Origin: Thalia democratica
Taxonomy: Eukaryota
DNA length: 64,000 bases
Assembly (NCBI GenBank): GCA_965202585.1
Contig: OZ241829.1
Span: 5,022,001-5,086,000 of the forward strand
Direction of reading: 5' to 3'
Position 1 is the stretch's first letter, and every line of letters begins with the position of its first letter. Shown one piece after another: positions 1 through 64,000 of this stretch. A program made the position numbers and the translations under genes. Below the pieces are notes generated by a model. It was not told the origin of the DNA. It ran no database searches and saw only the letters and a list, made by a program, of their open reading frames with translations.

Positions 1-174
1 CTTCATTTTAAATCATAAGAGAACGGCTTTAGTTTTCTTTTTTAAAAGAATCTTTGTTTTTGTCATTTACAGAAATTACTTTATTTTATATTTCAATTTT
101 TTGTCGTCATATCATCATCATGAAACCATCATCTTTCATCTGAAAACATCATAGTTCACGTAACAACAATTACC

Positions 175-282
175 ATGGCAACACAGGCTGAATACAAGAA
201 GCAATCAAGCAACAAGTTCACTGTGTTGGACAACACACCCCAGATCAAACATGCAGTTGAGGCCAACAAACTGCAGAGTGAT
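175..282 (+). CDS. Nebulin-family exon 1 (MATQAEYKKQSSNKFTVLDNTPQIKHAVEANKLQSD); alternative exon start at 187
   Basis: ACCATGG context, in-frame upstream TGA at 121-123, donor GTGAGT at 283. The alternative acceptor ACACAG ends at 186. Confidence 0.8.
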
Positions 283-3200
283 GTGAGTTGTTTTTTGATT
301 AATTTTTATTTTAAATTGACTAATTTTATTGTTGTTTTAGTTGGAATATAAACAACAAGCCACTCGCAAAACTATTTCAAGCTTGGACACTCCGGCTATG
401 AGACACGCTTTCAAAGCTAACAAGCTTACAAGTGAGGTAAATGAGTAACAAGACTGATTTTATACTTTTGTAATATATCATGCGATATTGATATGAACAT
501 GAATGTCGTATACAAACTTTGTTAAACAAAATACTACAAAAACAGTAAATAGCATTCCCTAAAAATGTTACAAATATAAATTAAATGTACTTGTATTAGT
601 TGGAGTACAAAAAGGAACATAAGAAGGATATCAAAAAAGGATGGGAGTTTATTAAGGACACACCAGCGCAAGTATTTAATGAAGACATTCAAAAAGTGCA
701 GTCTCAAGTAAGAATATAAAACTACTATCTAATTGATTAATCGTTCTGTTTTCGAGTTTACTTACTTTAATTAAAATTTTTAAACAATTTTTCTATAAAA
801 GTTGTTTTATTGAACCTAAAAGTACTATTCATTCGAAGTATTAGAAAAAAATTTTAACACTTTTGTTTTTCACAAAATTTTTAAGAAATTATTTTAAAAC
901 AAATTTAATATATCTTCACAAACAAATACGATAATAAAAAACAATTTTCCAGTTCAAGTACACGAAAGATCATCGTGAAAATGACGTTGGTAAGAAGAGA
1001 AGTGTCACTGAGAGACCTGACATCCAACATGCTGTTTCGAGAAAAGACATTGTCTCCGATGTTAGTTGAATAATTACCTTAAGTAAACACAAAATCTTAA
1101 AAGTTTTTTATTCTGTTTGTTATAACAACTGAACTGTTTAAAATGGTAGTATATAAGTACGCACTTATGTTTTATAGCCAAATAATGTTTTTAGCCAAGT
1201 ATGTTATAACGTTATGATTGTTTTTTTAAAACTTAAAAAAAAATTAGAAAATCCAATGTCACGCAGATGTACAGTTTGAACACATTAATTCTTTTCATAT
1301 AAATATTATATAAAATTGATAAAACAATGATTTTTATTTCAGTATGAATACACTCGCAACCATCGTGAGGGAATACACAAGGGTTACACTTTCACTCCGG
1401 ATGCTCCACTCATCAAGAAAGCTGAAGAAGTTACCAATCTTCAGAGCGAGGTGAGAAACAAACTGATAATGTCAAATAAAAAAACTTTTTGTGAAGTTGT
1501 AGTCTAAATTTACAAAGCAAGCTGTCAAATATATTTAGGTTTGTTAGTTACTTAACTAAAACTTAAATTCTTGCAGACTCTATACAGAAGAAAGTACGAT
1601 AAAAAAGGTAAAAGCTGGCAGGTTGAAATTGCTCCATCTACACAGCTTTACAAAGAAGCACAGAAACTAACTGATAAGGTTTGTATCTTAATCTTGTTTT
1701 TTATAATCTCTACGTTGTGTAACAACAAAATTTTGAAAAAAAAAGCTTAAGTAAATTGTTAAAAAAAGAATTAAGTAACGTACAGAAACAAATTAATGTT
1801 AAAAAAAGAGTTTAAAACTACAATAGAATTAAGTCACTCTTAATTACCTTATCTTAAATAAACTTCTTACATACGAAAAATGTTAATTAAAATATTTTAC
1901 TGTATATTCCATTCATAAAAGAATTAATAATTTTTTACTTAACCAAGCAATAAATTTCAAAATCATGGTATGCTAACATCCTTCCTTTGAAACAGATCGA
2001 CTACCAGAAAGATGCTTATACTTATTTATAATTATATGTTTTGATAACTAACGCTCTAATCAGAGATTCGAAATATTTCTCCTCACAGATCGACTACCAG
2101 AAGGACGCGAAGGACATCAACTCGCGCGGAGGGATGGCCACCATGGAGGAGGACCCGTACGTGAAGAAGCAGATGGAAGCGCAGAAGCTGTTGGACGAGA
2201 GGGAGTACACGCGGGAGTACACGGAGAAGATGCAGGGACGGAGCATGACGTACGACCTCCACGGAACGTGTCAGTTCGATCACGTCATCGAAGCTGAGAA
2301 GATCAAATCTGACGTAAGTGTTCGTATGAGTAAGATGTTTATTTTAAACGCGTACGATCTCCACGGAACTTGTCAGTTCGATCACGTAATCGAAGCCGAG
2401 AAGATCAAATCTGACGTAAGTGTTCGTATGAGTAACGATGTTTATTTTAAACACGTACGATCTCCACGGAACTTGTCAGTTCGATAACGTCATTGAGGCC
2501 GAGAAGATCAAATCTGATGTTAAACTTTTTTTTTTAGTAATAAGAATCATTATACAGTTGTAACGTATGACTCGAAAACGATTTTCAGGTTTTTAATTTG
2601 GTTTAGATTCAGTAGAAACAACAAAATAAAACTATAAAGGTTAAATACAAAGAGGATTATGAAACAACCATGAAGGGCAAAGGAGCAACGATGACAGATA
2701 AACCTTACATGGATGTTATTCAAGCTAAAGAAGCCACTAAGATTGCTAGCGATGTAAGACTGTTGTTGTAGATTATTATAATTATTATGCTTTTGAGCTT
2801 TGGTACTTCTATGTCAAGTTTTCTTAAATATAGCCTTTAAAATTTCAAATTAATTAAGCAAAACTTTTTATTCAAATTTGTTTAAAGTATAGTTTTTCAT
2901 CACTAAGTATTATTTATCTGTTATTAAACAACACAAACTTAGCTTACAAAGAACTATTTGATGAACAACATTCAATACAATTTTTTGTAAACTAGGTACA
3001 CTACAAAGCCGACTACAACCAGAACATCAAAGGAAAAGGAGCGACCGTCACTCACGAACCAACGATGCTTCTTGCCTGCGCTCAGAAGGCAACCAAGATC
3101 AACAACGAGGTATGAAAAAACCTTACGTAAGAAATAATATTTTAAATTAATACAAATAATTACCAGATGAGCTACCGACAAGACTTGAAGAAGACCATAG

Positions 3201-6146
3201 GAAAGGGAGCTTCTCAGATGCTCGACACTCCCGACTTGAGGAGAGTGAAGAAGACCCAGCAGACATTCTCAAGTGTAAGCACCATAATCTGTTTTCTACT
3301 ATTTGTACTATAAATTGAAAGCCTTAAAGCACATAAAAGAAAAGTATAAAAATAACACAAAACTACATACATTATGACGGAATTTTTAAATTTGTAGTAG
3401 ACGTTTTCATGCCAAAACTTGACTGTTCCAAACTCTTTTAATTTAACACCAAAGTTGTATCTCATATACTTTTTATTTCTTATAACTGTATAACCTTACA
3501 ACAAAACAGATCGGGTACAGAGCAGAGGCGGAGAGAATGAGAGCCAAGGGAAGTCAATCCATGGCAATAACAGACACTCCGGACATGAGACTGGTGAAAC
3601 ACAATCAGCAAAACTTCAGTGACGTTAGTTAATTATTCACAACTTTTAAACATTGCATAAATACTCAAATTGTATGAAAAATTTGAAACGTTTTCAAATT
3701 TTAAAAATTATTATATACTTGGGTATGTTTGTTAAACTACTTACCTCCAAAACATACCAAAGAAGCTAAAAGAATTCAATGATGCCAATTACTTAAACTT
3801 TAAAGCTGTATTCTCTAGTTCTTAAACCATGTTGATTAACAACTAATAGATGCTAATAGAGTTTTTATTTTATTTATTATTTTAGAGTAATTTAATTTTT
3901 TAGTTTTACTAACTTACACACTCTTTATAACTTGTAATTATCTATTAGATTAGCGTTCTTTTTAAAAGTTATAGCTTTGAAGTTAACAGTAAATAATAAA
4001 TATTTATCATAAATAATATTTAAGGTCAACTACAAAGACCAAGTGAAGCGAACTTCGATTAATTGTTTGGACACTCCAGGATACAGAACTGCTCTTAAAA
4101 ACACCAAGAATTTCAGTCAGGTGATAATAATTACTATTTTAGTAACTTTAAGAACTTTTCGATCTATCTAGTATCATTTGAAAAATAAGTAAATTATTAA
4201 AAAGTAAAAAACTTATGTAATTTTACATTAATATTACTTGACAAAATGTTTTATACATACAAGCTTTTCACAATAACAAAGTTTAAACCAAACTTAGATC
4301 TAACAACAATCAGAAAAATTATTAGCAGAAGATTGCTGTACATTTTTACGTACCAGGCTATAAATAATACTGATTAAAATAATGTAACATATCAACTATA
4401 ACCAAATAAACTCAAAACAGCAAAACTACAAGCAGAAGATTGCTGTACATTCGTACGTACCAGACCTCCGTATGCAGCACGCCACAAAAGTTGCCAGGAT
4501 CCAATCAGAAACTCAGTACAGAAACACTCCTTCATCATTGAGCAGTCGACCGCCAAGCGGAGCTGCTTTTAGAAGTTTGATTACAATTTTTTTTTTAAGT
4601 ATAGAAACTATAAAGTGTTTAAGTTTTATTTATAATCTTGAAACAATATTATAAAAAGTATAAGGGTTTTAGAAAAGTTAAAATTAAATTTAGTTTCGGA
4701 ATTATTATACAACTAATATACTTTTATCATACTTTTTTCGTAATTTTTTTTATTTACATAAAATTTTATACTTACAACCACCTAACTGTTTAAAATATTT
4801 TCATCACGTTAAACCCAAACCTTTAAGGTGATTTCTACAACAACGGAGTTGGAAACGGCTTTCTTCGCAACGATTCGACACTAGGGAACTGGAAGAGCGC
4901 GAAAGTGGGGAATTCCCGCCCATCGAGCGCCCAGGGATCGAGACAGGTAGAGAGGGAGGCGAGAAGCAGGTCGGCCAGTGGGTGGCGTCGTAACGCTTCG
5001 TTGATTTCGAGACCCAATAGTGCGAGTGGGTATAGAGGTCGCTATGGAGACAGTGACGCTGGATCACAAACTGGTGAATTAACTGTTTTAATGTTAAGAG
5101 AGATGTAATATTTTTGATGTTTAAGTTTTATTTATTTACTTATGACTCATTCATTTTTATGCATGTTAGTTATACTGTCTTTTAGACTAAGTAAAACAAA
5201 AAATGCTTTTTGAAAATTTATTTTAATGAATTAATTCTTGACAACTAAACTGTATTCATTAATGCGTTATTTAGTTTGTTTTAATTAAATTTTTTTATAA
5301 AGTTTTGCAAAATTTTGTAAAACTACACTAATATGTGGCTACCGCATTTAAAACATTACTAGCAAAATTATCTTGTTAGTTTCAACATAAATAATATTTA
5401 GTTAACAAGTTTAAACATAATAACTTTACAGGTCGATCAAGTGCGTGTAGTGATTATGGAAGTGAAGCTTCAAAACACAAGGTCATTGTGGAGTACGATC
5501 TTTCAAATCAGGAAAATTCTCGCGTGTTGACTCCCGGACCCGGAACTGTTAGTTATCAGTGTAAAATATAAGTTTATAACAGATTATTTGAATTTTTTAC
5601 TTCAAAATATAAAAATATTAGGACAAATTCTAATAAGACTTTTGGATCATGGTAACAATTAAGTGTAGCAAATTTGTAAAATATTTTACAACCAGAGTAT
5701 CTGCTTTAAAGTAACTTTTTACTTTAACTGTACAAAATATAAAAAAGTAGAAACATAAATAAAAAACTTTACAAATAGTTGTTTTTGATTTACAGCAAAA
5801 CTAAAATAATGCTTTATAAAAAACTAAATCATCTGATAGTGATTGTTTGATAAACTTTAAAAACAACAGATACACTGTTTTTTAGTTATTTTCATTTAAA
5901 AACGCACACTTGTCGTTACTAAACATCACCAATAGTTTTCTTATTAATTTATAATTTTTTTAGTTGAAACACCGCGCCATGTACGCTTACGAGGCGACGG
6001 CGCGTGACGAGGTCAGTTTCAAGCAGGGTGACGTCATAATCAACGCCATGAGCATCGATGACGGAAGTTGGATGCTTGGAACTGTTGTCAGGACCGGGTT
6101 GTCGGGAATGTTGCCTAGCAACTACGTCAGACCCGTGACGTCATAA
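175..6146 (+). CDS. NEB/NEBL-like: Nebulin-family actin-binding protein, nebulette-like architecture: 14 nebulin modules + Ser/Arg-rich linker + SH3. 16 exons, about 699 aa; may be 5'-incomplete. Orthology within NEB/NEBL/LASP is not resolvable here.
   Basis: Manual splicing gives one open frame: 175-282, 341-436, 600-707, 953-1060, 1343-1450, 1577-1678, 2089-2313, 2640-2753, 2996-3109, 3167-3274, 3510-3623, 4025-4120, 4421-4574, 4828-5073, 5432-5547, 5964-6146 (2100 nt), all GT-AG. Repeat exons are phase 0, begin xxY[KRTQ] and end S[DEQS]-like with a central D/ETP motif, as in the nebulin SD|xxYK layout. The last exon is an SH3. Confidence 0.92.
341..436 (+). CDS. Nebulin-family exon 2 (LEYKQQATRK...NKLTSE)
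   Basis: TTTTAG acceptor, GTAAAT donor, one module, phase 0. Confidence 0.9.
600..707 (+). CDS. Nebulin-family exon 3 (LEYKKEHKKD...KVQSQ)
   Basis: TATTAG acceptor, GTAAGA donor, one module. Confidence 0.9.
953..1060 (+). CDS. Nebulin-family exon 4 (FKYTKDHREN...DIVSD)
   Basis: TTCCAG acceptor, GTTAGT donor, one module. Confidence 0.9.
1343..1450 (+). CDS. Nebulin-family exon 5 (YEYTRNHREG...NLQSE)
   Basis: TTTCAG acceptor, GTGAGA donor, one module. Confidence 0.9.
1577..1678 (+). CDS. Nebulin-family exon 6 (TLYRRKYDKK...KLTDK)
   Basis: TTGCAG acceptor, GTTTGT donor, degenerate module. Confidence 0.85.
1992..2015 (+). pseudogene. Truncated duplicate of the exon 7 acceptor and first codons (pseudo-exon)
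   Basis: ACAGATCGACTACCAGAA is an exact 18-nt match to 2085-2102 (offset 93) and runs into TAA at about 2029. Confidence 0.8.
2089..2313 (+). CDS. Nebulin-family exon 7, two modules (IDYQKDAK...LLDEREYTRE...KIKSD)
   Basis: TCACAG acceptor, GTAAGT donor; lies within ORF 2041..2487; about 59% GC. Confidence 0.9.
2251..2520 (+). repeat. Tandem repeat of about 2.6 units (period 102/103 nt) spanning the 3' end of exon 7 and its donor
   Basis: Unit TACGA(C/T)CTCCACGGAAC...AAGATCAAATCTGA(C/T)GT starts at 2251, 2353 and 2456. Confidence 0.95.
2640..2753 (+). CDS. Nebulin-family exon 8 (VKYKEDYETTMKGKG...KIASD)
   Basis: Weak AAG acceptor, GTAAGA donor; classic YK-DYE-KGK module. Confidence 0.88.
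2996..3109 (+). CDS. Nebulin-family exon 9 (VHYKADYNQNIKGKG...KINNE)
   Basis: AACTAG acceptor, GTATGA donor. Confidence 0.9.
3167..3274 (+). CDS. Nebulin-family exon 10 (MSYRQDLKKTIGKG...LDTPDLRRVKKTQQTFSS)
   Basis: TACCAG acceptor, GTAAGC donor; DTPD-RVKK-Q motif typical of C-terminal nebulin modules. Confidence 0.9.
3510..3623 (+). CDS. Nebulin-family exon 11 (IGYRAEAERM...TDTPDMRLVKHNQQNFSD)
   Basis: AAACAG acceptor, GTTAGT donor. Confidence 0.9.
4025..4120 (+). CDS. Nebulin-family exon 12 (VNYKDQVKRT...KNFSQ)
   Basis: TTTAAG acceptor, GTGATA donor. Confidence 0.88.
4311..4356 (+). pseudogene. Dead partial duplicate of the exon 13 5' end (pseudo-exon)
   Basis: 4324-4356 matches 4431-4463 with 2 mismatches (offset 107); TAC AAG (YK) is changed to TAT TAG (stop). 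Confidence 0.85.
4421..4574 (+). CDS. Nebulin-family exon 13 (QNYKQKIAVH...IQSETQYRNTPSSLSSRPPSGAAFR): last module and start of the Ser-rich linker
   Basis: AAACAG acceptor, phase-1 GTTTGA donor that joins in frame to exon 14. Confidence 0.85.
4828..5073 (+). CDS. Nebulin-family exon 14, Ser/Arg-rich linker (SDFYNNGVG...DAGSQTG)
   Basis: TTTAAG acceptor, GTGAAT donor, phase 1-1; overlaps ORF 4905..5108. Confidence 0.85.
5432..5547 (+). CDS. Nebulin-family exon 15, linker (RSSACSDYGSE...LTPGPGT)
   Basis: TTACAG acceptor, GTTAGT donor; frame is continuous into the SH3. Confidence 0.85.
5964..6146 (+). CDS. Nebulin-family terminal exon, SH3 domain (LKHRAMYAYEATARDEVSF...GSWMLGTV...GMLPSNYV)
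   Basis: TTTTAG acceptor; SH3 signatures AMY-Y, DEVSF, W-G, GMLPSNYV as in nebulin/LASP SH3; stop TAA. Confidence 0.95.
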   Translation: MKHRAMYAYEATARDEVSFKQGDVIINAMSIDDGSWMLGTVVRTGLSGMLPSNYVRPVTS

Positions 6147-6245
6147 ATAATGACGTCATAATTTACCAGGCGCCGCTGCTGGTGATAAAACTTTAAAGTA
6201 TTTGTGTTAATAACATTTGTAAAAATATTAATTTTTTGTCTTTCA

Positions 6246-6251
6246 AATAAA
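6246..6251 (+). terminator. Putative polyadenylation signal of the nebulin-family gene
   Basis: AATAAA 100 nt after the stop, followed by T/GT-rich sequence. Confidence 0.5.
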
Positions 6252-7872
6252 ATTTTTTCGGTCCAGGGTTTTTTTTTTGGTTTTTAAATCGTGTATATCA
6301 CAATTTCTGTTAACATAAAATGGTTTTGTTCATGATTATTTTTCCGTTGTACTTTTGTTTCGTGAATGTTGACTAATAAAATAACATATGTGAAACTTGT
6401 TGTTACACTTTGTAATAGGCTATAAAGTATCTTTAGTTTAAAATTTGTACACCCTTTTAAAAACAATAAAGAGTATTTGTCATTCATAAACTTTATAAAT
6501 ATTTTTATGTGACTTCGGTTAAAAAAATGTCTATAATTAATATGCTTCAAAATTGTAAATTTGAAAATCATCAAAAATCTATTTTGAATTTAAGCTTAGT
6601 GGTAGCTAAAAGTATTAAAGTAAAGACACTTCTTTAAACTACAAAAGTTTTTGTTTTTATTAACTAACAAATTTTGATGAAATAAATATAAAAAGTTCTA
6701 CAGTAATGATAAAGTACCTTCAAAAAGTATGTAAAATATGTTAAAGTTTTTTTTATTTTATAAAAGTCTATTTATATATATATGATTTAACTTTTGTAAC
6801 AATGTTTTACGCTTATGTTTGAGTAAAAGAAAACAACTTATATTGAAAAAATGCATTTTAAAATTTAAGTGCTACTTGAATAATATAAACAGTTTTAGCT
6901 AAAAACCACAAAAACGTTTTGTTTAATTTATCTTGACAGCTGAAGCAATAACTAAAGCTGAATAATTCATTTAAGCTCTAAACAGGAAGTAACTTATTGC
7001 CTACTTTTAAAAGTATTCCCAAGCTTAAATTTAGTAAAAATAATAAGGAAGCTTTTTACTTAAAAAGGTACCTAAACTTTTTTTTTTGTATAAATTATAT
7101 AAAATTTTTAGTCAAATGATGTATACTAGTTTTAGTTTGCAGTTAGTTTGAGAATCAAGCCTAAGTGTTTATTGTTTTTTTTTTAATATATCTTTGCTTT
7201 TGGTATTAGTTTGCACTCAAAATTAAAAGATTTTATTTTATTTTAGTTATAAACTTACATTACCCTCTAGTTATAACTGCAACAAATTATTAAGCTTAAT
7301 GAAGCAGTTAATAAAAAACTATAAATATTAAAATATTGTAATCATTACATAACTATTACGGTAAATATAATCTTCTTAAGTTAGAAATTAATTTAATCTT
7401 AACTTACTACCTTAAAGCTCATGTAAAAATTTCATTATATATTATGAGCTAAAAAGTATTAGATTACATTTGCATGTAGTAGGTTTTCAAAAAAAAAATT
7501 GTAAAAAAACATACCGGTTGTTTAAAACTCAAAAAAATTATTTTAAAGTTTCAGATAATTTTGTGAATTTTTTTAACAAGTATCATGAAACTGACAAATA
7601 GAATTAAGTTTAACTGTTCTGATTTTCAAAAAACATCACTGTTATAGTTAAAGTTTTATTTTATAAAAGTTAGCTATGCATAGCTCACAAGATTTAATTT
7701 TATTTTAAGTTAATAAGTGGTGGTTAAAAGACGTTTAAACCTACTAGGTTAAACCTTTAAAAACGTAACGTAACCATAATCATCAGTTCGATGTGGTACT
7801 AATATGTATAAAAGTAATTTATATCTTTAATATCTTCAATAATGAATAGATTTATTAAATCAATAAACACAA

Positions 7873-8082
7873 ATGGTTTCCAACTCAACTCAACCAGCTG
7901 AACTTGTAACTGTTGAGGACGGGTGTTACTCCTTGGTGATTGTGTTCTCACTTTTCCTTTTCATATCAATATTCGTGTATATTCTCAACCTCATATTTGA
8001 TTTGGACGAGAAAAAATCGGATAACTTCGGCTACATCCGGTATGGAACTTTGGATGAGGGTTATGATGAATTGGAAAGATAA
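7873..8082 (+). CDS. Candidate 69-aa single-pass membrane microprotein (hypothetical)
   Basis: ATG in ACAAATGG context. The ORF is 39% GC against 12-15% in the adjacent 60-nt lines. It has a 23-aa hydrophobic segment, an N-terminal NST sequon and a Tyr-containing acidic tail. TATAAAAG at 7807 and AATAAA at 8116. Confidence 0.55.
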   Translation: MVSNSTQPAELVTVEDGCYSLVIVFSLFLFISIFVYILNLIFDLDEKKSDNFGYIRYGTLDEGYDELER

Positions 8083-11000
8083 AAACTGATAAGTTTGAAC
8101 ATTTTTAAGTTATAAAATAAAAGAAAACTTTTTAAAAGTTTTCTATACAGATTGATTTACGTATGTAAAGCAGTGCACTAACGAAGCAGTTTTTCTGGAT
8201 AGTATACTAAATTTTTTAGTACAAATTTTAATTTTTTAACTATTTTTAAGGTATTCAAACTAAAGTCAGACAGTTTTTTTATTAAATGTAATAAAAAGAC
8301 ATTTTTAAGCTTTTTTTGACTTAAAAATCCAGAAAGTTTTAAAGCTTGCTTAGGAAACGTTATACTACTTTTCTTATTTTCGAATAAGTAAAACAAAATT
8401 TAAAAATCATTTGTGCTGAGTTTTAAGTTAAATGACTTCACAATAACTAGTTAAAAAATGCAAACTTGCATTATTTATGTTTAAAAAAATATACTTTATG
8501 TGAACTTTAGTCTTTTTTACAAAATTTGAGCATGTAGAGTAATAAAATAGTTGAAAATTTCAGAGTTATAGTTTAAATGATTGGTAAATAGACTTTAAAT
8601 TTACATTTCTCGAAATAAAGTAAGTTTATTTGTTTATTTAAAACTAAAGCATACAATTTTTATCTAAAAGTTTAGTTTTTTTAAAGTGCACAATTTTAAT
8701 AAGCTCGCTTTGTAAATTCTCTACTAATATTGTAGTTACGTGATCTAACTTTAGAAGTTTTTAAAAGTGTTTATACTGAGTTACATGTTTGATACGCTTT
8801 AAGTTTTAAACTGTAAAACTGTATTGTTTAGTATAAAAACTTTTAGCATTTTAATATTGTTATTTCAGTGAAAATAAAAACAAAAAATTTTTGTTACAAA
8901 ATACTTTTGTTGGCAAAACTACAAACATTCTGTATCTCACAATAAACAACGTTACAAGAAAATTAAAAAAAAAAATTTGTCTGAAACCAAATAAGACTGG
9001 TTTTTGCGTGAAATCGTTCGTTTGTTGACATTTGATTAATTTAGTTCACCCGTGAACTTTTCGATAAGAGATAACATCGAAAAATTTGACATGTTACTTT
9101 TAAATTATAATGCGCTGGCATGATGATAAGATAAAATACACAAAAGTTACTAAGCCTCGAAATCTCATTAATATTTTAGCATTTTCTCTTTTGGCTATTT
9201 TTGCAGTCTAGCTTTGTTTCAAAAACTTTTCTGTTTTTTATTTGTTAGTTTTGGTAAGAACTGCTTTAATTATCTAATAAAAAGTGATGTATGGTTAATT
9301 TTTCAAACTTGAATCATACTGTGGTTTTTTTTAGCATACTTTCATTAAATTTAATTAAATATTTTTGTTTTTAAAGTTTTTTTTAGACTACAGCTTGTCT
9401 TAGTCAGCTCAAATAAATTACAAACTTCCTCTAAAAATGATTATTTTGTGATTTTCTCCATCACGAGCTTCGATAAATTTTTTTATAAGCATTCATTTTC
9501 TTATTAGTTCGTAAAAATTCAGTTCTGAGTAATTATACCACTTTTGAATATAAATGTATTAATTGTTTCAAAAGTAAAACATTTCATTAACTATAACTTT
9601 TAAATAACTAAACCGTTTTTTAATAGTACTCGAAGTTTACTTTAATTGTTAAACCAATAAAAAAAGCATTAGTTTAACTTTAGATTAAAGTTACGATTAA
9701 AAAGCTGACTAATCAAATTTAAATTTAATTTTCTCATGAACTGAATGTGAACTTATACTTTTGCAATTAGTAATCTAGCTGTTTAATTTATAAACATAGG
9801 TATTGGTTATTGAAAAACAAGTATAAGTTTAATAAAAAGACTTAACTGTTGATAGTTAACTCTCAAACGACTTTAATAATTAATTTTTATTTTGTTAGAA
9901 ACTCAATTTTAGATTAAAATTCTTTTTAAAAACCTATATTTGGCATTAAAAGTATTTTAGCAATTTTGTGGGTATTTTTTTTCCTTTTAACATCAAAATA
10001 TATAGGTTAAACTTTCCAATTATTTTGAGTTATGTCTAAATCAGCTGTTAATGTGGGGTTTTGAGTATTTTAAGAACATCATTCTACGAACCTGTAGACA
10101 TTTGACCTTATAAACTTAATAATTGTTGAAACAGATAAGATTAAAATCCTATGATATATCAAAAACCTAATTTATTTGGAAAGTTACCAAAGAAATTAGA
10201 GTACTTATACTTAATGTTATGTAGAAATCCAAAACTTTAGAAAAAGTTTTATTTTTAATATGTTTAACATCATATTGTTAAATACAGTATGTTTGTTATT
10301 ATTTTATGATTGTTCTTAACTTCTTTCGTTTTAATACATTTCAAACTCCTAACCAAATTCATAGTAAAACATTTCACATGAGCATTTTAAGTGAAAACTA
10401 GGGTTATTATAACAATTAATTATAAACTTATTTGTTACTTGTGACGAATGTTAAAAATCTAACTAATCAGCTTTTTTTTGCAATTTAAAAGTTACAGATA
10501 AATTTGATCCTTTCTGTAACTTGAACGACTTACTAAAACTTTTATAGAAAAAGATTTTTTAATTAACTTATTAGATAGACTAGATTTTTAAAAAGTTGGA
10601 AGCTAACTAATTGAATTTAAATATAATAATTAAAGTCAAAACCGTGAAATTATGTTTTCAGTTGAATTTTGTAGGTTTAAAACATTTCAAGAACTGTTTA
10701 TATTTCGTTGTGCTATTATTGTAGATTATGGAGTTTATTTTTTTCAACTTAAATTTTACTAAAGAAATACATTTATTATTAAAAACCTCTATACTTTTAG
10801 CTAACACTAAATAACACTTTAATTACAAATTGCAACTAAAATTTCATTTATTTAGAAGTAAAAAATTCTAGAAAGATATTTTCTGCACAAATCTAAAAAA
10901 ACAACGAATGAATAATGTTTCTAAAAAGTATACTTGAGTTAAAACATATTAATTTCTCACATAACGTATAAATATTATTTTAAATATGATCCATTTATTC

Positions 11001-11991
11001 TTTATTAAAGAAAAACATAATTAAAAATAAGTAAGTTCTTACATAACTTAAAGCTGTTGTTTTGTCTCTTGCAAACAGAAATCAAACTAAAACAACTGCA
11101 CGAAAGCAAAAAGTTCGAAACAAATCAGCGGAGAAAATAAATAGTAATAACATGATTACGAAAATAACAGAAAACTTGAAACAACAAAAACAGCCGAGTA
11201 GCTGAAAGTTTCAAAACACAAACACAGGTGGTAGCTATTTATATAAAAGGTTAAAATAATATTTTGAAATGTTTAAAACGCGTCTGCGCAAAAAGTCTCT
11301 CCCTCTCAAGTGGGGGGAACGGAAGTAGTAGAGGCTCCACAAACAACCCCTCTACAAGCGGAAATCACTCAGGCGTGACGCGACAACCCCGCAGTGTGCC
11401 AACTGGGCTTCTTGTCAGCTCTAATGAGCCACCAGCAGATGATACGGTTGACTGATCACAGCTACTTCAGTAGTGGGTGGCCTGTTGATTTCCGAATCTT
11501 TTGTCTTATTATACATGCCCCCATTGCGAGTTTTTCCGAGAAATTGTTTAAAGATCGTTTGTTGGTTTTGATGTTGAGGTAAAACTTTATGCTTGAATGA
11601 ATTAAGATAGGTTTGTGTTTATAAACCAAAAAAAAAGGTTTTAAGCGCATTAGAAAGGTACGGAAATAAAAATCTAGCAATAAACAGTTTACTCAAAGTT
11701 TACAGAGAAAATTAAATATAAAACAACTGAACTAAACAAAAAAATACTCAATATTTAAAAAGAAAAAATATTTATTTTAAAAAATTCAATTTTCTTATCA
11801 TTTCGTTAGGTTTAAATTTCTAAAAAAAAATAAGTTTTTAAAATATATAAGACAAGAAACACACAGATTAAAAATGTTTTAGACCCTAGCTCAACGTAAC
11901 CATCGAAAAGTCCACCCTATGGAAGCCTCACGTATAAAAGAGCCCCTGCTCAAAAGCGTGTAAATAATTTTACACGACTCTGCGTCGCCAC

Positions 11992-12446
11992 CTAGTAGCC
12001 ACCTTGTTGCGAGTGCATGACGGGATTGAACGATGGACACGCCTTCTGGTTGAATTTGTTCGCAGCAGCCACCTTCAACGCCTTGTTCTTTTTCGTCCAC
12101 TTGTATATCTCGGTGACAAGCAACCTCGATCCCCTCGAGTCCTTTCTACCCATGATCAGGTAAGTATACCTTTTCTTCTTTCTTCTCTTCTTATCCTTCT
12201 TCTTTTTCTTACTTGAAGCTCCTCGGGGGATCCTCTTCTTGTTTTTCTTCTTCTTCGACCACGAAGCATCGCCTATGAGCAACGAGCACTTGCACCCCTT
12301 GCCCGATATGATCAGCCTCATCCTGCGCAGATCCCTCGCATCCAGAGGTCCCTTCTTGTAGACGATCCTCCGCCTCGGCGATGCCGTCAGTTCCCTGATG
12401 CCCATCTCCGGGTTGAACGTCAGCTTCTTGCTTCTTACTTTGACCA
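11992..12446 (-). CDS. SFRP1/2/5: sFRP-A exon 3 (NTR domain with polybasic insertion)
   Basis: ORF 11992..12447; TTCACAG acceptor. Confidence 0.93.
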
Positions 12447-15400
12447 CTGTGAAGAAAAATGTTTGAATAAATTAATTTATATATAACCTTAAATCTAATG
12501 AAGAGTTATACACATTAAGAACTTAATTTGTAGTTTAAGTTTCAGAGCATTACTAAGTCCAAGTTCGGGTGTAATTTTAGTTGTTTTAGACCAAGTTTCT
12601 TAAAGTGAACATATAACAATCTCTTGGTGCAATTTTAGAATTCAGGTAGCTATAAGCACTAAGATAACGATAACTAAATGAGTAATTACTTAGCAAAAGA
12701 GCGATATCTAGTAAAAAGTGCTTCGTTTTATTTTAATTTATACTAAGTAAATAATAATGAAAAATAGTCTGGGAAACCTTGGCTTAAAATTATCAAAAAA
12801 AATTGTACATGGACACAGTACTTATGAAAATATACTATAGAAGTTTAAAAATCTATATAGAACCAAAATTCATTCTTTGTACTAAGATTCTGCAATACTT
12901 GTCCTAAAAATTAAGATACTTTAAATAATTTAAATAATTGACTATTTTAAAAGCTGGAAACTAGGTGTCGGTCTTAAAAATGAAATTAAAGTTAGTTGAT
13001 TCTTAGTATAAAATATTTGAGCTTGTATCAACTAATCCACTTTCTAGACTATTATAATTTGAAACAATTCTTAAAGTTATTTGATAAAAAAAAGTAAGCT
13101 ACAAGGGTTGTTTAAAGAGACAATTTTAAACTATGTCTAAATGTTTACAAAAGGAAATACAACAATAAATAATAATATTACATTCATGACTATTCAATAA
13201 AACGCTAATAAGAAACCATTTTGACACGATTTTCTATTTTCAGCAAAAATTCTAACCACCAACTAATTTGCAGTTTTATAGTTTTTAGAAATGCAACGTA
13301 ACTTAGCTCATAAATTAAAATAAAACTATTAATTATAATCGATATATAATAGTAATTAAAGTATTTTATTTAGGCTAAAACTATACTTTAAAAAGTAGTT
13401 TTTAATGTTGTATTTTTGACAGTCTTTTACTGATATTTGAACCTTTTTTTTAAGATGTAGTTGCAAAAGAAAGTTTAATGTATAGATGTAAAATGCTTTG
13501 AAATAGTATTTCCAAAATTAATTTGTAAAGGAAAACTTATTTTCCAATATTTTTAATCTATTACAGTAATAAAAACTTAAGTTTACTCTAAATTAAAACC
13601 AGATTGTTTGTGGCCTATTTAGTTTAGTTTTGTTACAACCAAAATCATATTTTAAAGACAGCACCTGTGTCAGCATATTTTTTCTATAAATACATAACAT
13701 TTTTAATTAATAAAAAGTTTAATTTATTTAGAAGTAACAGTTCGGCTGTATATATAGTATATGTAGAACATAAGTTTTACTGCTGATTAGTTGCAATAAA
13801 AATAAAATTTAGGTAGCTTAAAAGCTTTTTTTTTCAACTAATTTCGTGGTTTAAATTATAATCTTGAATTAAGTGCAAGCTAACTAAACAAACATTGTAA
13901 ATACAAGTCGTCTTGTTTGTTTGGTAATAACGCGATAAAATTTGCATGTTAAACTTGTTTTGCTTTAATGTTTTCATAAGAAAACTTCATTGTGCTAATT
14001 TTTGTTTACTTAAAGCGTTATTAGATACGTTCAAAAAGTGCTTATCACAGTAATTAAAAAATTGTGTTAGTAGAACAGTGTAAAGTACAAAAAAAATAAC
14101 TGTAAAATAAATGTTTTCATACTTAATGAAAGCATAGTAAATAGTTATCAATATATTTTTAACAACAAAACTATGTTTATTGAAATTCGTGTTTCTTCGA
14201 ACTTTCTACTTTTAAAATTTAATCATCAGTTTTTGTGTACTTTTTATTTTTACCAACACTACAGATACACAGTAGCGATATTGCAATCAATTTTCTTTGC
14301 TTAAAATTGTTACTAGTAAGTTTTACTTAAATCAGATTTAGTTTGATCACAAGGTTTTGACAGGCGTATAATCAAATCAATACCCAAGGTATACAAGCGA
14401 AACAATCTTGTATAAAACAAAAGAAGTTTACATTTTGAGCGTGACCGGTTTAATCAAGATAACTCTTCAAACATCTTCATTATTCACTGTTTATCAGGTA
14501 TCTTATCTACCTTCTCATATAAAAACTCTCTACTTGCTATTAAAATATATTCAAACAGTCATCTCTTTATTCTCGAAATTTGTTGCATACTTTTGTTAAT
14601 TATATATATTTTTATCTTTATTTGTTAGGTGTCTGGAAGATTATATTAGTGTTTTTGGATACTATTCTTTTCATTGTGTGGTTGTATTTTTAAAGACATC
14701 TTTATTAAAAAAGTCTGGTATTTATGTTTGAATAAATAGTTGCGTAAAATAACTGAAATATTTATTTGTCTAAAAGTTAGAAGTTTTTCACAGTCGCTGA
14801 CTTAAAATTCGTTAAGAAGAAAGTTTAAAAAACTTTTTATTTTTCTGAAGTGTATAGTTTTTATTTTAGCATTTTGTGGGTTAGAAAGTATATACCACAA
14901 TAAAGGTTTATCATAGAACTTTAGAGTAGATTGAGACTAAAATAAGTGTGAAAATTTGTCATGAGTTTTATTTTATATATTGCTTATATAAATTAACTAA
15001 TTTAGTTTTTTGTGGAAGTCTTTGAACACATTGATTATGAAAACACAGTAGAAATAAAAAAAATATAACTAACCGAATTCAGAGGCACAGAAGTTGTCGT
15101 TTAGGGTTTCCACCTTAACTTTACCCATCGTTCTACAGGGTGCACACACACCAGCTGAAATAATAACAATTCTTTAGTTGATGTACTAGTTAATTGTTAA
15201 AAAATATTTTCAAAAATATACAAATATTCTATTTTTTATATAGAATATAAAATAAAAGTGGTATAAAGCAAGAAAAAGTACTTTAAAGAAACCATAACGT
15301 AAAACCTTAACTTAAAAAAAAAGTACTTTAAGTAAAATTGAAATTTTTAGACGTTATTCTTTTGATTGAAAATTATTATTTTAAAATTCCAGAGACAATA

Positions 15401-17695
15401 TTTATTTTTGACACAAACTTCAAGTGGGGAAAAAATGTTTATGTTTTTGTTTGTATTAAGTGTTTTTAAAGTGCTTAGTCGTTGTTTATTTCCATTATTA
15501 AAAGTTCTAATTTGTCATAAGACGAATATAAAATAATGGTTATAATCTTACGTTTTGGGAACGAGTCAAATATGCAGTAAGTGACACTTTTGCACGAAGG
15601 GTCATTTTTGCACGAGATTTAATATATAAAAAAACTTTTTTTTTAAATCAAGAAAAAAAAAAAACAACAAATGAATTAATGAAAATAAATAAAATGAAAA
15701 ACAAGTTACCAATTGAGAATAAAGGTCAGGGGTAATAGTAATAGTAAAAACATAAGTAAAAAATAGCTAAAATATATTATAAAAAAAAACAAAACAATAT
15801 AAAATATTAAAATAAATTAATTAAGTTTATATACTTTCAAGTTGATAATAATGTTAATTTTTAATTATTTATTGAACTAATAATGACGACATAAAGTTTA
15901 AAGTTCCAAAGTTCAGCTCTAATTAACAAGCAAAATAAATTTCAGTTAAACAAATCGTAAAATATCTAAAAACTCATTTACCAAACAGCCTGATTTTACT
16001 TGATGTTTTGATTTACGTTTTACAGTGTTTACTAAGGGCTAAAAACATTAAGAAAAAATGCGAGGTCGTAAACGTTTCAGAATGTTTACTTGAATGTTGT
16101 GAAACCAGTCTGTGGAGGAATTGTAACAAAAAGTAGATTGTATTTGGAAAGTAAACACGAAATGAGCAAACATGATCATCTGTCCGGTATATACAAGAGA
16201 GCTTATTTTAAGAGGTTTTGTTCAAGTAACAAATATTGCTGCTGACAAATGTGCTTAGCGTATATTATTCTTCTTAATTTTTGGACAGCTTAATCATAAT
16301 TTAGTCAAAGCGGCTTGTAACATCTTGTAGTGTCTTGTCGCATGCTGGTTCATTCTGATGCATCATTTACAGCGAGACTGGTAGATATTTATGTTTTTTA
16401 ATCTCAATAATTATGAAATAAACTTTATAAAGTTTGTAGCAAAGTTACTTAGGCTAAGGTGTATGAGATTAAAATGATCAAAAAAAATTGTTAGAACATT
16501 TTTAAAAGTTTAAGTTTTATTGATTGTATTTGTTTGTTAGCTTTTTTGTACATTGAAAATTTTTTTATTGCTTTTTTAAGACAATACCTAATATGTTTGA
16601 AGTAAATATTTTATAGTAATTTAATCATCAACTAGTAAACCAAAACTTTAAGTAACTTTTGAAAAAATTAAAGTAAAATTTTATGAAATAAAACAAGTAA
16701 AAGAATTTTATGAATTAATAAAATTTGGTTCATTCCTTTGTAGTCTTTGTTTTCAACTTATATTTCAAGTGTTCTGAATAACTTACTGATTGAATTTTTA
16801 TAAAGCAAGTAATTTCTTTTGTATAAAATAAGTATTCATTTATTCCTTGTAAGCATAAAAACCCTAAATTTCATAAACAAGGAAACTTAAACGGAGACAA
16901 AAAAAAACATCCAGTTGGGTAATCATTTTTAAAGAAGAACATTATCAATAGATATCATTTTTGAATCGTAAAAAAGGATAAACGAAGATTATAACAGTGT
17001 ATATGTGCGTATAACAAACAATAGAACGTTATTACAACACATGGCTCCTTGTGACATAACTGTTTCACCTGTCTTTGAAATTAAACATTTTTCTAGTAGG
17101 CGTATTAACAGAGACAAAATCTAAAAGGTACACATTTAAGTTGATAATAAAATAAACGTAATAGATGTATACATAACTAACGCATGGAGGTTTGTGTTGG
17201 TGGGGAGGTCGGGACTTGTGAGACGGTGTTGTTCAGGTTCACGCATGGCTGCTCATCCGTGAACTGGCTGCAGTTGAGCATGGACGGCCAATCGAACTGG
17301 TACTCCCTGAGGACGGGGGCGCACGACCGTTCCACGTCACTGCACAGCTGCTTGCACGGCGGGATGGCGCCCACCACTTGCTGCAGGCACACCGGAGCGA
17401 AGAGGGAGCAGAGGAAGATGCGGGCGTGGGAGTGGCAGCCCTGGCGGAGGAGGGGAACGAAGGAAGCGGCCTGCTGCTTCACCTCGACCAGCGTTTCGTG
17501 GCGGAGGAGGTTGGGGAGGACCATGTCGGAGTAGCCGACTCCGTGGCACAGCTTCAGGTCGTTGGGAATGCGCACGCAGGTGAAGTGGCTGCCCCCTTGA
17601 GAGTGGAACTTGCTGCCCACATAGCTCCCACTAGTGGTGGTTGTCATGGTGATGGCGACCAGCAAAAGAGAAAGTAGCTCGGTTTTGTCGCGCAT
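11992..17695 (-). CDS. SFRP1/2/5: Secreted frizzled-related protein copy A (sFRP1/2/5 subfamily), 349 aa; exons 17695-17182, 15154-15074, 12446-11992
   Basis: Signal peptide and a 10-Cys Frizzled CRD (LPNLLRHETLVEVKQQA, FLCSLFAPVC). Exon 2 encodes VCAPC...FCASEF; exon 3 encodes the NTR (KKGPL, GCKC, YLIMGRK, YKWTKKNK, ACPSF). Phase-1 GT-AG introns, 1050 nt open frame. Confidence 0.95.
15074..15154 (-). CDS. SFRP1/2/5: sFRP-A exon 2 (PGVCAPCRTMGKVKVETLNDNFCASEF)
   Basis: 81 nt, TTTCAG acceptor and GTTAGT donor; not in the ORF track. Confidence 0.92.
15570..15850. repeat. Possible interspersed-repeat fragment in sFRP-A intron 1 (copy at about 49347-49620 in C), not seen in B
   Basis: TTTTGCACGA direct repeat at 15588 and 15606 followed by A-rich tracts; boundaries are approximate. 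Confidence 0.3.
17182..17695 (-). CDS. SFRP1/2/5: sFRP-A coding exon 1 (signal peptide + CRD)
   Basis: ORF 17177..17695; donor GTTAGT at 17181; acceptor TTTCAG at 17720-17718. Confidence 0.95.
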
Positions 17696-18452
17696 TACTT
17701 AGATTGTTTAGATAAATCTGAAAATTAAAAGTACAGTATTGTCTAGATAATTATAATCTTATTTAACAGTTCTTCTTGGTTTAAATTTAATATATTGTAT
17801 TATCAGACTCTTTGAATTTTGATAGTATAACTCATAATGCTAACTAAAAACTGAAAATCAATTAGTTTATTTGTCTAGTTGTTTACAAAATACAAAGTTA
17901 TTTATGTTTATTAAAATTCTATGTTTTTCTTTTACAAATGTAGTAGTAGTGTGGATGAGCAGTTTAGTTAAGGTTTATAAAAGTCAGTTTATACAAAAAC
18001 CTTATTAACTAATAAATTGTACAATACTTTTTAACATTTTTTTATATAGGCATTTGCTTTAAAAATTTAAATATGACAAAATTGAATACTATAGATTAAG
18101 GTTTTTTATACTAAAGTTTTGACAAAACATATTTCAAACCAAATGTTCTGCAGTACTTTTAATTTTTAACTAACGTACTAAAAAAAAATAGTTTTCTCTG
18201 AGAAATAAGCTTACAAGCTCAACTGGCGAGCTTTGCACAAAGCAAGATAAGCTGCTTATCATTAAACGCTGCTTCAAATAACAACAATTTGAAAAAAAAC
18301 ATAACAATAAACATAGCTGTTTCGTTACTAGAAACAAAACCAATACAAGTATTAAAAGGTTTATATGGCACAAAACTAAAATATTTTAGTCTTAAACAAA
18401 CAAATTAGCTAGCTTGTTAATTTAAAGAAACATTAATTAAATATTTTGTAAC

Positions 18453-18615
18453 TTGAAGCTTGCTTGTTGCTTATCAACGATTAATGAATCAAACAACCAC
18501 TAAGCTTCTTGTTTTACTTGCAAGTTGAGAAAAAGGTAATATTGGCCACTACGAGGCGTAAGAGGGTTCCAAGGCTGATGTTTTCTCGATTGATTATCGC
18601 ACTGCTTAAGTTTAA
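18453..18615 (-). promoter_or_regulatory. Conserved proximal element / likely sFRP promoter (copies 35497-35659, 51930-52092)
   Basis: Retained in the diverged C flank; conserved ATATTGGCCACT (CCAAT on the minus strand) about 0.8 kb upstream of the exon 1 acceptor. Confidence 0.55.
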
Positions 18616-19386
18616 GCGATTTTAAAGTTTTTTGTAGGCAAGTTATTATGGTTCGCAGTCATTAGTAACACGTTTTAAAAACTTTAATAAAAAAAAATTA
18701 AAAAATAACAGTTGAACTTTTAAATGCTTGTTTTTGTGATTTTATACTTTCTAACACTAATTACTTTATGCTTAAGCAAGCTTTTTAGGTTAAAAGACAA
18801 CAAAGACAATGTATAAAATTAAAAAAAAAAACAGTTTTATGGTTTTAGGTTTAAAAAAACAAACTAAAAAATGTCGTTTAAGATAAATAATACTTCAAAT
18901 TTAACTAAGCTAAGATAAAAAAGTTTTTTACATGTCAAAAAAAGTACATGTTAAAAAACAGTTTGTGTTGTAAAATAAATATAACTAAAAAAAAAGCTGC
19001 ATTTTATACTTATTAGAAATTTTATTTGTATTTTAATACAAAACCATCTTTTGTTAAAAAAACGAACAAACAAAACAAAAAGTCGTGAATCTTATTTCTA
19101 AACATATGCTTTAACATTACTTTTTATTTAGTATATATTTGAATTTTATCAGAATAAGTCAAAATTTGTTTATCTCAAAATGAAAGCGATAAAAATAAAA
19201 AAAAAAACAAATTAAATTATTTGAAATGTAGAACTTTTACCTACTGTTACAACTAAACATTTTCTTTTTTATTAATAACACCACTAATAAAACAAAAATC
19301 TCAATTTTTTTATTAGTTATTAGTGCATTAGATAGTACTTCATAAAGTGATTTAATGTTTTAATTTATATGAAAGTCAGTATACTA

Positions 19387-19531
19387 GTGTTAATGTTTAG
19401 TAGATTAATTTGCTGCAACCTTTTAATATATGAGAAGACATAAAAGTTTAATCTGCTTTTTATTGAATTACCGCCGACACACTTGTGAATAATCACAGAG
19501 CTTTACATAAATGTGTAACACGTTCGTATGG
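19387..19531. promoter_or_regulatory. Conserved non-coding element (copies 36426-36570, 52706-52850)
   Basis: TAGTAGATTAATTTGCT and AAGTTTAATCTGCTTTTTATT are conserved (GATTA/TAATC K50-homeodomain-type cores). Confidence 0.5.
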
Positions 19532-22300
19532 TCTTACTAATAGTTAAATTAAGTGGTCATGAAATCTAAAATTTTATAAAGTTTATATACAAAATATAAT
19601 AAAAATACAGAAATTAAGTATATTTTATAAATAATTTTTAAACTTTAAGTTAACTGTATTTTAGTATGATTTTCATAATAAATTAAACCATTTATATATA
19701 TACATGTACGTATAAATTACTAATAAAAACAACTAGAGTTGTATTATACACATATGTAAAAGTTAAATTATGAATCTTAATTTTTAATTAGACTTTTCTT
19801 ACAAATATCTGAAAACAGGAAAATGTTCATTTTGAAAATTTTACGAGTTCAATGTTTGTCTTAAATTTTATAGTGCTAATTAAAACTGTATGTTATAAAC
19901 GTTAATTATGTTCTAAATGTTAGCTTTACATTAAACAAATTTTTTCGTAAAATTGTAAATAGAATGTTTTTATTGAAACCTGTTGAAATATTTATCTAAG
20001 GTTATCGATCTCACTACGATTAAAAGATAAGCTGTACACATTGATAAAATTTATCTGTATTATCTAATATCCAGCTTTAAACTCCCTACAGCTACTTTTT
20101 AAAACATTGTTTTCGTACATAAGATATGGCAAGGTGTTTTAAAACTGTTATTTACATTGATTTATAAGTAAACTTGTCATCAAAATATTTTTTACTATCA
20201 GCTTTTAATAAAAGTTTTGCTTTTTAATAAAACATTGATTTTATGGTAAACTTTACTTAATTTTAACTGTGTACTTGTAAATTTAATCAAATGTTTGTGC
20301 TCATGTTCGATAAATTTTAGTTTATTCAAATCTTAAACAAAATAATATTACAAAACTGCATTTTTAAATAAACATTTTACCTAAACCTAGTTATGGTCTT
20401 TTTTATTATGTTCCAAACCAAAAAATAAAAGAGCTTATTTTCAGACTAATTGGATAATTAATAAAGACTTTACTAATACACGACATAACATTTGGATTAT
20501 TTGCAGGAGTGTGTTACTTTGATCTAATTGATGTAATAATGACACCGTTGTGAAAATAGTAACTAAATTGCTCGGGATGAAAATAAATCTTCCAATATCT
20601 TAGAATTTATTTCTAATTGCAGAGTATTAAGTGGTCTGCATTTAGATATTAATATATATTAGATTTTGCTGGCTGGCTAATCTAAAATATAAAACTTTGT
20701 TTTGTAGTTTTATTTCTTTCTACATTTATCTAAATAATCATACGTTAGTATTTAAGCAAAGTTTTAGTTTATAACAACAGTATACACTAATTATTACAGC
20801 GTTTAGCACATTTAAACAAATGTTTATTAGTTAATACTTGAAATTAACAAGCATGTTACAAATTTAAAGCAAATGTGTTGTGGTAAAATCGCTTTCATAA
20901 GATTTAGTTACTATATATTGCGAAATATAAAATAAAAACCAAACTTATTTCAACAAATTAATTTCATATTGGCTATTTAAATACTAATTAATGATCGAAT
21001 TGCGGTAAAAACTTTAAGTTTTGTCAGAAAAACATTTGCATCATAAAACTTGCAAAAGTCATTTAATAACTGAATAAACCTAAATTTACTGCAAATCAGC
21101 TGATAAAGTGTCGAATACAATCAGATTTGTAATCATATTGTATTAGTAACATGAACATAAGTATCTTGTGAAATATGTGGCATGAAATTTTACTAGATAT
21201 TTTTCACAAGGTTGCCACTGAAATTAATTTTTTGGGTTGATATTAATATCATGTTCTACGAAAAGTCGATTTAATCATTTATCTGTTCGTCTTGTAAGTG
21301 TATGTTTGATAAAAAATAGTTAGAGTTTCAAATAACATTAAAAACTATGCATTTATGATGAAAACTAATTGTTAAATTTTTGTATTTTGTTTTAATTTTT
21401 AGTGTAATTTGATGTTAATATCATTAATGCTGTTTAAAGATACTTAAGAATGACAAAATCTTTTTCATAAATATTAAGAAGTTGCGACAATTTAGATAAA
21501 ACTAAATTGTTTACTGTCAGTTGTTTATATCATTTGTATAGATGGTTTTAATTTAAGTTTTTGAGAAAGTTAAAAAGTAGTCTTTTTAGATAACTTTAAC
21601 ATTAACTTTTATCATTTGAAAAATGGAAAACAAAAACAAACATACTGGAAGGAAAATAAGTTTGACTACTAAGACTTGTTATTGCCAAATATAGCTTTGA
21701 CGAACGTCTCAATTTATGAGTAATTTTAATTTTAGTTTTTGCCTAATGTCAATATTAATCATATTAAACTTAAACTATAAAAAATATTTAGTTTCAAACT
21801 AAACATTTATCTTCTTACTTTGACAATTGAAATGATTTTTTTGAAACATGATAAATGGTAATTACCTATTAACTATTCTAATGATCAAAAAATTGATTAT
21901 ATAGAAATATCAGAAGATCACAAGTTAAGACAAACGACAAACACAGAAAAACTCTTTATTTTAGCTCTTACCTAGTATTTAGTAGTTAATTACACATAAG
22001 TTATAACACTAGCTACAAGTTGCCTGTTTCATCTAAAAAACTGATGATTATGAGTTAACTAAATTTAGGAGGTACAATTTGAACATTTGTGAAAACTTTT
22101 GAAAATTAACTGCAACATTTTGCTAAAATATGTTTCCTTTATAAAAAATATCAATAAGATTTTATAAACAATAGAAAAGTCTAATAAATTATTTTTTCAC
22201 ATTTAAGAAAGCAAATTAAACTAAAATTCAAATAAAACTAAATTTGGAGAGTTCACTTAGATTTGGCGTTAAAATCACAAATATCTGAAAATTATCAAAG

Positions 22301-22510
22301 GTTGGCATATCAACAAGTTTCGGTTGCTAGGGCTGTTTGTCTTCATTAATAACACCTCTTACAGTTGAATGGCTTCTATCAGCACTTGGCCATCGACTTC
22401 TTCTCAGAGGGAGTCGTTGCTAGGTAACCGATTAATTATCAGGGTTCAAACCCCGGTCATGTGTACATAGGTAAATTGTTCGAACAAACGAGGAATTAGG
22501 GTTTAAGCAA
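22301..22510. promoter_or_regulatory. Conserved non-coding element (copies 39341-39550, 55770-55980)
   Basis: An approximately 85-nt core (22396-22481) is nearly invariant in the diverged C copy. Confidence 0.6.
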
Positions 22511-23357
22511 AATAAGTTGCTCTTGATTGATTTCTTGGCAGTAAATTGATATTTTGGTTGCCTTTTATTAATCTGGAGAAATCGTCTTTAAGCTCAAATT
22601 AAAATAAATAAATTTTTAGTTTGATTTTAATTTTTGTCGAGTGATAAAAAAGAAGTCACTGTAGGGTGAAATTTATAATTAAAAAAATTAAAAATCTGTT
22701 GTTCTTAATTTACTTGTTGATCGTCATAATTACAAAATTACAACAGGTTCTACAAAATTTAAACTTGAATGAGTACACTTTCAACGAAACTAGTTTTAAA
22801 TTTTGTATTGTTTAATATCTTCTGTGTTGCACACGTGTATTTAAGTGGATTACGTATTTACCCAAAATTTTACCTTTTGCGTCTATATTCAAAGTAAAAC
22901 CAACAAGTTTTAAACTGTGCCAACACAAGAAAAACTGACATCAAAACTTGTACCCGCATGTAATATGTGTGTGGGTAAATTTAACTTTTCAAGTGGCTTT
23001 AAACAACAAAATACGTCACAATTAACGTTAAGTAGAATTAGTAGCCTTTTTATTTGCACAGCTTTCACTAAGAAGTAAGTAAAAGGCAATAGGAATGCCT
23101 TAAAGTAGCCTAATGAGCTATTAAGAAATACAAAAACCAATTGAAAAAAAATAAGTGTGACATTTTTGTTCCATTTACAGTGAATAACGAAACTTGAAAT
23201 AATGAATAATAGCATAATTTAGAAAACTAAAATTTGTTTTGTAACGGACAAATGCTTTGTAAGGCTTTAAACTTTGTCATAGTTCTAAAAGTAAAAACAA
23301 AACAAATTTTAAAGTATTAACACGAGAAAATTTTCGCAAATATTTATTTTTATAGAA

Positions 23358-23535
23358 ATTGTAAGCAACCTAAAGTTCAATAAACTCTAGCTACCGATCG
23401 TTATTTTTTAAGTTTCTATTGTGACGAAATGATTAATGTTGTTGACAAAATTTGTGACGTCATAATATAGCGATCGTCGCGTGACCATTCTGCTGATCAC
23501 GTAGCAAAATCACCTGCAGACAGACACCAGATTTT
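23358..23535. promoter_or_regulatory. Conserved non-coding element with TGACGTCA and CACCTG (copies 40397-40574, 56788-56971)
   Basis: A 35-nt block (23501-23535) is identical at 56937-56971; TGACGTCA, CTATTGT and CACCTG are conserved. Confidence 0.6.
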
Positions 23536-24894
23536 ACTTGTTTTTATCTTACATGACTTTTTTGATGTTTTACAAATGTACCATATCAAGTATATGTACT
23601 TTTGTTTGCTCAATCCTGCCTTATTTTAAACACATTTACCTATCTGACTGTTTTGCTATGCACGAAAATGTACAGCTGTTTGTATCAACTGATGTTAGTG
23701 CCATAATAGGTCATATTTGCAGTAAAATTTTACTTTAAAATACTTTAATTTTTATGTAAGTAAGATGTTGCTACTTTTTACCTTTGAATGGCCGGCTAGA
23801 CAAACACACAACGATTAAATACAACCCATTAACTGATAGTAAGATGTCGTTGTGTTTGAACTATTCCTAACGAAATATTTTTACTGCAAACATAGCTTTT
23901 AAGTTAAGAAAACAAACTTTACTTGATACGTATGTTTAGAATATCGTAATACCACTGTCATTTAAAAAACATTTCCATATAAACAATTTCGAATACCGGC
24001 AATTAGTTCCATGTACCTTGAACACAAAACATTTCCTTATAAAACATACAGTTTGATTAAGTATAAAGAAGAACATAAATCTTGACCAAGTACAAATTAT
24101 ACTAAAAAGAGAATTTACAACAATAAACCAACTTACCATGAGTTTGCTTGTTTGGAAATTCAGCTGAAACAACATTATTGCTTTTTATTTTATTGTTCAA
24201 AATTCACAACCTTCGTCGGTTTGACAGGCAACGACTATTGTGTGACAAGCGAGAGGGGTGTCAACAATGACGTAATAAATATTGTGACTAATATTTCAGT
24301 AATGTCAACTTCACGAGATGGACTAATAAAAATAATTTAAGTTTATTGTAAAAAATAATTCTGTTACGTCGCAAACTGCAAATTATCACGAATCAAAAAT
24401 ATCTTCGATTCGGTGCAAGTTTTAGAATTTTTGATTGATTTTATTTTTAAAATGTTGTTATTTGTCATATGACTCCTTTACTTTCGTGTTGCGATTTTGT
24501 ATAACAAACTTATGAATATCAAAACTTTGTAGAATATCATTAAATTTGCGATATGCGCACGTAGATTGTTTACTAAACTTCACTTACTTTTTAATCTGTA
24601 GTTAAAAATTAAACTTTACAATATTAACTATATTTAACAAGTAATAGTTATTATGGGTTAAATTTTCATAAACTTGTCTATTAAACTAGTTTTAAAGTCT
24701 TCATCTTTTTTACTAAAAAATAAAACTTTGTATGAATTTTTAAATCAATTTATTTTTACAGCTTCTCAATTGGATTAAATTTTGATTTGATTATCTAAAC
24801 GAAGCATCAAAAAATTACTGTTCATTATAAAAAATCAACTAACTAAATGCGTGAGACAACTTTATTTATTCGCTTATTCGTATAATTTAATTTC

Positions 24895-25070
24895 ATTAAT
24901 TAAACAATCGGCAGTAAACTTAGCAGCAAATTACTACGTTTCTCAATAAGGAAGTAATAAAAAAATAGCAAATTCGAACGGATTAAATTACTTGAACGAT
25001 CTTTTTAATCGAACTGTAAAAGGTAAATTACAGCTTAATTTTTACTGCAGATAAGCTGTGTTAATTTGCA
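24895..25070. promoter_or_regulatory. Conserved non-coding element (copies about 41935-42110, 58745-58910)
   Basis: ACTACGTTT..ATAAGGAAGT and GCAAATTCGAACGGATTAA are conserved. Confidence 0.45.
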
Positions 25071-27274
25071 GATAAACTTTACAAGCAAGTAATTTATGTT
25101 AGTTTCAGATTAATTTTACAAGCAAATAATTACATTTTAAAAAGAGTCAACAGTGGTAAAACGATTCAGTTAAAAAAAAATTGTGGAAAATAAAAAATGT
25201 AAAACTGTGTTGGTGTTGTACAACTTTTACGACTTCTACCATTTGAAATTTATTTAATTTTAAGTTGAAAACTTTTTAAGTTATTTATCAAAAAAAAAAA
25301 ATAGTGATTAAATAAAGTGTATTTAAAAATTTATTTATGTTTAATTTTTATAGAATCTTTATAATGTTTTGATTCAAGCTAATTGCCAAGCAAAAACTCC
25401 TATAAAAATCAAAAAAAGAAAATGTATGTCCATATGTTAAAATATAACTTTCATAAACATTTTGCTTGTCAACTCTGTAAATTAAACCGATAACAGACTA
25501 AAAGTTTTAAATATATTTTTATGGGAGAAATAAGGTAATTACCATTTCAATAAAAGTGATTTAGCAACAGTTACACTGCATAATATACATTATTTCAATC
25601 AATGCATCTAATTTATTGAATTTTTTGACATAATACTTTTAAATATTTGCTGCACTTTAAAGTTAAGTTTTTTTTTAAACTGCAAAAAAATGTATACAGT
25701 TACGTTATATTTTCTTTAAAAAAGTCAAGTTAATGCCAAAACAAACACATATTTCTTTTCACGAATCCTTCACTTGCTATTTTTAACTTCTGCCAAACCG
25801 GTCTGTGTGTTTGCTTGTTTTAATTTTATGTTGGCTTGTTATATTACACGCCGTAACATCTAATTATCAAGAACAACGTTTTCTTCTTGGTAAGCAATTA
25901 AGTAAACTTAGCTGTTTTTACATTAAACTATATATGAATATGTTTTTTTTGTATTCGTTTTTTATCTCTCACATGTTTTAAAGGAAAGTTATTTTACAGT
26001 TTTAGGCTAATGTAGTTTTGCTTAACAGCTTCACATACTAATATGTAGAAATAAAAGCTTCCATTGGTTTATAATATTAAGTGTTGTCATAGTTTATAAA
26101 AATATAATTCTATAAAAGGATTGATACTACTAATAAACTTAGTTCGACCTTTATAAATGAGTTCCATTTAAACCAGAAATTACTAAATAATAACAAAATT
26201 GTGTTATAAAAAGCTATACTCTTTATTTTTATAAAACTCTAGTTCAAAATAATATAACGCTCACTTATGTTTAGTTTATCATATAAAATAATGATGAATG
26301 TAAGTATTTTGTTGTATTATTATAGTTTTAATAAAGTACCTAAAGGAAGTATAAATTTATATACTAATTTTAATTTTGTGTTTATTGAAAGTGTTTGTTA
26401 TTTTTAACATACTTTGTTTTAAAAATTTTAAAGTTTAAAATGATCATGTCAGAATAGCATAAAATAAGCAAGATATTTATTAAAATAAAACATATAATTT
26501 ATAAAATAAACAATAAATTTATTAAAAGAAAATAATCACACCTTTTTCGTGGAGTTGAATGTTTACATTAGAACATTTAAGTATTGTTAAATTGTGTGAC
26601 TTGTGTATATTAGGTTGTATGATTGATAGATTTAATTGACTGTAATTTTGAAACAGTTTATCAAATACTCCCCATATTTTATTCTAAATTACAAATTTGT
26701 TAACATAAACATTTACTTTGAAAATAACAAAATTGTGTTAAACCACATTTAATTTTTACTATTGAAAATTTGCATGATTTTTTAGTTAGATAAAAGCTTT
26801 AACTTAACAGTTAAGTTAAAAAAGAAAACTATTGTTAAACAAGCTGTTAAAGTAGGAACAGTTAAATATACAAATGTGTTTTAATACTCTCACTTGGGTA
26901 AGCATGTTCGAATTTACTTTTATGTTTGAACGAGTTTTTTTGTAGTTATTTCAAATGAAGCTTTTAAATTAGTTAAAAAATCAATATCATTAACTCAAAT
27001 GGTAATGCAATTACGGAACATATGCATTAACAATATATGGCTTAATTTTTTTTTTTGTCTTTATCTTAATTTAATTTTGCAATTATCTATCGAGATTCAC
27101 TTATTTTGATTATATTAAACATAAAAACTATGTATTAAGCTGCTAGTGGTCTTAGTAATAACTTTATGTATAAAAGTTAAAATTGCAGGACACGTTAGAC
27201 TTATTCTTTGATTTATTTAATGAAAGAAAAGTGTTTATTTGTCACACTTTATATTTTCAAGTGTTTAATATAAT

Positions 27275-27335
27275 AAGTTAAGTTCTTTGACGCCATTTGC
27301 TAAACAATATCCGAATTGTCAAATTTGCAAACCGC
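27275..27335. promoter_or_regulatory. Short distal conserved element (copies 44278-44338, 62675-62738)
   Basis: AAGTTAAGTT(C/T)TTTGACGCCATTTGCTAAACAA-ATCCGAAT is conserved. Confidence 0.45.
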
Positions 27336-28814
27336 AAAGTATAAACAAAAACTTTATACGGATGTATGAGTGTTTATATTTGGTTAAAGCTAATTTTATA
27401 CAATTAAACTTATAATTTTCTATTAGTAATATATGTCTGCTATAGAAGTTAAAAATGTATAGCAACAAACTTCGGGTTAACCTGCAACTAATTTGCATAT
27501 ATCCAAACAAGACTAAGATTAACTAGATGTTATTTATGTTATTTTTTATAATTAAAACTTTATTATATGTTTGGGTAAAGTAGGTTCGGGGTAAAGGTAT
27601 AGTTTATAGATTAAAAAGATAAAATTAGCATCTGTTTTTTTTTCAGTCTTGTTTTCCATATGCAAAATAATTGCAGGTTTTTGAATGCACTGCACCCATA
27701 AATTTTACAAACTATTATTTTTATATTTAACTAGCAAATAAAAATATAGTCGCTGGTAATTTATTTGAGTTGTTACTTAAACAAAACTATAAACGAAATA
27801 TACACTTTCTATCTATAAGTACAAAACTTCACTTTTCTAAAAAAATTCTTTATAAAAGTGAACTGTATTTTGCTATAAAATAAAATAGATTTAAGAAATT
27901 AACGTTTTTATTTACAATTTAGTTTTATTTTATTTCTAAAGGTTTAAACGACTTTTTTTAACTTAATTTAATCGCTCTTAGTCTAGGAAGAAAATTTAAA
28001 ATGCATTAAAATATAAATATGCTTAAATTTAAAAACATTTAATTAATTTTAAGTATTTTAATTGATTTAATAAAACACCCACTGATCTATTTTAGAGTAT
28101 TTTACTTAAAGTAATAGTAATGCAAAAAACACTTTCATTTTGAAATTTATACTAACACTTCAATAAACGTTCGTTTAGTTGAATACAAACATGATTTTTG
28201 ATTTGATTACTGAACTCGTAGGTTTAAATATTATAATTTTAAACTTGACTCATAAGTTAATCAATTGAAAACAAGTGTTTGTAAAGATTATAAAGATTGT
28301 TATAAAATTATTTGTTATAAAAAAATCTTTTTAAAGTTCTTAAGCGTATTAATACGAAAATGTAATTTATTTAAAAGAAAACTGTATCTATTAGCCAAAA
28401 ATGTATATATTATATTTTTTTGTAACAAATAACTTTAATAAAGTATCATACTGAAGTGTATTAAAAGCTTGATATATAGTTATAATAAAAACAATAAAAA
28501 CAATATCGTTTCCTATTATCAAACAAATGCATCATAGATTGTAAAATTAAGTTTTAGCTTTATAAAGTGTTCATATATTTGAACGAATTGTTTAAAATTG
28601 AGATGGTTATATTCGGCGAGGTAAGCAGAGTCGAGAGTTTCGTCAGACGAATCTCCCTAAACCTTGTTTTCTTCCTTCGCAGGTAATCTACCATTAGTCA
28701 GTAACATTCACAAGTAGCTGGTTAGCTAGCTCTCGGCCATCAATGGTTTCGAACGTGGCTTGAAACCGATTTTCTGCTCCACGACTTGTATGGAAATTCA
28801 CTCTCCGTCGCCAC

Positions 28815-29266
28815 CTAGTAGCCACCCTGTTGCATGATGGGATTGAACGATGGACACGCCTTCTGATTGAATTTTTTCGCAGCAGCCGCCTTCAACGCCT
28901 TGTTCTTTTTCGTCCACTTGTATATCTCGGTGACAAGCAACCTCGATCCCCTCGAGTCCTTTCTCCCCATGATCAGGTAAGTATACCTTTTCTTCTTCCT
29001 CCTCTTCTTATCCTTCTTCTTTTTCTTACCACTTGAAGCTCCTCGAGGGATCCTCTTCTTGTTTTTCTTCTTCTTTGACCACGAAGCGTCGCCTATGAGC
29101 AACGAGCACTTGCACCCCTTGCCCGATATGATCAGCCTCATCCTGCGCAGATCCCTCGCATCCAGAGGTCCCTTCTTGTAGACGATCCTCCGCCTCGGCG
29201 ATGCCGTCAGCTCCCTGATGCCCATCTCCGGGTTGAACGTCAGTTTCTTGCTTCTCACCTTGACCA
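28815..29266 (-). CDS. SFRP1/2/5: sFRP-B exon 3 (NTR)
   Basis: 3' part of ORF 28815..29333; TTCACAG acceptor at 29269-29267. Confidence 0.93.
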
Positions 29267-31393
29267 CTGTGAAGAAAAAATGTTTGAACGTTATACCATG
29301 TATATAGATTAGTTTATACTTTAAAATAAACACATATACATATATATATATATATATAAGATGTAACGTTAAAAGGCGTTAAATCCTGGAGATCCTGACT
29401 ATATATATACATTAAAGTATTTTTTTAAGTTCTGGTCGATAGTACTCAACAAATTGAATTGGTGCTAAATATTTATTGGACTATATAAAAAACAATAGGT
29501 TTATACGACCGTTTCGTATATGAGATATATAACCTCATGTAGTCATCAGTAAAACTAAAGTTTATTAACAGTGTTAAACAAAAATTTATAATTCGAAAAC
29601 TTTATAGTTAAAATGACGTAGTAATAATAAAGGTCTTTTGTACAGTAGTTTAAGTTTGAAAAAATACACTGGTCTTGTTAATTTAAGAATTTATGCATTT
29701 TGAAAAGTTTGGAAAGGTTGTGTTGGAAAAACGTTTTAAACTGTATTAGAAAATTATTTTAAACTATTCGTGTTCCCGGCTTAATTTTACTTTGATTTAG
29801 TATTTAGTTAGTTTTAATTTTGCTTAATAACAAGGTAAATACTTCCAACGCTTTATTTGTTAGTTTAAGTTTCAGAGCACTGCTAAAGCTATAGGTGGTT
29901 TAATTTCTAATTGGCTTAGACCAGGGTTTGGAGGACTTTAGCAAGTGACCTTAGAAGAAGCTACCAAGGAAACCAAATAGACATATGCATTGTTATTTAT
30001 TAAAGAGGTGATTTATTTATAATTTTATGTAACATTGTTGATACAAAAAAGAGTTTGAAAAATCCTGTTTTATACAAACAAGAAAAAGTCTTCGCAAGTT
30101 TGTTTAATTTAAAGAAAGTTATACTAAAAAATTCAGAAAACTTATAAAAACTTTAGTTTTACCAGGTTAATGTAAATTATACCTAGTTGTTTACAAAAGA
30201 AAATACTTGATTTTAAAACTTTTATAATAATAAAATACATGATATTATTAAGAAACCACTTTGACACGAGAAACTATTTCAGCAAACTATTTAACCACTT
30301 ACTAATTTGCACTTTTTTGTGTATTTTACATTTAAATAAGTAAAGTAACTTCTCAATTAAGAATAACTAGCATTAGTTTTAAATGATGTTAGACACTATG
30401 TGTAAGCCTAAAAATAAAAGTTTACAAATTTTCTGTTAGTAGAAGTATTTTTACTTAATATAAACTTAATTTAATTACGCGCAAATGTAAACACAGTAAG
30501 TTTATTTTGCACTTTTGAAATTACTGTGAATAATACTTTTAAGATCTATTTAAAAAACGATATTTTTATTTTTATTTAGTTTGTTCTTCTTTATATAATT
30601 AAGCCTACAATTCTTCAAAAACTAAAAAAACAATTATAATTTTTTTCTATGTAATTTTCTTATAACCATACTTACTTTTTGAAAAACAACACCTGTGTTA
30701 TCCTATGTTTGCGATAAAACTTAAAACTTACAAATTTAAATTTTTAAACTTAAGATTTTTATAAGCAATAAATCAGTTATTATCTGTATTTATATATAAA
30801 AACAATAAATTTTAATCAAAATAAAGTTAAAATCTTATAAAAAAAACGTTTTGGCAACCTTACAGTTTGTGTTTCACTTCACAAGTAATTATGTTTTTAT
30901 AACATATTATCCCAAATTAATCGCAAGCTATTTAAACAAACATTGTAAACACAAGTCTACGTATTTATTTGGTAATAACAAAATAAAATTTGTTCGTCAA
31001 ACTTGAATTGTTTCATGATAAATATTTTACCCGATGCTTTATAGATGCTTTTAAGAACTATTTCTCAAATTGCTTATTAAATGTGTGGTAATATAGTAGT
31101 ACATATGAAAATTAAAATAAGTAAAACATACTTATTTGAAAAATATTAAAAATTATGTTTTTCAAAAATAATATGTTTATTTAATGAAGTTTATAAAATG
31201 CTTTCAAAGTGCAAAGCTTTTTCTGAATACAAATACAATGCCAAAGTAGCAATATTGCAAACAATTCGGATTGCTTAATCTCGTGAAAATTAATTTCTAT
31301 ACAAACAGATAATGGCTTGTCACAAGGTTTGGACTGGCGTATAATCGAAACAATGGTATTTAAGCGAGACAATCGTTTGTATCGACATATACT

Positions 31394-31459
<66 letters not shown>

Positions 31460-31861
31460 TCATATATTAAAGGTTTTATACAAAGTTCTGATCGATAGTG
31501 CTCGACAAATCAAATTGGAGCTAAATATTTATTTAATTATATAAAAACTATAATTCAAACAGCTGTTTCACACATTGAAATGTAAAATTTCATGTGATCG
31601 TCAGTAAGTTACAGTTTATTATAATAGTGAACAGAAATTTCGATTTTAAAAAGCATAGAATAACATTCACAGCGTATTTCAAATTCAGCTAATCGTACAA
31701 TAAACTGTACCATTACTACGTCATAATTATTATAAAAATTCTAAAATCGAAATTTCTGTTCACTATTATAATAAACTGTAACTTACTGACGATCACATGA
31801 AATTTTACATTTCAATGTGTGAAACAGCTGTTTGAATTATAGTTTTTATATAATTAAATAA

Positions 31862-31897
<36 letters not shown>

Positions 31898-34738
31898 CGT
31901 GATTGGTTTTATCAAGATAACTCTTCAAATATCTTCATTATTCACTTTTTATCAGGTATCTTATCTACCTTCTCATATAAAAACTCTCTACTTGCTATTA
32001 AAATATATTTAAACAGTCATCTCTTTATTCTCGAAATTTGTTGCATACTTTTGTTAATTATATATATTTTTATCTTTATTTGTTATGTGTCTGGAAGATT
32101 ATATTGGTGTTTTTTAGAGACTATTCTTTTCATTGTGTGGTTCTATTTTTAAAGACATCTTTATTACAAAAGTATGGTGTTTATTTTTAGATAAATATTT
32201 TCGTAAAATAATTGAAATACTGACACGTCTCAAAGTTTTACTTTTTAACAATCGCTATGTTTTTATTTAAATAAGAAGTTTATGAAAGCTTTCTATACTT
32301 TTTTTATTTTTTTAGTTAATTGTTGTTTTAAAATATTCTTATCTAAATAAAGAGTCTTACTTCTGTTGAGATACACTTAAATAATATTAAAAGTTGAAAT
32401 ACAGTATAAAATATATAACGGATTTTTTTTCGTGCATTATTAGCAAACAAATTGAATATATATGTATAACTTAATACTTGGTCAAAAAGTTAAACTATCA
32501 AATCATATTATAGTAGTAATAAACACTTGACTAACCGAATTCAGATGCACAGAAGTTGTCGTTTAGGGTTTCCACCTTAACTTTACCCATCGTTCTACAA
32601 GGTGCACACACACCAGCTGAAATAATAAAGTTAACTTTAACATTGTTGGACTGAGATATAGTTAATTTTTTTTTTGATTGTACAATTATTTTTTTTATAT
32701 AAAATACTAAAAAAAGTGGTAAAAATCTGGAAAAAAAAACTTAAAAAAACTAAAAAAAAGCTTAAAAACAGGTTTTTAAGCAACTGTTAATGGAATAAAA
32801 TCAAAAAATAGTTTTATCAATTACAAGAAGACTAAAGAACTAAGATATTAATTTTATGTTTCAATATGTGAATATTCTGATATTCAAATATCCTTAAATC
32901 GAAATTTATACTTTATATACTTTAATTATTTTAGAACTTTATTAACATTAACATTGACAAAAAAAAAAGTTTCAAAGTTTAGGTAGAAGGAATAAAATTA
33001 TTAATTATCGATCAAATATACAAAAAATCCTTGTCCAAACAATTTGAGTTAAAAACCTTCAATGTCGGGTTTTGGTTGTACTTTACGTTTTACGATATTT
33101 GCAAAGGGATAAAAACATTAAGTAAGAATAAAAATTCATAAAACTTTGTTAATGTTTGCTGAAATGTTGTGAAACCTGTCTGTGTAAAAAATGTAACAAA
33201 ATTCTATGATATTTGGAAAGTAAACACGAAATAAGCAAACACGCTTACCTGTCCGATATGAATTAGAAATTTTGATAAAATTGACAAATTTTTCCGTGCA
33301 TAATTGCTCATAATTTGAGTACAAATACCTTACAGTGTCTGATCGTTTACTTTTTAAGTCTGATGGTATATTTAAAGCTAGAATGGTAGTGATTTTTGTA
33401 ATTTATTTTTTTTAGAGTTTTTAGTTTTTCAATCTGTCATTTTAAAATCATTTAAGCTGCGGTAAGTTATTTAAATTGATTATGCATAATTCTTTAAAGT
33501 ACGTTAAACTTTTTATTGCTTATTTTTAAATGATGGTTGGATGAAAAAAAAATTAGTAATACTTTAAATTTTTTTTGTAAATAAAATATTTTTACATAAT
33601 CGTAATATAATAAATTCATTTTAGCAACTAAGAAACAAAGCTTTAATAATTTAATAAAAAATTTGTAATTTTTTCTTAATTTTCAATACAATTTTATCAA
33701 AAAGTACTTCTCAACTGAAAGTAGTTCTTAAAATGGTTTGAAATATTATTTCTTGATAATTTAAAACTAATAAATAGACAACATAAATAAACATTTTACT
33801 CTTTAGTAATCAAAGCTTTACTTAATATTTATTGATTGTGTTGAAACAAAGCAGGCAACCCCTTTCAACTAACACGTAAATAAAAAGTATTTATCTATTT
33901 CAATCTAAAATTATAAGTTTTATAAACAAGGAAAGTTATAAGAACTTATTTAACTAAGAAACTTCAGTTTGATAAACGGTTTGAATCAGGTAAATAAACA
34001 TAAATTATCGTCGAAGTATAAAATTGGGAGAATAAAAACGTATACGTAGTATATATGTTGCGTATATAACAAACACAATAACTAAAATGTAATACAGAGT
34101 TTTTTTGATAAAACTATATAATCAGTTTTAATGAATACACAATAACCACACAAAACTCAAAATGTACACATTTAATAATTAATGTTACATTAAACATTTT
34201 ATGATACATTTAATCAAAACTAACGCATGGAGGTTTGTGTTGGTGGGGAGGTCGGGACTTGTGAGACGGTGTTGTTCAGGTTCACGCATGGCTGCTCATC
34301 CGTGAACTGGCTGCAGTTGAGCATGGACGGCCAATCGAACTGGTACTCCCTGAGGACGGGGGCGCACGACCGTTCCACGTCACTGCACAGCTGCTTGCAC
34401 GGCGGGATGGCGCCCACCACTTGCTGCAGGCACACCGGAGCGAAGAGGGAGCAGAGGAAGATGCGGGCGTGGGAGTGGCAGCCCTGGCGGAGGAGGGGAA
34501 CGAAGGAAGCGGCCTGCTGCTTCACCTCGACCAGCGTTTCGTGGCGGAGGAGGTTGGGGAGGACCATGTCGGAGTAGCCGACTCCGTGGCACAGCTTCAG
34601 GTCGTTGGGAATGCGCACGCAGGTGAAGTGGCTGCCCCCTTGAGAGTGGAATTTGCTGCCCACATAGCTCCCACTAGTGGTGGTTGTCATGGTGATGACG
34701 ACCAGCAAAAGAGAAAGTAGCTGGGTTTTGTCGCGCAT
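28815..34738 (-). CDS. SFRP1/2/5: Secreted frizzled-related protein copy B, 348 aa; exons 34738-34225, 32616-32536, 29266-28815
   Basis: Same 3-exon structure as A, intact frame and splice sites. Confidence 0.95.
29335..29850. mobile_element. Insertion in sFRP-B intron 2 containing a (TA)n-associated interspersed element (diverged relative of 31461-31864)
   Basis: Absent at the corresponding position in A (about 12510-12530) and in C; AAGTTCTGGTCGATAGTACTCAACAAATTGAATTGGTGCTAAATATTTATT matches 31484-31533. Confidence 0.6.
29340..29358. repeat. (TA)n microsatellite
   Basis: Direct observation. Confidence 0.9.
31398..31458. repeat. (AT)n microsatellite, 61 nt
   Basis: Direct observation. Confidence 0.98.
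31526..31864. mobile_element. Fold-back / MITE-like structure: 123-bp inverted repeat (31526-31648 vs 31742-31864) with a 93-bp spacer, flanked by (TA)n
   Basis: The arms are reverse complements with no mismatch seen; the insertion 31397-31894 is absent from A and C. Confidence 0.8.
31866..31894. repeat. (AT)n microsatellite, 29 nt
   Basis: Direct observation. Confidence 0.97.
32536..32616 (-). CDS. SFRP1/2/5: sFRP-B exon 2
   Basis: 81 nt, two synonymous differences relative to A. Confidence 0.92.
34225..34738 (-). CDS. SFRP1/2/5: sFRP-B coding exon 1
   Basis: ORF 34220..34738; 3 substitutions relative to copy A. Confidence 0.95.
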
Positions 34739-37700
34739 TACTTAGATTGTTTAGATAAATCTGGAAAACTAAAAGTACAGTATTGTCTAGATAATTATAA
34801 TCTTATTTAACAGTTCTTCTTGGTTTAAATTTAATATTTTATATTATCAGACTCTTTGAATTTTGATAGTATAACTCATAATGCTTACTAAAAACTGAAA
34901 ATCAATTAGTTTATTTGTCTAGTTGTTTATAAAATACAAAGTTATTTATGTTTATTAAAATTCTATGTTTTTCTTTTACAAATGTAGTAGTAGTGTGGAT
35001 GAGCAGTTTAGTTAAGGTTTATAAAAGTCAGTTTATACAAAAACCTTATTAACTAATAAATTGTACAATACTTTTTAACATTTTTTTATATAGGCATTTG
35101 CTTTAAAAATTTAAATATGACAAAATTGAATACTATAGATTAAGGTTTTTTATACTAAAGTTTTGACAAAACATATTTCAAACCAAATGTTCTGCAGTAC
35201 TTTTAATTTTTAACTAACGTACTAAAAAAAAATAGTTTTCTCTGAGAAATAAGCTTACAAGCTCAACTGGCGAGCTTTGCACAAAGCAAGATAAGCTGCT
35301 TATCATTAAACGCTGCTTCAAATAACAACAATTTGAAAAAAAACATAACAATAAACATAGCTGTTTCGTTACTAGAAACAAAACCAATACAAGTATTAAA
35401 AGGTTTATATGGCACAAAACTAAAACACTTTAGTCTTAAACAAACAAATTATCTAGCTTGTTAATTTAAAGAAACATTAATTAAATATTTTGTAACTTGA
35501 AGCTTGCTTGTTGCTTATCAACGATTAATGAATCAAACAACCACTAAGCTTCTTGTTTTACTTGCAAGTTGAGAAAAAGGTAATATTGGCCACTACGAGG
35601 CGTAAGAGGGTTCCAAGGCTGATGTTTTCTCGATTGATTATCGCACTGCTTAAGTTTAAGCGATTTTAAAGTTTTTTGTAGGCAAGTTATTATGGTTCGC
35701 AGTCATTAGTAACACGTTTTAAAAACTTTAATAAAAAAAAATTAAAAAATAACAGTTGAAATTTTAAATGCTTGTTTTTGTGATTTTATACTTTCTAACA
35801 CTAATTACTTTATGCTTAAGCAAGCTTTTTAGGTTAAAAGACAACAAAGACAATGTATAAAATTAAAAAAAACAGTTTTATGGTTTTAGGTTTAAAAAAA
35901 CAAACTAAAAAATGTCGTTTAAGTTAAATAATACTTCAAATTTAACTAAGCTAAGATAAAAAAGTTTTTTACATGTCAAAAAAAGTACATGTTAAAAAAC
36001 AGTTTGTGTTGTAAAATAAATATAACTAAAAAAAAAGCTGCATTTTATACTTATTAGAAATTTTATTTGTATTTTAATACAAAACCATCTTTTGTTAAAA
36101 AAACGAACAAACAAAACAAAAAGTCGTGAATCTTATTTCTAAACTTATGCTTTAACATTACTTTTTATTTAGTATATATTCAAATTTTATCAGAATAAGT
36201 CAAAATTTGTTTATCTCAAAATGAAAGCGATAAAAATTAAAAAAAACAAATTAAATTATTTGAAATTTAGAACTTTTACCTACTGTTACAACTAAACATT
36301 TTCTTTTTTATTAATAACACCACTACTAAAACAAAAATCTCAATTTTTTTATTAGTTATTAGTGCATTAGATAGTACTTCATAAAGTGATTTAATGTTTT
36401 AATTTAGATGAAAGCCAGTTTACTAGTGTTAATGTTTAGTAGATTAATTTGCTGCAACCTTTTAATATATGAGAAGACATGAAAGTTTAATCTGCTTTTT
36501 ATTGAATTACCGCCGACACACTTGTGAATAATCACAGAGCTTTACATAAATGTGTAACACGTTCGTATGGTCTTACTAATAGTTAAATTAAGTGGTCATG
36601 AAATCTAAAATTTTATAAAGTTTATATACAAAATATAATAAAAATACAGAAATTAAGTATATTTTATAAATAATTTTTAAATTTTAAGTAAACTGTATTT
36701 TAGTATGATTTTCATAATAAATTAAACCATTTATATATATACATGTACGTATAAATTACTAATAAAAACAACTAGAGTTGTATTATACACATATGTAAAT
36801 GTTAAATTATGAATCTTAATTTTTAATTAGACTTTTCTTACAAATATCTAGGAAACAGGAAAATGTTCATTTTGAAAATTTTACGAGTTCAATGTTTGTC
36901 TTAAATATTATAGTGCTAATTAAAACTGTATGTTATAAACGTTAATTATGTTCTAAATGTTAGCTTTACATTAAACAAACTTTTTCGTAAAATTGTAAAT
37001 AGAATGTTTTTATTGAAACCTGTTGAAATATTTATCTAAGGTTTTCGATCTCACTACGATTAAAAGATAAGCTGTACACATTGATAAAATTTATCTGTAT
37101 TATCTAATATCCAGCTTTAAACTCCCTACAGCTACTTTTTAAAACATTGTTTTCGTACATAAGATAAGGCAAGGTGTTTTAAAATTGTTAATGACATTGA
37201 TATATAAGTAAACTTGTCATCAAATTATTTTTTACTACCATCTTTTAATAAAAGTTTAATCTTTAATAAAACATTGATTTTATAGTAAACTTTACTTAAT
37301 TTTAACTGTGTACTTGTAAATTTAATCAAATGTTTATGCTCATGTTCGATAAATTTTAGTTTATTCAAACCTTTAACAAAATAATATCACAAAACTGCAT
37401 TTTTAAATAAACATTTTACCTAAACCTAGTTATGGTCTTTTTTGTTATGTTCCAAACATAAAAATAAAAGAATTTATTTCCAGGCTAATTGGATAATTAA
37501 TAAAGACTTTACTAATACACGACATAACATTTGGATTATTTGCAGGAGTGTATTTCTTTGATCTAATTGATGTAATAATTGCTTCGTAGTGAAAATAGTA
37601 ATTTAATTGCTCATGATGAAAATAAATCTTCCAATATCTTAGAATTTATTTTTAATTGCAGAGTATTAAGTGGTCTGCATTTAGATATTAATACACATTA

Positions 37701-40700
37701 GATTTTGCTGGCTGGCTAATCTAAAATATAAAACTTTGTTTTGTAGTTTTATTTCTTTCTACATTTATCTAAATAAGCATACGTAGTATTTAAGCAAAGT
37801 TTTAGTTTATAACAATAGTATACACTAATTATTACAGTGTTTAGCACATTTAAACAAATTTTTATTAGTTAATACTTGAAATTAACAAGCATATTACAAA
37901 TTTAAAGCAAATGTGTTGTAGTAAAATTACTTTCATAAGATTTAGTTACTCTATATTGCGAAATATAAAATAAAAACCAAACTTATTTCAACAAATTAAT
38001 TTCATATTGGCTATTTAAATACTAATTAATGATCGAATTGCGGTAAAAACTTTAAGTTTTGTCACAAAAACATTTGCATCATAAAACTTGCAAAAGTCAT
38101 TTAATAACTGAATAAACCTAAATTTACTGCAAATCAGCTGATAAAGTGTCGAATACAATCAGATTTGTAATCATATTGTATTAGTAACATGAACATAAGT
38201 ATCTTGTGAAATATGTAGCATGAAATTTTACTAGATATTTTTCACAAGGTTGCCACTGAAATTAATTTTTTGGGTTGATATTAATATCATGTTCTACGAA
38301 AAGTCGATTGAATCATTTATCTGTTCGTCTTGTAAGTGTATGTTTGATAAAAAATAGTTAGAGTTTCAAATAACATTAAAAACTATGCATTTATGATGAA
38401 AACTAATTGTTAAATTTTTGTATTTTGTTTTAATTTTTAGTGTAATTTGATGTTAATATCATTAATGCTGTTTAAAGATACTTAAGAATGACAAAATCTT
38501 TTTCATAAATATTAAGAAGTTGCGACAATTTAGATAAAACTAAATTGTTTACTGTAAGTTGTTTATATCATTTGTATAGATGGTTTTAATTTAAGTTTTT
38601 GAGAAAGTTAAAAAGTAGTCTTTTTAGATAACTTTAACATTAACTTTTATCATTTGAAAAATGGAAAACAAAAACAAACATACTGGAAGGAAAATAAGTT
38701 TGACTACTAAGACTTGTTATTGCCAAATATAGCTTTGACGAACGTCTCAATTTATGAGTAATTTTAATTTTAGTTTTTGCCTAATGTCAATATTAATCAT
38801 ATTAAACTTAAACTATAAAAAATATTTAGTTTCAAACTAAACATTTATCTTCTTACTTTGACAATTGAAATGATTTTTTTGAAACATGATAAATGGTATT
38901 TACCTATTAACTATTCTAATGATCAAAAAATTGATTATATAGAAATATCAGAAGATCACAAGTTAAGACAAACGACAAACACAGAAAAACTTTTTATTTT
39001 AGCTCTTACCTAGTATTTAGTAGTTAATTACACATAAGTTATAACACTAGCTACAAGTTGCCTATTTCATCTAAAAAACTGATGATTATGAGTTAACTAA
39101 ATTTAGGAGGTACAATTTGAACATTTGTGAAAACTTTTGAAAATTAACTGCAACATTTTGCTAAAATATGTTTCCTTTATAAAAAATATCAATAAGATTT
39201 TATAAACAATATAGAAAAGTCTAATAAATTATGTTTTCACATTTAAGAAAGCAAATTAAACTAAAATTCAAATAAAACTAAATTTGGAGAGTTCACTTAG
39301 ATTTGGCGTTAAAATCACAAATATCTGAAAATTATCAAAGGTTGGCATAACAACAAGTTTCGGTTGCTAGGGCTGTTTGTCTTAATTAATAACACCTCTT
39401 ACAGTTGAATGGCTTCTATCAGCACTTGGCCATCGACTTTTTCTCAGAGGGAGTCGTTGCTAGGTAACCGATTAATTATCAGGGTTCAAACCCCGGTCAT
39501 GTGTACATAGGTAAATTGTTCGAACAAACGAGGAATTAGGGTTTAAGCAAAATAAGTTGCTCTTGATTGATTTCTTGGCAGTAAATTGATATTTTGGTTG
39601 CCTTTTATTAATCTGGAGAAATCGTCTTTAAGCTTAAATCAAAATAAATAAATTTTTAGTTTGATTTTAATTTTTGTCGAGTGATAAAAAAGAAGTCACT
39701 GTAGGGTGAAATTTATAATTAAAAAAATTAAAAATCTGTTGTTCTTAATTTAATTGTTGATCGTCATAATTACAAAATTACAACAGATTCTACAAAATTT
39801 ATGCTTGAATGACTACACTTTCAACGAAACTAGTTTTAAATTTTGTATTGTTAAATATCTTCTGTGTTGCACACGTGTATTTAAGTGGATTACGTATTTA
39901 CCCAAAATTTTACCTTTTGCGTCTATATTCAAAGTAAAACCAACAAGTTTTAAACTGTGCCAACACAAGAAAAACTGACATCAAAACTCTACCCGCATGT
40001 AATATGTGTGTGGGTAAATTTAACTTTTCAAGTGGCTTTAAACAACAAAATACGTCACAATTAACGTTAAGTAGAATTAGTAGCCTTTTTATTTGCACAG
40101 CTTTCACTAAGAAGTAAGTAAAAGGCAATAGGAATGCCTTAAAGTAGCCTAATGAGCTATTAAGAAATACAAAAACCAATTGAAAAAAAATAAGTGTGAC
40201 ATTTTTGTTCCATTTACAGTGAATAACGAAACTTGAAATAATGAATAATAGCATAATTTAGAAAACTAAAATTTGTTTTGTAACGGACAAATGCTTTGTA
40301 AGGCTTTAAACTTTGTCATAGTTCTAAAAGTAAAAACAAAACAAACTTTAAAGTATTAACACGAGAAAATTTTCGCAAATATTTATTTTTATAGAAATTG
40401 TAAGCAACCTAAAGTTCAATAAACTCTAGCTACCGATCGTTATTTTTTAAGTTTCTATTGTGACGAAATGATTAATGTTGTTGACAAAATTTGTGACGTC
40501 ATAATATAGCGATCGTCGCGTGACCATTCTGCTGATCACGTAGCAAAATCACCTGCAGACAGACACCAGATTTTACTTGTTTTTATCTTACATGACTTTT
40601 TTGATATTTTACAAATGTACCATATCAAGTATATGTACTTTTGTTTGCTCAATCCTGCCTTATTTTAAACACATTTACCTATCTGACTGTTTTGCTATGC

Positions 40701-43700
40701 ACGAAAATGTACAGCTGTTTGTATCAACTGATGTTAGTACCATAATAGGTCATATTTGCAGTAAAAATTTTACTTTAAAATACTTTAATTTTTATGTAAG
40801 TAAGATGTTGCTACTTTTTACCTTTGACTGGCCGGCTAGACAAACACACAACGATTAAATACAACCCATTAACTGATAGTAAGATGTCGTTGTGTTTGAA
40901 CTATTCCTAACGAAATATTTACTGCAAACATAGCTTTTAAGTTAAGAAAACAAACTTTACTTGATACGTATGTTTAGAATATCGTAATACCACTGTCACT
41001 TAAAAAACATTTCCATATAAACAATTTCGAATACCGGCAATTAGTTCCATGTACCTCGAACACAAAACATTTCCGTATAAAACATACAGTTTGATTAAGT
41101 ATAAAGAAGAACATAAATCTTGACCAAGTACAAATTATACTAAAAAGAGAATTCACAACAATAAACCAACTTACCATGAGTGTGCTTGTTTGGAAATTCA
41201 GCTGAAACAACATTATTGCTTTTTATTTTATCGTTCAAAATTCACAACCTTCGTCGGTTTGACAGGCAACGACTATTGTGTGACAAGCGAGAGGGGTGTC
41301 AACTATGACGTAATAAATATTGTGACTAGTATTTCAGTAATGTCAACTTCACGAGATGGACTAATAAAAATAATTTAAGTTTATTGTAAAAAATAATTCT
41401 GTTACGTTGCAAACTGCAAATTATCACGAATTAAAAATATATTCGATTCGGTGCAAGTTTTAGAATTTTTGATTGATTTTATTTTTAAAATTTTGTTATT
41501 TGTCATATGACTCCTTTACTTTCGTGTTGCGATTTCGTATAACAAACTTATGAATATCAAAACTTTGTAGAATATCATTAAATTTGCGATATGCGCACGT
41601 AGATTATTTACTAAACTTCACCTACTTTTTAGTTTGTAAATAAAAAATAAACTTTACAATATTAACTATATTTAACAAGTAATAGTTATTATGGGTTAAA
41701 TTTTCATAAACTTGTCTATTAAACTAGTTTTAAAGTCTTCATCTTTTTTACTTAAAAATAAAGCTTTGTATAAATTTTTAAATCAATTTATTTTTACAGC
41801 TTCTCAATTGGATTAAATTTTGATTTGATCATCTAAACGAAGCATCAAAAATTACTGTTCATTATAAAAAATAAACTAACTAAATGCGTGGGACAACTTG
41901 ATTTTATTCGCTTATTCGTAAAATTTAATTTCATTAATTAAACAATCGGCAGTCAATTCAGCAGCAATTAACTACGTTTCTCAATAAGGAAGTAATAAAA
42001 AAATAGCAAATTCGAACGGATTAAATTACTTGTACGATCTTTTTAGTCGAACTGTAAAAGGTAAATTGCAGCTTATTTATTGCTGCAGATAAGCTGTGTT
42101 AATTTGCAGATTAGTTTTACAAGCAAATAATTACATTTTAAAAAGAGTCAACAGTGGTAAAACGATTCAGTTTAAGAAAAATTGTGGAAAATAAAAAATG
42201 TAAAATTTTGTTGGTGTTGTACAACTTTTACGACTTCTACCATTTGAATTTTTTTTAATTTTAAGTTGAAAACTTTTTAAGTTATTTATCAAAAAAAAAA
42301 TAGTGATTAAATATAGTGTAGTTAAAAATTTATTTATGTTTAATTTTTATAGAATCTTTATAATGTTTTGATTCAAGCTAATTGCCAAGCAAAAACTCCT
42401 ATAAAAATCAAAAAAAGAAAATGTATGTCCATATGTTAAAATATAACTATCATAAACACTTTGCCTGTCAACTCTGTAAATTAAACCGATAACAGACTAA
42501 AAGTTTTAAATATATTTTTATGGGAGAAATAAGGTAATTACCATTTCAATAAAAGTGATTTAGCAACAGTTACACTGCATAATATACACTATTTCAATCA
42601 ATGCATCTAATTTATTGTATTTTTTGACATAATACTTTTAAATATTTGCTGCACTTTAAAGTTAAGTTTTATTTTTTTAAACTGCAAAAAAAATGTATAC
42701 AGTTACGTTATATTTTCTTTAAAAAAGTCAAGTTAATGCCAAAACAAACACATATTTCTTTTCACGAATCCTTCACTTGCTATTTCTAACTTCTGCCAAA
42801 CCGGTATGTGTGTTTGCTTGTTTTGATTTTATGTTAGCTTGTTATATTACACGCCGTAACATCTAATTATCAAGAACAATGTTTTCTTCTTGGTAAGCAA
42901 TTTAGTAAACTTAGCTGTTTTTACATTAAACTATATATGAATATGTTTTTTTTTTAATTCGTTTTTTTATCTCTCACATGTTTTAAAAGAAAGTTATTTT
43001 ACAGTTTTAGGCTAATGTAGTTTTGCTTAATAGCTTTCACATACTAATATGTAGAAATAAAAGCTTTCATTGGTTTATAATATTAAGTGTTATCATAGTT
43101 TATAAAAATATAATTCTCTTAAAGGATTGATACTACTAATAAACTTAGTTCGACCTTTATAAATGAGTTCCATTTAAACCAGAAATTACTAAATAATAAT
43201 AAAATTCTGTTACAAAAAACTATACTCTTTATTATTATAAAACTCTAGTTCAAAATAATATAACGCTCACTTATGTTTAGTTTATCATATAGCATTATGA
43301 TGAATGTAAGTATTTGTTGTATTATTATAGTTTTAATAAAGTACCTAAAGGAAGTATAAAATTATATACTAATTTTAATTTTGTGTTTATTGAAAGTGTT
43401 TGTTATTTTTAACATACTTAGTTTTAAAAATTTAAAGTTTAAAATGATCATGTCAGAATAGCATAAAATAAGCAAGATATTTATTAAAATAAAACATATA
43501 ATTTATAAAATAAACAATAAATTTATTAAAAGAAAATAATCGCACCTTTTTCGTGGACTTGAATGTTTACATTAGAACATTCAAGTATTGTTAAATTGTG
43601 TGTCTTGTGTATATTAGCTTGTATGATTGATAGATTTTAATTGACTGTAATTTTGAAGCAGTTTATCAAATACTCCCCACATTTTATTGTAAATTACAAA

Positions 43701-45816
43701 TTTGTTAACATAAACATTTACTTTGAAAATAACAAAATTGTGTTAAACCACATTTAATTTTTACTATTGAAAATTTGCATGATTTTTTAGTTAGATAAAA
43801 GCTTAAATTTAACAGTTAAGTTAAAAAAGAAAACTATTGTTAAACAAGCTGTTAAAGTAGGAACAGTTAAATATACAAATGTGTTTTAATACTTTTACTT
43901 GGGTAAGCATGTTCGAATTTACTTTTATGTTTGAACGAGTTTTTTTGTAGTTATTTCAAATGAAGCTTTTAAATTAGTTAAAAAATCAATAGCATTAATT
44001 CAAATGGAAATGCAATTACGGAACATATGCATTAACAATATATGGCTTAATTTTTTTTTGTCTTTATCTGAATTTAATTTTGCAAATATCTATCGAGATT
44101 CACTTATTTTGATTATATTAAACATAAAAACTATGTATTAAGCTGCTAGTGGTCTTAGTAATAACTTTATGTATAAAAGTTAAAACTGCAGGACACGTTA
44201 GACTTATTCTTTGATTTATTTAATGAAAGAAAAGTGTTTATTTGTCACACTTTATATTTACAAGTGTTTATTATAATAAGTTAAGTTCTTTGACGCTATT
44301 TGCTAAACAATATCCGAATTGTCAAATTTGCAAACCGCAAAGTATAAACAAAAACTTTATACGGATGTATGAATGTTTATATTTGGTTAAAGCTAATTTT
44401 ATACAATTAAAACTTATAATTTTCTATTAGTAATATATGTCTGCTATAGAAGTTAAAAATGTATAGCAACAAACTTCGGGTTAACCTGCAACTAATTTGC
44501 ATATATCCAAACAAGACTAAGATTAACTAGATGTTATTTATGTTATTTTTTATAATTAAAACTTTATTATATGTTTGGGTAAAGTAGGTTCGGGGTAAAG
44601 GTATAGTTTATAGATTAAAAAGATAAAATTAGCATCTGTTTTTTTTCAGTCTTGTTTTCCATATGCAAAATAATTGCAGGTTTTTGAATGCACTGCACCC
44701 ATAAATTTTACAAACTATTATTTTTATATTTAACTAGCAAATAAAATATAATCGCTGGTAATTTATTTGAGTTGTTACTTAAACAAAACTATAAACAAAA
44801 TATACACTTTCTATCTATAAGTACAAAACTTCACTTTTCTAACAAAATTCTTTATAAAAGTGAACTGTATTTTGCTATAAAATAAAATCGAATTAAGAAA
44901 TTAACGTTTTTATTTACAATTTAGTTTTATTTTATTTCTAAAGCTTTAAATGACTTTTTTTAACTTAATTTAATCGCTTTTAGTCTAGGAAGAAAACTTA
45001 AAATGCATTAAAATATAAATATGCTTAAATTTAAAAACATTTAATTAATTTTAAGTATTTTAATTGATTTAATAAAACACCCACTGATCTATTTTAGAGT
45101 ATTTTACTTAAAGTAATAGTAATGCAAAAAACACTTTCATTTTGAAATTTATACTAACACTTCAATAAACGTTCGTTTAGTTGAATACAAACATGATTTT
45201 TGATTTGATTACTGAACTCGTAGGTTTAAATATTATAATTTTAAACTTGACTCATAAGTTAATCAATTGAAAACAAGTGTTTGTAAAGATTATAAAGATT
45301 GTTATAAAATTATTTGTTATAAAAAAATCTTTTTAAAGTTCCTAAGCGTATTTTTACGAAAATGTAATTTATTTAAAAAAAAACTGTATCTTTAAGCCAA
45401 AAATGTATATATTATATTTTTTTGTAACAAATAACTTTAATAAAGTATCATACTGAAGTGTATTAAAAGCTTGATATATAGTTATAATAAAAACAATGAA
45501 AACAATATCGTTTCCTATTATCAAACAAATTCATCATAGATTGTAAAATTAAGTTTTAGCTTTATAAAGTGTTTATATATATGAACGAATTGTTTAAAAT
45601 TGAGATGGTTATATTCTGCGAGTTAAGCAGAGTCGAGAGTTTCTTCAGACGAATCTCCCTAAACCTTGTTTTCTTCCTTCGCAGGTAATCTACCATTAGT
45701 CAGTAACATTCACAAGTAGCTGGTTAGCTAGCTCTCTGCCATCAATGGTTTCCAACGTGGCTTGAAACCGATTTTCTTCTCCACGACTTGTATGGAAAAC
45801 CACTCTCCGTCGCTAC

Positions 45817-46265
45817 CTAGTAGCCACCCTGTTGCATGATGGGATTGAACGATGGACACGCCTTCTGATTGAATTTGTTCGCAGCAGCCGCCTTCAACGC
45901 CTTGTTCTTTTTCGTCCACTTGTATATCTCGGTGACGAGCAACCTCGATCCCCTCGAGTCCTTTCTCCCCATGATCAGGTAAGTATACCTTTTCTTCTTC
46001 CTCCTCTTCTTATCCTTCTTCTTTTTCTTACTTGAAGCTCCTCGAGGGATCCTCTTCTTGTTTTTCTTCTTCTTCGACCACGAAGCGTCGCCTATGAGCA
46101 ACGAGCACTTGCACCCCTTGCCCGATATGATCAGCCTCATCCTGCGCAGATCCCTCGCATCCAGAGGTCCCTTCTTGTAGACGATCCTCCGCCTCGGCGA
46201 TGCCGTCAGCTCCCTGATGCCCATCTCCGGGTTGAACGTCAGTTTCTTGCTTCTTACCTTGACCA
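45817..46265 (-). CDS. SFRP1/2/5: sFRP-C exon 3 (NTR)
   Basis: ORF 45817..46266; CTCACAG acceptor. Confidence 0.93.
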
Positions 46266-49200
46266 CTGTGAGGAAAAATGTTTGAATAAATTAATTTATA
46301 TATAACCTTAAATATAATGAAGAGTTATACATATTAAGAACTTTATTTGTATTTAAAGTTTAAGAGCATTACTAAGTCCAAGTTCGGGTGTAAATTTTAG
46401 TTAATTTAGACCAGGGTCTCATAAAGTGAACAATATCAGTCCCTTTGTGCAGTTTAAGAACTCAAGTAGTTATAAGCACTAAGATAACGATAACTAAATG
46501 AGTAATTACTTAGCAAAAGAACGATATCTAGTAAAAAGTGCTTCGTTTTATTTTAATTTATGCTAAGTAAATAATAATGAAAAATAGTATGGGAAACCTT
46601 GGCTTAAGATTATCAAAAAAAAAGTGTACATGGACACAGTACTTGAGAAAAATATACTACAGAAGTTTAAAAATCTATATAGAACTAAAATTCATTCTCT
46701 GTACTTAGAGTCTGCAATACTTGTCCTAAAAATTTAGATACTTTAAATAATTTTAATTTTGACTATTTTAAAAGCTGGAAACTAGGTGTCGGTCTTAAAA
46801 ATGAAAGTAAAGTTAGTTATTTCTCAGTATAAAATATTTGAGCTTGTATCAACTAATCCACTTTCTAGACTATTTTAATTTGAAACAATTCTTAAAGTTG
46901 TTTGATAAAAAAAGTAAGCTACCAAGGTTGTTTAAAGAGATAATTTTAAACTATGTCTAAATGTTTATAAAAGGAAATACAACAATTGATAATAATATTT
47001 CATTCATGACACTTGAATAAAGTGCTAATAAGAAACCACTCTGACACGATGTTCTATTTTCAGCAAAAATTTTAACCACCAAATAAATTGCTGTTTAATA
47101 CTTTTTAGAAATGCAACGTAACTTAGCTAATATATTAAAATAAAACTATTGATTATAATTGATATATAATATAAATTTAAGTATTTTATTTAGGCTAAAA
47201 CTATTTAGAAAAAGTAATTCTTAATATTGTAATTTCGACAGTCTTTTACTGATGTTTAAACCTTTTTTTAAGATGTAGTTTCAAAAAAAGTTTAATGTAT
47301 AGATATAAAATGCTTTGAAATAGTATTTACAAAATTTATTTGTAAAGGTAAACTTTTTTTCCAATATTTTTAATCTATTACAGCAATAAAATCTTAATTA
47401 TACTCTAAATTAAAACCAGATTGTTTGTGGCCTACTTAGTTTAGTTTTGTTACAACCAAAATCATATTTTAAAGACAGCACCTGTGTCAGCATATTTTTT
47501 CTATAAACACGTAACATTTTTAAATAATAAAAAAGTTTAATTTATTTGGAAGTAACAGTTCGGCTGTAAATAAAGTATATGTAGAACATAAGCTTTGAAG
47601 CTTTTTTTTCAACTAACTTCGTGGTTTAAATTTTAATTTTAAATTAACTTTAACCTAACTAATCAAACATTGTAAGTACAAGTCGTCTTGTTTGTTTGGT
47701 AATAACGCGATAAAATTTACTTGTTAAACTTGTTTTCCTTTACATGTTTTCATAAGAAGACTTCATTGTGCTATTTTTTGTTTACTTGGAGCGTTATTAG
47801 ATGCTTTCAAAAATTGCTTATCATAGTAATTAAAAAAATGTGTTTGTAGAACAGTGATGTGTACAAAAATATTAACTTTAAAATAAATGTTTTCATATTT
47901 AACTGAAAGCATAATAAATTCCTATAATTTTATTTTTTAACAACAAAACTATGTTTATTGAAATTCGTGTTTCTTCGAATTTTCTACTTTTAAAATTTAA
48001 TCATCAGTTTTTGTGTACTTTTTATTTTTACCAACACTACAGATACACAGTAGCGATATTGCAATCAATTTTCTTTGTTTAAAATTGTTACTAGTAAGTT
48101 TCACTTAAATCAGATTAAGTTTAATCACAAGGTTTTGACAGGCGTATAATCAAATCAATACCCTAGGTATACAAGCGAAACAATCTTGTATAAAACAAAA
48201 GAAGTTTACGTTTTGAGCGTGACCGGTTTTATCAAGATAACTCTTCAAATATCTTCATTATTCACTTTTTATCAGGTATCTTTTCTACCTTCTCATATAA
48301 AAACTCCCTACTTTCTATTAAAATATATTCAAACAGTCATCTCTTTATTCTCGAAATTTTTTGCATACTTTTGTTAATTATATATATTTTTATCTTTATT
48401 TGTTAGGTGTCTGGAAGATTATATTAGTGTTTTTGGATACTATTCTTTTCATTGTGTGGTTCTATTTTTAAAGATATTTTTATTAAAAAAGTCTGGTACT
48501 TATTTTTGAATAAATAGTTGCGTACAATAACTGAAATTTTCTCTTGTCTCAAAGTTGAATTTTTTTCACAGTCGCTGACTTAAAATTCGTTAAGAAGAAA
48601 GTTTAAAAAACTTTTTATAATTCTGTAGTTTATATTTTTTATTTTAGCATTTTGTGGGTTAGAAAGTATATACGACAATAAAGGTTTATCATAGAACTTT
48701 AGATTAGATTGAGACTAAAATAAGTGTGAAAATTTGTCATGAGTTTTATTTTATATATTGCCTATATAAATTAACTAATTTAGTTTTTTGTGGAAGTCTT
48801 TGAACACATTGATTATGAAAACACAGTAGAAAAAAAAAGTATAACTAACCGAATTCAGAGGCACAGAAGTTGTCGTTTAGGGTTTCCACCTTAACTTTAC
48901 CCATAGTTCTACAAGGTGCACACACACCAGCTGAAATAAAAACAATTCTTTAGTTGATGTACTAAATAATTGTTAAAAAATATTTTTTTTAAATATACAA
49001 ATATTTTATTTTTTATATAGAATATAAAATAAAAGTGGTATAAAGCAAGAAAAAGTACTTTAAAGAAACCATAACGTAAAATCTCAACTAAAAAAAAAAA
49101 AACAAACAAGTATCTTAAGTAAAGTAAAAAATTTTTAGACGTTATTCTTTTGACTGAAAAGTATTATTTTAAAATTCCAGAGACAATACTTATTTTTGAC

Positions 49201-51462
49201 ATATACTTCAAGTGGGGAAAAAATGTTTATTTCTTAAGTGTTTTTAAAGTGCTTAGTCGTTGTTTATTTCCTTTATTAAAAGTTCTAATTTGTCATAAGA
49301 CGAATATAAAATAATGGTTTTAATCTTACGTTTTGGGAACGAGTCAAATATGCAGTAAGGGACACTTTTGCACGAAGGGTCATTTTTGCACGAGATTAAA
49401 TATATAAATAAACTTTTTTTTTAATCAAGAAAAAAAAAACAACAAATGAATTAATGAAAATAAATAAAATGAAAAACAAGTTACCAATTGAGAATAACGG
49501 TCAGGGGTAATAGTAATAGTAAAAACATAAGTAAAAAATAGCTAAAATATATTATAAAAAAAAAACAAAACAATATAAAATATTAAAATAAATTAATTAA
49601 GTTTATATACTTTCAAGTTGATAATAATGTTAATTTTTTATTATTTATTGAACTAATAATGACGACATAAAGTTTAAAGTTCCAAAGTTCAGCCCTAATT
49701 AATAAGCAAAATAATTTTCAGTTAAACAAATCGTAAAATATCTAAAAACTCATTTACCAAACAGCCTGATTTTACTTGATGTTTTGATTTACGTTTTACA
49801 GTGTTTACTAAGGGCTAAAAACATTAAGAAAAAAATGCGAGGTTGTAAACGTTTCAGAATGTTTACTTGAATGTTGTGAAACCAGTCTTTGGAGGAATTG
49901 TAACAAAAAGTAGATTGTATTTGGAAAGTAAACACGAAATGAGCAAACATGATCATCTGTCCGGTAGAACCAACAGAGCTTATTTTAAGAGGTTTTGTTC
50001 AAGTAACAAATATTGCTGCTGACAAATGTGCTTAGCGTATATTATTCTTCTTAATTTTTGGACAGCTTAATCATAATTTAGTCAAAGCGGCTTGTAACAT
50101 CTTGTAGTGTCTTGTCGCATGCTGGTTCATTCTGATGCATCATTTACAGCGAGACTGGTAGATATTTATGTTTTTTAATCTCAATAATTATGAAATAAAC
50201 TTTATAAAGTTTGTAGCAAAGTTACTTAGGCTAAGGTGTATGAGATTAAAATGATCAAAAAAAATTGTTAGAACATTTTTAAAAGTTTAAGTTTTATTGA
50301 TTGTATTTGTTTGTCAGCTTTTTTATAAATTAAAACTTTTTTTATTGCTATTTTAAAACAATACTTAAAATATTTAATATTAATTTAATCAACAACTAGT
50401 AAATCAAAACTTTAAGTAACTTTTGAAAAAAGTTAAAGTAAAATATTCTTTATAACAAAACAAGTAAAACAGTTTTATGAATTAATAAAATTTGGTTTAT
50501 TCCTTAGTAGTCTTTGTTTTTAACTTATATTTCAAGTGTTCTGAATAATATGTTGATTGATTTTTTATAAAGCAAGTCATTCCTGTTGTATAAAAAAACT
50601 ATTTGTTTATTCCTTGTAAGCATAGAATCCCTAACTTTCATATACAAGGAAACTTAAACGGAGACAAAAAAAACATCCAGTTAGGTAATGATTTTAAAAG
50701 CAGAACATTATCAATAGATATCACTTTTGAGTCGTAAAAAAGGATAAACGAAGCTTATATCAGTCTATACGTGCGTATAACAAACAATAGAACGTTATTA
50801 CAATACATGGATCCTTGTGATATAACTGTTTCACCTGTCTTTGAAATTAAACATTTTTTTCAGTAGGCGTATTAACAGAGACAAAATCTAAAAGGTACAC
50901 ATTTGAGTTGATAATAAAATAAACAAAGTAGATCTATACAAAACTAACGCATGGAGGTTTGTGTTGGTGGGGAGGTCGGGACTTGTGAGACGGTGTTGTT
51001 CAGGTTCACGCATGGCTGCTCATCCGTGAACTGGCTGCAGTTGAGCATGGACGGCCAATCGAACTGGTACTCCCTGAGGACGGGGGCGCACGACCGTTCC
51101 ACGTCACTGCACAGCTGCTTGCACGGCGGGATGGCGCCCACCACTTGCTGCAGGCACACCGGAGCGAAGAGGGAGCAGAGGAAGATGCGGGCGTGGGAGT
51201 GGCAGCCCTGGCGGAGGAGGGGAACGAAGGAAGCGGCCTGCTGCTTCACCTCGACCAGCGTTTCGTGGCGGAGGAGGTTGGGGAGGACCATGTCGGAGTA
51301 GCCGACGCCGTGGCACAGCTTCAGGTCGTTGGGGATGCGCACGCAGGTGAAGTGGCTGCCCCCTTGAGAGTGGAACTTGCTGCCCATATAGCTCCCACTA
51401 GTGGTGGTTGTCATGGTGATGGCGACCAGCAAAAGAGAAAGTAGCTGGGTTTTGTCGCGCAT
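45817..51462 (-). CDS. SFRP1/2/5: Secreted frizzled-related protein copy C, 347 aa; exons 51462-50949, 48930-48850, 46265-45817
   Basis: Same 3-exon structure as A, intact frame and splice sites. Confidence 0.95.
48850..48930 (-). CDS. SFRP1/2/5: sFRP-C exon 2
   Basis: 81 nt, synonymous differences only. Confidence 0.92.
50949..51462 (-). CDS. SFRP1/2/5: sFRP-C coding exon 1
   Basis: ORF 50944..51462; 4 substitutions relative to A. Confidence 0.95.
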
Positions 51463-51497
51463 TACTTATATTGTTTATATTAATCTGGAAAACTAAA

Positions 51498-54400
51498 ATT
51501 TAATCAAAAAAGTTAAATAAGTTTTGATCGTTTCAGAATTTTATGTTGTACAACTTCTATAAAATTTAACTGTTTTTGCTGCTTTAATTTATAAAAATCA
51601 AATTCATCATTTTATTACTGAAACATTTTAGCTAATAAGCAATACAAAGATACATTACTTTTAATTCGGTTGTCTCTTGAGAAATAAAAGACTTGAGTGC
51701 CAAACCAAATTGACAGACAAGGTTTTTACTGTTGTAAAAATAAGATTAGCTACTTATTATAACACACTGCTTAAAATAGAAGCTACTCGGTCAAACATAA
51801 CATTTACAGTACTAATTTTTTAAAACATATATAACTAATAGAGTAGTTTTGAATTTTTGTGTGAAACCATACTTAAAATTGAATACTGACTAGTAAATAT
51901 GAGAAAAGCAGTGTTTAAGTTATAGTAATTTGAAGCTCACTTGTCGCTTATCAACGATTAATGAATTAAACAAGCACTAAGCTTCTTATTTTAGTTGCAA
52001 CTTGAGAAAAAGACAATATTGGCCACTATGAGGCGTAAAAGAGTTCCAAGGCTGAGATTTTCTCGATTGAATGTCGCACTGCTTAAGTTTAACTGATTTT
52101 AAAGTTTTGTACAAACTTTTTTTGTTTATAATTGTAATTTTTAGACGTTATTCAATTGCTATAAATATTAATTTAAATGTTTTTCAAGTTTTAAACTATT
52201 TTTTTGTTTACAAATGCTTTTAACGTTCTAGTTTTTAAGTTTAAACAATTTTATTAGACATAGTCCTAAAAAAATATGTATAAACAAACTAGATGTTCAA
52301 ACATTATAGGTAGTATATAAGCTAAAGCTTATAAACTTTCTAAAGTTTTACATTGATGGTTAAAGAAATTTACTATTATCTTAGAAACTTAATTATCTTT
52401 CTAGTTTTAAACAAGTTCATCAACTTTATTTTGAAAAAAGACCAAGCAAAAATTTTAAAAATCTGTTTTCTTTATTTTAAAAAGTTTTTATAATTTTTTT
52501 AACATATAAAAAAAATCCGGAAATGAAGCTAAATGTGTATTAAAAATACTTTCACTTATTTTTGCAACTAAACATATTCCTTCAATTAATAACATCAACA
52601 CTAATACAACTTTTCCATGCTTGTAACTTATTATTAGCGTATTAGATAACACTTCTAAAAGTGATTCAATGTTGTAATATAGATGAAAGTTATGTCAATG
52701 TAGTGGTGTTAATATTTAGTAGATTAATTTGCTATGACCTTTTAATATATTAGCAGACATACAAGTTTAATCTGCTTTTTATTCAATTACTGCCGATATA
52801 CTTGCGAATATCAACAGCTTTGTAAATAAGTATGTGACACGTTTGTATGGTGTCCAATTTAAATCATTATCTTTTAATAGTTTAGGTAAAATTTTCACAA
52901 CTGAGATTTGTTTACAGATAAATTTGAGTTAAAATGGAGTATTAGTTTGAATAAACTTTGGCGCATGTTAAAACTTTTAATGTCACGTAATCTGTATAAG
53001 TGTATCTAACTTTAATCTTTTTCCATGATGAAAATGTTAAAGAGTTGGACTTAAGTGTTTATTACACTTAAAAAACACTGATAAGCATTAAGTTTTAATT
53101 TTTACTAATTTGAAAACAAAAAACAAGATAGTATGAAGATGTGAAAAAGATAAGTAAATTAAAATTAAGAACTGTTAAAACATTTATGAAAAATGTTTTA
53201 TTTCTCAAAAAAAAACATATGATTAATGTTGATAAGTTTTATCTCTACTATCTATTACCTAACAAAAAAACTCCTTACAAACGTTTTTTATTTTAATGTT
53301 TGTTATGTACGTATTAGATAAAGCTGTTATGCAGGTAGAATTGTGTTTAAATTATAAGTACGTTACTAAACAATTTTACTCTTGCTAACAGGCTTAAAAA
53401 TAAAAATCATTAATTTAATCTTTCCAATAATAAAACGTTTTCCGAGAAAAAAAACCACACTCTTGTTTTGGTTTATACCTTTAGCCGTTTTTGTTTAAAG
53501 ATTTCACTAACAAATACACACAAATCAAGATTTCCAGACTAATTGGAGAATTAATGTCAGATTTCACTAATCTCCGACGTGAAAGTTAGCTCACAACACA
53601 GAAGTATGATACTTTGATCTAACTGATTGCGATTAGTTTGTACTAATTTTGCAATAAATATAGTAACTAAGTTGCACAGGACAAAAATAAATTTTCCAAT
53701 GTGGTTTATGTTGAATTTATTGCTGTTTGGAGGGAGCTTCAAGCCTGCAATCAGATTTTAAATAAAAAGTATATTTAATGTGTTTGTTTTATCATAAACA
53801 TACTATATGTACAATAGTTTTCAATTTTATTATTTTCATTTTTCATACTTGTTTTAAACCAGCATATATTTAGATCTAAATTAAAATTTAGATTTTAATT
53901 AAGTGTGCATAAGTTTTATAATGATTAACAAATGTACATAAAATCAACATATTTAATAACTAAAAGATACACAAACATCACAAAATTTTATGTGTACAAA
54001 GTTTTATCAGTATACTGTATTAACTTTATGTGATTAAAGCTGAAACACAAACCAAACTTATTTCAAACAATCAATCTTCTTTGCACGTTCAAACTCTAAT
54101 TAATGATTAAACGCCGGTTCAAGTTTTGAAATAAAAGGATGCAGAACAACAAGTTTGCAGAAGTTTTATTAAAAACGTGAACAAACATGAACTTGCTGCA
54201 AATCAGCAGAAATTCTGTCAAAAAAAAGCAGATTGATTACTATTTCCGTTTAACTTGCATTATTAGCATGTGAAACTTGTTTCATGAAAATTTAGCGATT
54301 TTTCTTTTGCTTTGGCGCTTAAAGCTGTTGAAGTAAACACAACATGATGTTGAAAATCTTATCAAGCTGTATTTTCAAGTTTATATTGTTAGATTTATTT

Positions 54401-57400
54401 TTTAGTTTATAGCGTCTGAAATGGTATGTTTAAAACAAAATTAACAATAAAATAAGTTATAAGTTTTAAAGGTAATTTGTTGAACTTTGTTCTTGTAAAT
54501 TATTCAAATATGTAAACATATTTATGAAAAGTTCAAAAAATTCTGATTCAATTTTAAAAACAATAAAACTGTAATACTTAAGCTTCAAAACAAGAAAATA
54601 TTGTAACAAAAAGTATATATTTTGTTTGATAACTTTTTTTATTTGTTTAAAGAAATTACTAAAATGTAAGAAAAATCAAGAATACTAATAAAAAAACAAA
54701 TTTAAACAAAAATTACCATGTAATAAATGGTATAAGCTCCTAACTTAAATTCAATTTACGTTTATGTTTTTACGTCATGATAGTTTTTGTAATAATAAAT
54801 TTTATTATCAAAAACATTTGGTAAAAATGTCTTCATACATTGTATTTTTTGACAGATGAAATGCAAATTTTATATCATGATATGTGTTAATTACCATCAA
54901 GATTTGTAATAACTTAAATACTGAGCTTGTAGTAATAGTAAGTTGCTATAAGAAAAGTTAAAACACAAAAAACAGTGAAATTTATCGACCTTAAACTTTA
55001 CCTTGCTTCAAATTTCAGAAAATATATAACAATAACTTCAGCAACAATTATTTTTTAATTATGCGCACATTTAACAGTTTACTAAAACAGCAACTTAACA
55101 AAAAGATAAGAATTAAACGTTTATGGTGTGTACTTTACAAATACTGCAAAAAGAAACAAAGTTCTCTGTGTATAAAAATTTAAACTGCTTATATTTTGCT
55201 ACTTTTAAGCTACTTATATATGTTCTTACAGTTTAAATAATGTACTTAAATTTTATCTTTGATATTAAAGTGGTTTGATAAAAAAATTGTTTTTACTAAA
55301 CATAATTTTAGCAAAACACGCGTAGTTTACCATTTGTTTTAAAATTTCGTTAATCAAATAATTAATAAAGATTATAATATAGAAGACAATATATACTACC
55401 GAAATAAGCTGGTTGTTGTTTTTTCTACCTCTTTTTTCATACTAAAGTTTAAATAATGGTAAACTTTAAAAAAATAATTTTGTTTAACTTATCATAAATA
55501 CTAGTTGTAGAAACAATAATACTTTATAATGGAAACAACTAGTTTTAAACACTTAACAAATGATATTTAGCATTTTTTAAGAATTATTTTTTTTTAAACA
55601 CTCACTTATGCATAATAATAAACGATGAAATACCTTACAAACTTAACTCTTACTCACTTTTAAATTTACTACCAAAATAAAAAAGTAACCTCAAGTATTA
55701 TTAAAACAAAAAAAAATAGATTTCACTGCAGGTTGGCTTTAAAATTAAAAATATCTAAAAATCAGAGATGGTTGGCATAACAACAAGTTTGGGTTTCTAG
55801 GGTCGTTCGTCTTCATCAAATGCCCCTTTTATTTGCTGACTGGCTTTTATCACCACTTGGATATCAACTTCTTCTCAGAGGGGAGTCGTTGCTAAGTAAC
55901 CGATTAATTATCTGGGTTCAAACCCCGGTCATGTGTACACAGGTAAATTGTTCAAATAAACGAGGAACTGGGTTTAAACAAAATTAATTGCCTTCTAATT
56001 GATTTTTTGGCTTCAAACGGATGTTTTGATTGTCCGCTTTTACTAAATCAAAGCTATAAAAAGCTTCTTTAAATTTACAAAATTGAAATAAAAATAAAGT
56101 ATAGTGTTTATGGCTTGTAACTAACTTTTAGAAATATATTTAACAATAAACTTAAACTTATAAAAAATTTTAATAAACTTAAACTAAATTTTATTTAAAT
56201 AGAAGCATTTATGTTAAAAAAAAGCTTAATTAATGAAGTTAATTAAAAAACAAAATTAAAAACTCAGTTTTAGCTAAAATCTAAACAATAAGTCATTCTC
56301 CACGCCTATATATAAGTAAATTATGTACTGTTACCCAAAGGATTACCATTTTCTTCTATGTTTAAAGCGAAATCCAAACAGCTTTAAGCTGTGCTAAAAC
56401 AAGTAAAATCAACATAAAAACTATTACCTAAATCTAATGTACAACGTGGTTCATTTTACTTTTCAAGTGACTTTCAAGAACTTACGTCACAATTAACAGC
56501 TAACAACTTGGTAGAACTAGCAGCAGTTTTATTGCACAGTGCTAACAATGAAAAAAATAAAATAAAAAGATGTCTAAAGTTGCCTATTGAGCTGAAAAGA
56601 AATAGCAAAAAAAAGGTGTGATATTTTTGTTTAGTTTACAGTGAATAAGACAACTTAAAATTATAAAGATTCTTTTGTAAGGGACAAATGAAATGTAAGA
56701 TGGTGAACTTTGCCGTGAATCTAAAAATAAAAATAAACAAGTAATCTTAACACTTGTAACATTAAGCAAATGTTTGTTTTTCTCGTAATTGTAAGCAGCC
56801 TAAAGTTCAATAAACTGCTACCGATCGTAATTTTTCAATTTTCTATTGTGACGAAATGATTAATGTTATCGACAAAAGTTTTTGAAATTGTGACGTCATA
56901 GTATAAATAATGTCGCGTGACCATTCTACCGATCGTGTAGCAAAATCACCTGCAGACAGACACCAGATTTTGTTTATTTATTTATTACAACATGTCTCAC
57001 AAATTTATTAGACCGAGCTTGTGTTCTTTTACTTGCTTATTCCATGCTTATTTTAAAAGAATGTATTTTGTCTTGCTATGCCCGCAAATGTACAGCTGCT
57101 AACAGCTAATATTTCTTTAAAAAGTCTTTAAATTGGATTTATTTTTCCTTCTTACGCTATATTTTTATTAAATTCCATATTTTAAGTTTTGTTTAAAGTA
57201 TATTTTTGGTATTAATAATATTTACTTGCTGGCTAGACACCTACACAATATGTATACAATTGGTTTGTTACATTTTAATTTGTCTCATTACTAAGAAAAA
57301 ATAAGATTTTAATAAAGGCGGTAAAAAAGTCTTTGGTTTATTTCATACTAAAAACAGTCAAGTATTTTAATTAAAAGAAAACAGTTTAAACTATAACATA

Positions 57401-60400
57401 TTCTTATTTTCAATACTAATATCAAATATTAATTTAAAAACAACAGTATACTTAGACTGTATCATTTCAACTTTAGAATTGTAACCAAAATATTTAAAAA
57501 AATTTGCCAACTGAAACTTTTTTTAAACTTTTAACCTGTAGATTTTGCTTAACTCTAAGCATTAAATGTTGTTTAACTTTGGACAAATCACTAGTTTAAG
57601 ATATTCTGAATATTTCTTTTATATTAAATAAATTAAAATAAAAAGCACACAGCTAAAAATTTTTCCAACAACAGTTTTTCCCGCGGGACATACTTAAATT
57701 ATGAAATAAAGGAAACTTAATATGTTTGTTTACATTTATGTAATGACACCAGCTCAATATATACAGTTTTTAATAATGTTTTTTATACATGCGTACATTG
57801 TTGATACAAGCAGTTCCTAACGCACGCAATTAGCTCCATGTACTTTAGAAATAAAACGTTTTCGTACACAACACTATTTACCGGCAATTAGTTCCAAATA
57901 CGTAAAGGTACAAAGCTACGCAGTTCCAATGCAATTTCGACAAACAATACTTGTTACAAATTAATCGCAGTAGACATGTTCTGCGTAAAAAAACATGCTT
58001 ACGTAATTTCTTATTTATTTCCTGTATGTGATTGAAGAAAAAAACTAGATTGGAAATTAAATAATAACAAAGGTTTTAGTTTTTTATCTTATTGGGGAGA
58101 CATTCATCATCTTCATTGGATGGACAGGTAGCAACTATTGTCTGCTAATGTGACGATTGAAGTTGTCAGCTGTGATCACGAGGTGTGCAGGTGTTATGAC
58201 GTCACAACAAGGCAAGCTATGAATAGTTGCATCAGGTTTATTATTTTGTTGTAAGTTTCATGATCAATAGTTAAATTTTGCTGAGCTTTCTTGCAAGTTT
58301 TCTGCGTACATTTTGTGATGGGGCTTTTGATTTTCAGCAAAGAACTTTCGTAAAAGATACACATGATTTTAAAAACAAACGTATTTTTTATTAATTTTCG
58401 TTTTATTATTGATAATTAATTAAGAACACGATGATTGTTTACAAAACTTTAAGTATTTTTTCTTTTAAGTAAGGATTGTTTTTTTGCAATTTCAAACAAT
58501 TTTAAATTAATTTATTAATGAAATTTGCAAACAAATCACTTTTTTTGAATTTTTAAAATAAAAATATTTTCATAAAGTTATTCTGCTTTAATTTAAGTGT
58601 TTTTTTATTATAAGCATAATAATTACTTTTAAAGTTTGTTTTGACGAAGTAAAATTACCGTATATATAAAAACTTAATTAACAAAAACTGTGGGAAAATT
58701 TACAAAAAAGCTAAATTAGATTGGCAATTCTTGTAGTTTAATTAGATTAATTAAACATTCAGCTGTAAATTCAGTAGAAAAGTTTACTACGTTTTGCGAT
58801 AAGGAAGTCATTAAAAAACTTGCAAATTCGAACGGATTAAGTTTTAAAACAAATTTTATTGTTGAACTGTAAAAATCGAATTACAGCTAAACTTTTTGTG
58901 CAGATAGTTTGTGTATTTTGCATATTGTTTTTAAAATCAGATAATTTTCATTAGTTTGTGGATTAGTTTTACAAGCAGTAAATTACATCGACGAACGAGT
59001 AAATAGCAGAGTAAATAAGAAGTAAACAAAATATTTCCGTTTGAGAAAAGTTGTGGAAAAAATAAAAGCTGAAATTTTAGGTTTTTTGTACTAATTTTTT
59101 TACCGGACGAAAACAATTTATTAAAATAAAAACTTAACTTTTGTTTAAATTTCCAAGCTTACTCATTAATAAGAAAATAATAAGTATGTATTTATAATAA
59201 GTGAAAAATAGATTTCTGTTTTAATCTTTGATGGAATGAAAATAATGTTTCGAGTAAAGCTATTTACATAAAAAAATATTTTTGATATTAAAAATAAACA
59301 AAAGTGTCTCCATCTGTTAAAATATAACTTTTACAATAGTTTGCATAGCCTATCAAGTCTGTAAATTAAAGTAATAATAGATCAATATGTTCAAATAATA
59401 TTTTCAGCAAAACAAGGTAATCAATATTCCAATTTTTTTTCACATTTTATTCAGTAAACATTTTAAATCAATATACATTAATGTATTGCATTTAATGACA
59501 CAATAGCTTCAAACATATGCTTCTAAAATAGTGTTGAGTTAAATTATAGTTTAGTATAGAATTTATACTGTTACCAAAATAAAATTACTTTCATTCACCA
59601 ATCAGTCACTCGATACTTATAACTTCTGCCAAACCGGACTGCTTTTTAATTTTAGTTACGCGCCGTTTACATCTAATTTACTTGAACAGCATTTTCAGTT
59701 TTTTGGATGTAAAATAAAATTAGATTTAAATTAAGTTTCAAATCTTAAAGTTCTTTTCTATACAAATATACATTTCTAGTATCGATTTCTTATTTCTTGT
59801 TATGTTTTAAAATGCGTTGAATTTATTTTTAAATTGTTTTTTTTATCTTACTTTTAATTATCTTTTATAATATTTAAGTTTCCTTCAAGCAAGTTAGTAA
59901 ATTAAGCTGCTAAATGCTTTTCTAACTTTGCATTCCAGATATTTTTTTTTATAATTTATTGTTTATTAACGTAAATAAACCAAAAAAATTAAAAGCAAAA
60001 AACCATTTGTACTAATAAGAATAAAAATATTCATTAGCTTTAAACTAGTGACTAATAAAAAGTTGTGTTATTTTAAGTATATTACTACATGAGAACTCAA
60101 ACGACAATAATCACGCTGGAATGGCATAAAATAAACAAGACATTTATTAAAAGAAAACATGAAAATTTATAAAATAAACAAGCTATTTATTATAAGAAAA
60201 TAATCACACCTTTTTCGCGGACTTGAATGTTTACATTAGAACATTCAAGTATTGTTGAATTGTGTGACTTGTGTATATTAGCTTGTATGATTGATTGTTT
60301 TCAATTAACTGTAAATTTAAAGTGATTTATCATGTACTTAACACATTTTTCTTGAAAATTATTAAGATTGAAAATAAACAGATGATTTAGTATAAAAAAA

Positions 60401-62740
60401 AATCAGTTTTGTGTAACAGTTTAATGCAGTGACTAATGAAAACAATTGTTATTTTAAGAATGTATAACGTTTAAAAAAAAGTAAGTTGTCAATTGAATCA
60501 CAAAATTAACAATAAATTCATTTAAGGAAATAATTAAGTCTTTTTCTCGGACTTAAATGTTTATGTTAGATTATACAGCATTGCTAAATTATTTGACTTG
60601 GGTATATTCGGTTATGTGATTAAAAAATTTTAATTAACTGTAAATTTAAAGTGATAAACTACGTACTACTAGTTTTTTTGTAAACTTAATACTGCTAAAA
60701 AATAATTTCAAGTATAATTTTACCTTTTGAATTTAATGAAAAATTTCAATTGCAGACTAATATAACAATAAATTTATGTCTTCTGCTAAGTTAGACAATA
60801 TAATTTTTGCAAGTATTTTAGTATGTTTTTCAATTTTAAGGTTAGATAATTTTTTAACTTGAATGTTGTACCTACTGTTACTAATTTACTAGATTGTATA
60901 CTTTTGTTATTTAAATACTATATAAACAGAATATACGAAATGTTTATCATAAAAAATATAAAACACTTATTTTTTACAAAAGTTTAGGAAAAACTAATAT
61001 AGAAAAGTTGAATTTATAATTTCACCAACTTGCGGAAAAAATGTTTTACAATGAATTTGTTTTCAATTTATTCTCAAATTAATATGCATTATTACGTGAA
61101 CAAGTATTTTATTTTCTAAACTCTTTTCATATGTTTACTTAGTTTTATTATTTAAATACCATACACTCTTTAATACTAAATAAATATTTAAATGTCTATT
61201 CACCAGCTGCTTATGAAACTAACTTAAAAAATCAAACAAAGATAAACAACAATCAGGTATTAGTTTAAAAACCAATGATTTTTAACATCACCTAAATAAA
61301 ATTATTTAACATAATTTTCTTTTTGTCTTTGTTGTTTCCTAAAAGTTAGCTATTAATTTTTCATTTTTTATAGTTCAAAACATATAGTAGAGTTTTTACC
61401 AAAAATGTTTTAGTTGCATATAGTTCTTAATATTTATGAAGACAAATTTTTTTCGAACAAATTTGAAAATAAAGCAGATTTTTTTATAATTTACGGTCAT
61501 TTAATTAAAGTGAAAATTGCAGAGTAAAACAAAAGCACTTTTAAAAGAAGCTTAGTTAATGTTTGAAAATGTTAATATCCGTTTGCAGTTCTATTAAATT
61601 TTACTTTGATTAAACAATTAACATTTGTAAGGTATGTTATAAGGTTACTTCTTTAATTGTAATTTATAAAGTACTTTTTATAAACATTTGGCACAGAAAA
61701 AAGTTCTTTTTTGTGAACTAAATTTATTTAAAACAAACCATTAACTCTTTTCGTACATTTTTTATTAAAAATTTCCTTATATGAAAAATAGATGTAATAC
61801 AAGATTAATCAAGTTATACAGACTAATTAATCAAGCCTTTTTAAGATTAAATGAGTTCTTAAAATTTAAATTAAAACCGGCTTAAGCTGTAAAATGATTT
61901 ATATGCAGTATAATTGAATTCATTATTAAAAAGTCTTTCTTTAATTTAATAATATAGTTCATAAGCTGATAAAACATAATTTTGATTAAAGAAAGTAAGT
62001 AAATGTAGATATTAAAATACAGTTATTTTAGTTTTTTAACTTTATTAATTAGTATACAAATGCTTCTTCACTTATAAACAGTTTTCTATATTTATAATAT
62101 TTCGTTTAATTTGTCAAATAGTAAAATATAGGTTTTTAAATTTATTTTTATTTTTAAAATATTTTTAAGTTAAGACATAAGAAACAAGTTCTGTAGTTAG
62201 TTTACAAAATTTTAATTTCATTTATGTTATAAATGGTTTATTGTTAAAAGTTTATACAGTTTTTCTGTTAGAACTTTTATTTTAAAATAAAACTTGAAAA
62301 AGTACTCAGTTTTCAAGTGAATTTAAATTTATAAAATGTTATAGCGCTTGCTATTTTTAAATAAAGTGAAAGTCTACATTGATAATATTTATAAATATAT
62401 TAGCAAGATGTTTTTTTCAAAACTAATTGTTTAACTATAAGTTTATGTTTTAATAAAAAACTGTTGTTAAGTATATGTTAAAAATAGGATTACTCAAATG
62501 CTTAAATATTTTCTGTTCACAAAAAGCAATAAAAAGATTTTCTTATACAAAAACGTGTTTTAACAACTTCGGCAATTTTTAAAGTAGTTTCATGATAATT
62601 TTTTGCAAGAATTATAAATTGCATCACAAATGTTTATTTGGCAAAGTTTATACTTTCAAGTGCTCGTTTAAAACAAGTTAAGTTTTTTGACGCCATTTGC
62701 TAAACAACATCCGAATCAATTGTCAAGTTTTAAACCGCTA
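51498..62740. repeat. Old diverged paralog of the sFRP upstream region (17730-27340 / 34775-44340), recognisable as colinear conserved blocks
   Basis: At least eight blocks in the same order and orientation as in the A/B upstream regions. Confidence 0.9.
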
Positions 62741-64000
62741 GATAAAAACAAAAGTAGATGTCTTATATTAAAATTATGGTTTGATGTTTTAAATTTGCGT
62801 TTTCAGATTAATGTTAAAGGACATTTATAGAAACATAAAAACTTTGCTTTGAAACTATTTATATAGGTTGTTTTTAAATTTTACATTTTTAAACACTTTT
62901 TATTATTATACTATATATAATATATTTAACATATAGCTTAATTTCCTTATTAGCAAAATTCAAAGGATTTTATTACAATAAAAATCTAGCTTTTTTAAAC
63001 TATTTCATTACAAAATATTACCATACTGAAGTTTAAAATATATTTTAGAATTTAATTATTTTCTTTGTTATTAGTCTAACAATGTTATACTTTTAAAAGC
63101 TAAATTGTTTTATTTTAAAGTTTTAAACTTAAGCTCGAACAAAAGGTTTACATATTTCTTTAAATCTAAACCAGCAGCTTTTGCTTGCAAAATAGCATAA
63201 TTGAGGGTCAAAACAGTTGCTGTTGTAGCAGGAAGCATACAAGAGCACAATCTCTTAATTCGCATACGTTTGATAAGCTTTAAGAGGAGTACAATGTTTT
63301 TTGAAACTTTAATTATATAATTTAATCATTGTTTTAACATACAAACCTTTTCGTTATTAGTGAAAATTACTCTTTTCAAACAAGTTTGAGCAAACCTGGT
63401 TTTGTTGGTTAGAATTAGTATTTGTTTTAAGTCTTTATTTCTCTAACATTTTTAAAACTGATCAAGTGTATAACTGAAACTGTAGACCCGATTAAATTGT
63501 GAGGTTATCTAAATTTAGCTTTTTGTCTCCTACAAACTTTAAAAAACTTATGCTTAGGATTCTCATCTAGCCTATTTTAAATACATATGCTTGTTTCATT
63601 TATATATAAAAAAAATTTTCGCAAAAAGATTTCGGAAGCTTTTTTACGAGTTTATTCTTAAGTATTTTAAACTATTTAATTTAGTACAGTTTGAAGCCCA
63701 AATAGCAATTTGGATTATGCCATTTGACTTTGAAAATTTTCTAACCCACTTCTTAAACAAAATTATTTTAGTTTAAATGTTGGAAAAGTTGTAGCTTAAA
63801 AAAATTAAAATAGAAACTAGATAAGCAAAACAACGAAAGTTTAAAAGCTACACATTCAAAGAAGTTTTAAATAAAATGGTTTTAAATTAAATAAAAACGT
63901 TTTACGCTTCAAACGCTGTGTCATTTTTCGGTCATAAAATAATCTCAAGCTGAAGTTTCCGACAAAAACTTCATTATTTACAAGTTATTGAACTATGTTA

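Follow-up and report, generated by a model that had tools for sequence, protein, structure and literature searches.

sFRPs are modulators of Wnt signaling, i.e. secreted Wnt inhibitors, and help to pattern the embryo. In tandem arrays, as exemplified by the red/green opsins, alpha-globin and the Lepore-type globin fusions, non-allelic homologous recombination gives rise to hybrid genes and to changes in copy number. Duplicated genes may evolve in concert and with mosaic boundaries, as documented for the mammalian pairs BMP8A/B, DDX19A/B and TUBG1/2 (PMC2720389), and an opinion article holds that newly duplicated genes recombine less where their introns have diverged and that introns stabilize the duplicates (PMC9220161). 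A search for literature on sFRP tandem arrays in tunicates returned no paper.

The locus described here, an array of sFRP genes in Thalia democratica, is a clear case of the reshuffling known from tandem copies; it involves no new mechanism, and the processes are textbook ones. Its three genes encode what is essentially one protein, and no two of them combine upstream and intronic DNA in the same way.

Three sFRP genes in tandem

The window, by which we mean the whole stretch of 64,000 nucleotides analyzed on OZ241829.1, harbors three intact three-exon genes of the sFRP1/2/5 type, here called A, B and C, which are all situated on the minus strand and are spaced by ~17 kb. The host is a marine animal with an AT-rich genome, and no further sFRP copies were found outside the window in the 802-Mb assembly. 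According to open reading frames combined with a splice model, the three genes have intact reading frames of 347-349 amino acids and GT-AG introns. The Pfam domain Fz (PF01392) was identified in the encoded protein with E=2.8e-27 at residues 43-148, and ten cysteines were counted in the translated, N-terminal Fz cysteine-rich domain. The NTR domain (PF01759), searched for on exon 3 alone and not on the spliced protein, scored 21.8-21.9 bits against a cut-off of 21.9, and exon 2 encodes a C-x-x-C at the N-terminal start of the NTR module. The reading frame stops after the NTR part, making a further exon unnecessary, and there is no seven-pass membrane domain. The proteins are probably secreted, as the hydrophobic N-terminus, judged by eye, constitutes a putative signal peptide.

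The closest named relatives are tetrapod sFRP2-like proteins (53-56% identity) and fish sFRP1 (41-51% identity). Outside this genome, the best match to exon 1 is 71% identical and lies on an 806-nt contig. A contig from a distant relative (L004) has one Fz gene and no other in the 10 kb to each side of it; it is too distant to serve as an ortholog. Scanning the JGI metagenomes with exon 1 for independent contigs of the locus yielded none, and the three exon 1 products, looked up as exact sequences in metagenomes and other assemblies, were not matched.

In gene A, exon 3, the last exon, occupies 11977-12446 (coding 11992-12446, stop included; NTR at 21.9 bits, i.e. at the cut-off), exon 2 the 81 nt at 15074-15154, and exon 1 17182-17717, whose coding part (17182-17695) covers the putative signal peptide and the Fz domain. 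An acceptor-like AG at 17718-17719 is followed by a 22-nt leader before the ATG. Gene B has exon 3 at 28800-29266 (coding 28815-29266), exon 2 at 32536-32616 and exon 1 at 34225-34760 (coding 34225-34738), and gene C has exon 3 at 45799-46265 (coding 45817-46265), exon 2 at 48850-48930 and exon 1 at 50949-51484 (coding 50949-51462). The array begins at 11974-11977, where the homology of A with B and C stops, 15-18 nt beyond the stop codon. The 3' flank of A differs from those of B and C. Old homology between this flank and the DNA before the last exons of B and C was considered and rejected, as nothing was collinear and the sole match was one small repeat.

Block structure of the array

The DNA between the exons appears to be of two types, alpha and beta, each of which would represent one lineage: alpha accounts for the A and C introns and for the blocks upstream of A and B, beta for the B introns and the block upstream of C. 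The alpha introns are thus found at 12447-15073 (intron 2 of A), 15155-17181 (intron 1 of A) and 46266-50948 (both introns of C, interrupted by exon 2), and the beta introns, likewise interrupted by exon 2, at 29267-34224. The two alpha-type upstream blocks are U1a (17731-28799), which is upstream of A and downstream of B, and U1b (34775-45798), upstream of B and downstream of C. The beta-type block U2, delimited by self-BLAST and three-way alignment, lies upstream of C at 51499-62753. The array ends near 62753, the last collinear patch between U2 and U1 being 62609-62753, which matches 27210-27350. Collinear U2 patches in U1a extend to 27350, and the final 1.45 kb of U1a (27351-28799) lacks a U2 counterpart. 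As regards genes in the upstream blocks, U1a contains no open reading frame of at least 70 amino acids with a family signal and U2 none of note, and no Rfam family was found in the blocks.

This pattern was obtained from self-BLAST, a three-way MAFFT alignment of the units and counts of informative sites, all of which agree. By BLAST, with gaps included, 11974-17730 is 92.9% identical to 45799-51498, while 17114-29288 is 97.3% identical to 34150-46286. The U1a/U1b homology blocks take in exon 1, the upstream DNA and the last exon of the next gene. For the B introns (29289-34149), matches to A and C are limited to patches of 70-80%, and for U2 (51498 to ~62753), matches to U1 are limited to collinear patches of 57-77%. 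Expressed as substitutions, the gene bodies of A and C differ at 5.34% of sites (303/5670), ranging from 0 to 10% per 250 nt and reaching 8-10% in free windows; within intron 2 of A, the divergence from C is 2-10%. U1a and U1b differ at 1.96% (236/12056 sites), with 0.4-6.4% per 500 nt. The B introns mismatch those of A and C at 33% or more of the ungapped aligned sites. Among the informative sites of the introns, which together with the alignment and the divergence windows define intron 1 of A as alpha, 1104 single out B against 162 of the other two kinds; in the upstream blocks, 3184 single out the block of C against 138.

A sequence-only reading of the same DNA had described the array as a mosaic, with the first two upstream blocks about 98% alike and with only patchy alignment for the B introns and for the third upstream block, and all three methods bear this out, about a third or more of the aligned sites being mismatched in the latter two. 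Its figure of about 90% for the introns of A and C is slightly low as an average and fits the least constrained windows. That one tandem duplication is insufficient was also confirmed: when the outcomes of single events were enumerated, none had the observed block order. The changes of affinity that it had located at the exons are indeed there; high identity ends 7-22 nt outside the exon edges.

The patchy divergence inside the blocks, between U1a and U1b as well as between A and C, indicates mosaic ancestry also within blocks. U2 was tried as the donor of a diverged U1 patch at 20100-20700 and rejected, since neither copy has an excess of U2-like letters there. Intron 2 of B carries an interspersed repeat of ~430 nt (29400-29830, with a partial second copy at 31449-31640) which is absent from A and C and points to a long separate history of beta. 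AT/TA microsatellites occur in the B introns at 31387-31458 and 31847-31894.

Homogenized exons and the limits of identity

The exons of all three genes are homogenized relative to the introns of B, a point that the sequence-only reading had missed and which is the reason why the switches appear at exon edges. Synonymous divergence (dS) in the exons is 0.067 for A-B, 0.067 for A-C and 0.035 for B-C, i.e. far below the neutral divergence of the adjoining B introns. In exon 1, 357 coding nt are identical in A, B and C. Since the exons of B are near-identical to those of A and C while its introns are diverged, the exons have a recent ancestry that the introns do not share, which amounts to exon-limited gene conversion. 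The homogenized segments comprise the three coding exons and one AT-rich island of ~320 nt in intron 2 (14439-14760 in A, ~31897-32219 in B and ~48217-48538 in C), which is 92-100% alike across the genes and contains no open reading frame and no Rfam match.

Could purifying selection and codon bias alone have kept the exons of old paralogs alike, with no conversion? Codon usage is indeed biased genome-wide, GC3 being 0.76 in the sFRP coding sequence and 0.72-0.75 in the exons of a neighboring single-copy gene. The A-C pair provides an internal control, however, because its dS equals its intron divergence, which averages 5.3% and reaches 8-10% in free windows; synonymous sites are thus not strongly held, and codon bias does not explain the low dS. 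The dS between B and A is as low in spite of the extensive intron mismatch, and given the A-C dS, the absence of any difference over the 357 nt in three copies has a chance of ~0.003. We regard selection alone as extremely improbable. Two other ideas were also considered. The high GC of the exons was not taken as evidence of biased gene conversion, since GC3 is the same in the single-copy neighbor. Homogenization templated by RNA or cDNA, which the match of the tracts to the exons might suggest, is unlikely as the AT-rich intronic island is homogenized too, and as A, from 18 nt after its stop codon onward, has a 3' untranslated region with no relation to that of B or C.

At 17175/34218, high identity stops 7 nt beyond the donor of exon 1; at 29288/46286 it stops 22 nt short of the acceptor of exon 3, and at 17730/51498 it stops 13 nt upstream of the acceptor-like AG that itself lies 22 nt before the ATG. 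These positions are the limits of high identity and not points of exchange. Exon 1 has 365 nt without any informative site, so the exchanges in B and C could fall anywhere therein; six C-private sites are all within its 5' 190 nt. Private sites of exon 1 are found at codons 6, 14 and 26. In exon 2, each copy has one private difference. Thirteen of the 18 informative sites in the last exon single out A, and exon 3 of C, which is B-like until 14 nt from the acceptor, contains the sole narrow switch, at A-copy positions 12440-12453. Contigs from other data hint at reference-private letters in the last exon of A.

Proposed history of the array

The account that we consider probable is that of a real tandem array of three near-identical sFRP genes whose non-coding DNA stems from two old lineages, shaped by conversion of the exons and by exchanges anchored in them. 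An old duplication would have produced an alpha gene and a beta gene, the non-coding DNA of which drifted until little of it aligned, while repeated gene conversion would have kept the exons and the intronic island alike. As conversion presumably spreads only through copies that are still similar, it would halt at exon edges. The exons would then have been left as the only long homology between alpha and beta, and it is there that unequal homologous exchanges would have been resolved; to arrive at the present block order, two or more exchanges ending within exons are required. Gene A, with alpha body and alpha upstream DNA, is of parental type. B (beta body, alpha upstream) and C (alpha body, beta upstream) are chimeras reciprocal to each other, and no parental beta gene is left.

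The order and the kind of the events, i.e. crossover, long-tract conversion or exchange with a diverged allele, cannot be recovered from one haplotype. Two events might have been a crossover in exon 1 followed by one in exon 3 between its two reciprocal products, or a crossover in exon 1, after which a diverged allele supplied a new third gene body; an old array of three units with patchy homogenization later is another conceivable route. The divergence between A and C exceeds that between U1a and U1b (5.3% against 2.0%), with which a crossover in exon 1 and subsequent conversion of the third body by A would be a misfit, unless a diverged allele acted as donor or homogenization of U1a and U1b came later.

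Contig data bear on the locus in several ways. Both A-type and C-type letters of the alpha introns occur in contigs from three runs of the organism and from a marine metagenome, and in one sample there are at least three local sequence types at 13842/13858, 16 nt apart. Hints of more than two alpha-type sequences per sample were also seen. The summed contig depth over the alpha introns is ~1.5-2-fold that of the flank, a weak hint, as depths of Logan contigs are not readable as copy number. None of the Logan contigs (300-900 nt) spans an exon with both flanks.

Weighing the alternatives

The array could have been made by the assembler, if each chromosome in truth has two genes and non-allelic exons of two diverged haplotypes were joined, either once, at exon 1 of B between two two-gene haplotypes, or three times, threading A/C and U1a/U1b, each pair of which would then be alleles. 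The 2% between U1a and U1b is indeed of allelic size, the alleles of a single-copy flank in another sample being 1.2% and 3.9% from the reference; an alternative haplotig of the locus is absent from the assembly, and the assembly alone carries the three critical junctions (beta intron/exon 1/U1b, U1b/exon 3/alpha intron and alpha intron/exon 1/U2). Against this stands the shortness of the homology. No two copies share an exact run of more than 495 nt; this one and another of 434 nt are found between U1a and U1b, and the longest between A and C measures 365 nt. A join would have at most 495 nt of exact identity at its disposal, or ~620 nt at 97-99%, which is far below the overlap that long-read assemblers need. 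Furthermore, the window is free of gaps (no N) and lies at 5 Mb on a chromosome-scale piece of at least 78 Mb, a head-to-tail duplication of haplotypes would put a beta body and not an alpha body third, and the three or more local alpha-intron types in one sample are too many for two alleles, provided that this sample was one diploid animal. An artefact appears quite improbable on these grounds.

If the array is real, it may have arisen as the sequence-only reading proposed, by a single unequal crossover, located in exon 1, of two dissimilar haplotypes with two genes each, which is a special case of the history preferred above. One parent would have had an alpha body with alpha upstream DNA followed by a beta body with any upstream, and the other any body with alpha upstream DNA followed by an alpha body with beta upstream. 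This does yield the block order seen, exon 1 of B being the place of the join, it allows A-C and U1a-U1b to differ in age as allelic coalescences, and high allelic divergence does exist in the species. The order is obtained, however, only if the second parent already holds the chimeric gene C, which still calls for an earlier exon-anchored exchange. A two-gene haplotype was not observed, and the data do not favor this route over the others; it is one of several equal two-event routes and is not uniquely parsimonious. We see it as possible, though doubtful. Less likely than this is a history with no crossover at all, in which gene conversion alone acted on three long-standing units by way of a 12-kb tract between U1a and U1b and earlier tracts between A and C across B. 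Both pairs are patchy, with similar peaks (6.4% for U1a/U1b and 10% for A/C) and near-zero stretches, as expected under one old age and later conversion. The tracts required are of 5-12 kb, and conversion tracts of that size are much longer than usual. One of them would also have to link non-adjacent units 34 kb apart, skipping B, and nothing points to U2 as the donor of the more diverged patch in U1. Conversion alone also leaves unexplained why both tracts end exactly at exons bordering beta-type DNA.

Significance of the array

The locus shows how homogenized exons can act as recombination anchors in an otherwise diverged tandem array, and in the A-C pair it provides a rare internal control which attributes exon identity to conversion and not to codon constraint. 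It can be seen as a natural experiment in which the regulatory context is reshuffled, the protein is kept and the dosage is possibly raised. From the shuffling of blocks it follows logically that the pairing of putative enhancers and the dosage of a Wnt modulator would be altered. A far more tentative thought is that exon-anchored exchange may routinely re-pair promoters, introns and bodies of tandem developmental genes throughout the genome; if so, sFRP haplotypes of two and three genes with different regulatory combinations would segregate in wild populations. The array also flags the need for checks of annotation and assembly in a highly polymorphic genome.

Comparison with known systems

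The array resembles the false haplotypic duplications seen when highly heterozygous genomes are assembled, in that U1a and U1b differ by an allelic-size 2%. It differs from them in its block order, which is not a head-to-tail repeat, and in that a mis-join would have to be made over no more than 495 nt of exact identity.

When likened to the mammalian pairs of PMC2720389, a comparison made from paralogs within one genome, the sFRP genes share segments near-identical through gene conversion next to diverged segments, with sharp boundaries in between. In contrast to those pairs, the homogenized segments are just the three coding exons and the one 320-nt intronic island, and the GC-content mark used there is non-discriminating here, as the neighboring single-copy gene has the same GC3. 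As envisaged in PMC9220161, the diverged introns break up the homology and confine exchanges to the exons. Unlike what is proposed there, exon-sized homologies have evidently sufficed for exchanges that altered both order and copy number.

Lastly, the sFRP array shares with the opsin and globin arrays the exchange between misaligned tandem paralogs, the joining of the promoter of one copy to the body of another, and the change in copy number. What sets it apart is that both reciprocal chimeras, B and C, are found in one array beside one parental type. As a single crossover would place reciprocal chimeras on different chromosomes, at least one further exchange is implied. It is also unlike those arrays in that the sFRP proteins are almost the same, and only their non-coding context has been reshuffled.

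Genes of the array

The three tandem sFRP1/2/5-type genes, A, B and C, are encoded by the minus strand and comprise three exons apiece, separated by GT-AG introns. From reading frame and splice model, the coding exons were placed at 17695-17182, 15154-15074 and 12446-11992 in A, at 34738-34225, 32616-32536 and 29266-28815 in B, and at 51462-50949, 48930-48850 and 46265-45817 in C. All three products are intact (349, 348 and 347 aa, respectively). Exon 1 matches Pfam Fz (E=2.8e-27) and encodes the Frizzled cysteine-rich domain; exon 3 scores at the cut-off for Pfam NTR. Among named proteins, the closest are sFRP1 of fish and sFRP2-like proteins of tetrapods, with 41-56% identity. All products share a lysine/arginine-rich insertion in the NTR part (12169-12255 and its B and C copies), with one additional glycine codon in B (codon 278). 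An acceptor-like AG 22 nt 5' of the ATG in A, B and C points to a probable non-coding exon farther upstream in each gene or, alternatively, to a trans-spliced leader.

No further sFRP copies were found in the 802-Mb assembly, the one other hit in the genome being a distant match to the Fz domain on a separate piece, C1. The window contains no N, has 27% GC, and is present in marine metagenomes and three organism runs. A neighboring plus-strand gene at 175-6146, with nebulin-repeat exons and a C-terminal SH3 exon, is LASP/nebulette-like by eye.

Block structure

Self-BLAST, gene-by-gene BLAST and an alignment of all three 17-kb units (A, B and C) bore out the block order proposed in the sequence-only reading: alpha introns (A), U1a, beta introns (B), U1b, alpha introns (C), U2. 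Here, alpha and beta denote two old non-coding lineages, while U1a, U1b and U2 are the blocks upstream of A, B and C. Counting substitutions only, A and C diverge by 5.34% and U1a and U1b by 1.96%; the B introns and U2 align to their counterparts in collinear patches only. The informative sites per block leave no doubt about this pattern. Within the introns, 1104 sites single out B versus 162 of the other two kinds, and within the upstream blocks 3184 single out C's block versus 138. Of 18 sites in the last exon, 13 single out A, and exon 1 singles out C at 6 of 9.

The block shared at 98% identity (17114-29288 and 34150-46286) covers exon 1 of one gene, the intergenic DNA and the last exon of the gene that follows. 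On the left, the array ends at 11974-11977, just 15-18 nt beyond the stop codon of A, whose 3' flank thus differs from that of the other two genes. Beginning 18 nt beyond the stop, this flank or untranslated region is unrelated to theirs (11900-11994 versus 28720-28817 and 45722-45819), so the tails of A transcripts should set them apart from those of B and C. The right end had been placed closely, as the final collinear U1/U2 patch stops at 27350/62753.

Homogenized exons and intronic elements

A point absent from the sequence-only reading is that the exons of A, B and C are homogenized. Pairwise dS is 0.067 for A-B, 0.067 for A-C and 0.035 for B-C, with dN between 0.004 and 0.006. In the A-C comparison, dS is the same as the divergence of the introns, which averages 5.3% and rises to 8-10% in the freest windows; synonymous sites in these exons therefore evolve about neutrally. 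The exons of B are as close to A as those of C are; in the introns, B differs from A and C at one-third or more of the sites aligned, and its similarity collapses 7 nt beyond every donor and 12-22 nt short of every acceptor. The genes show zero differences over codons 53-171 of exon 1 (357 nt), where about 5.7 synonymous differences would be expected from the A-C dS (P(none) about 0.003, our own calculation). High GC3 (0.76) does not discriminate as a mark of conversion, because exons of the neighboring single-copy gene reach 0.72-0.75. These nebulin-repeat/SH3 exons lie amid surroundings of 25% GC; coding exons of the Thalia democratica genome are thus characterized by strong GC3.

An AT-rich island of 320 nt in intron 2 (A 14439-14760, B about 31897-32219, C about 48217-48538) is 92-100% alike across the genes, while the surrounding B intron is about one-third mismatched. 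Neither a reading frame nor an Rfam match was found in it. It is probably a conserved regulatory element sharing the homogenization of the exons, and may be an intronic enhancer whose likeness is maintained by selection, conversion or both. In B, its low-coordinate edge (about 31896) adjoins a (TA)24 microsatellite.

Intron 2 of B also contains an interspersed repeat of roughly 430 nt (29400-29830) that is not present in A and C, with a decayed second copy 2 kb off (31449-31640). At first look it has thousands of candidate genome copies, the matches listed being 75-89% identical and often inverted neighboring pairs. Intron 1 of A and C carries a short repeat on an 18-nt unit (15500-15900, also 49357-49393, with about two unit copies in C). 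Among the Logan contigs used as evidence from other samples (300-900 nt, in which depth is not copy number), this repeat was found in every run in contigs of summed depth >140,000, with hundreds of loose ends; it is a very abundant genome-wide family.

Possible routes to the mosaic

The upstream DNA of each gene is on its higher-coordinate side, so A combines an alpha body with alpha upstream DNA, B a beta body with alpha upstream DNA, and C an alpha body with beta upstream DNA. Read in this way, B and C are reciprocal chimeras of one alpha and one beta gene; the parental gene, with beta body and beta upstream DNA, is absent from the assembly. We enumerated single unequal crossovers from either possible two-gene ancestor. 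An alpha-beta ancestor gives bodies in the order alpha-beta-beta after a crossover in exon 1 and alpha-alpha-beta after one in the last exon, and a B-C ancestor gives beta-alpha-alpha after a crossover in exon 1. None of the crossovers enumerated reached bodies alpha-beta-alpha with upstream blocks alpha-alpha-beta. It takes two exchanges or more, whose endpoints fall in exon 1 of B and in the first and last exons of C.

Four routes are equally short. An exon 1 crossover could have been followed by recombination of its duplication and deletion products in the last exon, or a diverged alpha allele could have supplied a new third gene body after such a crossover. Long conversions could also have been laid over an old three-unit array. 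The unequal crossover between different two-gene haplotypes proposed earlier would supply the remaining route, although one parent would already need an earlier exchange. The simplest ordered form of body replacement, in which A itself is the donor, is contradicted by the greater age of A-C (5.3%) relative to U1a-U1b (2.0%). Both pairs diverge patchily, at 0.4-6.4% per 500 nt for U1a/U1b and 0-10% per 250 nt for A/C, with similar maxima. Mean identity is therefore an unreliable guide to age, and a single haplotype does not reveal the order of events. Comparison with U2 gave no sign of a U2-like donor for the more diverged U1 patch. Identity does end within 20 nt of exon edges, as had been noted, but the exchanges in exon 1 may lie anywhere within 365 uninformative nt. 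The sole narrow switch is in the last exon of C (A-copy positions 12440-12453).

Assembly and other samples

It is very improbable that the array was produced by a mis-join of haplotypes in the assembly. In one sample (runs X11 and X12), two alleles of the single-copy flank depart from the reference by 1.2% and 3.9%, and a difference of 2%, the size of that between U1a and U1b, could therefore in principle be allelic. A head-to-tail repeat of haplotypes would, however, place a second beta body third, contrary to the observed order, and any mis-join would be limited to at most 495 nt of exact identity and fall in gap-free sequence 5 Mb inside a chromosome-scale piece. In the alpha introns, A-type and C-type letters occur side by side in every run, and one sample has at least three local sequence types at 13842/13858. 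If that sample is one diploid animal, this is more types than a single copy with two alleles would yield.

All contigs over the last exon (12118-12391), in all four runs, carry C-copy letters at the five sites listed, namely 12148, 12226, 12268 and 12391 (shared by B and C) and 12118 (a C-private G where A and B have A). The A-copy letter of the reference was seen at these sites in none of the four runs, and the A-type letters are thus private to the reference or rare outside it. Run X13 ("organism B") contains 0.29 of the sampled words of the gene C stretch versus 0.72-0.75 for organism A, and its contigs match gene A and the flank about as closely as those of organism A. The C-type gene body in this run may differ or be missing, possibly through a difference in haplotype or copy number.

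Comparison with known systems

Hybrid genes and copy-number change through unequal exchange in tandem arrays are textbook features of the opsins and globins. For sFRP arrays in tunicates, our literature search returned no paper. In mammalian gene pairs, concerted evolution has been described as mosaic, with boundaries that are sharp and stable (PMC2720389), and diverged introns have been argued to limit recombination between duplicates (PMC9220161). Since these processes are already known, the sFRP locus is a tidy new instance of them, unusual in holding both reciprocal promoter/body chimeras within one array and in providing an internal control for neutral synonymous change.
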